Of a stretch of DNA of 64,000 nt, positions 1-64,000 are shown one piece after another. The stretch spans positions 62,001 through 126,000 of the IMG/VR virus record IMGVR_UViG_3300031951_021456; one strand, given 5' to 3'. The position numbers and the translations under genes are program-made. Under the pieces are notes generated by a model, which did not search any database, was not told where the DNA came from, and worked only from the letters and a program-made list of their open reading frames with translations. Each line of letters starts with the position of its first letter. The first letter of the stretch is position 1.

Positions 1-2
1 AA

Positions 3-3000
3 ACGGCTTGTTATACTCTTCCTGATCCTCTTGGGCAGGTTGTTGTAAATAATCCACAATACTCACTCACAAAAGAAACTTTACAAAGAGTTTTTCTTGA
101 GAATGCTATTGGTATTGGTGTCACAAATATCATTTCAAATAGTGCTGGAACCGCTCACACAATTTATACCACATTAGATCATGGACTTGATCCAATTACT
201 TCAGTTTCAATTACGTCTCCTGGAAATGGTTATGGAATTGGATCTGGGAGTAATGAAACTTACTATAATGCTAAATTAGTTAATATTTCTTCATCCGGTG
301 AAAATGCAACAGCGAGTATTATTGTAAATTCAAGTGGATCTATCTCTAGTATTCGTATTATGGATGGTGGCAGCAATTATAATGTTGGAGATAGATTAAG
401 TGTGGTTGGAATTGCAACGACAACTGGATATACAGTTGGAATTGTAAGTGTTGCATCAATTTATAGTCATGTTGGAGAAACAATAAAGGTCAATAAAACT
501 TTAGACCGATACAATACCAGTTATAGAATTACTGGAATTACAAGTAGTAGAGCGATTCAAGTAAGTTCTGCCTCTTCAATAATCTCTCCATCTATATCTG
601 GAATTGGAAGTGTTTCAATTGGACAATGTTATGCTGAATTGACCGGAAAAGCCATTGCAATCTCATCAGTCGTCCATTCATCTGGAATTGCAACTATAAC
701 AACAATTGATTCACATGATTTATACGTTGACAATAAAATTCTTTTTGGTGGATTTACTGAAAGTCCATTTAATAGAGAGTTTTTAGTGAATGGTGTTGTT
801 GGTCTCAATACATTTACAGTAGCTACAGGTAGTACAAATATTTCTGTATCTTTCACTCAAACTCCATATGCCTATAGACAAGGTGCAGCTTCTAATGGTG
901 GCTCTTATACTAATGACAATGAAGGTTTAAGAACTAGAATGATTCCTTTATATTCTGGAATCACTACAACTTTATCTGGAAACATTAATTCCACTATAAC
1001 TACAATTAATGTTTCAAATGCAGTTAATTGTGGTCTAAAAATTGGAGACTATTTACAAATTGATGAAGAATTTGTAAGAATTTCAACAACAGTTGTTTCC
1101 AATACCCTTACTGTTTTTCGTGGGGTTTTGGGTTCAAGAAGTTCTTCACATTCTTCTGGAGCTATTGTTTATAAGATTGGCATTGTTCCCATTGAACTTA
1201 GACGCAACTCTTTACTTCGGGCAAGTGCACATACATTTGAATATAATGGCTTTGGATCTGGAAATTATTCATCAGCTCTACCAGATAGACAAGATAGAAC
1301 CTTATCCCAACAGGAAGAATTATTAGCACAATCAACCAAAGAAAATGGCGGCATCGTTGTTTTTTCTGGGATGAATGCAAATGGTAGTTTTTATGTTGGA
1401 AATAAAAAAGTTAATTCTGCAACTGGAACCGAAGAAATTTTTGAGACTCCAATACCTACTATTACTGGCGAAGATGTCAGTACATTAAGTGGTTACAATA
1501 ATGTAAATACATTTGAAGCGACTATTAATCGCTCTCTGTTTGTTGAAGGTGGGGCTAACAAAAATCTTATTTCACAATTTGATGGACCCGTTGTTTTTAA
1601 TAATAAAATAGTTTCAAATTCTGAAAGAGGATTTGAAGCATCTTCAATGCTATTATATGGTCAAGGATTAACACCAAGAAATTATACAATTGGTTCATCT
1701 GAACCGAAATTATCTGGAAATCCTGGTGATGTTCAATATAATTCAGAGCCAATAAGTGGTGGATTTTTAGGTTGGGTCTATACCACAAATAATCGTTGGG
1801 AAAAATTTGGAAAAATCGGAAGCAGTGGATTATCTGTTGATAATAGTGTCGGAGTTTCTAGTAATGGCTCTTTTGTTGGACTTTCAACTCTTATTGACTT
1901 TAAGACAAGTGGAATTGTTCTGACTTCTTCATATGATTCAGTAAGCGGGATTACAACATTAAATTTTTCTGGTGCTTCACCTTTAGGTAATAGTATTGGT
2001 ATTTCAACTGGTTCTAATAATTTTGTTGGAATGGCAACTCAAATTAATTTTGTCGGTAGTCCAAATATTGATATAATTGGAACTGGTGGAACGGGAATTA
2101 ATACAATAAGAGTCGGAATTTCATCTACTTCTTCAATATTAGCTTCAGGTTTCATTAAAAGAGGTGCAACCGGAACCAATTTCTTAAAAGCTGATGGGTC
2201 AGATGCAACCATTACTTACAATGAGGTTACCAATGCCTTAGGTTATGTTCCTGCAAATTCAGGTTCAGTCTCTGGTGGTTCTGAAACTGGTAATTCAATT
2301 ATTTTAGATCAATTATCATCTTTTAATGGAATTACTTCTACATTTGATTTAAAACTTAATGGGAATCTTTTTGTTCCCCCTGGTGGACCTGCTAATTTAA
2401 TTGTATCTCTTGGCGGAATTATTCAAAGGCCAGGAACTGATTATTTTATTCCTCAAAATGCTGGAATTAATACAAGCAAGATACAATTTACTGATGTACC
2501 TTTATCTGGTCTTTCACACTTTATTGTTAGTCTTGGTGGTCAAGGATCCCTATTAAGTAATGGATCTTGGAACTCTAAAGGAGATTTAGTTGTTGGTCTT
2601 ACTGATAATAATGCAGGTATTTTAAGTGTTGGTGCTAATGGTCAGGTTCTTACCGTTGATAGTAATTCTCCAGTTGGAGTAGCTTGGACTGATGGCCCAA
2701 AAATAATTTTAGCTGGATCTCAAAATACAAGCAGTGGAAATTCAATTAGTTATACAGACATTCCAAGCTGGGCTAAAAAAATTACAATATCATTTGAAGG
2801 GGTTGGTATTAATGGTTCTGGAGATATTCTAATTCAATTAGGAACTAATAGTATAATAACTTCTGGATATGAATCAACAAGTTCAAAAGTTAGTACGGCT
2901 GTTGCAACAATAAATTCAACCAATGGATTCATTGTTGAGAGTGATGGTTTCACTGCCCTAATAGGTGGCCATTTTACTTTAACTACAAATGGAGGAAATA

Positions 3001-3158
3001 AGTGGATTAGTAGTCATACTATGAGAGGTGGCCTTTCTGCTTCTTATTTCGGAGCTGGAAATGTTACATTATCTTCATTATTACAACAAATTCATATTAG
3101 TATTACAAACTCAAATAGTTTTACTTCTGGTTCTATTAATGTCATTTACGAGGGCTAA
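3..3158 (+). CDS. Large tail fibre / virion structural protein, 5'-truncated by the window edge
   Basis: The frame of the 360..3158 ORF is open back to base 3 (TACYTLPDPLGQ...). It is G/S/T/V-rich with repeated GISTG/GIAT units, contains ELRRNSLLRASAHTFEY (typical of cyanomyovirus fibre proteins, from recall) and ends in a fibre-tip-like segment. Confidence 0.75.
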   Translation, partial: TACYTLPDPLGQVVVNNPQYSLTKETLQRVFLENAIGIGVTNIISNSAGTAHTIYTTLDHGLDPITSVSITSPGNGYGIGSGSNETYYNAKLVNISSSGENATASIIVNSSGSISSIRIMDGGSNYNVGDRLSVVGIATTTGYTVGIVSVASIYSHVGETIKVNKTLDRYNTSYRITGITSSRAIQVSSASSIISPSISGIGSVSIGQCYAELTGKAIAISSVVHSSGIATITTIDSHDLYVDNKILFGGFTESPFNREFLVNGVVGLNTFTVATGSTNISVSFTQTPYAYRQGAASNGGSYTNDNEGLRTRMIPLYSGITTTLSGNINSTITTINVSNAVNCGLKIGDYLQIDEEFVRISTTVVSNTLTVFRGVLGSRSSSHSSGAIVYKIGIVPIELRRNSLLRASAHTFEYNGFGSGNYSSALPDRQDRTLSQQEELLAQSTKENGGIVVFSGMNANGSFYVGNKKVNSATGTEEIFETPIPTITGEDVSTLSGYNNVNTFEATINRSLFVEGGANKNLISQFDGPVVFNNKIVSNSERGFEASSMLLYGQGLTPRNYTIGSSEPKLSGNPGDVQYNSEPISGGFLGWVYTTNNRWEKFGKIGSSGLSVDNSVGVSSNGSFVGLSTLIDFKTSGIVLTSSYDSVSGITTLNFSGASPLGNSIGISTGSNNFVGMATQINFVGSPNIDIIGTGGTGINTIRVGISSTSSILASGFIKRGATGTNFLKADGSDATITYNEVTNALGYVPANSGSVSGGSETGNSIILDQLSSFNGITSTFDLKLNGNLFVPPGGPANLIVSLGGIIQRPGTDYFIPQNAGINTSKIQFTDVPLSGLSHFIVSLGGQGSLLSNGSWNSKGDLVVGLTDNNAGILSVGANGQVLTVDSNSPVGVAWTDGPKIILAGSQNTSSGNSISYTDIPSWAKKITISFEGVGINGSGDILIQLGTNSIITSGYESTSSKVSTAVATINSTNGFIVESDGFTALIGGHFTLTTNGGNKWISSHTMRGGLSASYFGAGNVTLSSLLQQIHISITNSNSFTSGSINVIYEG

Positions 3159-3161
3159 TTA

Positions 3162-3335
3162 ATGTCAAAAACTCAAGCAGAGATTTACAAAGATTCAACA
3201 ATTAATGAAAATGATTTAGCAACAGATTCAGTAACAACTCCAAAAATTAAAGATGAGAATGTTACTAGAAGTAAGCTGAGTAATGATGTAAAACCTTCAC
3301 CATTTACAACTAGAGGATTTAATTTACCAATTTAA
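3162..3335 (+). CDS. 57-aa protein with a tail-fibre-type repeat (not in ORF track)
   Basis: MSKTQAEIYKDSTINENDLATDSVTTPKIKDENVTRSKL...; ATG lies 3 nt after the fibre stop, and DSVTTPKI resembles SVTTAKI fibre repeats. Confidence 0.5.
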   Translation: MSKTQAEIYKDSTINENDLATDSVTTPKIKDENVTRSKLSNDVKPSPFTTRGFNLPI

Positions 3336-3673
3336 CCATCTTCAGGAATAATTAAAATGTTGTAGGAAGCAGTTCCTCCAGATAAAGCTAAAGTAATTGA
3401 TCTAGTGTGTGGAATATAAACCTCTGTTGGAATTGCAGTAGAAATTCTATCTAGCCCAACTGTCATAAATTCCTCCCTTCTAATGGACTTGCCAAAGGCT
3501 CTAGCTGCTGGAGAATTAATAATTGCATTAGCAGCATTCATTGAAATTCCTAATCCTTGAGCTGGAGTATAGACATCACTTGCCCCAAAGTAATTAATTA
3601 CAACTCTTACATTACCCCCAGTATTATTAGTCCAAGAGACATTGCCAGTACCAGAAAGAATTGTTGCTGCCAT
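3332..3673 (-). CDS. Hypothetical late protein
   Basis: 113-aa ORF with a late-promoter motif about 20 nt upstream. Confidence 0.55.
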   Translation of the reverse strand: MAATILSGTGNVSWTNNTGGNVRVVINYFGASDVYTPAQGLGISMNAANAIINSPAARAFGKSIRREEFMTVGLDRISTAIPTEVYIPHTRSITLALSGGTASYNILIIPEDG

Positions 3674-3694
3674 GAGAATACAAAATTATTGAAC

Positions 3695-3702
3695 TATTTA
3701 TT
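3695..3702 (-). promoter_or_regulatory. T4-type late promoter (NATAAATA)
   Basis: tatttatt on + reads aataaata on -, just upstream of the 3673 ATG. Confidence 0.5.
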
Positions 3703-4023
3703 AGAATGGTGGTGATCTTGAATTATTATCCAAATTTACTAAATGGTCTTGATTGGACAGTTTTACTATTGGACTGAACTGCACCACAAGGCCTCTGAAT
3801 GGTTCTATAATGTCCTTGATAAATGAAAACAAAATGTCAATTAGTGAAAGAATAATTTTCATCATGTGTTTTATGTGGTTCATGAATTGGGCTACAAGAG
3901 TAATGGAATTATTGATTCGTTACGTTTTTTATTAACTTAACTTTGTTATCTACACTAGCACCTCTTTCAAAATTTGTCAAGTCCCTTCAGTAATGTCAAG
4001 AAACCCTGACGTAGTATAAGTAC

Positions 4024-4055
4024 TTATTGACAGACCTTCAATAATCATGTACGCT
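4024..4055 (+). promoter_or_regulatory. Sigma70-like promoter inside a TTATTGA-N7-TCAATAA dyad
   Basis: TTGACA 4027-4032, 17-nt spacer, TACGCT 4050-4055. Confidence 0.45.
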
Positions 4056-4083
4056 CAGCTTTGTCAAAGATGATGCACGATAA

Positions 4084-4175
4084 CTTAAGTGACTTAAAGA
4101 ACTTAAATACTCTTAAAGATTCTTAAGTTACTTAAATACTCTTAAGTTATTTAAAGATTCTTAAAGATACTTAAG
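4084..4175. repeat. Ten phased (C)TTAA units, period 9-10 bp
   Basis: Units start at 4084, 4093, 4102, 4112, 4122, 4131, 4141, 4150, 4160 and 4170. Confidence 0.85.
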
Positions 4176-4189
4176 TAACAATTAATAAA

Positions 4190-4930
4190 ATGATTCATTA
4201 TCTCTTACAATCAGGAAACATTCTATCCACTGAAAAATCTGCATGTCTTAGAACAGAACATAAAATTACATGGACTGCTCATTCAAATCTTTTTAATACT
4301 ATCAATCATCTTCTATTAACAGATAAACTTTCAGATATTATTCCTGTAGGATCTGTAGAATTTTGTAGAACTTATACTGAAATTGTAGGACTTGAGTTAC
4401 CTGATGATTTTTCATATGGTTCAGTAGATATTTCTTTAATAGAACCATATTTAAAAAGAAAAATCAATAAAACAACTTTTGCGTTAGCAAAAGAATGTAG
4501 TTTCATTAAGCCGGTCTACACTAAACTTTTTACTGGAGACATTAAGAATCGCATTAATGATTCATCGCTTTCAGAATTTGAAGTATGGGAATCTGAACCT
4601 GTAGAATTTACAGCAGAATTTAGATTCTATATCTATAGGGATAAAGTTATTGGTTATTCTCGTTATGATGATTTAGACTGTGATTGTAAAGAACTAGACC
4701 ACCATTTAATTGAAAAAATTATTAAAGTGCAAAACTCTTTCCCAATTGCTTATTCAATTGATATTGGTTGGCGAAATGATATTAATGAGTGGAGTCTTAT
4801 TGAATTAAATGATGCATGGGCCTTGGGTTTTTATAATAATAGTGATACCTCTTCAAAACCCCCAAAAAGCAGTGATTATGCTCTAATGATTGCAGAAAGG
4901 TGGAGAGAAATTGTAAATGGACAGATTTGA
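4190..4930 (+). CDS. ATP-grasp domain protein (DUF4343/R2K-like)
   Basis: FIKP, SEPVEFTAEFRFYI, AYSIDIG and LIELNDAWALGFY motifs. Confidence 0.75.
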   Translation: MIHYLLQSGNILSTEKSACLRTEHKITWTAHSNLFNTINHLLLTDKLSDIIPVGSVEFCRTYTEIVGLELPDDFSYGSVDISLIEPYLKRKINKTTFALAKECSFIKPVYTKLFTGDIKNRINDSSLSEFEVWESEPVEFTAEFRFYIYRDKVIGYSRYDDLDCDCKELDHHLIEKIIKVQNSFPIAYSIDIGWRNDINEWSLIELNDAWALGFYNNSDTSSKPPKSSDYALMIAERWREIVNGQI

Positions 4931-5017
4931 AAGTGTCTATAAAATTTTCAACAGCTTGAAAAGTGATGTATGATTTTGTTGTCAGATACTAGACTTAATA
5001 AAAAGATTAAAATCAAA

Positions 5018-6460
5018 ATGAAAGCCTATAAAATTGAAATTCTCGTCATTGATAATGAGAATATTGGAGAAGAATCTATTAAAGAATACATTAAAAATGC
5101 CAAGTACATTTATCCATCAATTTTATCAATAAAATCTAAAGAAATTGGTGATTGGTCAGATGATCATCCACTTAATAAGAAAGAAACATTTTCCAAAACT
5201 GCTAAAGACTTATTTAACCATATAAGTCATGAAAAATTAAAAGAATGGATTGAAGATCAAGAATACTATTTGGGTTCTCCAGAAGACATTGGAGATGGTC
5301 AACATTTTGAATATTATATTCAACCACATACTTTAGAGCAATTAATTGAGTTAGCACTTGAGGAGTTATCATGACAGATCAAAATGTTATAGATTTAGTT
5401 AAATTACTTCAAAAAGCTTATTCTTCAGTTCCATGGGTGCGAGAAGAAGAACTCAATAAAATTCTTGAAGAAGCAGTTAGTTTAGCTAATAAAATTGAAG
5501 ATGATGAAAATAATTCTAGACATTTTTTATTAAACGATCTTAAAGAAGATCTAATGCGTCTTGAAAAAGGTATATTAGCTAAAAAGAACCAAATTAGAGA
5601 AAAAAGACTAGAATGTAAAAACTCTAAACAAGAATGGTTAAAACCATTGATAAGAGGAACAATAGAAACAATGGAAAAAACCTTGAAAAGTATGGAAGAA
5701 AGAAGAGAAATTATTAAAGAGCAATTGGACACTTTAAAATCTGACCTTGACCATACAGATTGAGGTAATTTGAGTTTATGATATTCTTAGATCAAACACC
5801 ACCGATCAAAATGAAAATCAAACAGATCACGGGCCGGCATCGTCGGGACTTCACTGCAATTTATGAGTGTGAACATTGTGGTGTAACCTACAAAGGAAGC
5901 GGATATGACGACGCCAATTTCCACGATAACGTGATACCTGCGATGAAGTGTTCATCTTGTGGCAAGACTGCAAGTGATGATTATCAACCACTTCAGCCAC
6001 GGTATCCTGAATCTTTTGTCATTTGATTCTGATGGACGCCTTTATCCCTAGCCCGCACAATCTATCGGCCACATTTAAATCATCATTTACAGTCCACCAG
6101 AGAAGTAATAATATCGGCGGCTTACCATACTATCCACCAAATGAAACAATGCAGGAACGACTGGCGCGATGCATTGAGCATGAGTTGTATTATGGTGGCA
6201 ATCATGTGGCTGCAGCCGCTGCAATCGTTAGGGACATTAGTGAAGGTTACATCCAATTCTCCGATGTTCTAGAAGGTGTAAAGGTTGAGCGCGACCTAGC
6301 CATTCGTATGTTGGCTAAATGGTGCACATCCGTTGAATTAAAAGGCTCTGACTGGGATGCCTGGGACGAGCACTATAAAAATGCTGCTCACCGGCCGGGT
6401 CCTTTGCGTGAACTTCTAGACGCAGCCATTATGGAGATCAAGGTGGAGAAAGAGGCATGA
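5018..6460 (+). other. Four small hypothetical CDS (5018-5374, 5371-5763 coiled coil, 5778-6026 CxxC..CxxC Zn-ribbon, 6023-6460)
   Basis: Co-oriented ORFs, several with 4-nt overlaps; CEHC and CSSC in the 82-aa ORF. Confidence 0.65.
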
Positions 6461-6723
6461 ACCACTATAACGAGTCTAACAATACTTCTTATCCTTCTGA
6501 TACTTTGGATGACACTAAAGAAGAGCATATGGAATTCCGTGCAACTGGTAGAATTCTTAATATCCTTAATGAACTTCGCGACAACTACAATCTGAGCAGG
6601 TCTGAAATTATTCGCAGGGCCATTGCTCTTTTCTTCATTGCGAAGAGAGAACAAAAAAGGGGTAACAGATTGGTAGTCTTGAATAGTGATGATGAACTTA
6701 TCTCTGAGATCACCTCTATTTAA
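6457..6723 (+). CDS. Ribbon-helix-helix (CopG-like) DNA-binding protein
   Basis: MEFRAT (beta strand), ILNILNELRDNY (helix), LSRSEIIRRAIALF (helix). Confidence 0.7.
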   Translation: MNHYNESNNTSYPSDTLDDTKEEHMEFRATGRILNILNELRDNYNLSRSEIIRRAIALFFIAKREQKRGNRLVVLNSDDELISEITSI

Positions 6724-6766
6724 ATCTCACAATTATGAAACCTGTCAATCGCTTTCAAACTAAACA

Positions 6767-8164
6767 ATGACAATAAGAAACTTAAGTAATTATTATCTAT
6801 CAAAAGATTATGAAGCCTTATATGAATTGGCGCAGAAACAATCTGTGGTCTGTATAGTAGATTATTTTAGCTGTAGGGATGTTTGTCAAACTTTATATAA
6901 TTCTTATTCAAATGTTATTGAAGTATGCTCCAGAGGTCATGGTTACATTTTTGCTGAAAATATGGAAGACTTTATAGCTATCTGTGAACCTTTGAATCTT
7001 GAATGGATTGTCCCGACGCTTTGTGAGCTGTCACATTCTTGATTACAAATGCTCAAAGTTATTGATAACATTACATCAGCTAACTACACCCTATGAATCA
7101 TCCCACTTCTAAATGGGTAACATTTACCCGAACAATTTGTCCTAAAACTGGAATTCATTATCTTGATGCTCTTGATGAACATGGTCGTCATTGGGCGGCT
7201 CAAATGCACTATGGGCCAGAAAGGTGGCTAACTTTTATTCCAAATGAAAACTGGGCGCCCAGAACCATGTCACAGCCCCTTGAAACATTCACTCAACCAT
7301 GAAACTCTCAGACATTAAAAATGGTGACTTTCTTTATTATACAGAAAGACCTTTTAGTAATTATGCAGATTCTTTAGTTGAAATTTTGGAAATTAATGGT
7401 GAATTGGTCGGACATACTGTATGCACTAATTGGGAAGGTCAATATATTAATGTTCCCTATGAAGAGTCGGAAGATCTTCCACTAGCTCCATATTATGATG
7501 AGAACTGTTGGTATCCAACAACTTATTCTTTAAAAGATGGAGATGCCTCAATATGGATGAATAAAACTTATCCACCAGATAAGCCATCTATTATACCAGT
7601 GAAAGAAATATATGCTCTTTATAAATCCTCTATGTTTTATCCTTATGCTAGTAAAATTGTTGGATTATTTACTGATAAAAATTTACTTGAATTAGCAATG
7701 AATTCCATAAATGTTTCTAATAGTAGTGTTTTCAAATTTTATTACGAAACATATGAACCCAACAAAATTGGAGACTGATCATGAAAGTTTTTGTTCTTTA
7801 TGTAGGTGAAAGGCTTGGACCAATTGATAAAATTATAGGAATCTATACGAATGAAGAACTTGCAAAGAATGCCCTTTCACTATGTCCAAAGTCTACATAT
7901 GAATATTATTATTCATATTTTGAACAAGACCTAAATGTAATCCCAAATCATCCTGAAGGTACTAAAGCCTTTATTTGCTCTATTAGAAATAATGAAGTAC
8001 AATATCTAAGACAATTTTCAATCCTTGAAGATACTAGAAGTATTCATCTTTTTCCTAGTGTTCATAAAAATGGGAATGAATGTACTGTATATTGTTGGGC
8101 AACTGATGAAAAACATGCTGGGCAAATAGCCCTAGACCACTTTAAAAACTGTCATGAGTCCTAA
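6767..8164 (+). other. Four hypothetical CDS (6767-7042, 7093-7302, 7299-7778, 7781-8164)
   Basis: Co-oriented ORFs; the last two share an IY/VF..Y...KIxGxxT..xLA module. Confidence 0.65.
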
Positions 8165-8221
8165 CCACTGGGCCATATTTTGAGCCATAATAACAAGGTC
8201 AACCAAACACCGACACCTCAA

Positions 8222-9040
8222 ATGGCCAAAGTGATTGAAAATGCTAAAGATGCAATTGAATTTTTTGGTGAACCAGTGGTAGCTAGGAGAAAAACTAAAG
8301 TTAGGATCCGAGAAACAAATGGCGTTGAAACATTTGTGAGCAAATATGGACAAGGCACTCTTACGGCCAAACAGGGAATTGATTATGTAGTCATTCCTGT
8401 TGACGGCTCTGATCCATATCCATGCAAGATTGACATCTTTCATAATACTTGGGAAGAGATTGATGGAACAGGAACTTATCGTAAGACTGGATTGTGTAGG
8501 TTCATTCCAATTCCTGAAGGTACTACAGTGGAGCTTAAAACACTGGAGGGGCCAGTAGAAGTTTCGCATCCAAATTACATTGCTCTCGGTGCTGAAGGGG
8601 AAGTTTATTCATATAGTAAAGAATTCATTGAGAAAAATCTTGATTTAATTTATGTTGTCTTTGGTGAAGATTATCTTATATTCGGTGTGTACTCAACTCT
8701 TGAACTTGCTGAAAAATGTAAAGGGGTAAAACCTGGCAGTTTTATTGGTTATTATTCAATAGATGTAGTTACTCCTCCAGATTTTCTTTTATGGCAAGTC
8801 TGCATCTTTACGAAAACTGGCAAGATCGACTCAATTGAACAAATTGATTCATTTAGCTTTGAATATGTAATGCGGTGTGCTGAACAAAATCCTTTCAGTT
8901 TATTTTATGCTAGTTACTGTTTCAGGGTCAAAGCTGAAACCAAAGAAGAAGCTGCAAAAATAGCACAGGAAAAATTCAAAGAAGCATTTAAAAATGATGC
9001 GGAACTAGCACTCGAAAAATTTGAAAATGAAACCAATTAA
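8222..9040 (+). CDS. PGDYG-like domain protein with C-terminal fusion
   Basis: TLTAKQGIDYVV..GSDPYPCKIDIFHNTWE and TLEGPVEV...YIALGAEGEVY. ATG 8222 is preferred because the TTG at 8180 lies in the promoter. Confidence 0.5.
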   Translation: MAKVIENAKDAIEFFGEPVVARRKTKVRIRETNGVETFVSKYGQGTLTAKQGIDYVVIPVDGSDPYPCKIDIFHNTWEEIDGTGTYRKTGLCRFIPIPEGTTVELKTLEGPVEVSHPNYIALGAEGEVYSYSKEFIEKNLDLIYVVFGEDYLIFGVYSTLELAEKCKGVKPGSFIGYYSIDVVTPPDFLLWQVCIFTKTGKIDSIEQIDSFSFEYVMRCAEQNPFSLFYASYCFRVKAETKEEAAKIAQEKFKEAFKNDAELALEKFENETN

Positions 9041-9097
9041 TCTCTTAGTCATTGTCCTCGTCTTTTTGCATTTCTTCTGAATAATCATAAGGCTGCT

Positions 9098-9427
9098 GTG
9101 AGAAATAAATACAGCAGCCATTTTATTAAAACTATGAAAAACCTTTTTGGATTTTTAACATCCTTGTTACTTCTTTTACAATTTGTTTCTCCAGCTTTTG
9201 CTAAAATTCCTAGTGGAGCAATCCCACTAGAATGGAGACCAAACTATAAAGAACAGGTTGAATATATCATTAATAATAAATGTGAATCTAATGGAATTGT
9301 CCCATATTATGGATACACATATTACACTTGTCCTTCAGGTGAAAAATTCTGGGCGGAAGTTTTAGTTCCTGTTGATAATTCTATTCTATATTTCAAGAAC
9401 CGAGACAAACATTCAGATGAATATTAA
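9098..9427 (+). CDS. Hypothetical exported protein
   Basis: Signal-peptide-like MKNLFGFLTSLLLLLQFVSPAFA. Confidence 0.55.
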   Translation: MRNKYSSHFIKTMKNLFGFLTSLLLLLQFVSPAFAKIPSGAIPLEWRPNYKEQVEYIINNKCESNGIVPYYGYTYYTCPSGEKFWAEVLVPVDNSILYFKNRDKHSDEY

Positions 9428-9429
9428 TT

Positions 9430-9795
9430 ATGAAAATCTCTACAACACATAAAAGATTTGCAGATCATTTAGATGACCAAATCGCTCTAGAATACCCTGC
9501 ACGTTTTCTAGGACCCAATTGGAAGAATGTATTGAACTTCTGGATCTATTTGGATACTTTGAGTGGTGAAGAATTTAGGTTAATTTTTGATCGTTATTGG
9601 GCTTTAGATGAAGATGCTAGAGTTTCTGCTATAAATAATGCTCATAAAGCGGCTGAAGCGACTATAGATATTCATTATACATATACAACTCGTGGTGCCG
9701 CCCTTACACTTGCACCTGCTTATGCATCCCTTGAACTCATTGGTTCTCATAAGCTAGAGTCTCTTAATTTTCTTCCTTTGTTTCTAAACCAGTGA
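9430..9795 (+). CDS. MKIS-family paralog 1
   Basis: MKISTTHKRFAD..LEYP.RFLGPNWKNVLNFWIYLDTL ... ELIGSHKLESL.FLPLFLN. Confidence 0.85.
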   Translation: MKISTTHKRFADHLDDQIALEYPARFLGPNWKNVLNFWIYLDTLSGEEFRLIFDRYWALDEDARVSAINNAHKAAEATIDIHYTYTTRGAALTLAPAYASLELIGSHKLESLNFLPLFLNQ

Positions 9796-10163
9796 AAATA
9801 TCTTCTTCTCATCAAAAATTTGCAGATCGGTTAAATAACCAAACTGCTCTAGAATACCCTGAACGTTTTCTGGGACCTAATTGGAAGGATGTATTGAATT
9901 TCTGGATTTATTTGGATACTTTGAGTCGTGAAGAGCTTGATAAAGTCTATGAGCATCATCGTGGTTTGAAAGACATACATATATCAAGGCGTCTTGCTTG
10001 GTGTGCTGCTAAGGATACTATAGGTTATGATTATACAAATGCAGCTGCATTTGCATATTATGTTAATTGTTATAATGCCGCTGGATGTCATGCAACCAGT
10101 GAACTCATTGGTTCTCATAAGCTTGAGACCTTGACGTTTTTTCCTTTGTTCATAAATTTTTAA
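9792..10163 (+). CDS. MKIS-family paralog 2
   Basis: Same terminal blocks; GTG start overlapping the paralog 1 stop. Confidence 0.85.
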   Translation: MKISSSHQKFADRLNNQTALEYPERFLGPNWKDVLNFWIYLDTLSREELDKVYEHHRGLKDIHISRRLAWCAAKDTIGYDYTNAAAFAYYVNCYNAAGCHATSELIGSHKLETLTFFPLFINF

Positions 10164-10171
10164 ACTTATTC

Positions 10172-11320
10172 ATGAATTTACTTAATGGCATTGTAGATAT
10201 ATTCCCATCAATAGAACCACAAAATTTTTTGGAAACTCCAAAAAGAATTAAACTTGGATTTGATCCAACAACAGATTTTTTACATTTAGGTCATGCTGTT
10301 CTTTTAAGAAAATTAAGGCAATTTCAAAATGAAAATCATACTCCTGTAATAATTATAGGTGACTTTACTGCAAGAATTGGAGATCCAACAGGAAAATCAA
10401 AAACTAGAAAACAATTAACCAAAGAAGAAGTAGAATTCAATACCAATGAATTTTTGAATACTCTTTCAAATTTTATTGACCCCGAAAAATCTGAAATTAT
10501 TTTTAATTCTAAACATTTAGAACAATTATCTCTATCTACAATTATACAATTACAATCATTGGTAACAGTAAATCAACTCCTAGCGAAAAGGGATTTTCAT
10601 CAAAGATTTGAATTACAAAGCCCTATCAGTTTGCATGAATTTATGTATCCACTACTTCAAGGATATGATAGTCATGTAATATCATCTGAAATAGAACTTG
10701 GAGGAATTGATCAAAAATTTAACATCTCAATGGGTAGAGATGTTCAAAGACATTTCAAAAATAAAAATGAACAAATTGGAATGTTAATGCCAATTTTATG
10801 TGGTACTGATGGTGCCAATAAAATGTCTAAAAGTTTGAATAATGCAATAAAAATTGATGAACATCCTTTAATAATGTTTTCTCAATTGGAAAAAATTCCA
10901 GATAATTTAGTAGATGAATATATTCTTCTACTCACCGACTGTAATTTGGGAGATTTTTCTCCAGATCCTAGAGAAAGGCAAAAACAAATGGCCTTTGAGA
11001 TTGTTTCAGAATTTTATGGTTCTGAAGTTGCTCTAAAGTCTATGAATGAATCTCAACAGATCGTTTTGTCTAATTCAAATATATCAGATGTCCCAGAGAT
11101 AGTTGTTTCACATTTGCAGTTTCCATTACCTCTTGCAACTTTATTGAGAGAAACTAAATTATCAGATAGTTCATCTGCAGCAAGAAGATCAATTCGTTCA
11201 GGTTGTATTAAATTAGATGGGATTAAAATTACAGATGAAAATATTATGGTTGATATAAATGATATTGAAAATAAAATTATAAGAATGTCAAAGAACTCTT
11301 TTCATCGTTTTGTCATGTGA
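10172..11320 (+). CDS. tyrS: Tyrosyl-tRNA synthetase
   Basis: GFDPT..LHLGH (HIGH), IGDFTARIGDPTG, YPLLQGYD, ELGGIDQKFN, KMSKS and a C-terminal S4-like ARRSIRSGCIKLDG. Confidence 0.95.
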   Translation: MNLLNGIVDIFPSIEPQNFLETPKRIKLGFDPTTDFLHLGHAVLLRKLRQFQNENHTPVIIIGDFTARIGDPTGKSKTRKQLTKEEVEFNTNEFLNTLSNFIDPEKSEIIFNSKHLEQLSLSTIIQLQSLVTVNQLLAKRDFHQRFELQSPISLHEFMYPLLQGYDSHVISSEIELGGIDQKFNISMGRDVQRHFKNKNEQIGMLMPILCGTDGANKMSKSLNNAIKIDEHPLIMFSQLEKIPDNLVDEYILLLTDCNLGDFSPDPRERQKQMAFEIVSEFYGSEVALKSMNESQQIVLSNSNISDVPEIVVSHLQFPLPLATLLRETKLSDSSSAARRSIRSGCIKLDGIKITDENIMVDINDIENKIIRMSKNSFHRFVM

Positions 11321-11517
11321 CAGTAGTTAAACTGTCACTATGGAATACACACACTTCACTTCAGTTTGCTAAGATGAAAAAGAAACTTGGAGATTCCCCA
11401 TGTTTAAAAGTAAGTTCTTTCCTTTAATTCTTTATCTTAGTTTACTCTTTATTGGAATTTCTTTTCCCTTTGCTATTCTAATGATTTATCCAGTATCGCC
11501 CACTCACAAAATTTTTT

Positions 11518-12619
11518 ATGAATTCTGACAACTTTATTTTATGTTATTGTGTTACTCTTCTTTTTGGTTTCGTGGGGTTTGTTAGTTATGGTACTATTAA
11601 AAATCAACCAGAATCTCTATATAGAGAAACTTTTAATAGATCTATTTCTTGTCGTGAAACTATAGGACTAAAACAAATAACAAATTTAGACTATATTTGT
11701 GGCAAACTTCCTCAAATCTCCGAATTCCATACACCTTCTAAATAAAATGACACTCAAACTTACTGCAGTACATTTAGTTGATGAGGGATCTTATTTGGTT
11801 AAGTTCCCATATAATAATAAAAATATCTTGGTTTCTGGAGTTGTACCTGAAAGTTGCAATTATGTTGTAGTTTCTAGCCTTGATGAAATTGTAGAACTTT
11901 ATACACCATCAGCAATTCTAACGCATTATACAAATGATAATGATCCAACTCAAACCATAACCCCAACAATCTATCAACAACAAGTTGATATCCTTCGTGC
12001 TAAAGGAAATTATGATGATTTTTCTGGAGAATTAGTTTTCACAAATCTTGATGATGAATATGCATATAAAAAATTCATTAAAACTTGGAACCCTTTTTAT
12101 GTTAAACAAGAAACCATAAAAAGACCAGTTGAAATTGAAATAACTGAAATTCGCACAAATTCTGGAGATCCAGATATTGTATCTTTATGGAACTCTCCTG
12201 CACTAGGAGTTGATCGTAAACTGTATTCAATTAATCGTCTGGATTTAGCTGTCAAAACTTTAAGAGCCATATGTGGTGATAATAATTGGAATCTTGAGAT
12301 CCCAACACATTCTGGAATTTTATATGCAAAAATTAACAATAGTTATGTTTTTAAAGGTAATGAATTTAAATTTGAGACACATTTTATTGGCACTCTTGAA
12401 CAATCAAAGAGTGAAAAAGCAAGAATTATTAAACTGATCAATGATGTAATAGCCATCCGTAATGCATGTAGGAATAAGATTAATAAAAGAACTGCTGGAT
12501 ATGTTTTAGGAAATCTTAGAATCATTAGTTACAGTGTTCAGTCTTCTACTAAATCTAATATATCAATGAAAATTAATGATCTTATTACTGATATTGAGAA
12601 TGAGCTGATTAAGGAATGA
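11518..12619 (+). other. Two hypothetical CDS (11518-11745 with an N-terminal TM segment; about 11747-12619)
   Basis: ORF track; downstream of the class A promoter at 11317. Confidence 0.6.
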
Positions 12620-12820
12620 AAGCACCCAAAGAGTACAAACAATGGATCAATAGACTGAGAGCTTTATATTCCTCTTAGATAATCCACATATGGAAAGGAA
12701 ATTAAACAACAATAAAAAGCATAGAAAAATAAAAATTGAGACAATTTAACAACTGTCCACCAAATCTCAAAATTCACAAAAAATCCCTTAGTATTAACCT
12801 ACAATCAACCAAAATCAACC

Positions 12821-13357
12821 ATGAGTGAACTTCCTGAATTTATTGCATTTCCTAAAATTCCACGTCTTCAAAAAGATTGTGTAGTTACTGAAAAAATTGA
12901 TGGCACTAATGGTGTTATCTACATCACTCTTGATGGTGATATGTTTATTGGGAGCCGAAATCGTTGGATTACTGCAGACTCAGACAATGCTGGGTTTCAT
13001 CGTTGGGTGATGGAAAATAAAGCTGAATTAGAGAAACTTGGACCAGGTAGACATCATGGTGAATGGTGGGGAAGTGGAATTGGTCGGGGATATAATCTCC
13101 CCAAAGGAGAAAAGCGTTTTTCTCTTTTCAATGTTCATGTTTGGAATGAAGAGAATATTCCTAGCTGTTGTCATGTAGTTCCAACTCTTTACACTGGAGA
13201 ATTCAATACTAATGAAATTGAAAATGCAATGTTAAGTCTCCAAGAAATGGGTTCCCATGCTGCTCCCGGTTATATGAATCCTGAAGGAGTTATGGTCTAT
13301 CATGCTGCTGCTTGTATGTACTTCAAAGCTCCATTTGACAAAAACCACAAAGGTTAA
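12821..13357 (+). CDS. RNA ligase (short Rnl2-like nucleotidyltransferase)
   Basis: VTEKIDGTNG (motif I, KxDGxN), GSRNR, HGEWWG, RFSLF and PEGVMV. Confidence 0.8.
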   Translation: MSELPEFIAFPKIPRLQKDCVVTEKIDGTNGVIYITLDGDMFIGSRNRWITADSDNAGFHRWVMENKAELEKLGPGRHHGEWWGSGIGRGYNLPKGEKRFSLFNVHVWNEENIPSCCHVVPTLYTGEFNTNEIENAMLSLQEMGSHAAPGYMNPEGVMVYHAAACMYFKAPFDKNHKG

Positions 13358-13366
13358 AACAAATCA

Positions 13367-14131
13367 ATGAAATCTGAACTATTTCAATTTGCTGAAGTTG
13401 GTGGAGCTGTTCGGGATTCTTTTCTCGGAGTTCCTTCAAAAGATATAGACTTTGTTGCAATCCCAAATAATACAAATGATTGGAATTATGCAGATGAGGC
13501 TTTTACTAATTTAGTACAGGAATTATTTCATCTAGGATTCAAAGGATTTGATAGTAATAGTGGGAACTTCATTCTAAAGCCTGAATTTTTCACTGCTAGA
13601 GTGCAAGTCCCTAAAGAGAACCCTCTTCATCAACGTACAGTTGTGGCAGATTTTGTTCTATCACGTAAAGATGGACCAAGTTCTGATGGACGTAGACCCG
13701 ATTATGTTCTACCTGGAACTTTGCTTGATGATCTTAAGCGTAGAGATTTTACCATTAATGCAATGGCAGTCTTAGACGGCGAATTGGTAGATTATTTCGG
13801 CGGTCAAAAAGATCTAGAGGATCGCTTAATTCGCTTTGTTGGAGATCCACACGAAAGAATTGCAGAAGATGGTTTAAGAGTTATGAGAGCTTTAAGATTT
13901 GTAATCACTAAAGATTTTATGCTCCATCCAGAGACCTATGATGCTATTAATTGCAGTTTAGGTGCACAGATGTTGACAAAAGTTTCTATTGAACGTATTA
14001 GAGAAGAGCTGGAGAAAATGTTCACCTCAAATACATTGAAAACGATTTCTATTCTCAGTGGCCTTAAAGCTGATCTTCAAGAAGCAATTTTTAGAGATGG
14101 TTTGCGTCTGATGCCGTCTTTGAAGCATTAG
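13367..14131 (+). CDS. tRNA nucleotidyltransferase (CCA-adding)/poly(A) polymerase family
   Basis: VGGAVRD, KDIDF, DLKRRDFTINAMA, DYFGG..DL and EDGLRVMRALRF. Confidence 0.9.
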   Translation: MKSELFQFAEVGGAVRDSFLGVPSKDIDFVAIPNNTNDWNYADEAFTNLVQELFHLGFKGFDSNSGNFILKPEFFTARVQVPKENPLHQRTVVADFVLSRKDGPSSDGRRPDYVLPGTLLDDLKRRDFTINAMAVLDGELVDYFGGQKDLEDRLIRFVGDPHERIAEDGLRVMRALRFVITKDFMLHPETYDAINCSLGAQMLTKVSIERIREELEKMFTSNTLKTISILSGLKADLQEAIFRDGLRLMPSLKH

Positions 14132-14450
14132 ATTGTGACAGATTAAAATGTGTCACCGCAAGAACCCAAACCGAGTTCCCTTGCCATATGATAATAGAGC
14201 ATTAAACAAACCCTCATGCCTTTCTAGTCAATGCTTGTAAGAATTATTGGAACTGCAATTGGAGTGTCTCTCTTACTTTTCATTCTTCTCTTGAGGGGAC
14301 TTCCGGTTCTGTTTCTTCTTAAAATGATTCCTCTAGGAATTCTACTTTTTGTTGCTATTGCATTCATTTATGCTGGCGTAGCAAAAGATAGCTGATCAAA
14401 ATCTCTGATCTTACTGTTTAACTTACCCATTCACTTCACCCTTTTTAACT

Positions 14451-15263
14451 ATGTCTCTCGTAAAAGTTGGTCTAGGTCTTGGTGCTGGCGTCCTGGTTCT
14501 TGCACTTATTTCCGGGCAATGGACAACAATCAATACAGGTGAAAACGGACTTTACACTGGATTTGATGGCCAGGTAAAGAATGAAGTTCTCACCCCCGGT
14601 ATTAAATATGATGGTTTTGGTTCAATTAAAGTCTTCAATACTCGTAAGATTACGGTGACGGCAAATGACCTTCGCCCCAAGACTAAAGATAACACCATCA
14701 TGAAGGAGATGGATGTGACCGTAACCTACAGTATCAATCCCACCTCTCTCTATGATTTCTATACTGGTTATGATATGACCAATCACTCTATCAGCGAAAA
14801 TGGACAAATTCAACTCATGTCCAGTTACATTGCTCGTCTGATTACTTCTGCTGTCAATCAATCTGTGGACGAATTCCCCGCTTTGGTTGTAAACAGCAGC
14901 CTTGGACAGGTTCAAGATACGATTAAGATTAATCTAAGCGAATCTCTAAAGAAAAATGGTCTTGAGGGAAAGATTACCATTGATTCAATCATTGTTGGTA
15001 AAGCTGATCTTCCTGATACTCTTGTTGAATCTGTGAACCGTGTGGTTGCGGCCCAATCTGCAAATAAAGAGCAACAAGTGAAGACTGAAACTGCCCAATT
15101 GAAAGCTGAAGAGAACAAGGCTCTTGCATCTACTGTGACGGCACAATCTCTTGAGTATCAACGTCTTGAAGTTCTTCGTGAAGCGATGAGGAATGGTAGC
15201 ATTCAAAAAATTCTGATTAATGGTGCCAATGTTCTTTCACTTTCTGATAATGTTTTTAAGTGA
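14451..15263 (+). CDS. SPFH/band 7 (prohibitin-like) membrane protein
   Basis: N-terminal TM segment, LTPGIKY, KTKDN..KEMDVTVTYSINP and a C-terminal coiled coil. Confidence 0.85.
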   Translation: MSLVKVGLGLGAGVLVLALISGQWTTINTGENGLYTGFDGQVKNEVLTPGIKYDGFGSIKVFNTRKITVTANDLRPKTKDNTIMKEMDVTVTYSINPTSLYDFYTGYDMTNHSISENGQIQLMSSYIARLITSAVNQSVDEFPALVVNSSLGQVQDTIKINLSESLKKNGLEGKITIDSIIVGKADLPDTLVESVNRVVAAQSANKEQQVKTETAQLKAEENKALASTVTAQSLEYQRLEVLREAMRNGSIQKILINGANVLSLSDNVFK

Positions 15264-15296
15264 TAAATAATAATACCTGATATACGGCAATCTTCA

Positions 15297-15323
15297 GGAG
15301 GAGGGTGAAATTCCCTCCTTTTT
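15297..15323 (+). terminator. Intrinsic terminator-like hairpin
   Basis: ggaggg-tgaaatt-ccctcc followed by ttttt. Confidence 0.65.
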
Positions 15324-15359
15324 AGTACCAATAGTAATGCCGTCTATTAGAGTAGAATT

Positions 15360-15445
15360 ATGCTATCACGCATTTATACATACAAATTACTTTTGAATAA
15401 GTTCCATACTATTATTATGGTAGTAAGAAAAAAAAAATAAGTGAT
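15360..15445 (+). pseudogene. Relic 5' end of a GIY-YIG (Seg-like) homing endonuclease
   Basis: MLSRIYTYK, then a frameshift to TFE*VPYYYYGSKK; matches the recalled cyanophage Seg-type start RIYTYKITFEEVPYYYYG. Confidence 0.5.
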
Positions 15446-16415
15446 GACACCTCTCAAACTTAAAAAGATCACTTCACAAACTGTCCCTCCATAACTCAAC
15501 CAACCACCCAAAGGTACTATGATACTCTCATACACATTGGAACTCCAAATGTTTGATGCCTACAATGACTATCCTTTTGAGCTGCTCCAGTTTTATGAAG
15601 TTATTCTTTCTTCGTCAAGGAAATCAACCATGGATCTTGAACACATTAAGCAGCAGTTAAACTGCTCAGAAGCATGTGCAAAGGATGTTTATCATTTGAG
15701 GAGTTCCCTTGATTGGTCTCTAGAAAAAGAACAAGAGCTAATTAATCTTCATAGTGCTGGTGTTTCTTTGTTGAGCCATGAGTAACAATATTACAGATGT
15801 TTTTAAGTTCAATAAAAACCCCACAGGCTTAACGTCAACTTACACTTATGAGGTTCTTTCCAAAATTTTTGATAATAATTGGCTAACTTATCTTTTTACT
15901 GGGAAAAAACAAAGAGTTAGATATTATATTAGAGAGAGAGAAACATATAGGTATAATAAATGGTCTAATAATTCATTTTCAACATTTAGAGTTTTACATT
16001 ACTTATCTGATTATAGTTTTTATTCATTGAGTGACTGGACATTTGTTCTCTTTTGGGATGATCCATCAGAACCACAAAGAATAATTACAGAAGCAAAGCT
16101 CAGGTATTTTGACAATACTAACATTAATGATGTTATTTTTTCCTCTGACGACATTCCAATTTAATTCAAACTAATCATGAAACTTCTAGTCATTGATCTC
16201 AAAAATCCTGAAAATTCTCATTATAGCGATCCACATAAAATTGCAAGCTTTATGATGGCTAAAACTGTTAAAAATTATCCAATGTTTGCTGTTAGTGATG
16301 GAACCAATTCTTACAACAACTTGTGACTGTGGTGAACTTCAACTGCAAGTTTTGGGACAAATTCATCATAAACGCCATCAACATAAACATACACAATAAA
16401 CTTGGCATAATCTAA

Positions 16416-16511
16416 ATGGAGAAAAAATTCAATCGGAAAAAGAATGAAACTAAAGGACACTTTATGGAGAAAAAATTCAATCGGAAAAAGAATGAAACTA
16501 AAGGACACTTT
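16416..16511. repeat. Perfect 48-bp tandem duplication
   Basis: atggagaaaaaattcaatcggaaaaagaatgaaactaaaggacacttt twice (16416-16463, 16464-16511). Confidence 0.95.
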
Positions 16512-19288
16512 AATGACTGACACATTGATCTGAGGTGTAGTGAGCCAGGTGATATGCTGAACTTGTTCAACACACAACGTTAAAAACCCTAATGAAAATT
16601 GACCTTTCACATTATGTCAGAAAAACTGTAAAAGTTAGATATGCCAATGGCAATGAAGCATTTGGTATAATTACAGTAAGACAATATCTACCTAGTAAAT
16701 TTCTTCAATATAGACTTGTAGATAAAAACCAAAATAGAATTACAGATCATTACGCTTCTGGTAAGTGTTACTATTTTACAGAAAGTTATGACATTGTACA
16801 AATTGAACCTATAACTACTGAAAAAACTATGGATAAACTAGATCTTATGAGCAATTTCTTTAATGCCAAAGATGCACACAAATTGTCAAGTCTTAGTGAT
16901 CCAAATCAACTATTAAAAATAATTCTTGCAGAAATAGAGGAAGTAGCAAGGAATGGAAAATGGAAATATATTACTCGTTCTTATGGTTTTGGCGAAAGTG
17001 TTCTCTATGATATTGAAAACAATTATCCAACTAAAATTAAAGAAGTTTTGAATATGTTGCGTGATTTGGGGTTTACTGCTAAAATTGTAATACATGAAAA
17101 TCAGTTTGTTGATATTTTTCTGCAGGTTACTTGGAATACATAAAAAACTTCTATCATTGTCAAAAAATGCGCAGCCGGAACGGAGAATAAAGTGAAGGAC
17201 ACTTTAACGACTGGCACACACCCATACACTTTGACAAGCGTGCTCCTGCTATGATGAATCTGTTCAGCCAACAAATCTCTAATGATTGGAACAAAGGTTA
17301 GCACAGACTTAGTTGCACGAGTCCAAATTGAAAGGTTTGTAATTTCTATGGATGACCTTAAAGAGTATATGAGAAAAAAATTTAGTGCTGGTGGTTGGTA
17401 TGATGTTGAGTTTCGGATCAATATCTTCTCCCCAGATTCATTAATAATTATATCACGGAAAAGAATAGTTAAGGTGTAAAAGAACATATAGATCTTGTTA
17501 ATTCTGTCTGCAATCCCCACTTCTCATTTATCTAAACAAAATGACTTCTACCACTCCAACTCAAACAATGAAAAAGAAAATTACTAAGGCATTAGTTTGG
17601 AATTTGACCAATATAGTGGAATTGTTTCTCATCTACCAGTGGATTTTTAATGATGTTTATTGGGCAGGAAATCTCATTAAATTTTGGATTGTATTTATTT
17701 TTATTTGTACTCTTGCTGTTATATCTTCACCCGAAGCTGTAAAAAGACAACGTGAAATTGGACGATCTGTTCCTAAAATTTTAGCATATATTTCTTATAT
17801 TTTATCAATTGCTTTGATCGTATCTCAAGGCCATTTTGTTTTTGGTGCACTTTATACACTTTCTGCTTGTTTTGAAATTTATAATTTTGATGGAACTGAT
17901 TAAAATGAAAACCTCTCCTTGGATTGTTGATGGTCATTGTGCAATTCGTGTGTTGAATGGTAGTAATTCTGACCAAATCAAAAATAGGATTGCATTCATT
18001 GAAAAATCTCCTCGTATTCGGTTATCATCCTATACGGGTGATAACGATTATGAAAATTGGGCATATGGCCCTAAAGGAAGCAGTGGTGGAAATCCTGAAA
18101 TAGACTTGACTTATGGATTTGATCCCATTTCTCGTCAATGGTGCGATGAACAATTAACTGCTATTGGTTACACACTAGGAGAATAAAAATGAAACGCAGA
18201 ATCTACAGAAAATATTGGAACCTTATCTTTAAGAAAGTTTTCAATAAGTGTCATATGCATGGCGAAGACATTGAGATTACTTGTTCAAAAATCAGAAAAT
18301 ATAGAAAGTATCTTCAGAGAATGAAGTATCATCATCAACAAAGTGAACAGGATTATCGTAGTGGATATGAGACTTATGGTTATGAAAGTATTGTAGACAT
18401 TGAGACCAGTCTTCTCTACATTTCAGACAGGTTTCATTCTGGATTTCGTTTAGCATGGTTAGTTAATGTTCCTGAAGAAGTTGATAAATTAATGAACACC
18501 TGACCATCTTGTAGAATCTCTCACTTCACACTCATCTAACCATTATGAAAAACTACAGGATTAAAAAAGTAACAGAATCAAATTGTATTATGTATTTTCC
18601 GCAAAGAAAAATTCTTGGATTGTTTTGGATTGATATGTTTAGATATAACCCGTATTATGATGGGTTTGATTCTTATGAAAATGCACATGAAGCACTTTAT
18701 AATGCTATTTGTAAACCTGAAGTTGAATACATTGATGTATATTTTGAAAATGAATGAACACCTGATCATCTGGCACACCTCTATTCACTTTGAGGGGTGT
18801 GCTCGTGCTATGCTGCTTTCAGCAACCAAATTCCAAAATGACTTCTCTTCATCTTGATTCCTCGGTTAGCGGACACCTTTTCAAAGATATTAAAATTTCT
18901 CTTTCTGATGATGAACAAGTTAATATCACACGGTTCATTAAAATTTATTATTTTGGTGATGATGAAATAACAAATGAAGAGATCTTAGACTATCCAAATG
19001 ATGTTGTAGAAGGATACACTGCTGCTCTTGGTAGGTTAAGAGGTGGGTGGTCTACAACACTTTCAATGTCTTTTAATCACAATGGGAATCCTTGTATTAA
19101 AATTTCCGAATATGACATTGCTGGTTATGACGAAATTGACAAAATAAAAGAACAAATAGGTTGTTCTTCAGGTTGTGCAATTGATGTATATTTGCTTAGA
19201 AGAAAATTGGATTGGACACGAGAACAAGAACTTGAGCTAATCAATACTCATAATGCCGGTGTTCCATCACATGTTACATTGCTTTGAT

Positions 19289-19545
19289 ATGAAAGCTAAA
19301 ATTTCTGAGGATCTCTTCAAATTTTCTGAAAATCTATATGGCAATTTTACAATAAAGTGCACACATATGAAATTTTATCCAAAAGCACTCCAACAAACTT
19401 GTTTACTTATCTTTTTACCATGAATCTCTCAGTCAATAGTTTTTATAAAAATTAATGAATAGACAGAATAAGAAGTGGCACAAAGTTAAAGATTTTTCAC
19501 CCGAGACCATATATTATTAGAGAGTTCACCATCCAGCAAATGACT
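19289..19545 (+). pseudogene. Frameshifted paralog of the 15778-16164 ORF
   Basis: EDLFKFSEN.. then, in another frame, TYEILSK..LFTYLFT, versus TDVFKFNKN..TYEVLSK..WLTYLFT in the intact copy. Confidence 0.5.
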
Positions 19546-20080
19546 AACCGACAGCTTTGTATTTTGGTATTTTCCTTGTCTACTCTAGCATTCGCACTTC
19601 AAATTAATAGCCTAATTTTAACATCATTAGTAATAAACATATCCGCAATTTTCGCTATTTACACAAGAAACTAAAATGGAACCTTTTGATCTTTCTACAT
19701 CCCAAAAATTTGAGATTGAGCGCTTTAATCGCGCTATTGATAATACCACAAATATTGAAGATTTGCGTAAAATTGCTAAGCAACTTTTACAGGCTTGGTT
19801 TGTTCAAAAATCAGCAACAAGATGGGTAATGGAAGGCTCTTTAAATCGTAATTTGCCTTCTATTCCACCTCAACCAGAATAAATTTATGTTTGTTCAAAT
19901 TTCTCCTGAAAAAAACATTGAAGTCTATTATATGAACAAGGAGAAGTGTGATAGCTATAATGATTTTCATGGGTATAATGAAAATGACAGTAATTATATC
20001 AGAGAAGGATATTATTATGAGAATATGATTGGAAATTTTAAAAGTCAGAAAGAAGCAATTGAACATGCCAAAGCTAAACT

Positions 20081-20437
20081 ATGAAAATCTCTACAACACA
20101 TAAAAGATTTGCAGATCGGTTAAGAGGCCAACCTGCCCTAAAATATCCTGAATATTTCTTAGGACCTAATTGGAAGGATGTATTGAATTTCTGGATTTAT
20201 TTGGATACTTTGAGTGATGATGATATTAGGTTAATTGATATGAGATATTTTGCTTTATGGGATTTAAATACCTTAAGGAATCTTGCTTGGAAAGCTGCTA
20301 AGGATACTATAGGTGTGTATTATGCAGAAGCATCTATTCTCACTCCTACATATGCTGGGACTTATGTAACCAGTGAACTTATTGGTTCTCATAAGCTTAA
20401 GTCTCTTAAGTTTCTCCCTTTGTTTTTAAACCTATGA
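20081..20437 (+). CDS. MKIS-family paralog 3
   Basis: Conserved terminal blocks. Confidence 0.85.
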   Translation: MKISTTHKRFADRLRGQPALKYPEYFLGPNWKDVLNFWIYLDTLSDDDIRLIDMRYFALWDLNTLRNLAWKAAKDTIGVYYAEASILTPTYAGTYVTSELIGSHKLKSLKFLPLFLNL

Positions 20438-20805
20438 AAATCTCTACAACACATAAAAAATTTGCAGATCGGTTATGGGACCAACCTGTTTTAGAATACC
20501 CTGAACGATTTCTAGGACCTAATTGGAAGAATGTATTGAACTTCTGGATTTATTTGGATACTTTGAGTGCTGAGGATACTGATATAATTCATATGCGCTA
20601 TTTGGTTTTAGGTGAAGATGCTATAGTTTATGCTGAAAACCATGATTGGAAAGCTGCTAGGGATACTATAGGTTTTACATATGCAGATGCAACTTGTCAT
20701 ATAACTTTTACATTTCCAAGCATTTATACAACTCTTGAACTCATTGGTTCTCATAATCTTGAGTATTTGACTTTTCTTCCATTGTTTTTAAAACATAAAA
20801 TTTAA
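20434..20805 (+). CDS. MKIS-family paralog 4
   Basis: Conserved terminal blocks; ATGA overlap with paralog 3. Confidence 0.85.
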   Translation: MKISTTHKKFADRLWDQPVLEYPERFLGPNWKNVLNFWIYLDTLSAEDTDIIHMRYLVLGEDAIVYAENHDWKAARDTIGFTYADATCHITFTFPSIYTTLELIGSHNLEYLTFLPLFLKHKI

Positions 20806-21024
20806 TCAATTATATCCATTAATCTATAATAATATTTTCACGGACACCTTTTCAACTGGCACATTATGAAAACTCTGAAAGATGTTGTTGAGCTAAAATA
20901 AAAAAGTTCACACAAAAATCATGATTCTCTTCATTACTGTTGCAGCAATTGTGCCAGAATCAATCGCATATTCTTTAATTCTTTTTAATCTCCCTCTTGT
21001 TTGAAAAATTATTCATAACAAACA

Positions 21025-22263
21025 ATGGAACTCCGACTGCAACAAAAAAAGGCCATTGAAGTTCTTTCTCAGGCAAATAGAGGAATTATTGCAATGGCTC
21101 CAGGCTCAGGGAAAACTCTCATTCAAATTCATGATTCAAAAAGAATTTTTGAACAATCTGAAGAACCACAGACTGTTGTAGTTGTAGCGCCAAGAATACT
21201 TCTTGCTTCGCAGTTATCTTTTGATTATGGAAAGCACATTAATTGTGCTAAGTATCTCCATGTTCACTCAAAAATTGGAAAGGTAAATCATTATCATACA
21301 ACAGATAAAGAAAATATCAGACAATGGTGTGAAATTCATAAGGAGCACCATAAACTAATTTTTACCACCTATCATTCACTCAAAAAGATTTATAAATCAG
21401 GGATTACGGTAAATACATATATGTTTGATGAATCACATAATTCAACATCTGCTGGGTTTCATGAATATGTGAAAAAGGTAAGTGATAATAATCAAAGATG
21501 CTTCCATTTTAGTGGTACACCTAGATTTAGCAGGGCACCTAAAAATCCGAAAAAGACAAAAAAACCTGGAATGAATGATCCAGTTTATGGTGAAATTATA
21601 GTAAAAGCCACAGCAGCAGAAATGATTAAGCATGGTTATATCTTAAAGCCAAGGGTCATTTCTCATTATCTTGAATGGGTTGAAGAGAGAACTGCACAAC
21701 ATGATGCAACAGATATCTTAAATATCATTAAGACATACAATCTTTCTAAACTTCTTATAAACGTAAGAAAAACATCAAATATGATGGAAATGCTTTCAGA
21801 GACAAATTTTCAAGAGTCTTTGAGAGAACTTGGCTATGATTTATTACATATTACTTCAAATTATGGTCCAGTGTATAATGGTAAAAAAATTAAAAGGGAC
21901 AGATTTTTCCAACTCTTAGATAAGCTTGGTGAATCTATGGATAAAAAATATGTCATTTTAAATTATTCAATTTTAGGTGAAGGAATAAACATTAAATCAT
22001 TAGATGCTGTACTCTTACTAAGGCAACTAAATCTAATAAAACTTATTCAAACTATAGGGCGAGCAATCAGACTCTCTTCTGAGGATCAAAGGGCTATTGA
22101 TAATGGAAGCTTAAAGGCATGTGATTATATGAATTATCTTAAACCTGAAGGTTTAGTAATTATACCTGTTTATGATAAAAGACTTTTAGAGCAATCTAAA
22201 AGTATTACAACCACTGTTGAAGATGTCTATGAAAAGGGAGAACTCCCAATTATGCAAGTTTAA
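21025..22263 (+). CDS. SF2 DEAD/DEAH-box helicase
   Basis: MAPGSGKT (I), FDESH (II), SGTP (III), LGEGINI (V), QTIGRAIR (VI). Confidence 0.9.
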   Translation: MELRLQQKKAIEVLSQANRGIIAMAPGSGKTLIQIHDSKRIFEQSEEPQTVVVVAPRILLASQLSFDYGKHINCAKYLHVHSKIGKVNHYHTTDKENIRQWCEIHKEHHKLIFTTYHSLKKIYKSGITVNTYMFDESHNSTSAGFHEYVKKVSDNNQRCFHFSGTPRFSRAPKNPKKTKKPGMNDPVYGEIIVKATAAEMIKHGYILKPRVISHYLEWVEERTAQHDATDILNIIKTYNLSKLLINVRKTSNMMEMLSETNFQESLRELGYDLLHITSNYGPVYNGKKIKRDRFFQLLDKLGESMDKKYVILNYSILGEGINIKSLDAVLLLRQLNLIKLIQTIGRAIRLSSEDQRAIDNGSLKACDYMNYLKPEGLVIIPVYDKRLLEQSKSITTTVEDVYEKGELPIMQV

Positions 22264-22267
22264 ACTC

Positions 22268-22627
22268 ATGAAAATCTCTTCAACACATCAACAATTTGCA
22301 AATGATTTAAAAGACCAAACTGCTCTAGAATACCCTGAACGTTTTCTAGGACCCAATTGGAAGAATGTCCTGAACTTCTGGATTTACTTGGATACTTTGA
22401 ATGATGAAGAGAGTGAGTTAATTAATAAGCGTTATTGGGCTTCAGAAGATTTAATGAATTTAACAAATCTTTCTTTTAAAACTGCTGAAGCTATTATAGG
22501 GCATGAAAATGCATCTGTAGCTTGGAGTGTCACTCCTTCATTTTCATCTGCTTGTGCAACCTGTGAACTCATTGGCTCACATAATCTAGAGTCTTTTAAG
22601 TTTCTTCCATTGTTTCTAAATATGTGA
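22268..22627 (+). CDS. MKIS-family paralog 5
   Basis: ATG 22268; conserved blocks; stop codon lies inside the dyad at 22624. Confidence 0.85.
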   Translation: MKISSTHQQFANDLKDQTALEYPERFLGPNWKNVLNFWIYLDTLNDEESELINKRYWASEDLMNLTNLSFKTAEAIIGHENASVAWSVTPSFSSACATCELIGSHNLESFKFLPLFLNM

Positions 22628-22700
22628 CACTTTAAAAACTGCCCACCTGCACACAACAACATGATAGATTTTGCTATGATTACTGTGAATTTAAGAACCG

Positions 22701-23213
22701 ATGAACATTTTTGCAACCTCTTTTTGTCCAGAACAGTCTGCAATTGTTCTCCCAGATTTACATATTAAAAAGATGCCAATTGAATGCTGTCAAATGCTTG
22801 CTTATGTTGCATCTCCTTGGATTCACAATTACGGAACTATTCCTAAAAAAGATGGAACACCATACATGACAAAAAGAAACAGCCCTCGCCTTAAACATCC
22901 ATGTACGCTATGGGTAGCAGAATCTATTCATAATGCTCATTGGCTAATTTATCATGGGTTTATGTTGTGCGAGGAATATTTTAGACGTTATGAAAAACAA
23001 ATTGCATGTTATGGATCTCTTTTAAATGCTCTAGAAATATTTCCTGATGGTGACTTTAATAAGATTACACCATTTATTAGAGCTATGCCTGATCATTTGA
23101 AGTTTGATAAGACAATTGACACATTTACAGCCTATAAAAAATATCTTGCATCAAAATCATGGGCAGCAAACAATTATAAAAAACTTCCATCCCGCAAACC
23201 AAATTGGATTTAA
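22701..23213 (+). CDS. Pyrimidine-dimer DNA glycosylase/DenV-related protein
   Basis: MNIF....P..SA..L.D.HIKKMPIECCQML and HPCTLW. Confidence 0.75.
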   Translation: MNIFATSFCPEQSAIVLPDLHIKKMPIECCQMLAYVASPWIHNYGTIPKKDGTPYMTKRNSPRLKHPCTLWVAESIHNAHWLIYHGFMLCEEYFRRYEKQIACYGSLLNALEIFPDGDFNKITPFIRAMPDHLKFDKTIDTFTAYKKYLASKSWAANNYKKLPSRKPNWI

Positions 23214-23219
23214 TTATAA

Positions 23220-23594
23220 ATGAAAATCTCAACTTCTCTTAAATATTTTCAAGACAACTATCACTATGATATTCCTAAACTTGGTTCCAATTATAAGAAT
23301 ATTTTAAACTTTTGGATTTTTATTGATACATTAAATATCAACCAATGGAATAAAATTGAAAAAGCTTTTTATCTAATTGAACAAGGTTACAATCTAACAG
23401 AAATTAAACACTTTGCTGCGGATTTAAACGGCTATGCATATGAAATTCAACTTTCCACATGGGGATGTCCATATAAAAAATATAATTTATCACTAAGATC
23501 TCCAATATTTGCAGCTTATGAACTAATTGCAATGGATAAAATTCTTGATGAAGGAAAAACTCTACAGATTTTACCACTATTTTTAGATTTATGA
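23220..23594 (+). CDS. MKIS-family paralog 6 (divergent)
   Basis: MKISTS..LGSNYKNILNFWIFIDTL...YELIA...ILPLFLDL. Confidence 0.7.
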   Translation: MKISTSLKYFQDNYHYDIPKLGSNYKNILNFWIFIDTLNINQWNKIEKAFYLIEQGYNLTEIKHFAADLNGYAYEIQLSTWGCPYKKYNLSLRSPIFAAYELIAMDKILDEGKTLQILPLFLDL

Positions 23595-24178
23595 ACCCCA
23601 TAAGAAAAACCAACTATCTTTCTATTGATTTAGAACTTAATACTGATGGAACACAAACATATGAAATTTGCGAAATTGGAGTAGCTCTAGGAAATATTGA
23701 TGAAATATTTTTAACAGATTCAAGGGTTATTAAAATTAAGCAGCCTCTATTTGAAAAAACTACAGAAATTACCAAAATTACACAAGAAGAGATTGATTCT
23801 GGGATCTCATTAAATGAAGCTGCTCAATGGCTTTCTGAAATAATTGATACTCATAAGCCTTTTGTAAATCCAGTACAATGGGGTGTTAGTGATTCTTTTG
23901 AATTGTTAGCTGAATTTAAACAGAACAATATTAATTTTCCATATTTTGGAAGACGAATTATTGATGTAAAACACATCTTTCTTTTTATTGAAGCTGCATA
24001 TGGTAGAAGTCTTTCTGGTGGATTAAGAAGTGCAATGGGTAAACATAAGCTCAAATTTTTCGGTACTCCACATAGAGCAGAGTGTGATGCTCACAATACT
24101 TTAAGATTATTTTTTCACCTTTTGAAACGACAAAGAAGTCTTGAAGAAATTATAGTTAAATCTAAATCCATTTTTTAA
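23591..24178 (+). CDS. DEDDh 3'-5' exonuclease
   Basis: SIDLELN, SDS, IIDVK and HRAECDA. Confidence 0.85.
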   Translation: MNPIRKTNYLSIDLELNTDGTQTYEICEIGVALGNIDEIFLTDSRVIKIKQPLFEKTTEITKITQEEIDSGISLNEAAQWLSEIIDTHKPFVNPVQWGVSDSFELLAEFKQNNINFPYFGRRIIDVKHIFLFIEAAYGRSLSGGLRSAMGKHKLKFFGTPHRAECDAHNTLRLFFHLLKRQRSLEEIIVKSKSIF

Positions 24179-24180
24179 TA

Positions 24181-24687
24181 ATGAAAATATATACTGGTAT
24201 TGGAAGCCGTTCAACACCTGAACACATCATAACATTAATTCATGGAATTTCAAAAAAGTTGAATGAACAAGGATTTTTATTGAGATCTGGTGGAGCTAAT
24301 GGGGCAGACTCGGCATTTGAGAAATTCTCAACAAATAGAGAAATCTATTTACCTTGGGATGGATTTAATAGAAGAACACATGATGGATCATCTTATTTTG
24401 AGTTTTTGAAGTGCCCTGCGTGGACCACAGCAACTTCTAGTGTTAATACTTTTCATCCATATCATGAAAAACTTTCATCATCTGCTAGACTTCTAATGGC
24501 TCGCAATTTTATGCAAATTATGGGCGCAGACGGTAAGACTCCCACCAATTTTGTGATATGTTGGACTAAAGAGGGAAAAGATATTGGAGGAACTTCACAG
24601 GCACTGAGAATCGCAAGACATGAAAATATTCCTGTTCTCAATTTGGGGAATCTTAAGATAGAAAGACACTTTACAAACTGGCTGTAA
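24181..24687 (+). CDS. SLOG/DprA-like protein
   Basis: YTGIGSRSTP, LRSGGANGADSAFE and GGTSQALRIA. Confidence 0.8.
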   Translation: MKIYTGIGSRSTPEHIITLIHGISKKLNEQGFLLRSGGANGADSAFEKFSTNREIYLPWDGFNRRTHDGSSYFEFLKCPAWTTATSSVNTFHPYHEKLSSSARLLMARNFMQIMGADGKTPTNFVICWTKEGKDIGGTSQALRIARHENIPVLNLGNLKIERHFTNWL

Positions 24688-24743
24688 AGTGATCTGTTGG
24701 TCTAAAAATTTTGATATGGTAAGCAAGATACACAAGAGAATTT

Positions 24744-26023
24744 ATGGATCTCATTCCAGTTTCTTCGGGCAGATTTGATTCATTTAGGTATCATAATGAA
24801 ACTTTCTATAGATTGAGATTTCAAGATGGTGCTAAATGGTATCGTTATCAATCATCGTTGGAAAGTTTTAAAGAGTTATTATGTGAATATATTTTAATCT
24901 CAAAGTTAGAAGAAGAATATTCTCTTTTTATACGCCCAATTAAAAAACTCACCGAAAACAAGTCTGAACTTAATACAGAAGAAGTTTTCAATTTTGTGGT
25001 TGATGCAATTAAAAATAGAACCAATTATACAAGCTTCAATCAGCAGCCAAATAGTACCAATAAATTAATTGTAGAAAGTAACTCTAAATGCTCATCTCTC
25101 TATATCTGCAGTAAACGAGATGCATATCTGAATAGAAATACTGTGGCAGCATTTTATGATGACCATTGTATAGTGTTTCCATTAGAGAATGTCATCAGGG
25201 TAAATTTAAAGAAATTATATGGATTGTTGTTCTTATTTTTACACCGAGAATATTCAATTCAACTCTATCATTATAGAGAAAATAAAAATGGTTATACCCA
25301 ACAAATTTGGAGACATAAAATTAACCCATCTGCGAATAAAAATGAGAAGATGTTTAGAAATTTTGATGAACCAATTACAATACTTTTTCGTAAAATCATT
25401 AATGATAATGATGACAATTTTACAAATTCCAATCATAAAACTGTCCACTAGAACCACCAAACCTTCCAATTTGATTCTAAAATATCAATGCCTTACAAAT
25501 GAAAACATGCATGTCAGTTCCTAAATTTAAGATTGGAGATATTATTATCTCTAAACTAGGTACAAAACCTGGTAAAATTACCTACACAACCTGGAGCGAT
25601 TATTATGAAGTAACATATCTTCATAATAATCGCTCTGGGGCAATCTCAAAAACCAATGCAATTCTTTATCACGGAGACTCAACAATGACTCAAGATTCGC
25701 TATTTTCTTTCATCAAAGATGATGGATCCATCGGATATGCAACATACCTTGCAACCAATAGTGCAGGAGAATGGGTGGTTGAAGAGAAAGGTAGCTCAGT
25801 TATTCATACCAAACCTAAAGATAGCTTCACTGAAGTTGTTCCATTTACATTTTCTGCAAAATCTGGAAGTCAGACTGTTTCTTTTACCTGCGATGAATAT
25901 AAAGTCTTAGTTGGTGAGCTTCTTCTCCTTGATGGTTCAATTTATCAAGTTACAGGATTAAATACAAAGGCTAAAAATGCACCAAAATTCACTGGAGTAC
26001 GCCTAGTAACCAAACCCTTTTGA
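24744..26023 (+). other. Two hypothetical CDS (24744-25451; about 25511-26023)
   Basis: ORF track. Confidence 0.6.
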
Positions 26024-26032
26024 TAATATTTG

Positions 26033-26055
26033 GGGCTCAATTTAATGAGCCCTTT
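26033..26055 (+). terminator. Hairpin terminator
   Basis: gggctca-atttaa-tgagccc-ttt. Confidence 0.5.
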
Positions 26056-26085
26056 CCATTAATTAAAACCATCTAATAAATCACC

Positions 26086-27630
26086 ATGTCACTTAAAATT
26101 TCCGAAAAAGCTAATCTTAATTATCTTGCAAAAGTTGTAAAACTAACAAATCTTAGAAAGCATCCAAATGCAGATAAATTACAGATAACCACTATTGATG
26201 GAAATAATATCATTACTGGCTTAGATGCTAAGGATGGTGATCTTTATGTGTATTTTTCTCTTGAAAGTTCAATCAATTTGAATTATATTTCATTTTCAAA
26301 TGGATTTAGGGAAAGCTCTTTAAATACTAATAAAGAAGTTGTTGGATTTTTTGAACCAAGAGGTAGAGTGCGGGCGATCTCTCTTCGGGGTGAAAAATCA
26401 TGTGGATATATTTGTCCAGTAAAAAATATCAATGAATGGCTTAATACCTTTACGTCTTTCAATATTACTGAAGAACATCAAGATGTAGAATTTGATATGA
26501 TTTGTGATACGGTAATGTGCGAAAAATATATAAATCGTGAAGCACTTCTTAAAATCTTAAAGGCCAATAAAACTCCAAAGGGTATTAAAAAATTAGCAAA
26601 AGAAACAAAGCTAATTGAAGGTCAATTCGCATTTCATGTTGATACTGCACATCTTCAAAAATATATCTATAAAATCAATCCGCATGATATCATTCATATT
26701 TCCAAAAAGCTTCATGGAACTTCTGCTATTGTTGGAAATATTTTGTGTAAGCGTAAATTATCGCTTAAAGATTCCATTGCAAGATTTTTTGGGGTAAATG
26801 TAAATGAAACAGAATATCAATTGATTTGGTCTTCTAGAACAGTTGTAAAGAATGGCAACTATTATTTGTCTTGGCAAGAAACCCTCTGGAAAAATTTTCT
26901 ATATTATCTCAGCAGTTACAAAAAACCATTTGAATCTTGGGTATCCTTGATTTTAGCTGAAGGTGACCAGAAAAGAGAAGAATTTTTTGGTGATTTGCAA
27001 TATCATAGATCAACTCCTTTGCAACTCTATAAAGATTTGCAAGAGTGGAGTAAAATTATCAAAAATCCACAAACATCTAATCATTATTATTCATATGATA
27101 TTTGGAGGGATGTTGCTATCCAGCTTGAAGATTTTCTTTATAAAGGAATGACATTTTATTGTGAAGTTGTTGGTTATACAAAGGAAGGAGCATATCTTCA
27201 AAAGGGTTATGACTATGGTTGCGATCTAGGAAACTTTGCAATTTACATCTATCGCATCACATATACAAATCCTTCAGGGAAGATATTTGAATTTTCAACT
27301 CAGCAAGTGAAGGCATATTGCAATAAACTTGGCCTAAACATGGTCCCAGAACTTTATTATGGGAGAGCAAAAGACCTATTTGACATTCCTGTAGATGATA
27401 ATTGGCATGATAATTTTATTGAATTAGTTAGCCAGAATTATCTTGAAAAGGATTGTGACATGTGTGTAAATAAAGTTCCAGATGAAGGTATTGTACTCCG
27501 TAAGGAAGATATTGACATTGAACCATACAAATATATAAGTTTTGCATTTAAACTGCGAGAAACAAAAAATGCAGATAATGGCGAAATTGATCTAGAAACA
27601 ATTGAATCTGAACAGTTAGGTGATGCATAA
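26086..27630 (+). CDS. RNA ligase, DRB0094/Rnl5-like with N-terminal tRNA-binding OB domain
   Basis: KHPNADKLQ (OB), RVRAISLRGEKSCG, SKKLHGTS (motif I), YCEVVG, VPELYYG and DEGIVLR. Confidence 0.8.
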   Translation: MSLKISEKANLNYLAKVVKLTNLRKHPNADKLQITTIDGNNIITGLDAKDGDLYVYFSLESSINLNYISFSNGFRESSLNTNKEVVGFFEPRGRVRAISLRGEKSCGYICPVKNINEWLNTFTSFNITEEHQDVEFDMICDTVMCEKYINREALLKILKANKTPKGIKKLAKETKLIEGQFAFHVDTAHLQKYIYKINPHDIIHISKKLHGTSAIVGNILCKRKLSLKDSIARFFGVNVNETEYQLIWSSRTVVKNGNYYLSWQETLWKNFLYYLSSYKKPFESWVSLILAEGDQKREEFFGDLQYHRSTPLQLYKDLQEWSKIIKNPQTSNHYYSYDIWRDVAIQLEDFLYKGMTFYCEVVGYTKEGAYLQKGYDYGCDLGNFAIYIYRITYTNPSGKIFEFSTQQVKAYCNKLGLNMVPELYYGRAKDLFDIPVDDNWHDNFIELVSQNYLEKDCDMCVNKVPDEGIVLRKEDIDIEPYKYISFAFKLRETKNADNGEIDLETIESEQLGDA

Positions 27631-27673
27631 TAATTATCCTTTACTTTAACATTATTGTATTGTTTCTAAACCA

Positions 27674-28042
27674 GTGAAAATCTCCACCACCCATCAAAAA
27701 TTTGCAGATCAGTTAGGCGACCAAACTGCTCTAGAATACCCTGAACGTTTTCTAGGACCTAATTGGAAGGATGTTTTGAACTTCTGGATTTATTTGGACA
27801 CTTTAAGCGCCGAAAAGCGTAAGATAGTTAGTAAGCGCTATAGTGCTTTAGCTGATACTTCAGTAATAAGTTTAACTCATGGTTCTCACTGGGTTCTTAC
27901 ATGGAATGCTGCTCAAGATATTATAGGTAATGAATGTGTATGGTCAGCTTTCCGGGTGATTGGGAGCAGTGTGAACATTGAACTCATCGCTTCACATAAA
28001 CTTGAGTCTCTTAAGTTTCTTCCCCTGTTTTTGAATTTATGA
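27674..28042 (+). CDS. MKIS-family paralog 7
   Basis: GTG start; conserved blocks. Confidence 0.85.
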   Translation: MKISTTHQKFADQLGDQTALEYPERFLGPNWKDVLNFWIYLDTLSAEKRKIVSKRYSALADTSVISLTHGSHWVLTWNAAQDIIGNECVWSAFRVIGSSVNIELIASHKLESLKFLPLFLNL

Positions 28043-28392
28043 AAATCTCTAGAACACATAAAAGATTTGCCGATCATTTAGATGACCAAACTGCTTTAGA
28101 ATACCCTGAACGATTTCTAGGACCCAATTGGAAAGATGTACTGAACTTTTGGATTTATTACGATACTTTGAGTGATGATGTTCTTAGGTTAATTATTAGG
28201 CGCCATCAGGCTATAGAGGATTTAAATTATGTAAAGAATCTTTCTTGGAATGCTGCTGAAAATACTATAGGTGAGTATTATACGCGGGTAGCTTATGATG
28301 TTACACATTCTCTTAGTTATTTAACCTGCGAACTCATTGGTTCACATAAGCTTGAGACTCTCAATTTTCTTCCTTTGTTTTTGAATTTATGA
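28039..28392 (+). CDS. MKIS-family paralog 8
   Basis: ATGA overlap; conserved blocks. Confidence 0.85.
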   Translation: MKISRTHKRFADHLDDQTALEYPERFLGPNWKDVLNFWIYYDTLSDDVLRLIIRRHQAIEDLNYVKNLSWNAAENTIGEYYTRVAYDVTHSLSYLTCELIGSHKLETLNFLPLFLNL

Positions 28393-28847
28393 AACATCTT
28401 CCATCTCTGCTTATTTTATGTGGACTTCCTGGTTCAGGTAAGAGCACTTATTGTAAACAATATTCAAATTCAAATTTTGTAAGACTTTCATCAGATGATT
28501 ATATTGAAAAAGTGGCAAGAGACCAAGGAAAAACATACAATGAAGTTTTTTCATATGCAATTAGAGATGCTGATAGATATTTTAAACAAAAATTAGACTA
28601 TTATGCAGACACTGAATATAACATAATTATTGATAGAACAAATCTTACTGTAAAAACTAGAAGAAAGATTATCAACAAATTTAAAAATCATCAAAAGATG
28701 ATTGTATTTTTTAATGTGCCATTAAATACCATAAAAGAAAGAAACATCAGGCCTGGAAAAATATTTTCTGAAGAAATGTTAGATGATATGTATAGTAGAT
28801 TGGAAATACCAACAGAACTTGAAGCTCAAGTTGTGACAGTTAGCTAA
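28389..28847 (+). CDS. Polynucleotide kinase-like P-loop kinase (AAA_33)
   Basis: CGLPGSGKST, LSSDD, IIDRTNL and ERN.R. Confidence 0.85.
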   Translation: MKHLPSLLILCGLPGSGKSTYCKQYSNSNFVRLSSDDYIEKVARDQGKTYNEVFSYAIRDADRYFKQKLDYYADTEYNIIIDRTNLTVKTRRKIINKFKNHQKMIVFFNVPLNTIKERNIRPGKIFSEEMLDDMYSRLEIPTELEAQVVTVS

Positions 28848-28913
28848 CTGTCCAAAGGTGACAGACTACAAAGGTACTCAATGTTATGATATGTATTATT
28901 GATTCGGAAACTA

Positions 28914-29603
28914 ATGAATTGCGTTCTTGTTGGGGACATTCATTCTCAATTTTCAAAACTTCAAAATGCTCTTAATTACATTGAAAATACTATTGAGGAT
29001 TATTATATCATATTTTTAGGAGATGCATTTGATTCAAGATGTGAAGAATCAAATTCTGTTGGAGTCTACAAAACAATTAAAAATTTACAAGATAAAAACA
29101 AAGCAACTCTCATTCATTCAAATCATCAATGGAAACTTCAACGATATCTTTATGGAAATCCTGTAAGAATTGATCAATCTCTACAGAGAACTCTTGATGA
29201 TTTTCAGAGTTCAGATGTTACATCTATTGAACTTTTAACTTGGCTTGAGTCTTTACCATTTGCTTGTGCATTTAAAGATATTAATGAACAAGAATATCGC
29301 TGCGCCCATGCATATCATAGTTCTAAGCTTCTTATTCCTAGAACTTATGATGGCATACATTGTACTTATAAAGTAAGTGCAAAAATGCGAGATAAATTGA
29401 TTTATGGTGCATTATATGAGGGAACCCGGCTGTCATGGTGGGAACATGAATCAACAAATGAATGGATTCGGGTTTCTGGACATTATCATACTGTTGAAAT
29501 CTCATATACAAAAAAAGCATTGGTATTGGATTCATGTTGCGGGGATGAAAATGGTCTTCTCTCTGTTTTTAATGTAAACACATGGGAGATTTTTCAATTT
29601 TGA
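28914..29603 (+). CDS. Calcineurin-like metallophosphoesterase
   Basis: VGDIHS, FLGDAFD, SNHQ, CAHAY and SGHYH. Confidence 0.85.
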   Translation: MNCVLVGDIHSQFSKLQNALNYIENTIEDYYIIFLGDAFDSRCEESNSVGVYKTIKNLQDKNKATLIHSNHQWKLQRYLYGNPVRIDQSLQRTLDDFQSSDVTSIELLTWLESLPFACAFKDINEQEYRCAHAYHSSKLLIPRTYDGIHCTYKVSAKMRDKLIYGALYEGTRLSWWEHESTNEWIRVSGHYHTVEISYTKKALVLDSCCGDENGLLSVFNVNTWEIFQF

Positions 29604-30124
29604 ATATTAAGGATCATCTTATTGAAAGACATGTTGATCTAAATCTGCATAAGCCACTTCTAGATGATGAAAACATCTCTGCCATATTTTTATGCTATAA
29701 TTTATCTGGACAATTATGTGGCTATCAGAGATATAGGCCATTAGGAGATAAAAAGATTTTTAATAATCCATATCATGGTCGGTATTACACATATAGAAAG
29801 CAACAAACTGTTACAGTTTGGGGAGCAGAATCTTATTTCATTTCAAATGGCCCAATCTTTATAACTGAGGGAATTTTTGATGCAGCAAGAATTACAGAAA
29901 GAAATTGTAGTGCCTTTGCTATGTTATGTAATAGTCCACCAAAAGACTATAAAAATTGGCTCCAAATGTTAGCTAGACCAACTATTGCAATTTGCGATAA
30001 TGATCAGGCTGGCATTGAGCTTTCCAAGTTTACTGATTTTTATGAGATTGCTCCAGATGGTGATTTAGGTTCTTCTCCAAATGACTACGTTTCTTATCTT
30101 TTAACTAAATATGCCAGTCTTTGA
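29582..30124 (+). CDS. TOPRIM (primase-like) protein
   Basis: GYQRY, FITEGIFDA and CDNDQAG. Confidence 0.75.
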   Translation: MGDFSILNIKDHLIERHVDLNLHKPLLDDENISAIFLCYNLSGQLCGYQRYRPLGDKKIFNNPYHGRYYTYRKQQTVTVWGAESYFISNGPIFITEGIFDAARITERNCSAFAMLCNSPPKDYKNWLQMLARPTIAICDNDQAGIELSKFTDFYEIAPDGDLGSSPNDYVSYLLTKYASL

Positions 30125-30280
30125 AGTGTCCATTCTAAGTGAACTTTATTAAAATCTCTGCTAAGTTAATAAAACCTCCTGAGGAATTCTAAATTTATGA
30201 TTCGCGCTCCTCCCAATCAACCAACTGTCCACTCTCTCACCCAAACTCACAGATCTCTGTTATCTTATAGGGGTGAGAGA
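30123..30280 (+). promoter_or_regulatory. Tandem class A half-site promoters of the Ubl operon, with a 10-bp inverted repeat
   Basis: aagtgtcca near 30124 with taagtt downstream; aactgtccac 30223-30232 with tatctt 30261-30266; tctctcaccc 30233-30242 and gggtgagaga 30271-30280. Confidence 0.6.
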
Positions 30281-30324
30281 CAAAAACTCTCCACAAACCC
30301 TCAACTCTACAAAATAACTGCATT

Positions 30325-30594
30325 ATGTCTTCTTTCTCTAACGCTCTTCAGCAACAAGATCCTTCTGCTGTTGTGTATCTGGATGTGAACGGTAACGTGA
30401 TCGCTCTGATGCCCAACGAATACGAGGGGAAAACCCTGACCCAACTTTTCACCGACTTTGGTTCCCGACTCGGCACTAACGTTTCCCGCGTTACAAGCTT
30501 CACTATCAATGGTCAACAAGTGGGCGCCACCGCCGTTGTCCGCCCAGGCGAAACCGTTCGCGGCAACGTTCAAACTGACAGCAAGCAAGCCTGA
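30325..30594 (+). CDS. Ubiquitin-like (beta-grasp) protein
   Basis: Beta-beta-alpha-beta-beta pattern (VVYLDV, VIAL, GKTLTQLFTDFGSRLG, SFTING, VVRPGETVR) with a free tail TDSKQA; first gene of a JAB-E2-E1 operon. Confidence 0.75.
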   Translation: MSSFSNALQQQDPSAVVYLDVNGNVIALMPNEYEGKTLTQLFTDFGSRLGTNVSRVTSFTINGQQVGATAVVRPGETVRGNVQTDSKQA

Positions 30595-30610
30595 TCATCC
30601 TTCAGATTAA

Positions 30611-31774
30611 TTGACCATGAGTCTACCTAGTTTCTGGGTAGACTCTATTTCTTTATCTTTTATTATGACATCTTCTAGATTCCTAAATCTTTATGCTAAT
30701 TATCATGGTGATCAAACCGTTCTTGAGAATCCTGAGCAAGTTCTAGGACCAAATTGTAAAAGTATTTTAGACTTTTGGGAGAGCCTAGATGAAAGTGTTC
30801 TTAGAACTGAATTTGATGGTTCATTTGAGATCTATTCCTGTCCATGGGGGAAATATCTTAGGCCTTGCCGGGATCCTCTAGCTAATTCAGTAATAACAAA
30901 AGAAAATTATGATAAGTTTGAAGTCGCAGAAAATGTCAATAAAATTCCATCAGATATTTGGACTGCATGGATTCTTCTCTGTTTTCATTTTGTGGATAAA
31001 GTTCCAACAAAAATGGAAGTTCTTGTTCGTTTCTTGAGAAATGAAGAAAATCCATCTCAATTTATGGCAGTCGTCCCTAAACAATCTGTTACAGGGGTAT
31101 CAGTAAAAGTTGGAAACTTTAATGATTGCTGTAACCTCTTAACTGGAGAAAAATACACATCATATCCACCAGAAGGTTGGATTCCATGTGGTTCTAGTCA
31201 TAGCCATAATACATTGTTTTCTGGCTGGAGTGATGAAGATAATAAATATGAAATTCCAGATCCAGGGATTCATATTACGGTTGGGGAAATCAACTCAACA
31301 AAACGAACATATCAAATTGCCGCTTCAGTGACAGGAAATTTGAAAAGATTCAAGATTAATTATACTCATCTCATTGATACAACATTTGATGAAGACTCTA
31401 AATTTCATAAAAATGTATTAGAATATGTTGAAATTAGTACAACAAAATATCAATCATGGCCTACGAATGTTAATTATAAACCCCTGCAGCGAAAACTTCC
31501 TCCAGCCAAAACAACTTTCAGCAATATTGAAGAATATCGTGAGTTTATGTATGGGGAATTCACTGATTTTGATGCCTATAAAAAAATTAGTAGAGATCCA
31601 TTTCATTATAGCGATTCGTTTAGATATGTAACTAATACATTAGAGGTTCATCAAATAGCTGATAGCATTGAAGATTTTATCAAAGAGAATCGCAATGATG
31701 CTGATCAACTAGAAGAGTTGCAAAATACTCTGTCTTCATGTCTTATTGATCTTCAACTTGAACTAAACTCATGA
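30611..31774 (+). CDS. JAB/JAMM/MPN+ metalloprotease (deubiquitinase-like) with N-terminal MKIS-family segment
   Basis: E136...H197-S-H199-x7-S207-x2-D210 (GSSHSHNTLFSGWSDED), VVPKQSV and PGIHITVG. Numbering is from the TTG at 30611; the true start may be ATG 30617 or 30665. Confidence 0.9.
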   Translation: MTMSLPSFWVDSISLSFIMTSSRFLNLYANYHGDQTVLENPEQVLGPNCKSILDFWESLDESVLRTEFDGSFEIYSCPWGKYLRPCRDPLANSVITKENYDKFEVAENVNKIPSDIWTAWILLCFHFVDKVPTKMEVLVRFLRNEENPSQFMAVVPKQSVTGVSVKVGNFNDCCNLLTGEKYTSYPPEGWIPCGSSHSHNTLFSGWSDEDNKYEIPDPGIHITVGEINSTKRTYQIAASVTGNLKRFKINYTHLIDTTFDEDSKFHKNVLEYVEISTTKYQSWPTNVNYKPLQRKLPPAKTTFSNIEEYREFMYGEFTDFDAYKKISRDPFHYSDSFRYVTNTLEVHQIADSIEDFIKENRNDADQLEELQNTLSSCLIDLQLELNS

Positions 31775-32592
31775 CATCCATTCTTTTTCCCGAAACGCTT
31801 CCTTCTGGGCTTGTTAATCTATTTCCACCAAAAATCAGTGCAATTTCATATAATTATTCTGGAGATGGATTGCTTTTAAGGGCTCATATGAAAGATAAAT
31901 TTAGACGTTTGCAACAAGATGGTGAATATGCTGCAAACTTTCTTATGTGTCCCATGATTTTTCAGCAAACTTTGGAAATTAATAACCCTGAAACTAGATT
32001 TCAAGTAAGAGAAACTCCCAGCCATTATCCAGAAACCAGAGTATATTTACAGGGAACAAAAATAGTAGATAATAATATTTTTACAACAGTAAAGGATAAT
32101 ATGTCAAATGTATGTGATAGCACTTTTTTAGTTTGCTGGGGTGGAAATTTTAATGTAAAGAGTATAAAAACAATGAAAGGATTTATTGATCTTTTCTTTA
32201 ATAGTTATTTTAATGGTGATTATACTTCACCAAAGGCATTAAGGACATCTGAAGAAAATTGTATTGAGATTAGAGGTGAAATTGCAGAAGATTCTTTTGA
32301 GGCCACTAATTATAAGCTCATTTCAAAGGATGCAAATGCAATCTATACTATTCATAGGCATGATAATCCTTCCATTTTCTTTTGGCTTAAATCTGCCGGA
32401 TTTAATCCAATTGTAGAAAATTCTGACATTATGTTAGTTCCACTTAAGAGTGTTATCCTAACGGATAATGGAATTGATTATCCTGGATTTGTAACACCTA
32501 TTGATCTTTGCCGTAAGAAATGGTTCATTCTCCCTGATGGGAAATTTGTTGGGCAGATGTCCAGTTCACAGACTGTCCGTAACCCCACGTAA
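31771..32592 (+). CDS. Prokaryotic E2 ubiquitin-conjugating-like enzyme (family D / PRTRC protein B-like)
   Basis: SNVCDSTFLVC122WGGN followed by LFFNSYFNGDY matches the N[VT]..[IV]CWG...FF.S.FN.D pattern; ATGA overlap with the JAB gene. Confidence 0.75.
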   Translation: MTSILFPETLPSGLVNLFPPKISAISYNYSGDGLLLRAHMKDKFRRLQQDGEYAANFLMCPMIFQQTLEINNPETRFQVRETPSHYPETRVYLQGTKIVDNNIFTTVKDNMSNVCDSTFLVCWGGNFNVKSIKTMKGFIDLFFNSYFNGDYTSPKALRTSEENCIEIRGEIAEDSFEATNYKLISKDANAIYTIHRHDNPSIFFWLKSAGFNPIVENSDIMLVPLKSVILTDNGIDYPGFVTPIDLCRKKWFILPDGKFVGQMSSSQTVRNPT

Positions 32593-32639
32593 AATCCCTA
32601 AAACCTCCTAGATTAAAAAAGCCTACAACACACTCAAAA

Positions 32640-33353
32640 ATGTTTGATAAAGTTTATCTGCTCGGAATTGGCGGGGGTGGAAGTCACCTTGCTCCAGTTC
32701 TCGTCCAAACTCTCCGCTCACACCCAAAAACTTCATATAGTACAATCACCTTTATTGATGGTGATAAATTTGAGAAAAAAAACCAGAGCCGACAGCTTAT
32801 GGAGCCTAGCGATGTTGGCCTTAACAAGGCTACTTCAGTTGCTAGAATCTGTGAAGATCGTGGATTTTCTGATGTATATTCAATTGAAGATTATGCAAAC
32901 TTTGAGAATCTAGTTCCACTTCTTGAAGATGCTCAGTCTCCACTTGTGATTGCATGTGTAGATAACAATGCAACCAGGGCAGCTATCATTGATGCGATCC
33001 AAAAAGTTTGCATTGATGATAACAAGAAGAACTTCTTCTTTATCACACCTGGTAATAGTGATGCGACCGAAGACCCTAAGGGTCAAGTTTGTTGGTGGGG
33101 GGCAATCAACGGGAAAACTTATGGTCAAAACCCCAAAGAATATGATCTAGACATTCAAAATCCTGATGATTTTATTCCAAGGATTGGTGGATGTATGGAT
33201 ATGAGCGAATCTCATCCACAAGTTCTTTCAGCAAATCATCTTGCGGTGTCTCTCACCCTTTCTCTCGTTCAAACACTGTTGGATGAGAAATTGGATCATC
33301 GTAAGTCTCAAATTCGCTTCAACTGCTACAATCTTACCACTGCCATTTCCTGA
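32640..33353 (+). CDS. E1/ThiF-family adenylating enzyme
   Basis: LLGIGGGGS (GxGxxG), IDGDKFEKKNQSRQ, GLNKA, ACVDN, PGN..GQV and candidate catalytic C185 (GGCMDMSESHPQ..AN). Confidence 0.92.
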   Translation: MFDKVYLLGIGGGGSHLAPVLVQTLRSHPKTSYSTITFIDGDKFEKKNQSRQLMEPSDVGLNKATSVARICEDRGFSDVYSIEDYANFENLVPLLEDAQSPLVIACVDNNATRAAIIDAIQKVCIDDNKKNFFFITPGNSDATEDPKGQVCWWGAINGKTYGQNPKEYDLDIQNPDDFIPRIGGCMDMSESHPQVLSANHLAVSLTLSLVQTLLDEKLDHRKSQIRFNCYNLTTAIS

Positions 33354-33358
33354 AAATC

Positions 33359-33829
33359 ATGTCTGACAATCCTCAAAACGTTAAAGTCAATGCAAGAGTT
33401 CTTAAATTTGATCAACTTCTTCAAGGCATTGAAGAATACGCAAGTTCAATCCGTACTCGTACAGATTCTGCTCTGAGCGAGGATAACATCTGCTCCCGTA
33501 TTGAAGAGATCTTTGGGGAAGAAGAATCTTTCAATAGGCTAGTTGCAGCTATTGTTACTCGTATTGGCATTAATAGCATCGTTAATGGTGTTGTTCGCCA
33601 AACGCAAGGAGACATTAACGAGAAGATTGATGCTACCATTAGCTCAAAACTCTCAGAAGAACCCCTACTTTCCACTGTAAATAGGCTCATTCAAATGCAC
33701 GCCAATGGTCAGGAAATTTCAATTCCTGATATCAATCAAAATCGCAAAATTGAAGACATTCCATTGGATAGTCCAGAAAATATTGCAGAGGTCTGTAGGC
33801 TTCTAGCTGGGGCTGACGCAATTCTCTGA
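33359..33829 (+). CDS. Alpha-helical hypothetical protein, last gene of the Ubl operon
   Basis: Starts 5 nt after the E1 stop and ends just before the terminator. Confidence 0.7.
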   Translation: MSDNPQNVKVNARVLKFDQLLQGIEEYASSIRTRTDSALSEDNICSRIEEIFGEEESFNRLVAAIVTRIGINSIVNGVVRQTQGDINEKIDATISSKLSEEPLLSTVNRLIQMHANGQEISIPDINQNRKIEDIPLDSPENIAEVCRLLAGADAIL

Positions 33830-33839
33830 TTCATTTTGA

Positions 33840-33864
33840 GGGGAGAATTAATCTCCCCCTTTTT
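33840..33864 (+). terminator. Intrinsic terminator closing the Ubl operon
   Basis: ggggag-aattaat-ctcccc-cttttt. Confidence 0.65.
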
Positions 33865-33874
33865 GTTTAAAACC

Positions 33875-34255
33875 ATGAAAATCTCCATTTCACATCAACA
33901 TTTTGCAAATTGGTTAAAGGCTCAAGATGCTCTAACTAATCCAGAAAAATATCTTGGCCCCAAATGGAAAGATGTCCTGAACTTTTGGATTTATTTGGAT
34001 TCAGAAGAGTCTGAGTGGGATGAGCGGCGTTGCACCGCTACTCTGCGTGCCGCTTATAATATTATAGGCTCTGAGTGGGATGAGCGGCGTTGCATCGCTA
34101 CTCTGCGTGCCGCTTATAATATTATAGGCTCTGAGTATGGATATGCAGCTTTTAATGCTCATGTTGGTTATGCTGAAGGGCATGCAACCTGTGAACTTAT
34201 CGCTTCACATAAACTTGAGTCTCTCAGTTTTCTTCCCCTGTTCTTGACCCCATGA
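33875..34255 (+). CDS. MKIS-family paralog 9 with internal 20-aa duplication
   Basis: ATG 33875; SEWDERRC(T/I)ATLRAAYNIIG twice; stop codon inside the dyad at 34252. Confidence 0.85.
   Translation: MKISISHQHFANWLKAQDALTNPEKYLGPKWKDVLNFWIYLDSEESEWDERRCTATLRAAYNIIGSEWDERRCIATLRAAYNIIGSEYGYAAFNAHVGYAEGHATCELIASHKLESLSFLPLFLTP
34010..34136. repeat. 60-bp tandem duplication (1 mismatch) plus 7-bp partial third copy
   Basis: 34010-34069 versus 34070-34129. Confidence 0.95.
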
Positions 34256-34354
34256 CACTTTAAAAACTGTCTACTGGATGACCGATAAGAAAAACTTATC
34301 TGGTATGATTAGATCAATGGAGAAATCCAGAACAACCCACCCTGAGAGAGTCTA

Positions 34355-34561
34355 ATGCCCCAAAATTTCCCAAATTCAACGGCAATTGAAAGTATTTCTG
34401 AACTAATTGATAATAAGGTTACCATTAAATGGAAAAATGGCAATTCATACACATATACAGTATTAAACCCTGAAAGCTTCTTAAGAGATCTTTCCAATGT
34501 AAAATCAGTCGGGAGTTTTGTTAATCGCAAAATTCAAGAAAACACCCTCCAATTAGTATAA
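34355..34561 (+). CDS. KTSC-like small protein
   Basis: STAIESI..VTIKWKNGNSYTY..SVGSFVN. Confidence 0.45.
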   Translation: MPQNFPNSTAIESISELIDNKVTIKWKNGNSYTYTVLNPESFLRDLSNVKSVGSFVNRKIQENTLQLV

Positions 34562-34571
34562 GGTAATTTAA

Positions 34572-35508
34572 ATGTCTTTAAGTACCATTGAACGTCTATC
34601 TCCATTTTCTTCAAGTTTCACTTGGGATGATTACACAAATGAACTCTATCGGTTTTCTGATGATTATGGATATCTTTCGGTTGAACAGATGAAAAATGAA
34701 ATAGAACGGTTTAGGATGTTCAGTTTTACTGATAAAATTAATTTTACAATGACTGTTGAGGATTTCGTTGACTTCTTATTTGATGCAAACTCCAATCACA
34801 CCTGATCCTAATTATCTTTACAACTTATATGAAGAAGAAGAACCAGAGGACCAACCGGAAGATGCCGAGTTTGATGATGAATCAAACTGAAGACATTTTT
34901 CTAAATGATGATTTTGGTTCACAGCTTCATGAATTTTTAGATCCAGAACTTTTACAAATTTTAGACAATTATGAATTTGACGAAAACTGACTTTAATGAT
35001 ATTCTCAAAACCCTTGATGAAGCTAAAACCGCAGATGAACTCTTAACTGCACTTAATAAAATTGGACACAATGAAAACTGTCCCAATGAGGCTTTACAAG
35101 ATCAACCAATGACCTATTCTTGAAATGTAACTACCACTTACACCATGATCAATCTCAAACCAACTGAAAATACCATGAGCACCTCTGAAGAGGCTGCTCT
35201 TATTCTCTCTGATATTTTTGATGGAGATCTTGTCGCACAACAAGCAGCCATTGAAGAATTCTCTCTGTTTACTGATGAAGACATTTTGGACCAAGAAGAT
35301 GCTCTTTATGATCGTTATCTCCCTGTCAGGGAGGTTTCTTCTATCCAAGAGTAATTCCCGCTATAGCATTCATGCAAATGGGTGTATAGTAAATGTAGGA
35401 GACTTAAATTCAGCCTACATGATTGCATACAGAATGGCCAGCTCTTTTGGCCATTCTTTCATTTATGACAATCTTTTCAATAAAACAATTGATGAGTATT
35501 TTGAATGA
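34572..35508 (+). other. Cluster of very small, mostly acidic ORFs (34572-34805, 34783-34890, about 34874-34990, about 35174-35354, others)
   Basis: Examples: MQTPITPDPNYLYNLYEEEEPEDQPEDAEFDDESN and MSTSEEAALILSDIFDGDL... Confidence 0.5.
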
Positions 35509-35909
35509 TCTATTCTAAAAGACATTTAGCATTTTCTGAGTTATTTCCATCAGCATTAACACAACCAGAAGAATTTATAGGTCGTAACTGGAAAAATGTT
35601 TTAAATATTTGGATTTTCCTGGATACTATAGATTGTGCTCAATTACATAGAATATATTCAATCTGCTTTCATCCATGTTATGATTATAAATATAGATCAC
35701 TATTGTCTCAATATTCTTTTGAAGAATGCGAATATAGCAGTGATATTTATAATTTAACTCCTAGTGGATTTGATTATCTTGTATTAGAGCTAATATTAGA
35801 ACAAACATTGATGGAAAATCAAATACCCTTGAGGTATCTTCCAAATCTATGCGATTTTATGCCACTTTTTAAATCGTCCATGGATGGCTCAAATAGCTTT
35901 CAGCCATAG
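35505..35909 (+). CDS. MKIS-family paralog 10 (divergent)
   Basis: ALTQPEEFIGRNWKNVLNIWIFLDTI...LELI...YLP. Confidence 0.7.
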   Translation: MIYSKRHLAFSELFPSALTQPEEFIGRNWKNVLNIWIFLDTIDCAQLHRIYSICFHPCYDYKYRSLLSQYSFEECEYSSDIYNLTPSGFDYLVLELILEQTLMENQIPLRYLPNLCDFMPLFKSSMDGSNSFQP

Positions 35910-35936
35910 TAGTCTAGATTTGACAACAAACTTCCA

Positions 35937-36512
35937 ATGAAACTTTTCACTCAAGTTTTCCACTATCGGGTGTTACAAGAGCTTTCACTTGATGAACTGT
36001 CAAGTTTTAAGGAACACAATAGACTTAGAGTTTTTCATCATAAGGGGACAAGTTGTGTAACTTGTGGTAAAATCGGAACTAGACTCATTCAAGGTGCTGG
36101 TCGGGGTTCAAAACATTGGGATATTTATACAGATGATCTATATCCTTTAACTGTGGATCACATTATTCCAAAGAGCTTAGGTGGAAGTGATGATTTAGAA
36201 AATTTGCAACCAATGTGCGCAGGATGCAACTTCAGAAAAGGAAACGGCAAACCTTATAATCCTGGGCCGAAACCATGGACCCCTAAAGGATACCAACCTT
36301 GTTCATTGCTTGAAGACTTTAACATTTTAATTGGTAAAACTGTCTGGAAGAGAAAAAGATCTAATGGAGGCTTTAAGAAATCAATATATCAATTAGGAAC
36401 TGTTGATACTATTTTTATGGAAGATAATTCGCAACACTACGCCAGAATAACCGATAACCCTCACTCCAAATTTACAATTAAAGCCCTTTACATTCCATTG
36501 AAAGAACAATGA
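35937..36512 (+). CDS. HNH endonuclease
   Basis: CVTC, TVDHIIPKSLGGSDDLENLQPMCAGCN.RKG. Confidence 0.9.
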   Translation: MKLFTQVFHYRVLQELSLDELSSFKEHNRLRVFHHKGTSCVTCGKIGTRLIQGAGRGSKHWDIYTDDLYPLTVDHIIPKSLGGSDDLENLQPMCAGCNFRKGNGKPYNPGPKPWTPKGYQPCSLLEDFNILIGKTVWKRKRSNGGFKKSIYQLGTVDTIFMEDNSQHYARITDNPHSKFTIKALYIPLKEQ

Positions 36513-36754
36513 AAGTCACCAAAAAGTCAAAGAAGCCATTTAAATCTGGAGAAAAGATAGCAACCGTTAAGAGTATAATTTCTCATCCAATTTTAAATAG
36601 ACCAGCATACACTTTTTATGAAGATGATTCCTATGTAGCTTGTGAGACATGCAATATTATTGAGGAATAGTGGACGGTTCAAAATCTGTCCACTATCAAT
36701 TTAAGGAACTCCATAACTGACCTATTATTAAAGAGTTCAACCCAATTCAATTAA

Positions 36755-37389
36755 ATGGCTCGCCTCTCTGAATTGTCTCCAGAAGAATTGTTTGAAAGTC
36801 ACCATATTTGTTTAAACAGGCCAAAAATTCAAGAAGGTCAGCTTACAATTCTTGCAGAAAAGCTCGCTGAAATTGAAGAAAATTTGGAAAAATTGGAAGC
36901 TTCAAAGGCATTAATTCGCTCAGAAGCTCTTAAATTAATGCAAGAACGTAAATCAGATAAACCATTTAATAGTCAGTATGGTAAATTTACAATATGTTCC
37001 GGCAAAAAAACAAAAGTTTTCACATGCCCTAAGGTGAAAAGAGCACAAACAACCCTAGACAATGCAAAAAGAAAAGCAACCGAAAATGGTCAATTTGAGA
37101 CTAAACAAGGAGATGATTCTCTTAGATTTGATTCTGTCCCTTTGAATTAATTAAACCACAACATTAGTTACCCAATAAAATGAAATTCACCGATTTGCGC
37201 CTTAAATTGACTTGGAAACAGCTCATTCTCCTGAGACTGGGGTTTTTATATTTTGGAATCGTGGGAAGTTTATTTCCAGCAAAAACATCTTTGATAATTT
37301 ATGAATGGTTTAGGGTTAATAAAGATGAGTTATATTTAAAAATTATGGCAATCTGTGATTATCTGAGCAGTCAAGATAAAAATTCATAA
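36755..37389 (+). other. Two hypothetical CDS (36755-37150; 37180-37389)
   Basis: ORF track; follow the class A promoter at 36671. Confidence 0.6.
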
Positions 37390-37464
37390 GAACTCCTTAT
37401 CATTCAAAGCTTGACAAACCATAATCTTACCACTATCATTAAAAGATCTTCAACACTTGAACTG

Positions 37465-38040
37465 ATGAATCTCAATCAAGCTGCTCAAAACATGGTTTCT
37501 TTCTGGGAAGATCCAAGGAACATTCCATTCAAGGGCCAATTAATCTCTTTAGATGGCGATACACCATGCATGTGTGCACAAGGCCAAACCCTCTTTAAAG
37601 AGGGCGATTATTCGGTTAATCAGCTAGAGATGATGCCTCAAGAAGTAGCAGATAAAGAAACTGCACGAATCTTAGGAATCTCAGTTTCTCATTCTAGGCT
37701 CTTGCGTAGAATTAATGATTCTTGTCCAGATGCTCCACAAGATGTTCTAACTAATCCAGAAAAATATCTAGGGCATAATTATGAAGCTGTACTGAAATTT
37801 TGGTATCTTTTGGATACTTTGAGTCGTGAAGATTTTGATATAGTTGATAAGCGTTGTTATGATATAGTTTCTGCTTTCTCAGCAGCTTATGCTATTATAG
37901 GCTCTGAGTATGCAAATGCAGCTTTTGATGCTGCCATTGGTCTTGTTGCAGGTTATGCAACTCTTGAACTCATCGGCTCACATAAACTTCAAGAACATGT
38001 TTTTCTTCCTATGTTCTCTTTTACTCAACTTCAGCCATGA
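37465..38040 (+). CDS. MKIS-family paralog 11 with N-terminal CMCAQGQ domain
   Basis: ATG 37465; DVLTNPEKYLG.NYEAVLKFW.LLDTL...ELIGSHKL. Confidence 0.85.
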   Translation: MNLNQAAQNMVSFWEDPRNIPFKGQLISLDGDTPCMCAQGQTLFKEGDYSVNQLEMMPQEVADKETARILGISVSHSRLLRRINDSCPDAPQDVLTNPEKYLGHNYEAVLKFWYLLDTLSREDFDIVDKRCYDIVSAFSAAYAIIGSEYANAAFDAAIGLVAGYATLELIGSHKLQEHVFLPMFSFTQLQP

Positions 38041-38198
38041 ATGAATACTATGACGATGAAGAGTTCCTTGAGGAACAAGAAGTCTCCGATGATGATGATG
38101 ATGATCGTTCAGATGATTACAGTCTAGAGGTTGATCCACCATCAGTTAGATCTGCATCACTGTTGCGTAGATCTTTGCCGATACCTAGGCTTTACTGA
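38037..38198 (+). CDS. 53-aa highly acidic protein (not in ORF track)
   Basis: MNEYYDDEEFLEEQEVSDDDDDDRSDDYSLEVD...; 18 of the first 33 residues are D/E; ATGA overlap. Confidence 0.55.
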   Translation: MNEYYDDEEFLEEQEVSDDDDDDRSDDYSLEVDPPSVRSASLLRRSLPIPRLY

Positions 38199-38274
38199 TA
38201 AGAACTCCTTATCATTCAAAGCTTGACAAGCTCCAAACAATCCACTATTCTGTATTTGTTGTTAAACAACTCCA

Positions 38275-38754
38275 ATGACTTCAACTCTTCAGCTCCAAAT
38301 CAACGGCAACACGGTTTCAGGATCTGCTCAGGAACTTGTTGAACTGCTTCAAAAAATTCCTACGGTTGTTGCAAATAAGCCCAAGAAAAACAGCAGGAAA
38401 AAAGCTACACAAGTCCAACAGACATTTGAACAATTTATCGTTCAACAAATTACACCAGAACTAGGATATGCACTTGCCCAACATGTTGTGGATGTTTTGG
38501 AGGGTATTAAAAATACAGAGCCAGATTTTCGCAAGTTTCGGGCAATGTATAGCAAAGTGGAAACAATTGAGCATCGTCAACTTCTTAAGGTTGTCAGTGC
38601 AGCATATCGTGTGAAATATGCCCGCTTCCAAAAAGAACAATACCTCTCTGCTATTTTTTCAACAATTAAATATGCAACAATCTGCCCCCATTGTGGTTCT
38701 CTTGCTGCAGAATTTATTGTTCGTCTAAAACAAGAAGGTTACTTCAACGATTGA
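38275..38754 (+). CDS. Hypothetical protein
   Basis: Has its own class B promoter (38223); terminator at 38763. Confidence 0.7.
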   Translation: MTSTLQLQINGNTVSGSAQELVELLQKIPTVVANKPKKNSRKKATQVQQTFEQFIVQQITPELGYALAQHVVDVLEGIKNTEPDFRKFRAMYSKVETIEHRQLLKVVSAAYRVKYARFQKEQYLSAIFSTIKYATICPHCGSLAAEFIVRLKQEGYFND

Positions 38755-38762
38755 TCGCACCT

Positions 38763-38786
38763 GCCCCAATTCATTTGGGGCTTTTT
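38763..38786 (+). terminator. Intrinsic terminator
   Basis: gccccaa-ttcat-ttggggc-ttttt. Confidence 0.7.
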
Positions 38787-38805
38787 GCTCTTCAAACAAC
38801 CTCTC

Positions 38806-39162
38806 ATGAAAATCTATCTTGACGATGATGCCAACTACAGAATCACTCCTGATGGTTGGCACAGAACATTTACAGCATCAGAAACCATAGAATTACTAAA
38901 AACCGAACAAGTAACACATCTAAGTCTAGATCATGATCTAGGACCACTTGAAGCTGGAACGGGTTATGATGTTGTGTGCTGGATTGAACAAATGGTTATT
39001 GAGAAACAATTTAATCCACCAATTATGACAATTCATTCAGCGAATCCGGTTGGAAGACAAAAAATGCAAGCAGCTATACAGATGATTTACCACCACTTCA
39101 AAGTAACTCAGCCAACATTGTGGGACGAGTTTATTTCAAACTTACAAACCTCAAATTCATGA
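38806..39162 (+). CDS. Cyclic-phosphate processing receiver domain (cREC) protein
   Basis: MKIYLDDD, LSLDHDLG, TGYDVV and IHSANPVGRQKM. Confidence 0.8.
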   Translation: MKIYLDDDANYRITPDGWHRTFTASETIELLKTEQVTHLSLDHDLGPLEAGTGYDVVCWIEQMVIEKQFNPPIMTIHSANPVGRQKMQAAIQMIYHHFKVTQPTLWDEFISNLQTSNS

Positions 39163-39608
39163 CATACTCTAAGATACATCAAGCAGTTTCAAAAAAACTT
39201 AATACCCCTGAAGTTTTAATTGACCCAGAGAAATTTTTAGGAGAAAATTTCCAAATTGTCCTGGAATTTTGGAAATTTATTGATACACTGCTTCCTAAAG
39301 ATTTTGAGCGTATTTCATCTAGATATAATGAATTACATGAAAGGGAAGGTGATCTTGCAAGAAAGCTTGATTTCTGTTTAGAAGGTATCAACACACCAGT
39401 TAGAATAGCATGTTTTGATTCTGCCTATAATAACTACATGTACTCAACGTCTACATATAGAGCTGTTGCCTTTTCTATAGTTTATGCCACTCATGAATTA
39501 ATTAATTACTATAATAGCGATAATAGCGATAAACAATTGTACTTCCTGCCTTTGTTTGAAGAATTTTTGGTTGAGATTAATAAGAACTCCTTATCTAAAA
39601 CCCCTTGA
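39159..39608 (+). CDS. MKIS-family paralog 12 (divergent)
   Basis: VLIDPEKFLGENFQIVLEFWKFIDTL...YATHELI...YFLPLF. Confidence 0.75.
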   Translation: MTYSKIHQAVSKKLNTPEVLIDPEKFLGENFQIVLEFWKFIDTLLPKDFERISSRYNELHEREGDLARKLDFCLEGINTPVRIACFDSAYNNYMYSTSTYRAVAFSIVYATHELINYYNSDNSDKQLYFLPLFEEFLVEINKNSLSKTP

Positions 39609-39654
39609 CAACTTAAGAGATTTCCATTATTCTTAAATCAATCGCCCAACACCA

Positions 39655-40251
39655 ATGAATCTCAATCAAGCGGCCCAAAACATGGTTTCCTTCTGGGAGG
39701 ATCCGAGAAACATTCCATTTAAGTGCAAATTAATATCTTTTACTGATAGTGGTAAACCTTGCATGTGTGCACAAGGACAAACACTCTTTAAAGAAGGTGG
39801 GTATTCTGTGGATCAGCTAAAGGAGATGCCTCAAGAAGTAGCAGATAAAGAAACTGCACGAATCTTAGGAATCTCAGTTTCTCATTCTTGGCTCTTGCGG
39901 CATATCAACGATTCTAGACTAGGTGCTCCGCAAGATGTTCTAACTAATCCAGAAAAATATCTTGGTCCCAATTGGGAAGCTGTACTGAAATTTTGGCATC
40001 TTTTGGATACTTTGAGTATGGACGAACTTAAGTGGGAAAAAGTTGGAATCCGCTTTTGTGCTTTAGATGAGTTTTATAGATGTTATTCTGAGAATGCAGT
40101 TTTAAAAGCTGCTGAAGATAATATAGAGATTTTCCATGCAAAAAACGTTTTCAATGATTGTTGTCGTGGTGTAGGTTTGGCAACCCTTGAAATCATTGGG
40201 TCTCATAAACTTCAAGAACATGTTTTTCTTCCTATGTTCTCCAACCTTTGA
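39655..40251 (+). CDS. MKIS-family paralog 13 with N-terminal CMCAQGQ domain
   Basis: Close copy of the 37465 gene at both ends, different in the middle of the family domain. Confidence 0.85.
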   Translation: MNLNQAAQNMVSFWEDPRNIPFKCKLISFTDSGKPCMCAQGQTLFKEGGYSVDQLKEMPQEVADKETARILGISVSHSWLLRHINDSRLGAPQDVLTNPEKYLGPNWEAVLKFWHLLDTLSMDELKWEKVGIRFCALDEFYRCYSENAVLKAAEDNIEIFHAKNVFNDCCRGVGLATLEIIGSHKLQEHVFLPMFSNL

Positions 40252-41797
40252 ATGATCATGAAACTTAAAGATCTCATCAAAAATCTGAATAGCCCGTCAT
40301 TTCCATTTTATGGTGATGAGTTTCTTCAAGAATTTGGAATTCATGATTATGTTAATTTACATGATAATGGCTTCACTGAAACATATATAAAAGTCTGGTA
40401 TTGCACTGATACTTGGGTTGGGCTTAAAGTTATTTTACTTGATGATGAACCTATTTGCATTTCAAGACAAAATTGCAGAAAAGGTGATATTCACTATGAA
40501 TGGCTCAATGAAGAAAAATTTCTAAGAACCAAAAGGTTTGTTGAGTCTCTTATTGATGAGCCAGATAAAATGAATATAGCTTATGCAAATTTAGAAGAAG
40601 ATTTTGACTGTTGTTATAGTGTTGAATATACAGGCCAATTGATGGAGAACTTTCATTCAAAAGCCATTCATAATGATAAAAATGTTACGTTAGATTGGGT
40701 AAAAATAAGACAAGAAATACAAAATGATAGAATCACCAAAAATGTCTGGATTTTTAGTGAAGAAGGCCAGGCTTCAGTATGTTTGGATATTAGTGAACTA
40801 AAAATTCCAATTAACACAATTAACTGAAATGAAACAAACTTTCTGGACTTCAAATTCTAATGCTAAGGAAATTCAAGGTTTACTCAAAAAATATAAAACG
40901 ATAAGATTTCGGGCAAATCCTATAATTATTGGAGATAGAATTGAATTTTGTTTGGGGGGAGATGTTGAAGAATTTAATCAATTTAACCAAGATGTAGATC
41001 TAATTGAGGAGAAATTAAAGGAAATTGATAAGAAACCACTGGGATTTTTTGGACAGTTGAAAAACTGGCTCAAAAATGATTTCATCAGCTAAAATTTTTA
41101 GTAAGATTAAATAGCAACACTCAAACAAAAACTATGAAGCCAGTTTTAATCTATCTGTATGTTGCAGCAGCTTTGGGTACTGCAATTGGATTGGGTAATG
41201 CCTCACCTCAAACCTCTGCGAAACAATTAGCTGCTGTAAGTATTTTATGGCCAGTCTATCATGTAGCAGTTTACACCTATAAGACTGCCAAGGACTAATA
41301 AGAACTCCTTATCATTCAAAGCTTGACATTTTTTGAATACGGCGCCAAACTCAATTTATCCAAATGAACATGGCCAACAAATGACAAACCACTCTTCAGA
41401 AAAAAATCAACAGTGGCTGGAAATGGAACAGACACTACAAGATAATGGTGGTAGTCAGCGAGTTAAAAGTATTTTGAAATATGTTTTAATGAATTTGGGT
41501 TACAGTCACAGAAGAGATTCTGTGATTTATTATCCAATTTACAACAAATCAGAAGTTTACTTCAATGGTGTTCTTATTGCAACTATTGATAAAAGACATA
41601 AGGCTGTTATTCTACCAAAATATGAGGAAGTACACCGAACAAAACCCGTAAAAGAAATGGTGAATAGAATTTTGATGCGTTTTTGTGGTGTAAAACTATT
41701 TCAGAAGGATAAAGCATGGTCTATTGTTAAACCATATGAAGATAATATGAATTTGGTTGAATCCATTTCAGTTCCTTTTCATGAATTAGACTCATAA
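40252..41797 (+). other. Hypothetical CDS (40252-40827, 40829-41092, a short membrane ORF from 41134, about 41380-41797)
   Basis: ORF track plus manual reading. Confidence 0.6.
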
Positions 41798-41873
41798 GAT
41801 CTGCTAATGCCTCAGGTGCTTGACAAACCATAATTCTTCCCCTATCATTAAAAAGTCTTCAACCCTTGAGCAA

Positions 41874-42266
41874 ATGAATCTTGCAGAACGTCTTAAGCGC
41901 CATTCTGACTTTTGTTCCGGCCTACCTGGTGGCGTGCGGTTTGATGCTCCCGGCGAGGATCTCAACTGGGCCAACCTCAACTGCGCCAATCTCAGTGACG
42001 CCAATCTCAACTGCGCCACCGGCAACATGAGGGAAATTAAGACCTCTCAATTTGACCAATGGGGCATTACATGGACACGATCCCCGGAAGGTATTGATTA
42101 TCTTCAAATTGGATGTCAACGACATCAACTTGAAAAGTGGAAAAATGCGGATCCACGATGGATTACTGCAATGGATCCGGCAGCGCCTGAATGGTGGGAA
42201 AAATATGGTCAATTTACCATCCAAATGGTTGAGCTTTCACCGGCTGTTGCATGGGGGCACGACTGA
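41874..42266 (+). CDS. Short pentapeptide-repeat protein
   Basis: LNWANLNCANLSDANLNCA followed by LQIGCQRH..W. Confidence 0.75.
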   Translation: MNLAERLKRHSDFCSGLPGGVRFDAPGEDLNWANLNCANLSDANLNCATGNMREIKTSQFDQWGITWTRSPEGIDYLQIGCQRHQLEKWKNADPRWITAMDPAAPEWWEKYGQFTIQMVELSPAVAWGHD

Positions 42267-42326
42267 CGCCGCTTGACAAGCCCGCGTGAATCCCCTAGTA
42301 TCAATGAGCAACTAGGGGATTCCCCC

Positions 42327-43760
42327 ATGATCATTCTCAGCTCTGAACAGAAACTGGCAATTGAAGCCGCAAGAAGACAGAATAGTAATTTAATTATTGA
42401 AGCTGTCGCAGGAGCAGGAAAAACTTTCACACTAATTGAAATTCTCAAAATACTAGAGGGTTCAATTGCCTTTACAGCTTACAATAAAGATATTGCAACT
42501 GAAATATCCCAAAGAATTTCTCCACTGAATCTTGATAATGTAAATGTTGGTACAATACATTCAATGGGGTTTGGTTCTATTCGTAGAGCATTCAAAAATG
42601 TTAAGGTTGATGGAAATAAACTCAATAAATTAGCCAAAGAAGAGTTTAATGGAGAATATGAATATCTACGTGATATCGCAATAAAGGGTGCAGAATTGGC
42701 AAAACAAGTAATGCCAAAAACCTTTGAAGACTGGCATAAAATGTTTGATCATTATAATTTATGGGATATGGTTTCCGAAGATGCTGCAATTGATGCTGCT
42801 CAATATTTGTTAAATGTTTCAAATAGTGTTAAAAATGTTGTAGATTTTTCAGATATGATCTATATGCCAATTCAATTCAATTTAAGAATTTGGCAATATG
42901 ATGTGATTCTATTAGATGAAGCTCAAGATACAAACCGAGCAAGACGAGAATTGATAAAGAAAATGTTAAAGCCTAATGGCATTCTTATTGCTGTAGGTGA
43001 TCCTCATCAGGCGATTTATGGTTTCACTGGGGCTGACCACAATTCTTTAAACATAATCAAAGAAGAATTTAATTCAGAGGTTTTAAGGCTATCAACAACC
43101 TATAGATGCCCAAAGAAAATTGTAGAATATGCTCAAAAATGGGTAGGACATATTAAAGCACATGAATCTGCACCTGAAGGACTATTAGATTTCTGTAAAA
43201 TTACAGATATAAATCCTAATCCAAATGATGCAATAATTTGTAGAAATACTCGCCCCTTAATTGAAATTGCTTACAAACTATTAAGAGAAAATATCTCATG
43301 TAAAGTTGAAGGTAGAAAAATCGGTGAAGGGTTAATTAAATTAATTAATAAGTGGAAGAGTGTCAAAACTGTTTGTCAATTAGAACAAAAATTAGACGAA
43401 TGGGCCGAAAAAGAAATACAAAAAAATAAAGATAAAGAAAAATTCACAGTATGTCAAGATATTGAAGATAGAGTTCAAACAATTAAAGTTTTTATTGAGC
43501 AATGTGAAGAAACTGATGGAATTGCAATTTTAATTCAAAAAATAAAGTCTTTATTTGAAGATAATACTAGCGGTTGTGTTATTCTTTCTACAATTCATAA
43601 AGCAAAGGGAAGAGAATGGAATCACGTTTATGCATTAGGAATGAATAAGTATTCTCCAAGTAAATGGGCCAAAATGGAATGGGAAATTAAACAAGAAAAA
43701 AATCTTTGTTATGTCCAAGTTACTAGATCTAAACATCATCTTACTATTGTTGAAGCATAA
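42327..43760 (+). CDS. SF1 UvrD/Rep-like helicase
   Basis: AVAGAGKT, LDEAQD, VGDPHQAIYGF, TYRCP, STIHKAKGREW and YVQVTRSK; ATG 42327. Confidence 0.93.
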   Translation: MIILSSEQKLAIEAARRQNSNLIIEAVAGAGKTFTLIEILKILEGSIAFTAYNKDIATEISQRISPLNLDNVNVGTIHSMGFGSIRRAFKNVKVDGNKLNKLAKEEFNGEYEYLRDIAIKGAELAKQVMPKTFEDWHKMFDHYNLWDMVSEDAAIDAAQYLLNVSNSVKNVVDFSDMIYMPIQFNLRIWQYDVILLDEAQDTNRARRELIKKMLKPNGILIAVGDPHQAIYGFTGADHNSLNIIKEEFNSEVLRLSTTYRCPKKIVEYAQKWVGHIKAHESAPEGLLDFCKITDINPNPNDAIICRNTRPLIEIAYKLLRENISCKVEGRKIGEGLIKLINKWKSVKTVCQLEQKLDEWAEKEIQKNKDKEKFTVCQDIEDRVQTIKVFIEQCEETDGIAILIQKIKSLFEDNTSGCVILSTIHKAKGREWNHVYALGMNKYSPSKWAKMEWEIKQEKNLCYVQVTRSKHHLTIVEA

Positions 43761-45608
43761 GCAACACTGATCAATAAGAGCTTGACAGACCACACTCAAG
43801 CTCTTATAATGTTAAAGATGCCAACCTACCAATTCTACAATGTCTAATCTTTTCGCCTGGAATGAAACCATTCAAAATCTTTACCCAGTTCAACCAATTC
43901 CTACAGTTCAACAAATTCTAGATGAAACTTCTGTTGGTAATGGTTTCCATAAATTTGCAGTTGAAGGTGGATTTGTTCACCTCACCACTGAAGTTTTCCG
44001 TCTAGCACTAGAAGATGCTTATGATCCCACCATGAGGGATTGGCAATTATCTGTTAAATTATGGGTATCGGATAAGACGGCAGAAACAAATTATTGGGAA
44101 AGAAGGTTACACCAAGCACTTATGAATGCAAGTGATGCATTATCAGGTGTCCATCATATTTTCACACAAAGATTGAAACGTGGTGAATGTAAAATAGAAG
44201 CTCGAGATCTTGAGAATTTAATGGGTGATTATGAAGTTTCAGTTAAAATTCTACAAGACTATGCTAAATATATGGAAAATCTCGTTAAAGATAAGGTAGA
44301 AAAAATCATAAGCAACCCTTATCAATCAACTCCTTGACACTGCCAGCCCCTTGGCATATACTTAAAAGGTCACACAGAGGACTCCAACCATGATCCATGC
44401 ATTTTTAACCACGGGCGCGTGCATTAGTGGTCATATTGGTGACCTTAACTTTAGAAACAAATTAAGGAATGAATCGTCAAGCGTCACGGAGATTCAAGCT
44501 GATGAAGATGAACTAGCTAGAGCATGTTCATTATTGGGAAGAAATCTTCCGCCGGTAAGATTTTACCATTTTGTTGGGGTTAATGCCCAAGAAATTGCAG
44601 CAAATTGGTAGGAATAATAAATTGCTCAAAGAATTAGGAGTTTAATTCTCCTCCAAATAAACTTTCAGATGGTTTATTTGTTCTCGCTTAGTGTAATTGA
44701 GGTTCCTTATTTGGAACCTCTACCTGAGCACATTAGTTTATCATCAAGGAGCCACAATGACAACTGAAACATTTGAAATTCAAATTTTAGTTGACAATCA
44801 ATGGACTAATGATGCCTCTTATTTGGGGCATGGTTGTAAACAAAGCCTGAATAAATTTGATGGTTTAGACACAGCTCAATCAGCAATAGAAAGTTTGATT
44901 GCTGTTGGGTTTGATGGCTCAAAATTAAGAGTAACAAGCCCGTAATACCCATAAGCTTTACTAATCATTCCAACCACCAACTAATCATGAAGATCAGCCA
45001 AGAAGCAAAGATTGTCAGACATCCAATGTCCATTTTGACAATTGACAGGAAAAATGGTATTGAAACAAGGGTTATCAGTCAAATGCCACAAGGAATTTAT
45101 GTTAATGATCGCTTATATTCTTATGCTGAGGCGATCCGTAAAGTAAATCCACTTAATCAGTTACACTGGCCGTCAGATGTTCATACACATGTTCATATGA
45201 ATGCTGTAACTGCATTCCTAAAAACCTTTGAAGCTGCATGTCTTAAAAAAGATTACATCCTTAAAGAGATTATTGTTAATGGTAATGGGTATATCTTTAA
45301 TTTTGACTTGGAAAATCAATCACTCTAAATCATGGCGCTTTTCAGTTTTCTTATTTCTGCATACCCCTATGTATGTTTCATGGTGTTCGGATTTTTTGTA
45401 GGAATTTCAACCTCCAATTGTGAGAGAAACCCAACTATATTTGAGAAATTAGTGCTCATTTCAACTTCTGCAATTTTGGCAATTTTATGGCCAATTGTAT
45501 TAATTATATTTTTTTGGTTGGTTGATCCATAAGCAACACTGATCAATAAGAGCTTGACAGACCACCCTCAAGCTCTTATAGTAAGAAAGTCAACTTCAAC
45601 CACACAAG

Positions 45609-46028
45609 ATGGATACCAACGATTTTTTCACACTTCTCGGACTTGAGCATCATCATGTAATGATAGGCTCTAGAGCTTATATGAATACGCCATATTCTGA
45701 TTATGATTATATGTGTTATATTTTCGATAAAGACGAAATATTACAGACACTTAATAATCGTGGAATTAAGTATAGTGTAAATGCTCACGGGACTATTCAA
45801 ATTCTTGTTAGTTTTTTTAAAACTTCAAAATTTGAAATTCCTCAAACCACTCAAATTCACATATGCTTTATTAAGGATTTTGTAGCATGGGAGAAAGCAA
45901 CTGATTGTATGAAAATAGTTTCTAAAAAAACTGAACTATTTTCTAATTGGTCTAAAAAAGATAGAATTAGTCTTTTCTGTGATTTTGTTGTGTATTTTGG
46001 TGGAGACAGGCCAAAAAACTGCTATTAA
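45609..46028 (+). CDS. Minimal nucleotidyltransferase-like protein
   Basis: MIGSRAY...SDYDY (GS-x-DxD). Confidence 0.55.
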   Translation: MDTNDFFTLLGLEHHHVMIGSRAYMNTPYSDYDYMCYIFDKDEILQTLNNRGIKYSVNAHGTIQILVSFFKTSKFEIPQTTQIHICFIKDFVAWEKATDCMKIVSKKTELFSNWSKKDRISLFCDFVVYFGGDRPKNCY

Positions 46029-47287
46029 ATGGGGTTGATCCATAAGAAATCCTGATCAATGAGAGCTTGACAAACCACGCTCAAGCTCTTATAGTAAGAA
46101 AGTCAACCTCACTTGCACCATGGACAACAAGAGCATTCAAGTCGGTCGGTTGTGGACAGCTTCCCTAGCATGGAAAGATGCTGCAGAAGTATATTTAATT
46201 GCAGGAGATCTCAATAAGTATCGACACTGCAAGAAAGAACAGGCTGATCTTCTTTTGATGAGAGCAAAGATTCTTAAAGAGATTGCTGATGGAAATAATT
46301 CTCCTGATTATGTCTGGAAAGCTAAGATTTCCACATCAGCAGTGCAATTGCCCATAAGCAACACTGATCAATAAGAGCTTGACAGAATCTCAAAAATCCA
46401 TTAGTTTACCTTCATCCGCAACACTGATCATGAACAACAAGGAATTGTTTGAATCGCATTTGAACGAGGCATACATTGATTTATTTCAAAATGATGCAGA
46501 CTATTCTTATGCAGCAGCCAGAAAAACTCCTGCTGAATTGGCATCTTTAATGACAGTTTCTTTAGCCAGGGGTGAAGCCAATTTGGAAGGTGAGGGTATA
46601 ACAAGAGCCTGCAAAGCTGTAGGAATAAAGAAAACCCGTAAAGCAATTAAAGAATTTTTGAATAAGCCATAAAATCTAAAAGATAATTTTAGTCTTAACC
46701 CATTCAACACTCCAATGGAAAATCTTTTTGTCAACATCAACCGACGGTCTGATCCAGATTCACCTAAATGGGTTAGATTGAGTGAGATTCTTACATTTCA
46801 TGATACAATTTTCGGTGTTAGAGTAATTTGCAAGGGAGGACATAAGTTTACCGGAACATTGAAATCAAAATTTCTAATGCATGTAATTGCAAAAACTACA
46901 AATACTACATTGAATGATATTGACTATTCCATTTGATTAATGAAAATCATTAAATTAAGACATCTTTCGCAAAACTCACTCATGAATTATTCAATAGGGC
47001 ATTGGTATATGAAAGGTTGCCTTGCATGTTATAGAAATGCCTTTCTAAATGAAGAAATTTTTTATAACAAAGAGACTCTACTAATTTCTATTGAGAATGT
47101 GAAAAATTCTCGTAATAGTTATATTACAGAAGAGGCATATCAAACTGTTTTGAGACATTTTGAGGCTGGACTTCTTCTTTTTGAATGTCAAAATAAACCA
47201 TAAGCAACACTGATCATTCAATAGCTTGACAGCAGCTCAAAAACCCATTAACTTACTTTCATCCACATCAGGGAGGTTTCCCCGCTC

Positions 47288-47938
47288 ATGATTACTGAAT
47301 CTGAAGTCAATTCTGCGGTTTATACGCTTCTGCGGTCTAAGAATCTTGAGCATCTTAATGCTCATTCGGGGCTTATTGCCAGGATCAGGAGAGAATGGAA
47401 TTCTTTCAAGAAATCTGCAATAAGTCTAGGGTTTAACCCAGAAGAACACCGCTTAACTGCATACAATATTGCTGAAGGTGATCTATGGGATCATGCTGCA
47501 CATGACTGGATTTTAACTAGAGAAGGTTGTGGGTGTGGTTTCTGGGATGGTGATTGGGAAAAGAATATGGGAGAAAAGCTAACCGAATTGTCCAAGACTT
47601 TCGGGGAGTTGGATGTATATTCTGAACGGGGCTATGTTTATAGCGAGTTCCCATGTAATATCAATAAGATTGCAACTTATTGTTTTATTAAATATAAAAA
47701 CTTCAGCCAACGCGGGGCCAGCCTCATTCAATTCCCACAGAAAAACGCAACTTCATATCTGGTTAAATTACCTGAGATTGATAAACACTGGAGAAGGATT
47801 AACTGTAGATGTGTATCTATAGATGGTGGGTTTGAATTTATAGATTGGTGTCATGTGAAGGGAGAAAAAATTTGTCTAGGGAATATATTAGGTAGAATTT
47901 ATGTACCTGTAGATGATGTTGTTAAAGTTGAACTATAA
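47288..47938 (+). CDS. Two-domain hypothetical protein, paralog of 50279
   Basis: Shares SEVN.A, REW.SFK.SA..GF.PE.HR, AHDWI, INKIATYCF.KY and KLPEID..WRRI with 50279. Confidence 0.75.
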   Translation: MITESEVNSAVYTLLRSKNLEHLNAHSGLIARIRREWNSFKKSAISLGFNPEEHRLTAYNIAEGDLWDHAAHDWILTREGCGCGFWDGDWEKNMGEKLTELSKTFGELDVYSERGYVYSEFPCNINKIATYCFIKYKNFSQRGASLIQFPQKNATSYLVKLPEIDKHWRRINCRCVSIDGGFEFIDWCHVKGEKICLGNILGRIYVPVDDVVKVEL

Positions 47939-49616
47939 TGGATTCTAATCAATGGAGGCTTGACAGCGAGAGATAAACCCCTTACAGTAACAGAGTAATC
48001 CACCACACTCAAAACAATGTCAACAAAAAGAGAGCTTCAAAGTGAAATTGAAAGTTTGAAAAGAGACATAGATTGCATAACCAATAGAATTAAAGAAAGA
48101 GAAGAAGAATTATCTAAGTATTCAGCACCAGATCGCATTAGAGATGCTGATGTTGGTGAAACATTGGCAGATGGTTGTGTATTGATAGATTTTCTACGTG
48201 GCAAAGACCGAGCATGGGCAATTCTAGGCGCACCCGTAGAAACCATTCAGTACACTACGCTTAAAGATATGGATAAAATTAAAAAAGAATTATCATTAGG
48301 CCCAGAATGGTTTCTACCTACACACCAAATTGCTAAAAGTATTTGCATTGATCCTTGCCATTTTGAACTTCTCCCGGTGGGTGAGTATTGGACATCTATT
48401 TCTGAGAATGAATATATTCTCATTGCGGAGAATAACGCGCTTGTATTTGCCACCTTAAGATACGCGAATAACAACAATCTTTCTAGACTGGCTTGGTATT
48501 GTAAGATTGTTGAGTTTAGTGTGCATCCATCATACGATTATTTACCTTATTGATCTATAAGAACGACTTATCAATAAAAGCTTGACAAGCCATAATTCTT
48601 CCCCTATCATTAAAAAGTCTTCAACACTTGAATCAATGACTGATCAAACTGCTCGCCAGCGTGCAATCCATGCAGCTAACATGCAATGGGCTGCACACCT
48701 AAAGCGAACCGCTCAAAAAGCTGCTCAAGATGCAGATAAAGCTTCTCTAGCAGCCTCTCAAGCACATGACCGAGTAAACACTCTTCGTGCAGCATTAGCG
48801 GCTGCTCATGCTAATCTTCAAAGTTCAATAGCAGCAGCCATCACAACACAAGATATTTCAAATAATGCTAAGCTAAATGCCATAGATGCTCGTACAGATT
48901 ACCATACTTTTATGGATAGTATCAAATAATTGTATCATGAAAAACGGTTCATATTGGTCGGATAAAAGAGACATTCCAAGCGGAAAATATGGTAAGACTA
49001 AGCTGCCTGACTGTGAATGTACTGGTATATTTACATGTAGAGTCTGTTTAGATTATAGTATTATTAGGGACAAAATCTTTCCAAACTCATGAAAAGTTTT
49101 CACCAACAACTGGCAACATTCAAAGCTCTTGACAAACAAAAAAGAGAGAATCCTTTTCGTAAGGAATGGATAAATTCACAGTCTCTCCATTATACAGAAA
49201 GATGGAAAAAAGAAGCTGATATTATTAAAAGGTATGTTGAATTATCACGAGGAAAGTTTCCTGATTTTGTTCTAGAGAATTTTTATTGCTTAAAATATAT
49301 GATAACAGGGGAAGCTTTTAATCTTGGCTGGGGTTTTGAATGTAATAATGTAATTTATTGGAAAGATACAAAAAGAGAGATAATGGCTGAATGGATGGAT
49401 AGATATAATCACACATGCGATTATCTAGGACCAATTAAAAGAGTAACCATGCTGGAAAGTATGCTGTATAATAGATTCAATTTTATAGGGCCAATTGAAC
49501 GAAAAATCTTGCATGAAAGTATGCGGAGTGACTCATATGGAATTCTAATGCCTCAAGGTCTTGACAAAAGCACTTGAGACATTCTAGTATAAACAAGTAA
49601 TCCACAGAGGGTTCCC

Positions 49617-52600
49617 ATGGCTCCTATTCACTTCCACCGCGACAATAATTTGAAAGAAGTAATTGTTGCAACAAATAAAATCAATAAAGTATGTAATATT
49701 ATTCAACCGCAGATCATAGAAACTTTAAGACCTTTCAGGGGCAAAAAAATAATTAAGGTAACTCCTTATCGTACTCTAACGAGTAAAGTTTTTGAAGTTC
49801 TCAATCCAGTTTTAGAAGAATACCGAAAAACAATGGGAGGTATGTATATCTTGGATTATCAATCTAATTATAGTCTGTCTTTGAAAGTTCAGGTGCCGTA
49901 TAAATTGCATTATGATGATGGGGGGTTTCAAGGCAGTTTGTCTCATTTTCTTTATTTGGGTTTTTTGGAAAACAGTACTTACCTTAAGGACGAAGATCTA
50001 AAGTTATGTAAGAGTAAGGAAGATTATGATTTTGATGAAATTAAGTTGAAAATGGTGCAGCTTAAACAGTTGGAAGAACAATTTGATGCATTAAAGAGTG
50101 AATTATCGCGCTTCTTGCGATAAGGAATAGACCATATTACTCCCCGGTTTGCTAGTCTTACTGGGGATTTTTTGTGTTTAATGTTTTAATGTGACACTTT
50201 AAGAACTGGCACATTCTTAACCACCTTTCCGCCCTTACCTGCTGTAGGATAAACAAGCAAACAAAGGGAGGTTCCCCCGTGACTACACAATCTGAAGTTA
50301 ATGCTGCAATTGCAGCATTGTATATTTCCGATGAATTTGATGATAAAAAGGTTACTAAATCTCTAAACTCTCGTATAAAAAGAGAATGGTTATCATTCAA
50401 AGCTTCTGCTATAAATATAGGTTTTGACCCTGAAAAACATAGAACATTTACGCTAGATAAATCTAAAGAAGACTTATGGGGTTATGTTGCACATGACTGG
50501 ATAATGATTCGTAATTTGGGATTTTTAGACGGCCATTGGCAAAAAGATAAGGCAGAGAAATTAGCAGAAATTGCAAAATCTTTTGGCCGGTTGGAAGTAT
50601 TTCAACAGGGTGATTATATCTTTCCACGTTCAGATGAGTATATCAATAAGATTGCAACTTACTGCTTTCTTAAGTATAAAGAAGTGTCACACTCACATTT
50701 GAATAAAGATGGTTATGGTAAGACTTCATCGCCATATATGATTAAGTTACCCGAGATTGATAATCAATGGAGGAGAATATATTCTTTATGCTATTCTAAT
50801 ACATCAACCGAAATCATTACAATAAAAGGTGAAACATTATTATTGGGGAATCTATTATCGGATTTTTGTATAGCAGTTGGAGATACAGTTAAGATTAATT
50901 TGTAGGTATAACAAGCTCTCATAAGAGATGCTAATGCCTTAAGGGTTGACAGATCCCCTTAAGACATTCTAGTATAAACAAGTAATCCACAGAGGTTTTT
51001 ATGCACTCCCAACATCCAGCAATTATTGAATGTTTGAATAGTTTCAATTTTGAAAATGTTCACAAAATAATGGTACTTCTAGATTGGAAATATGCTATGC
51101 CTGCACCACCATATTATGCTGAGGTTCCTAATATAGAACGGCTGAAGGAATGCGCAGAATATCTATTGCGTCTATCTGTGCAGCATAGATGTGATTGGAG
51201 TAGTGGTGGATTTGAAGCGAAATATATTGTCGGGTGGGATGGTTTTGTTAAGCTTCGCTTATGCTTCGTGGCAGTTGATTGTCAGGTGAATTGTAAAGAA
51301 TAAGCTAGTCTTACTGGGGATTTTTTGTGCTTAATGTTTTAATGTGACACTTTAAGAACTGGCACAGTCTAGAGAACCATCCAGCCCTTAGCTGCTTTAT
51401 GATATGGAGGTATTCATCCAGGTATTTCATGGCTACGCCAGCATTCAAAACAAAAAAAGGTGACCTTACAGCTTATGCCTTGGCTTGTGGATATATTGAA
51501 AAGGTGGAAATTGGAGATGATATAATAGTTCTGCAAGCTTTGGATTGCCCTAATGTATATCTCGTTTCGTTGTGGGAAGGTAAATATAATTCCCATGATA
51601 AAGATTATCGCTTGCTAACTGATGCACGAAGAGAGTTTAAGAAGCTCGTCTCTATGAAAAAACGTGCTGACACTTTAAGAACTGGCACGTTCTCAACCAC
51701 CTTTCCGCCCTTAGCTGCTGTATGATGACAAGGTAAACAAAGGGAGGTTCCCACCATGCCCATCACAATCTATGAATTCGGTGAATTGTCAGATGAAGCA
51801 AAAAGCATTGCATTAAATACCTTTCGTTATATCAATGTTGACTGTAACTGGCATGAAACTGTATGCGAAGATGCAGAAGTAATCGGATTAAAGATTACAG
51901 AATTTGATATTGATAGAAATACCATAAAGGGACATTTGAAACAAGATTTTTTGGATGTATGTAGGCTAATAAGAAAAAATCACGGTAAAGATACGGAAAC
52001 AAGAGACACCGCCAAAAAGTATCTTAAAGAATATATTGCAGAATACTATCGTTATAGGGGCAATGATACACAAAATTTACCAGATTTGCTGAAAGGCTTC
52101 CAATGTGAAGATGAAGCAAAGGATATAGAGATAGATTTTGCCCTCGCACTTTTGGAGGATTATTTCATCATGTTGAGAAGAGAATATGAATATCTCACAT
52201 CTGATGAAGCAGTTAAAGAATCAATTGAATTAAATGAGATGAAATTTCTAGAGAATGGTAATGTGACATAAGCAGTGCTTATCAATAAAGGCTTGACAAT
52301 CCATATTCTTACCTGTAGTATTCTTTCATCCACATCAGGGAGGTTCCCACTATGTCTCAAATTCGTCTCACCGGCCTTGATCTATTGAAGCATCATAAAA
52401 GTCAACATGAAACAAGGCACTTAAAGGTGATGTTTGCTGGATATATTAAAGATGGATTTAAGCCATCATATACAGAATACTATTCAGCATTACTTCCACT
52501 AATGTTATGGAATAAAAAGTATGAAAATACAATGAACAATGGAGGTTCTAAAATTGTTCAAAGTCTAGTGACACATCTGGTGGCGGGTGCAGATTATCAG

Positions 52601-54743
52601 AAAGAAAATGATCGGGTGTGTTATTTGAGTAATGGTGATGCTGCTATTTACTATTATGGGCAGTTAATATGCATTGTAAATTTTAATAATAATTATATAA
52701 CGATTCAGCCCAATTTAATGAGAACAAAATCCACAAAAGAACGTTTGAATAGAATTTTGATGAAATTCACTGGATGTCAACTATTTCAAAAAGAAAAGAA
52801 GTGGTATGTTTATGATCCAGAAAGAGATCAAGATAGTTTAGTGCCTGAGGGAGCTTGCTTCAGAGTAGATTTTATCGGCTCCTGTCCAGAATAGGACATA
52901 AGAGATACTAATGCCTTAAGTGATTGACAGATCCCCTTAAGGCATTCTAAGATAATCAAGTAAACCAAGGGAGGTTCCCCAATCATGGCTCAAACTTTCA
53001 ACAATTGGTCTGAAGTTCCTGCATCAATTGAAGCAAAGATCCGAAAAATTTGGAATGGTGACGGAGCTTCAACATACGAAAAAAGTCATGATGAAAACGG
53101 TGAAGAAATTACAGTCTATAAATTATCAGACTACAAAGTGATTTTCAATACTGATTTTTTGACCGATGCTCAGAAAATTAAATTCTTTGAGTTGGCATGG
53201 ACCTATAGATTAAATCTTGCAGACTTTCTGCATAATTTAACATTTGAACCTGAATGTGTAAGGATATATGATGAAGTATATCATATCCCCGGAATTGTTG
53301 TAGGAACCTGGCCACATTGCAACCTATATGGTGGGATGGATGAAAACGGACATATTCATACTCAATTATGGTTCAGCTTTCTTAAATCTTATCAGAGCTA
53401 AAAACATGTAGGCCTATAAGAGATACTAATACCTTAAGGTCTTGACAAAAGCCCTTAAGGTATTTTAGTATAATCAAGTAAACACATCAGGGAGGTTCCC
53501 ACCATGATTGATTCTTTATATCAAGATGGAGAGATTAGATTTTTGAGGCATTTTTCTACAAGAGGAGGTAGATATATTTCAAATAGGCTAAATCTAAAGG
53601 GAAAAAATGCAGAAAAAATTAGCAATAGTCTGTCAGGTTTCTTCTGGAATTTACATGCTGCAATTGTGGTTAAAAATTTGAATGAAATGAAAGCCAATAA
53701 AATTACTAATCCATATGTAAATGGCTGCAAAATGATATATGAAGAAATTCTTGAGAATCCGCAATATATGTTTCTTCCAAAATGGGTTAAGGACGATTTA
53801 GTTATTGCTGGTAAATTTTTGAGTTACGAAAAATAAGACAATCTTCCATCTCTAGGGTGACACTTTAAGAACCGGCACACCCTAGAGAACCTTCTGGCCC
53901 TTAGCTGCTGTAAAATAAGCAAGTAAACCACAAGGGAGGTTCCTTTGACTGCAACAATCTATCAACAATTACTTGAGCACTCTAAAGGTTTAATAGAGAT
54001 TCATGAAACTGATTTAACCATTCACGATCAAAACAGAATAAAGACATTTGAGCCAGGTTCAAAATGGTTATGGGTTTGTTATCAGTGTGGAACATATTTA
54101 ACAAAATGGGAGAGTAAATTCACATCAGAACTTTTATATTATATCGTGGAGAGGAATGGCTGTCCAGATTGCAAAGTCTTCATCATTGAATGTAATGAAG
54201 AATTAAATGGAAATGTTATAGAGAAACAAGCAGCAGAATTGTGGATTCAAAAGAAATATGAGAATTCCTTATCAATAAAGGCTTGACAAACCATACTCTT
54301 ACCTGTAGTATTCTTTCACTCACATCAGAGAGGTTCTCATGTTTTTAGGTAAACATCAAAAAGGTCTCATTACTTATCTCGTAAAACGGAAAAATTACAC
54401 TGGCATTTGTGGCCAAGATATGAGAGATGTTCTTAATAGGCTAGTAAAAAGAGGTATAATTAAGTATAAAAAAATTGAGTATAATTATGGAACATATGAA
54501 TATGAAGTAACATTAACTATTCCAGATATTCATTACATTACATCTGAAGAAGCTAATAATATGAATAGTTTTCAGCGATATAAAGAGCTTAGGGGTGAAC
54601 CTTATAGAGAAGGATTCTTTTTTATTACAAACCCACAATTACTTTCTAATAAGACACATTATTCACGACAACATGAAGAATTTGGACCATTCTCTAGTAT
54701 AGAAGAAGCTGTTGTATTTTATGCAAGTAATAGAAAATTTTAA
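49617..54743 (+). other. Cassette array of hypothetical CDS (49617, 50279, 51001, 51429, 51756, 52352, 52985, 53504, 53945, 54339)
   Basis: Each has its own promoter, most with a GGGAGGTTCC ribosome-binding leader. Confidence 0.7.
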
Positions 54744-54765
54744 TAAAATGTGTTTTTAATCGTTT

Positions 54766-54920
54766 TTATTGATAATCATTCTCAATAAGGTGTTTTAAGT
54801 GTTTTATTGATCTTATTGATAATCATTCTCAATAAGGTGTTTTAAGTATATTGAAGGTCTTAAATGTTTTATTGATAATCATTCTCAATAAGGTATTTTA
54901 GGTATTTTAGGTATTTTAAG
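54766..54920. repeat. Three copies of the 23-bp near-palindrome TTATTGATAATCATTCTCAATAA (Fur-box-like), followed by ggtatttta repeats
   Basis: Copies at 54766-54788, 54813-54835 and 54869-54891. The core TGATAAT-C-ATTCTCA is one mismatch from the 7-1-7 Fur box. Confidence 0.9.
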
Positions 54921-55055
54921 TGTCTTATTGGTCTGATGATCTTAGCGGACTAGGACCACACACTCTAAGACACTCAAGGACAGAAGAAAAACCGGCACAA
55001 TAAAACCCACAGAACGATCATAACCGCTAAGATGTAAAAGTCATTCAATCATTCC

Positions 55056-58000
55056 ATGGCCACCCACAACATTTTTCCAGCCTACAAAGGGCTAGTTAAA
55101 GTGTCCAAACTGCGCAAAAAGATTGGCCAACAAAGATATACAATCTCAGCAAAAATCACCCCAGACTTTACATTTGAAACAATAATTCCAGCATATAACA
55201 GAGAGGATGCAATTTTCCGTGCTACAGCATACTTTCCAAATGGAAGATTCGTCAAAGTGAATAACAAATGAGACTGTGACACTTTAAGAACTGGCATGTT
55301 CTCAACCACCTTTCCGCCTTTAGCTGTAGGATATGGAGGCAAACAAAGGGAGGTTTCCCGTGAAATTGATCAGTAATCACGAGGATAACATTAAAAGGGA
55401 GCTTTATACAATTGAAAATAATGGGGATAAATTTACACTCATTTGGTATGTTAATCCAACTACAAAAACAATTATTGATGTTGAACTGAGAGATGCATCC
55501 GGGGTATCTGTTTTTGATCCTGCCTTACTTGAGGAGATTGAAACCTTTGTAGTTGATACACTTATTGAACGTCAATCTTAAGATAAGCATTTCTTATCAT
55601 AGACTCTAGAGTGCTCAAAGTGTGCTAGAGTCTTAACTATAAATCAAGGGAGGTTCCCGCAATGGCTAAAGAAACCACATCACAGATTGTTTCAAAGTAT
55701 AAGTGTCTCATTGTAAACATTTTAGCAGGAGCTAAAATAACCAAACCGACGGGTCTTGAGCTTATGGGGCAATTGAGTAATTTGTGGTCAGATGAAGAAT
55801 TTAGCAGCTTGTCATTATATGCAAAGGAAGAACTATTTGAATACTCAGACAATAAAAGGATACAGCTTACTGATGAATATACAGTATCACTTTACACTGA
55901 TGATAATGGCAATAAAAGTATATCAAACAAAACCGAATTTGCATGTGAGCCATCCATTTATTGGTATGAAGTCAAAGAGATATGCTCAAATGATGGAACA
56001 ATGGTAATAATCAAAACACCTACAGATAAAGTATATCTTGAGTAAGTCTTATAGGTATATTAAGCTCTCATAAGAGATGCTAATGCCTTAAGTGATTGAC
56101 AGATCCCCTTAAGGCATTCTAGTATAGTCAAGTAAACCAAAGGGAGGTTCCCCATGGCTAAAGAAAGTTTCAGGGAAAAGATCATCGGCTTGGCTATAGG
56201 TTGTGATTATACACATGATGACTCCTGCGCAACATGGGAATCAATAGCACGGGAGCTGATTGCTCAGATGAGCGAACAAGATTGCCAGGATTTCTATGAT
56301 TATTTCATGGACAATTGCATGTAACTGATAAGCTCCAATCTTTCCACCAACACCGCTTTTTTCACCATGGCTAATTTGATTGATTCTGGAATTGACTACG
56401 GAATGGGACGGACTAATGTTGATATGGATAATGGGATCCGTTACGGCTTCATTCCCGCTAATGATCTTGCATCCCACGCATGGGATACTATCATGAACGA
56501 CGGTGAAGATTTAGACTATACGGAAGCAATTGAAAATTTGAAAGATGAATTAGCTAGAACGATAAAAAGCACAGTGGAAGACTATGATCCCCGTTTCGAC
56601 TGCAAACAAGCAGCAGAGGATATAGTGGATGCAATGGAATTTATTCTAGAGTCTAGCGGAGATTGCACAAGGTACAAATACGAAAATAAAGGGTTGGAAT
56701 TTTCTACGTTATCCGATGGCGATTTAGTAGTGATAAAATCCCCGTACTTTACCTACTGCGGCCACTGTTCCCCTTGCGCGCCTGGTGGAGGTTATCTTAA
56801 GTCTGGGGGATCTGTAAAGACCTACTGTCTTGGACCGGAATGGTTTGACGAGAATTCCCCTATACCCTACGTTTGCTATAGAGTGTCAGACGGATCCCCC
56901 TTGTCTCCTCATGACTACTTGCATCCACAAGACGGGCTAGTTTTAACTGTTTCAATAGAACCTTAAAAGAATAAAGGAAATAAGGCAACCAAAATCTATT
57001 AAGAGACTTCAATAAGCGATGGAATAATTCTAGTATTTGATTGCAGATACTCTGCTCATTATATCAATCCTTGTGGCTTTTAGGTATATCAGGCTCCCAT
57101 AAGGTATTCTTATCATTCAAAGCTTGACAAGCCATAATTTTAGTCTTATTGTTCCTTTGTTCACTCATTCAGGTTTCAATCATGCGCAAAATTGAAGAAA
57201 AGATGATTGATGCAATCAATTATCGCAAAAATTGGTCTTGCGATAACACAATGGTTGAGATTTTTGATAATGAAATTATCGTCAAATTACATTTTCACCC
57301 CATCGCTAGAATTAATAAAAATAGCATTAAACTTTCATCGTTTGGTTATGAAACAAGAACCACAAAATCTAGACTTAATGCTATTCTTAGTCACTTTGGT
57401 AAAGAAAGAATCTATCAGCAAGATTTTGTTTGGTATATAAATAATGAACTTTTTATTGATGGAATGTCTATATCATTGGTTTAATCTTATGAGAGCTTGA
57501 TATACCTTAAGACATTAGAAAATCTTATAGGTATATCAAGCTCTCATAAGGTATTCTTATCATTCAAAGCTTGACAATATCCCTTCAGACACTCTAAGAT
57601 AAACAAGTAAACAAAAAGGAGGTTCCTTTGAGCACTGAGCTAGAACGAATCCAAAAAGAAAAATTCAAAGAATGCCTTAAAGGTCTTCCAGAATTTATTA
57701 TGTCTGGAGCAACCTATGAGCAGTGCTTGCTTAAAGTTTTGGAAGAATGTGATTGGTGTTTCTACACTCAAGAAGAAGATAATTTAGTTAAATCTATTCA
57801 CTCTTACTTCTCCAAACCATGAGACTACCATCCATCAAGACAATCTCATCAAATTTTCCAGATCTTTCAAAGGAAGATGTAAAGAAAGTTAGACAATTAC
57901 TTGAGAAGTATTACTATAGACCTATCGTATGTTTGCAAAAAATAAACAAGGTAATTGAAGGCCACGGCCTTGAGTATATTGCAGATGTGGAAGATGATGG

Positions 58001-59667
58001 AATAAATTTTAATGGCGTGGAATATGTCAATATGGGTGATAGTTATGCTTCAACAATTTGCTATGATCGTAGTAGTGGGAGAATGTTTATATCATGCTGG
58101 GAAGATGTAGTCGTGAAAAATCTTAAGCGCTTCGGAGGCCCATAAGATCTTTTAATGTCTCAAGGGTTGACAGGAGATAATTTTAGTCTTATTGTTCCTT
58201 TGTTCATTCATTTTTCATCATGAATCTTTCACAAGGAGAAATTAAAATTATTCTTGAATCCCATTGTAGGCGCTATCTTGATATGTTAAATCAAGAAGAA
58301 CTTTATAGTTATGCACTTAATTCTATGATGAATTCTTATGAGAAAAATCCAGGCTACTCTGACACTGATCTAAACCTTTTAGTTCGTGATATATTTAAGC
58401 TTGAAGGAAATGATGTCGATTCTGTATCAGAATTCTTAACCGGTTGCGGGATCTCCGATGATAATGTGGATCAGTTAATAGTAGATAGTCTTATTGATAG
58501 TTAAGAGGTTTATCAAGCTCTCATAAGATCTTCTAATGCCCTTAAGGGTTGACAGATGCCTTGAGACACTCTAAGATAAACAAGTAAACAAAAAGGAGGT
58601 TCCTTTGGACTATTCAACAGCCTACAATCATCATGAAAGACTGTTGGGTGTTATGGATGGTTTGTATATGAATGCCCGCTTAACAAAAACGAGACACCAT
58701 AAATTGCGGAAAGATGTTAAACTATATGTTTGGGAGGATGAAGGCCTTAAAAGGTGCCCACAATGGGTTAAAATAAGTTTAGTGCAACATTGTGAACATT
58801 TATCCAAAAATATAAGCGAATGGCAAAGATGGGCATATAAGGGATCGGATGGTAAATTGTATCTTTCATATACTGATCTTAGCAAAGATGATCAGAATAA
58901 AGTAGATTTAGGAGAGATTGAAGGTCACCATTATTGGCTTGAGGAAACGAATAAAGATATAATTGTGCGGGGCGATGATGGGATTTTAACTATAACAAAG
59001 ACTAGGAGATTGACAGAATTCTATTATTGATTAGTTGCATTCTCTCCCCGGTTTGCTAGTCTTACCGGGGATTTTTTGTGCTTGAATGTTTTAATGTGAC
59101 ACTTTGAGAACCGGCGTCTCTCCAACCACCCTTAGCTGCTGTAGGATATGGAGGTAAACAAAGGGAGGTTCCCATGGCTAAAGAAAGTTTCCCAGACTAT
59201 AAAAGACACGTCACACTTCAACACCGAAGAATAAACTCAAGCGGTTATGATCGTTATGGTGTTTACTATGGCATCGGGCAACGACTTTACTATATTGCCG
59301 CCTTATCTGAAGATGGCATGGATTATATTTATCAAGATGAGTTTCGGGCAATTGATAGACAGGATGCAATCAATCAAGCCAGGGATATATTCCCAAATGG
59401 AAAGTTTACTGGTGCTAAAAAATGAAAAGATATAATTATAGATGGCCTCAACAGTTAGTATTTGGTCACTTAAATGCAGGTGAATTCTTTAGCTTTGCTG
59501 GAGACAGTGTAGTCTATCAAAAATTAAGCACTTTAATGTTTGTTGAAGTGGAAGCTAGAGTGATTGGACAAAAGATAATGGCAAAAATTAAACCTAATGC
59601 AACTGCAAAAAGAGTGAAGAGTTTACAGTTACCTGTTACAGATTGCATGAATTCTTTATTTCCATAA
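55056..59667 (+). other. Cassette array of hypothetical CDS (55056, 55360, 55662, 56154-56324 not in track, 56367, about 57182, 57628, 57819, 58220, 58605, 59174, 59422)
   Basis: Promoter/RBS cassettes in front of most ORFs. Confidence 0.7.
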
Positions 59668-59744
59668 GATCTTCTAATGCCCTTAAGGGTTGACAGATGC
59701 CTTAAAGCAATCTAGTATGAACAAGTAAACCAAGGGAGGTTCCT

Positions 59745-60230
59745 TTGACCACTAATTATTTTCAAGGTCTCAACAATGTTGCTGAGATTAAATCTCAGTA
59801 TAGAGAATTGGCTAGAAAGTTTCATCCTGATCTTGGAGGTTGTCTTGAAACTATGAAGACAATAAATTTACAGTATCATAACGCGCTGAAAGGTGAAAAC
59901 AATAAAGAATACGATGGACATACTTACAAATATAATAGCAAAACAGAACAGGATATAATGGACAAAATTAATGAGCTTCTGAAGCTAAATGATATACAGA
60001 TTGATCTCATAGGACTTTGGGTATGGATTCGTGGGGAAACTAAACCACATAAAGATAAGCTTAAAGAAATGGGTTGTTACTGGCATAGTAAGCGTGTCTG
60101 CTGGTATTGGAAGCCTAAAGGTTATTCAGGTTCCCGTAGAACTAATCCGGGGAGTTTGGATGAATTAGCTAGAAAGTATGGAGCGCAAACTTTTAATAGT
60201 ATGGGAACAAAAAGACTCGCAGCAGTGTAA
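59745..60230 (+). CDS. J-domain (DnaJ-like) protein
   Basis: IKSQYRELARKFHPDLGG...MKTINLQY; TTG start after a strong SD. Confidence 0.85.
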   Translation: MTTNYFQGLNNVAEIKSQYRELARKFHPDLGGCLETMKTINLQYHNALKGENNKEYDGHTYKYNSKTEQDIMDKINELLKLNDIQIDLIGLWVWIRGETKPHKDKLKEMGCYWHSKRVCWYWKPKGYSGSRRTNPGSLDELARKYGAQTFNSMGTKRLAAV

Positions 60231-60391
60231 ATTGATCAGTTACAATCTCTCCCCGGTTTGCTAGTCTTATCGGGGATTTTTTGTGCCTGAATGTTTTAAT
60301 GTGACACTTTAAGGACTGGCACAGTCTTAACCACCTTTCTGCCCTTAGTTGCTGTAGGATATGAAGGCAAACCAAAGGGATCTTCCCAACC

Positions 60392-60532
60392 ATGGCCAAA
60401 CTTGAAATTATGTTGACCGCTTATCTCGCTATCCTTCTTGGATGTGGTGGTGGTTTCGCGATTGTTGGAGCAGTCTCCACCATCACAAAATGTGCGACAC
60501 CGACACCGTTTTGTGTTGACGTGAATAGCTAA
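60392..60532 (+). CDS. 46-aa membrane microprotein (not in ORF track)
   Basis: MAKLEIMLTAYLAILLGCGGGFAIVGAVSTITKCATPTPFCVDVNS; own class A promoter; flanked by 79-bp direct repeats. Confidence 0.6.
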   Translation: MAKLEIMLTAYLAILLGCGGGFAIVGAVSTITKCATPTPFCVDVNS

Positions 60533-60644
60533 ATCGGTTTCAATATGCATTCTTGATCAGTTACAATCTCTCCCCGGTTTGCTAGTCTTACCGGGGATTT
60601 TTTGTGCCTGAATGTTTTAATGTGACACTTTTTGAAGTGTCTTT

Positions 60645-60960
60645 ATTTTTGTCGTTTGTGGCGCACTGTGATATAATGGGCGTTTTAGTAAGTTTGCTCT
60701 ATAGTATGTGTGTATTATTAGGTATGTAGAACAGTTGTATTATAGTATATGTGTACTGTGGACAGTTGCCTAGCCGTCCGTGGCCGCCGTCGTCCGTGCC
60801 TAGCGTAAGATAATAAAGATAAGAAAGATAATAAAGAAAGATAACCCCTAAAGTGCGTTTTAAATAAAAATTCAATGGGTCCCATATCACTTAAAACCAC
60901 CCCTGCGTCTTAAAAAAAAAATTTCGCCCAAAAAAATTTCGCCAAAATAGGTGAAGTAAA
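60645..60960. other. Structured non-coding junction between early (+) and late (-) blocks
   Basis: GC-rich patch 60771-60805, aagataa repeats about 60806-60845, and aaaaaaatttcgcc twice (60915, 60930). Confidence 0.5.
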
Positions 60961-61114
60961 ATTATTCTCTATTAATCCTCAGAGTAATCAAATTCATTCC
61001 TAAATCAAGAGCATCAAGACCATTCTCATTCATTTGAGAGTTTTTCTGTCTAGATAATATCACTTAGATAAACTTTTTGTTTGGAAATATTTAAACAGAT
61101 TTTCTCAAATGGTA

Positions 61115-61582
61115 TTATGAGAATTTATTTTCTGTTTTATTTTTAATATGAATTTTTGTCCTTAGTTTAAATTTTTGGGGGGCTTTATCTCTGTATTTTT
61201 TTGGTATTTTTGGAGCATATACCATACCAGAAGGTTCTTTAGAGATATGTTTTTTGGCATAATCTGGGTCCATTACTGAAGTGTGATATTTTCTACCCCA
61301 GTCATCAACAGCCTGTTGGCCAGAAGTTTTTACAACTTTCCCTGGAGGATTTTTCTTAATATCTTTGGTTGGAACTCTAAATGATATTATTTTAGTTTTC
61401 TTTTCACCATGTCTTTGACCAAAGCTTCTAGCAATTTCTTTATTTGTTGAGGCATAAACCTCGCTAGTATTAAACCCAGATTTTCTAATTTTTCTTTCAG
61501 AACTTTCTGGGGTGCCATGATAGTACCTTGTGAACTTTACTTGTTGCTTAGCTTCTTCAATGAATTCATTAAAGGTTTTCAT
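61115..61582 (-). CDS. Putative capsid-packaged ADP-ribosyltransferase-like protein
   Basis: N-terminus MKTFNEFIEEAK; YYHGT..IRKSGF..VYAST. Confidence 0.5.
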   Translation of the reverse strand: MKTFNEFIEEAKQQVKFTRYYHGTPESSERKIRKSGFNTSEVYASTNKEIARSFGQRHGEKKTKIISFRVPTKDIKKNPPGKVVKTSGQQAVDDWGRKYHTSVMDPDYAKKHISKEPSGMVYAPKIPKKYRDKAPQKFKLRTKIHIKNKTENKFS

Positions 61583-62124
61583 TTTTGATTAGGTATTCTT
61601 TTGGGATTTTGTCTGGGTTTCTTAGGATTTCTTATTGTTGGTTGAGGATTTCTATCAATAGATTGATTTGCAACATCTTTATCAACCATGACGTAAGAAC
61701 CCTTCATATCATAGTGTGCATCTGGCACTCTAACTATTCTCTCACCTTTTTTAATTGCCTCAGCAGATTGAACATGTGGACTTATTTGTTTAGCTCTTTG
61801 GGTTAATTCGTCGCCCGAATACTTTTTAGATAATGATTTCACCTTTTCTGTGTAGTCTTTTTTTGATGTTGTGCTTTTTATCTTTGGATTTACGATTTTT
61901 AGATCAACCCTAGATTTCCCATACTCTCCCCCAATTCTAGAAGAGGGTGTAGTGTAAACTGTTTTATGCCAGTATTGTGCATCTCTAGGGTGATAAGCTC
62001 CAGTTGAGCCGGGTTCAAAACCCTTTTGTAAGATTTTATCTCTACTTTCTTTAGATGTATAATGAGCAGTTCTTAAGATTCTCAGATTTTTTGCTTCTTC
62101 AATGAATTCATTAAAGGTTTTCAT
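61579..62124 (-). CDS. Putative capsid-packaged ADP-ribosyltransferase-like protein
   Basis: N-terminus MKTFNEFIEEAK; AHYTS..KILQKGF..TVYTTP. Confidence 0.45.
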   Translation of the reverse strand: MKTFNEFIEEAKNLRILRTAHYTSKESRDKILQKGFEPGSTGAYHPRDAQYWHKTVYTTPSSRIGGEYGKSRVDLKIVNPKIKSTTSKKDYTEKVKSLSKKYSGDELTQRAKQISPHVQSAEAIKKGERIVRVPDAHYDMKGSYVMVDKDVANQSIDRNPQPTIRNPKKPRQNPKRIPNQK

Positions 62125-62618
62125 TCTATTCCTAAGCGTTGGGCTGCTCTATCCATTCTTGAAGCAAGTGTTCTTTTTTGGGCTTCCTTTTTCAAGATAT
62201 CTGGATTTTCTCTTCTTTGTCTTGCATATTCTCGGTCGCTTTCAATTTGAGCTTTTCTTTCTTCAGCTCTTTTTCTTGCTTCTTCTCTTCTATCTTCAAT
62301 GGCCTTTTGTCTTTGTGCTGAGCCTGGTATTTTTTGATAGCCTCTTACAGTTGCTCTAGTGGCTTCAATTGCCTCAAGAATATTTGAGAACCATTGTTCA
62401 CTCATAACATCTGCAATTACCTCAGCACTTTCAAGTGACTTTGCAAAGCCCTCATTGACAAGATATTCTTTTACCAGCTTTGCTCTATCTTTTCTTATCC
62501 CCATTAGCTCTTGTTCAGTTTGAGCCTTATTGGTTTGATTTTTTCTTGGGGGATTTTTTAGACTATTGGAGCGTCTTTCAATGGCTCTTTTTAGTTCTTC
62601 GTAGCTTTTTGTGTCCAT
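62121..62618 (-). CDS. Putative internal head protein
   Basis: YLVNEGFAKSLESAEVIADVMSEQWFSNILE motif (recalled from cyanophage small proteins) followed by a charged coiled coil; late promoter upstream. Confidence 0.5.
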   Translation of the reverse strand: MDTKSYEELKRAIERRSNSLKNPPRKNQTNKAQTEQELMGIRKDRAKLVKEYLVNEGFAKSLESAEVIADVMSEQWFSNILEAIEATRATVRGYQKIPGSAQRQKAIEDRREEARKRAEERKAQIESDREYARQRRENPDILKKEAQKRTLASRMDRAAQRLGIE

Positions 62619-62631
62619 GAGTTTTTGCTAC

Positions 62632-62639
62632 TATTTATC
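62632..62639 (-). promoter_or_regulatory. T4-type late promoter
   Basis: tatttatc on + reads gataaata on -, 13 nt upstream of ATG 62618. Confidence 0.65.
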
Positions 62640-62679
62640 TTACCTAGATAGTGCGCTACAAATTAAACATGAAATAATT

Positions 62680-63513
62680 ATGGCAAAAGGCTTTCAAATT
62701 AAGGCGCGGGAAACGATGGAAGTTCCAACTTGGGACTATGAACGAATTAAACAGAAGATGCAGGGTAAGACCATTGTATTATGTCTTCCGGGAAGAAGCT
62801 GCTCTTATAGTTTTTTGAAGAGTTTTGTTCAACTCTGTTTTGAACTGGCTGGGAATAATATGAAATTTCATATCAGTCAAGACTATAGCAGTATGGTGAA
62901 CTTTGCTCGCTGTAAGGTATTGGGTGCTAATGTTTTGGCTGGACCTAATCAGAAGCCTTGGCAGGGGCAGCTAGATTATGATTATCAACTTTGGATTGAT
63001 AGTGATATTGCATTTAACCCTGAAAACTTTTGGCAGCTCTGTGATCTTGCTCTTCCAGATGATGCTGTTTCGTATGAAGAAGTTCTTAATGATTCTGGGG
63101 AACTTTTAGGTCATCGTCAGATCATTGATGAATCTAAAACTCATCCTATTTCATCTGGTTGGTATTCAACAGAGGATAGAGTTCATACAGCTTGTGCATT
63201 TTGGCTAGAGGCTGATGAGTTTCGCAAAAATGGTGGTGTTATGAATATGGAAAAGATTGATACTATGCTTGCTCGTAAAAAACCATTTACATGTGATTAT
63301 GTTGGTGGTGGGTGGCTTATGATTCAAAAGGGTGTCTTTGAGAATATGGAATATCCTTGGTGGCCTCCTATGCTACAAACCTTTGAAAATGGAGCAATTG
63401 TTGATTTTTGCGGTGAAGATGTTGGATTCTGTTTGAAGGCCAAAGAAAAAGGCTTTAAAATCTGGGTTGATCCTAGAATTCGCGTTGGACATGAAAAAAC
63501 CTTTCCTATCTAA
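62680..63513 (+). CDS. GT-A fold glycosyltransferase
   Basis: LWIDSD (DxD), VGGGWLMI, GEDVGFC and WVDPRIRVGH; ATG 62680. Confidence 0.8.
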   Translation: MAKGFQIKARETMEVPTWDYERIKQKMQGKTIVLCLPGRSCSYSFLKSFVQLCFELAGNNMKFHISQDYSSMVNFARCKVLGANVLAGPNQKPWQGQLDYDYQLWIDSDIAFNPENFWQLCDLALPDDAVSYEEVLNDSGELLGHRQIIDESKTHPISSGWYSTEDRVHTACAFWLEADEFRKNGGVMNMEKIDTMLARKKPFTCDYVGGGWLMIQKGVFENMEYPWWPPMLQTFENGAIVDFCGEDVGFCLKAKEKGFKIWVDPRIRVGHEKTFPI

Positions 63514-63515
63514 TC

Positions 63516-64000
63516 ATGCTAAACATTCTATACGATGGCCGCATTATCCATCAACAAGTTACAGAAGAAGAAGCAGCGGCAATTCTTCTTGAATTAGCTG
63601 AACAAGCCTATAAAGGCGAAATTGATCAAGACAAAATAGACTTTGAATATCTTTAAAGGAGAAAAACAATGGCAGTAAAAGCAAAAACTAATGAACAACA
63701 AATTCATTCGAGACCAAAGAAATCCAGACAAGGAGATGGAAAGCATACAAAATTTGCAGCAACCTCAAGAAATGGTTCCCGAAAAAAGTCTCGCGGTCAG
63801 GGATGTTGAAGAATGGATTGAAAGAGTCTCTCAGTCTCGCCCAGAGCTGAGGGGCTTTTCTATATGTCCATTTGCAAAAACTGGAGTCTATAAAATCATT
63901 GAATGTCTAGCTAAAGACATTGAAATTGAGAATGGATTTGATGTGATCATTTATATCATTGAGGAATCAGATCTTGATAAGATCAATGAATGGGTGAATC
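63516..64000 (+). other. Three small cyanophage-type CDS (63516-63656, 63669-63809 K/R-rich, 63772 to window end)
   Basis: Manual translation: MLNILYDGRII...; ...KKSRQGDGKHTKFAATSRN...; ...EWIERVSQSRPELRGFSICPFA... Confidence 0.55.

What the first reader, a model, noticed from the sequence alone, without database searches (positions are those of the whole stretch)
37386..59750. Gene-cassette array with mosaic promoters that swap halves at TTGACA
Seen: 26 co-oriented sigma70 promoters, roughly one per gene. The same right half (a(a/g)ccataat..ctatcattaaaa) follows three different left halves (37411, 41820, 48582). 57124 has the left half of 57571 but the right half of 58167, and 46379 has the left half of 43782/45554 with a new right half. 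Upstream genes often end in the cassette's caTAAg or tTGAca (37389, 39608, 43760, 44337, 47203, 52271, 54286, 59667). Established: PeSL promoter cassettes mediate modular shuffling in T4-type phages. Inference: an integrase-free cassette system in which short promoter homologies add, delete and reorder host-takeover genes.
Basis: partly seen in the sequence, partly recalled or inferred. Interest (0 to 1): 0.68.

Follow-up and report, generated by a model that had tools for sequence, protein, structure and literature searches.

The report
Shuffling promoter cassettes in a cyanophage
A 22-kb stretch of a large freshwater T4-like cyanophage carries 26 near-consensus host-type promoters built from interchangeable halves. 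Related phages show genes gained, lost and reordered at these promoters, much like the 'PeSL' cassettes already described in T4-like coliphages and vibriophages.

Summary
Window 37.4-59.8 kb holds 25 plus-strand TTGACA-N17/18-TAnnnT promoters, against about 0.5 expected, plus one degenerate copy. All share one grammar: an ATAAG box, CTnATC, the -35, the -10, a GGAGG ribosome site and an ATG. Left and right halves occur in all combinations.

The genome is a 248-kb T4-like cyanomyovirus from lake metagenomes. It has no integrase or resolvase but does have a RecA/UvsX-like gene. The array genes are almost all ORFans.

This fits the published PeSL cassette of T4-like phages, so I file it as a new member of a known kind, in a cyanophage lineage.

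- A 92%-identical strain differs by five events. Three have junctions inside regulatory cassettes and two are illegitimate, with an end inside a gene.
- A more distant 244-kb relative has the middle of the array reshuffled.
- Over 165 related loci, synteny breakpoints are about 6-fold enriched at cassettes. They peak at the cassette edges (ATAAG/stop codon, start codon). TTGACA is only a minor junction.

"Host takeover" and excised circles remain untested.

The parts
37384..37440 (+). sigma70-type cassette, -35 at 37411; left type L4, right type R10; upstream stop TAA inside the ATAAG box
   Evidence: in strain L068 the core from -9 to the ATG is replaced by the 39605 type
38196..38252 (+). 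cassette, -35 at 38223; L4 / R4
   Evidence: 96% identical in L068
39578..39634 (+). cassette, -35 at 39605; L4 variant / R9; upstream gene ends in the TGA of TTGACA
41296..41352 (+). cassette, -35 at 41323; L4 left half but no credible -10 (degenerate right half)
   Evidence: right end of the 1.5-kb indel J1 lies 28 nt upstream
41793..41849 (+). cassette, -35 at 41820; L1 / R10 (mosaic, no hairpin); drives the pentapeptide-repeat gene
42246..42302 (+). promoter of the UvrD-like helicase, -35 at 42273; lacks the ATAAG box
   Evidence: left end of replacement J2 lies 14 nt upstream
43755..43811 (+). cassette, -35 at 43782; L3 / R11; 10-12 bp hairpin overlapping the -35
   Evidence: MFE -17.4, z -3.8
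44307..44363 (+). cassette, -35 at 44334; L4-like / R6; upstream gene ends in the TGA of TTGACA
45527..45583 (+). cassette, -35 at 45554; L3 / R11; hairpin
   Evidence: z -4.1
46040..46096 (+). cassette, -35 at 46067; L3 / R11; hairpin
   Evidence: z -3.4
46352..46408 (+). cassette, -35 at 46379; L3 / R3 (mosaic)
47199..47255 (+). cassette, -35 at 47226; L3 / R3
47933..47989 (+). cassette, -35 at 47960; L2 / R7; box variant ATAAT
48555..48611 (+). cassette, -35 at 48582; L3-like / R10 (mosaic)
49534..49591 (+). cassette, -35 at 49561; L1 / R8; hairpin with compensatory changes relative to 50946 and 53442
50919..50976 (+). cassette, -35 at 50946; L1 / R8; hairpin with the -35 in the loop
   Evidence: z -3.6
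52266..52322 (+). cassette, -35 at 52293; L2 / R2; homology to strain L068 stops within 20 nt after TTGACA (J4)
52897..52954 (+). cassette, -35 at 52924; L1 / R8; 11-bp perfect hairpin
53415..53472 (+). cassette, -35 at 53442; L1 / R8; 12-bp perfect hairpin
   Evidence: (z -5.0)
54256..54312 (+). cassette, -35 at 54283; L2 / R2; upstream gene ends in the TGA of TTGACA
56069..56126 (+). cassette, -35 at 56096; L1 / R8; 11-bp hairpin
   Evidence: (z -5.8)
57097..57153 (+). cassette, -35 at 57124; L4 / R1 (mosaic)
57544..57601 (+). cassette, -35 at 57571; L4 / R8 (mosaic)
58140..58196 (+). cassette, -35 at 58167; L1 / R1 (mosaic)
58522..58579 (+). cassette, -35 at 58549; L1 / R8
59663..59720 (+). 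cassette, -35 at 59690; L1 / R8; last of the array
50142..50278 (+). E2 cassette: intrinsic terminator (50142-50166 plus T run), 22-nt core at 50192, extended -10, GGGAGG site
51304..51398 (+). E2 cassette, core at 51345; left partner of the E2 x E2 indel that removes gene 51399-51725 in strain L068 (J3)
51668..51755 (+). E2 cassette, core at 51668; right partner of J3
53858..53944 (+). E2 cassette, core at 53858
55277..55332 (+). E2 cassette, core at 55277
59046..59173 (+). E2 cassette with terminator 59046-59070, core at 59097
60232..60631 (+). E2 cassette (core at 60302) followed by an E2 remnant (terminator 60572-60596); marks the downstream end of the plus-strand array
35937..36512 (+). 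HNH endonuclease gene just upstream of the array (context; no shown role)

Best explanation
This is the hyperplastic small-gene region of a roughly 248-kb freshwater T4-like cyanomyovirus. About 50 co-oriented, mostly ORFan genes are expressed from two families of repeated intergenic cassettes.

Family 1 has 26 copies. It is a near-consensus host sigma70/SigA promoter with a conserved upstream box (ATAAG-N5-CTnATC, about -61 to -45) that often holds the stop codon of the preceding gene. A variable spacer, a -10, a short leader, a GGAGG site and the start codon follow. In about a third of copies an inverted repeat brackets or overlaps the -35.

Family 2 (E2, 7-8 copies) is an intrinsic terminator plus a 22-nt conserved core about 30 nt upstream of an extended -10.

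The cassettes are dispersed direct repeats of 60-130 nt. I infer that the phage's general recombination and replication machinery recombines them: homologous exchange and gene conversion between like copies, and microhomology or template switching between unlike ones. Exchanges that stay in register leave a working promoter and survive. This deletes, duplicates, replaces and reorders promoter-plus-gene units and leaves chimeric cassettes. No site-specific recombinase is involved. This is the PeSL mechanism of Arbiol et al. 2010 in a new phage lineage.

Shown here: the anatomy, the mosaicism, the conservation, the strain differences and the breakpoint enrichment. Inferred: promoter activity, timing of expression and the enzymology of exchange.
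For: - Anatomy and excess over chance: (25 sites against 0.47 expected). Confinement to one 22-kb region on one strand.
- Mosaicism: left types L4, L1 and L3 all occur with right type R10, and L4 and L1 each occur with R1 and R8, so all four combinations exist.
- The genes behind similar cassettes are unrelated; only eight weak-to-moderate paralog pairs occur among 54 ORFs. Tandem duplication of whole units therefore does not explain the repeats.
- Hairpins occur only in matched halves and show compensatory changes, while mosaics lack them, as expected for recombinants. Across 117 non-redundant cassettes, own arms pair better than swapped arms: stems of 6 bp or more in 26% against 9%, p = 2e-5.
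- The 92% strain L068 differs by five events:
  - a promoter-core swap at 37411, with borders at -9 and the ATG;
  - an E2 x E2 crossover removing gene 51399-51725;
  - a switch of right half plus downstream gene within 20 nt after TTGACA at 52293;
  - two further events that each have one end abutting a cassette.
- The 244-kb relative uses the same grammar with its own mosaics, and its mid-array gene order is scrambled.
- Of 304 synteny breakpoints in related loci, 22.4% lie within -35..+65 of a cassette, against 3.5% for random positions.
- The genome has no integrase or resolvase and has a RecA/UvsX-like gene.
- The assembly is sound: five independent assemblies are 99.9-100% identical over 1.6-20 kb.
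- The PeSL description matches: upstream stop codon, -35/-10, stem-loop that may overlap the -35, SD and ATG, ORFan-rich hyperplastic regions.
Against: - No transcription data. No RNA run holds the stretch, so promoter and terminator activity are untested.
- The hairpins here lack a U tract, and 18 of 26 copies have no clear hairpin.
- Unlike halves share little beyond TTGACA, too little for classical homologous recombination, so chimeras need microhomology events plus selection.
- The main breakpoint peaks sit at the stop and start codons. That pattern would also arise if breakpoints occur anywhere and only those between genes survive.
- Two of five strain-level events have an end inside a gene.
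- The J4 junction sits at a contig end next to a duplicated gene and could be an assembly join.
- Breakpoint counts are not phylogenetically independent.
- Read-level joints were confounded by paralogous cassettes.
Confidence: 0.7

Rival explanations
1. The cassettes are simply strongly selected regulatory modules: an upstream factor or UP-like box, a consensus promoter and a translation leader. They play no active part in recombination. Rearrangements arise by illegitimate recombination anywhere. Only those falling between genes survive, so junctions appear at cassette edges. Mosaic halves reflect occasional gene conversion without gene movement.
For: - The largest breakpoint peaks are exactly at the upstream stop codon (-30..-21) and the start codon (+50..+59), not inside the repeats.
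- J1 uses a 7-nt microhomology unrelated to the promoter, and J2 ends inside a gene.
- The left box and the E2 core are conserved in well over 100 unrelated contexts, which shows functional constraint.
- Orthologous cassettes in L068 are 93-96% identical while paralogous ones stay distinct, so there is no strong concerted evolution.
Against: - J3 is a clean crossover inside the shared 22-nt E2 core.
- Two junctions lie within cassettes: the 37411 core swap starts at -9, and J4 falls within 20 nt after TTGACA.
- The -19..+12 interval is still about 4-fold enriched.
- Published experiments on equivalent cassettes show recombination between them.
Confidence: 0.22
2. The conserved boxes are recognition sites of a dedicated DNA-binding nuclease or recombinase that actively mobilises promoter-plus-gene units, giving a site-specific cassette system. 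The boxes are the palindromic ATAAG-N5-CTTAT and the 22-nt E2 core. Candidates are the HNH enzyme at 35937-36512 or an unknown protein.
For: - Both boxes are extremely conserved in otherwise unrelated flanks.
- The commonest junction is at the ATAAG box.
- An HNH gene lies at the head of the array, both here and in the two relatives.
Against: - Both boxes sit at a fixed distance upstream of a -10, at about -64 to -43. That is what a transcription-factor or UP-type element predicts and is not needed for a recombination site.
- No integrase or resolvase is present.
- Junctions occur at several other positions.
- Nothing links the HNH gene to the boxes.
Confidence: 0.06
3. The mosaic order is an artefact of metagenome assembly across 60-100-nt repeats.
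For: The repeats are long enough to confuse short-read assemblers. One relative's contig ends in a duplicated gene.
Against: Five assemblies from JGI, ENA and Logan samples give the same sequence, 99.9-100% identical over 1.6-20 kb. The 244-kb relative was assembled identically in two projects.
Confidence: 0.02

Closest known systems
PeSL (promoter-early stem-loop) cassettes of T4-like phages RB49/phi1, T4/PST and KVP40/nt-1 (Arbiol et al. 2010, PMC2839356; Comeau et al. 2014, PMC4122927)
   Same: - Dense arrays sit in hyperplastic, ORFan-rich regions of a T4-like genome.
- The layout is the same: upstream stop codon, upstream region, consensus sigma70 -35/-10, a stem-loop that may overlap the -35, SD and ATG.
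- Indels and replacements between close relatives have junctions in the motif.
- No dedicated recombinase is involved.
   Different: - The host group and lineage differ: a freshwater Kyanoviridae-like phage. The only cyanophage examined for PeSLs in the held literature, S-PM2, was reported to lack dense arrays.
- The upstream region is a specific conserved box rather than a generic AT-rich tract.
- Only about a third of copies have a clear stem, and the stems are not GGGG..CCCC in this genome, though they are in many relatives.
- A second, non-sigma70-looking cassette class shares the array.
- Promoter, terminator and mini-circle activities are not demonstrated here.
Integron gene cassettes (attC sites and IntI integrase)
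   Same: Both are co-oriented arrays of single promoter-less or short genes bounded by imperfect palindromic repeats, with units gained, lost and reordered.
   Different: There is no integrase. Each unit carries its own promoter. Junctions are not confined to one core site. The resemblance is an analogy only.
Early and middle promoters of T4-like cyanophages (Syn9, P-TIM40; Doron et al. 2016, recalled from memory, paper not held)
   Same: Small-gene cluster upstream of the baseplate genes. Host-like sigma70 promoters and a separate non-canonical conserved element both occur. The E2 core resembles a bipartite motif in the Syn9 cluster.
   Different: Syn9 has only one match to the ATAAG..TTGAC grammar. 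As I recall that work, host-like promoters drove middle genes, not early ones. If that holds here, the array would not be 'early/host takeover'.

Membership tests
PeSL cassettes | Consensus sigma70-type -35 and -10 hexamers with 16-18 nt spacing, repeated many times | tested here: met
   25 sites with perfect TTGACA and TAnnnT at 17-18 nt, against 0.47 expected
PeSL cassettes | A stable stem-loop within or next to the promoter (between the boxes, overlapping the -35 or -10, or flanking them) | tested here: inconclusive
   Met for 8 of 26 copies (43782, 45554, 46067, 49561, 50946, 52924, 53442, 56096): z -2.2 to -5.8 with compensatory changes. The other 18, including all mosaics, have no clear stem. 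In 117 related cassettes, own arms pair better than swapped arms.
PeSL cassettes | Intergenic unit running from the upstream gene's stop codon to the SD and start codon of the next gene | tested here: met
   The stop lies in the ATAAG box or in TTGACA in at least 14 of 26 copies. The start codon lies at +50 to +62 behind GGAGG.
PeSL cassettes | Concentrated in hyperplastic regions of non-essential ORFan genes of a T4-like genome | tested here: met
   23 of 24 genome-wide copies lie in 9% of the genome. 27 of the 31 array proteins scanned have no Pfam match over a family's cut-off. T4-like cyanophage identity.
PeSL cassettes | Insertions, deletions and replacements between close relatives with junctions in the cassettes | tested here: met
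   Three of five differences from the 92% strain have junctions inside cassettes. Breakpoints are 6-fold enriched over 165 loci. Two events are illegitimate.
PeSL cassettes | Demonstrated strong promoter activity and terminator/attenuator activity | not testable with these tools
   No RNA run holds the stretch. The hairpins here lack a U tract; the canonical terminators belong to the E2 class.
PeSL cassettes | Mini-circles formed by exchange between neighbouring cassettes | tested here: inconclusive
   Only Logan contigs were available. 'Goes back' joints (53456 to 50964, 52978 to 51309) can be explained by paralogous cassettes outside the laid stretch.
Integron | IntI-type tyrosine recombinase next to the array | tested here: not met
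   No PF00589 or PF00239 match in the 248-kb genome, while the control genomes do match.

The most novel reading that the evidence does not exclude
Two upstream boxes are each held at about -64 to -43 and conserved in well over 100 otherwise unrelated phage contexts: ATAAG-N5-CTnATC and the 22-nt TGACACTTTRAGRACYGGCAC. They could be operators of dedicated phage or host DNA-binding proteins that also direct DNA breakage or strand exchange. Promoter-plus-gene units would then be actively mobilised between co-infecting cyanophages, making a targeted, integrase-free cassette exchange system rather than a passive by-product of general recombination.
Probability: 0.08. Interest if true: 0.8.

Novelty: new member of a known kind. 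Interest (0 to 1): 0.5.

Why it matters
- Lineage: it extends PeSL-type modular shuffling from enterobacterial and Vibrio T4-like phages to a widespread freshwater and estuarine cyanophage lineage. The one earlier look, at S-PM2, found no dense arrays.
- Grammar: it gives an explicit, searchable pattern for these cassettes. More than 120 metagenome contigs were hit before the scan stopped.
- Junctions: exchange occurs at every module border, not at one core site.
- Experimental leads: two sharply conserved upstream boxes point to unknown regulators of cyanophage transcription. For metagenomics, these repeats are both likely assembly break points and markers of the accessory-gene region where phage strains differ most.

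Tried and rejected
- Close relatives in GenBank phages: none by megablast or blastn.
- Nearest isolates: B3 and B23 are only 56% identical in UvrD and lack the array.
- IMG/VR protein-anchored scans gave only distant loci.
- The JGI metagenome scan with the L068 protein found nothing.
- Exact-protein look-ups of window genes returned only the same strain, so they show stability of one clone, not of the lineage.
- The L068 strain could not be extended beyond its contig end. No relative at 70-99% was found for gene 56367.
- Reads: all holders are Logan contigs and none is RNA. Most joints can be explained by cassettes or E2 copies lying outside the 5.35-kb stretch, for example 49561, 37411, 59690 and 50151. 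I give them no weight. The exception is a weak hint that a roughly 92% strain carries a different leader in front of gene 54339.
- Tandem duplication of promoter-plus-gene units is rejected as the source of the repeats, because the genes are unrelated.
- Intrinsic terminator role for the -35 hairpins in this genome: not supported, since no U tract follows.
- Rfam and tRNA scans of the window found nothing.
- The Syn9 transcriptome paper is not held, so the temporal class of either cassette family could not be checked against it.
- An RNAalifold run on the hairpins was dropped because arm positions vary. An own-arm against swapped-arm test was used instead.
Full report
**Identity of the sequence.** The window is bases 62001-126000 of a 247,932-bp virus record with 33% G+C.
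- A 932-aa fibre protein matches 465 phage records, almost all Synechococcus or Prochlorococcus myoviruses.
- The UvrD-like helicase inside the flagged region is closest, among isolates, to Synechococcus phages B3 and B23 of the Kyanoviridae, at 56%.
- The runs that hold the stretch are freshwater or lake metagenomes.
- The genome has no tyrosine or serine recombinase but has a RecA/UvsX-like gene.
- So this is a large lytic-type T4-like cyanophage from lakes.

**The observation.** In 37386-59750 there are 25 plus-strand matches to TTGACA-N17/18-TAnnnT. A Markov simulation gives 0.47 +/- 0.65, and the minus strand has 2. A 26th site (41323) has the -35 and left half but no -10.
- All copies share one grammar: cATAAG, five bases, CT(t/a/g)AT(c), 9-10 bases, TTGACA, a spacer, the -10, about 25 bases of leader, GGAGG, and a start codon at +50 to +62.
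- Genome-wide, 23 of 24 copies of the grammar lie here, all on one strand.
- Clustering of the halves gives four left types and about twelve right types, in many combinations:

| Left type | Right types found with it |
|---|---|
| L4 | R10, R4, R9, R12, R6, R1, R8 |
| L1 | R10, R8 (seven times), R1 |
| L3 | R11, R3, R10 |

The 'new' right half of 46379 is shared with 47226.
- The density is lower than one per gene: 21 of these promoters serve 38 called genes between 42.3 and 60.2 kb.

- Hairpins: in the matched combinations L3/R11 and L1/R8, an inverted repeat of 8-13 bp brackets or overlaps the -35 hexamer (z down to -5.8). Members differ by compensatory changes, and the mosaic copies have no such stem.
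- A second cassette family: seven further intergenic gaps carry E2. It consists of a canonical terminator hairpin with a T run, a 22-nt core (TGACACTTTAAGAACYGGCAC), 31 bases, an extended -10 and a GGGAGG site. Together the two families precede 27 of the 38 genes.
- Gene content: the genes are nearly all ORFans. Exceptions are UvrD, a cREC_REC domain, pentapeptide repeats and three Kyano_Gp96 paralogs. Few are paralogous, so the repeated promoters are not by-products of tandem gene duplication.

**The assembly is trustworthy.** Five assemblies from different samples and pipelines give the same sequence, 99.9-100% identical over 1.6-20 kb.

**Comparison with a 92%-identical strain** (L068, an ENA lake metagenome scaffold). 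Over window 33.6-52.3 kb there are five structural differences.

| Event | What differs | Junctions |
|---|---|---|
| J0 | At cassette 37411 both flanking genes are orthologous, but the promoter core is of the 39605 type. The two tandem paralogs behind these cassettes are a patchwork. | -9 to the ATG |
| J1 | 39779-41295 is absent. | A 7-nt microhomology; left end inside a gene, right end 28 nt upstream of the -35 of 41323 |
| J2 | 42260-48851 (14 genes) is replaced by 182 nt. | One end 14 nt before the -35 of 42273, the other inside a gene |
| J3 | Gene 51399-51725 is absent. | Crossover inside the shared E2 core |
| J4 | After gene 51756-52271 the left half is orthologous. The right half and the next gene differ. 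| Homology stops within 20 nt after TTGACA |

For J4 the contig ends in a duplicated gene, so an assembly join cannot be excluded.

**A more distant relative.** This is a 243.6-kb genome with UvrD 82% identical, assembled identically in two projects.
- It uses the same grammar with its own left and right types and its own mosaics.
- Both ends of its array are syntenic with the window, but the middle is scrambled. In window coordinates (kb) the order reads 42.3, 41.8, 48.0, 45.6, 40.3, 40.3, 55.1, 51.8, 53.0, 49.6, 47.3, 52.4.
- Many genes are unique to one phage.

**The wider family.**
- B3, Syn9 and the relative L003 lack the dense grammar.
- S-CREM1 has five copies, and several IMG/VR contigs have short arrays.
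The left half is therefore a conserved functional element.
- Many of these copies have GGGG..CCCC-type stems around the -35, as in published PeSLs.
- Own arms pair better than arms swapped between cassettes: stems of 6 bp or more in 26% against 9%, p = 2e-5.
- The E2 core occurs exactly in 34 IMG/VR contigs with unrelated flanks, always about 30 nt upstream of a -10-like hexamer.

**Where synteny breaks.** Alignments of 400 nt or more were compared between 165 related loci. Ends with no collinear continuation within 500 nt gave 304 breakpoints.
- 22.4% lie within -35..+65 of a cassette, against 3.5% for random positions in the same loci.
- The peaks are at -30..-21 (22 breakpoints; ATAAG box and stop codon), +50..+59 (14; start codon) and -10..+9 (12; the -35).
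- Individual sharp examples exist for each class.
- These counts are not phylogenetically independent. Edge peaks would also arise from selection against breaks inside genes.

**Interpretation.** The anatomy matches the published definition of PeSLs. Those cassettes were shown experimentally to be strong promoters, attenuators and sites of exchange that form mini-circles.
- In the held literature PeSLs are reported only for enterobacterial and Vibrio T4-like phages. The cyanophage S-PM2 was said to lack dense arrays.
- I therefore file this as a new member of a known kind.
Illegitimate events also contribute.
- The 'host takeover' label is unsupported. From memory of Doron et al. 2016 (not held), host-like promoters drive middle genes in Syn9 and a separate conserved element drives early genes. 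The E2 core resembles a motif in the Syn9 small-gene cluster, so E2 rather than the sigma70 cassettes may be the early class. This is a lead, not a result.

**Reads.** Only Logan contigs were available and none is RNA. I laid 5,351 bases, within the operators' limit. Most joints can be explained by paralogous cassettes outside the stretch, so I draw no conclusion on circles or deletion variants.

Noticed in passing
window 50142-60631 (cores at 50192, 51345, 51668, 53858, 55277, 59097, 60302): A second repeated intergenic cassette (E2): intrinsic terminator, exact 22-nt core TGACACTTTAAGAACYGGCAC, extended -10 and a strong RBS. The core occurs exactly in 34 IMG/VR contigs with unrelated flanks. 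It resembles a bipartite motif in the small-gene cluster of Syn9 and may be a distinct, activator-dependent promoter class.
   Followed up: partly
window 54766-54930: A tandem repeat of 47-56 nt, about 2-3 copies, in a 312-nt gap. Each unit holds a Fur-box-like palindrome (TTGATAATCATTCTCAA).
   Followed up: no
window 10172-11320: A phage-encoded class I tyrosyl-tRNA synthetase (PF00579, E 4e-67, with an S4 domain). No tRNA gene lies anywhere in the 64-kb window.
   Followed up: no
L067 (IMG/VR contig 3300044616_001697) 10.6-14.5 kb: Six copies of a related cassette (GATCAG..CTTAT..TTGACA..TAGAAT) lie on the strand opposite to the ORFs between them. This suggests antisense or non-coding transcripts.
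   Followed up: no
window 37459-38040 and 39655-40251; L068 3700-4420: Two tandem paralogs (68% aa) show alternating blocks of higher identity to one or the other copy between strains. This indicates gene conversion that also carried the promoter core.
   Followed up: partly
window 38785-39162: A small protein with a cREC_REC (cyclic-phosphate processing receiver) domain, E 1e-25, inside the array. It is also present in the 92% strain.
   Followed up: no
window 60232-60631: Two E2 terminator copies, 99% identical over 79 nt and 321 nt apart. The second lacks a promoter and gene, and looks like an emptied cassette at the end of the array.
   Followed up: no
whole record G000: IMG/VR labels the 248-kb record 'provirus'. 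However, it has no integrase or resolvase and has the layout of a lytic T4-like phage.
   Followed up: partly
window 41959-42018; L068 6800-7000: The pentapeptide-repeat gene differs between strains by repeat-number changes (130 aa against 178 aa). It lies on the other side of UvrD in the 244-kb relative.
   Followed up: no
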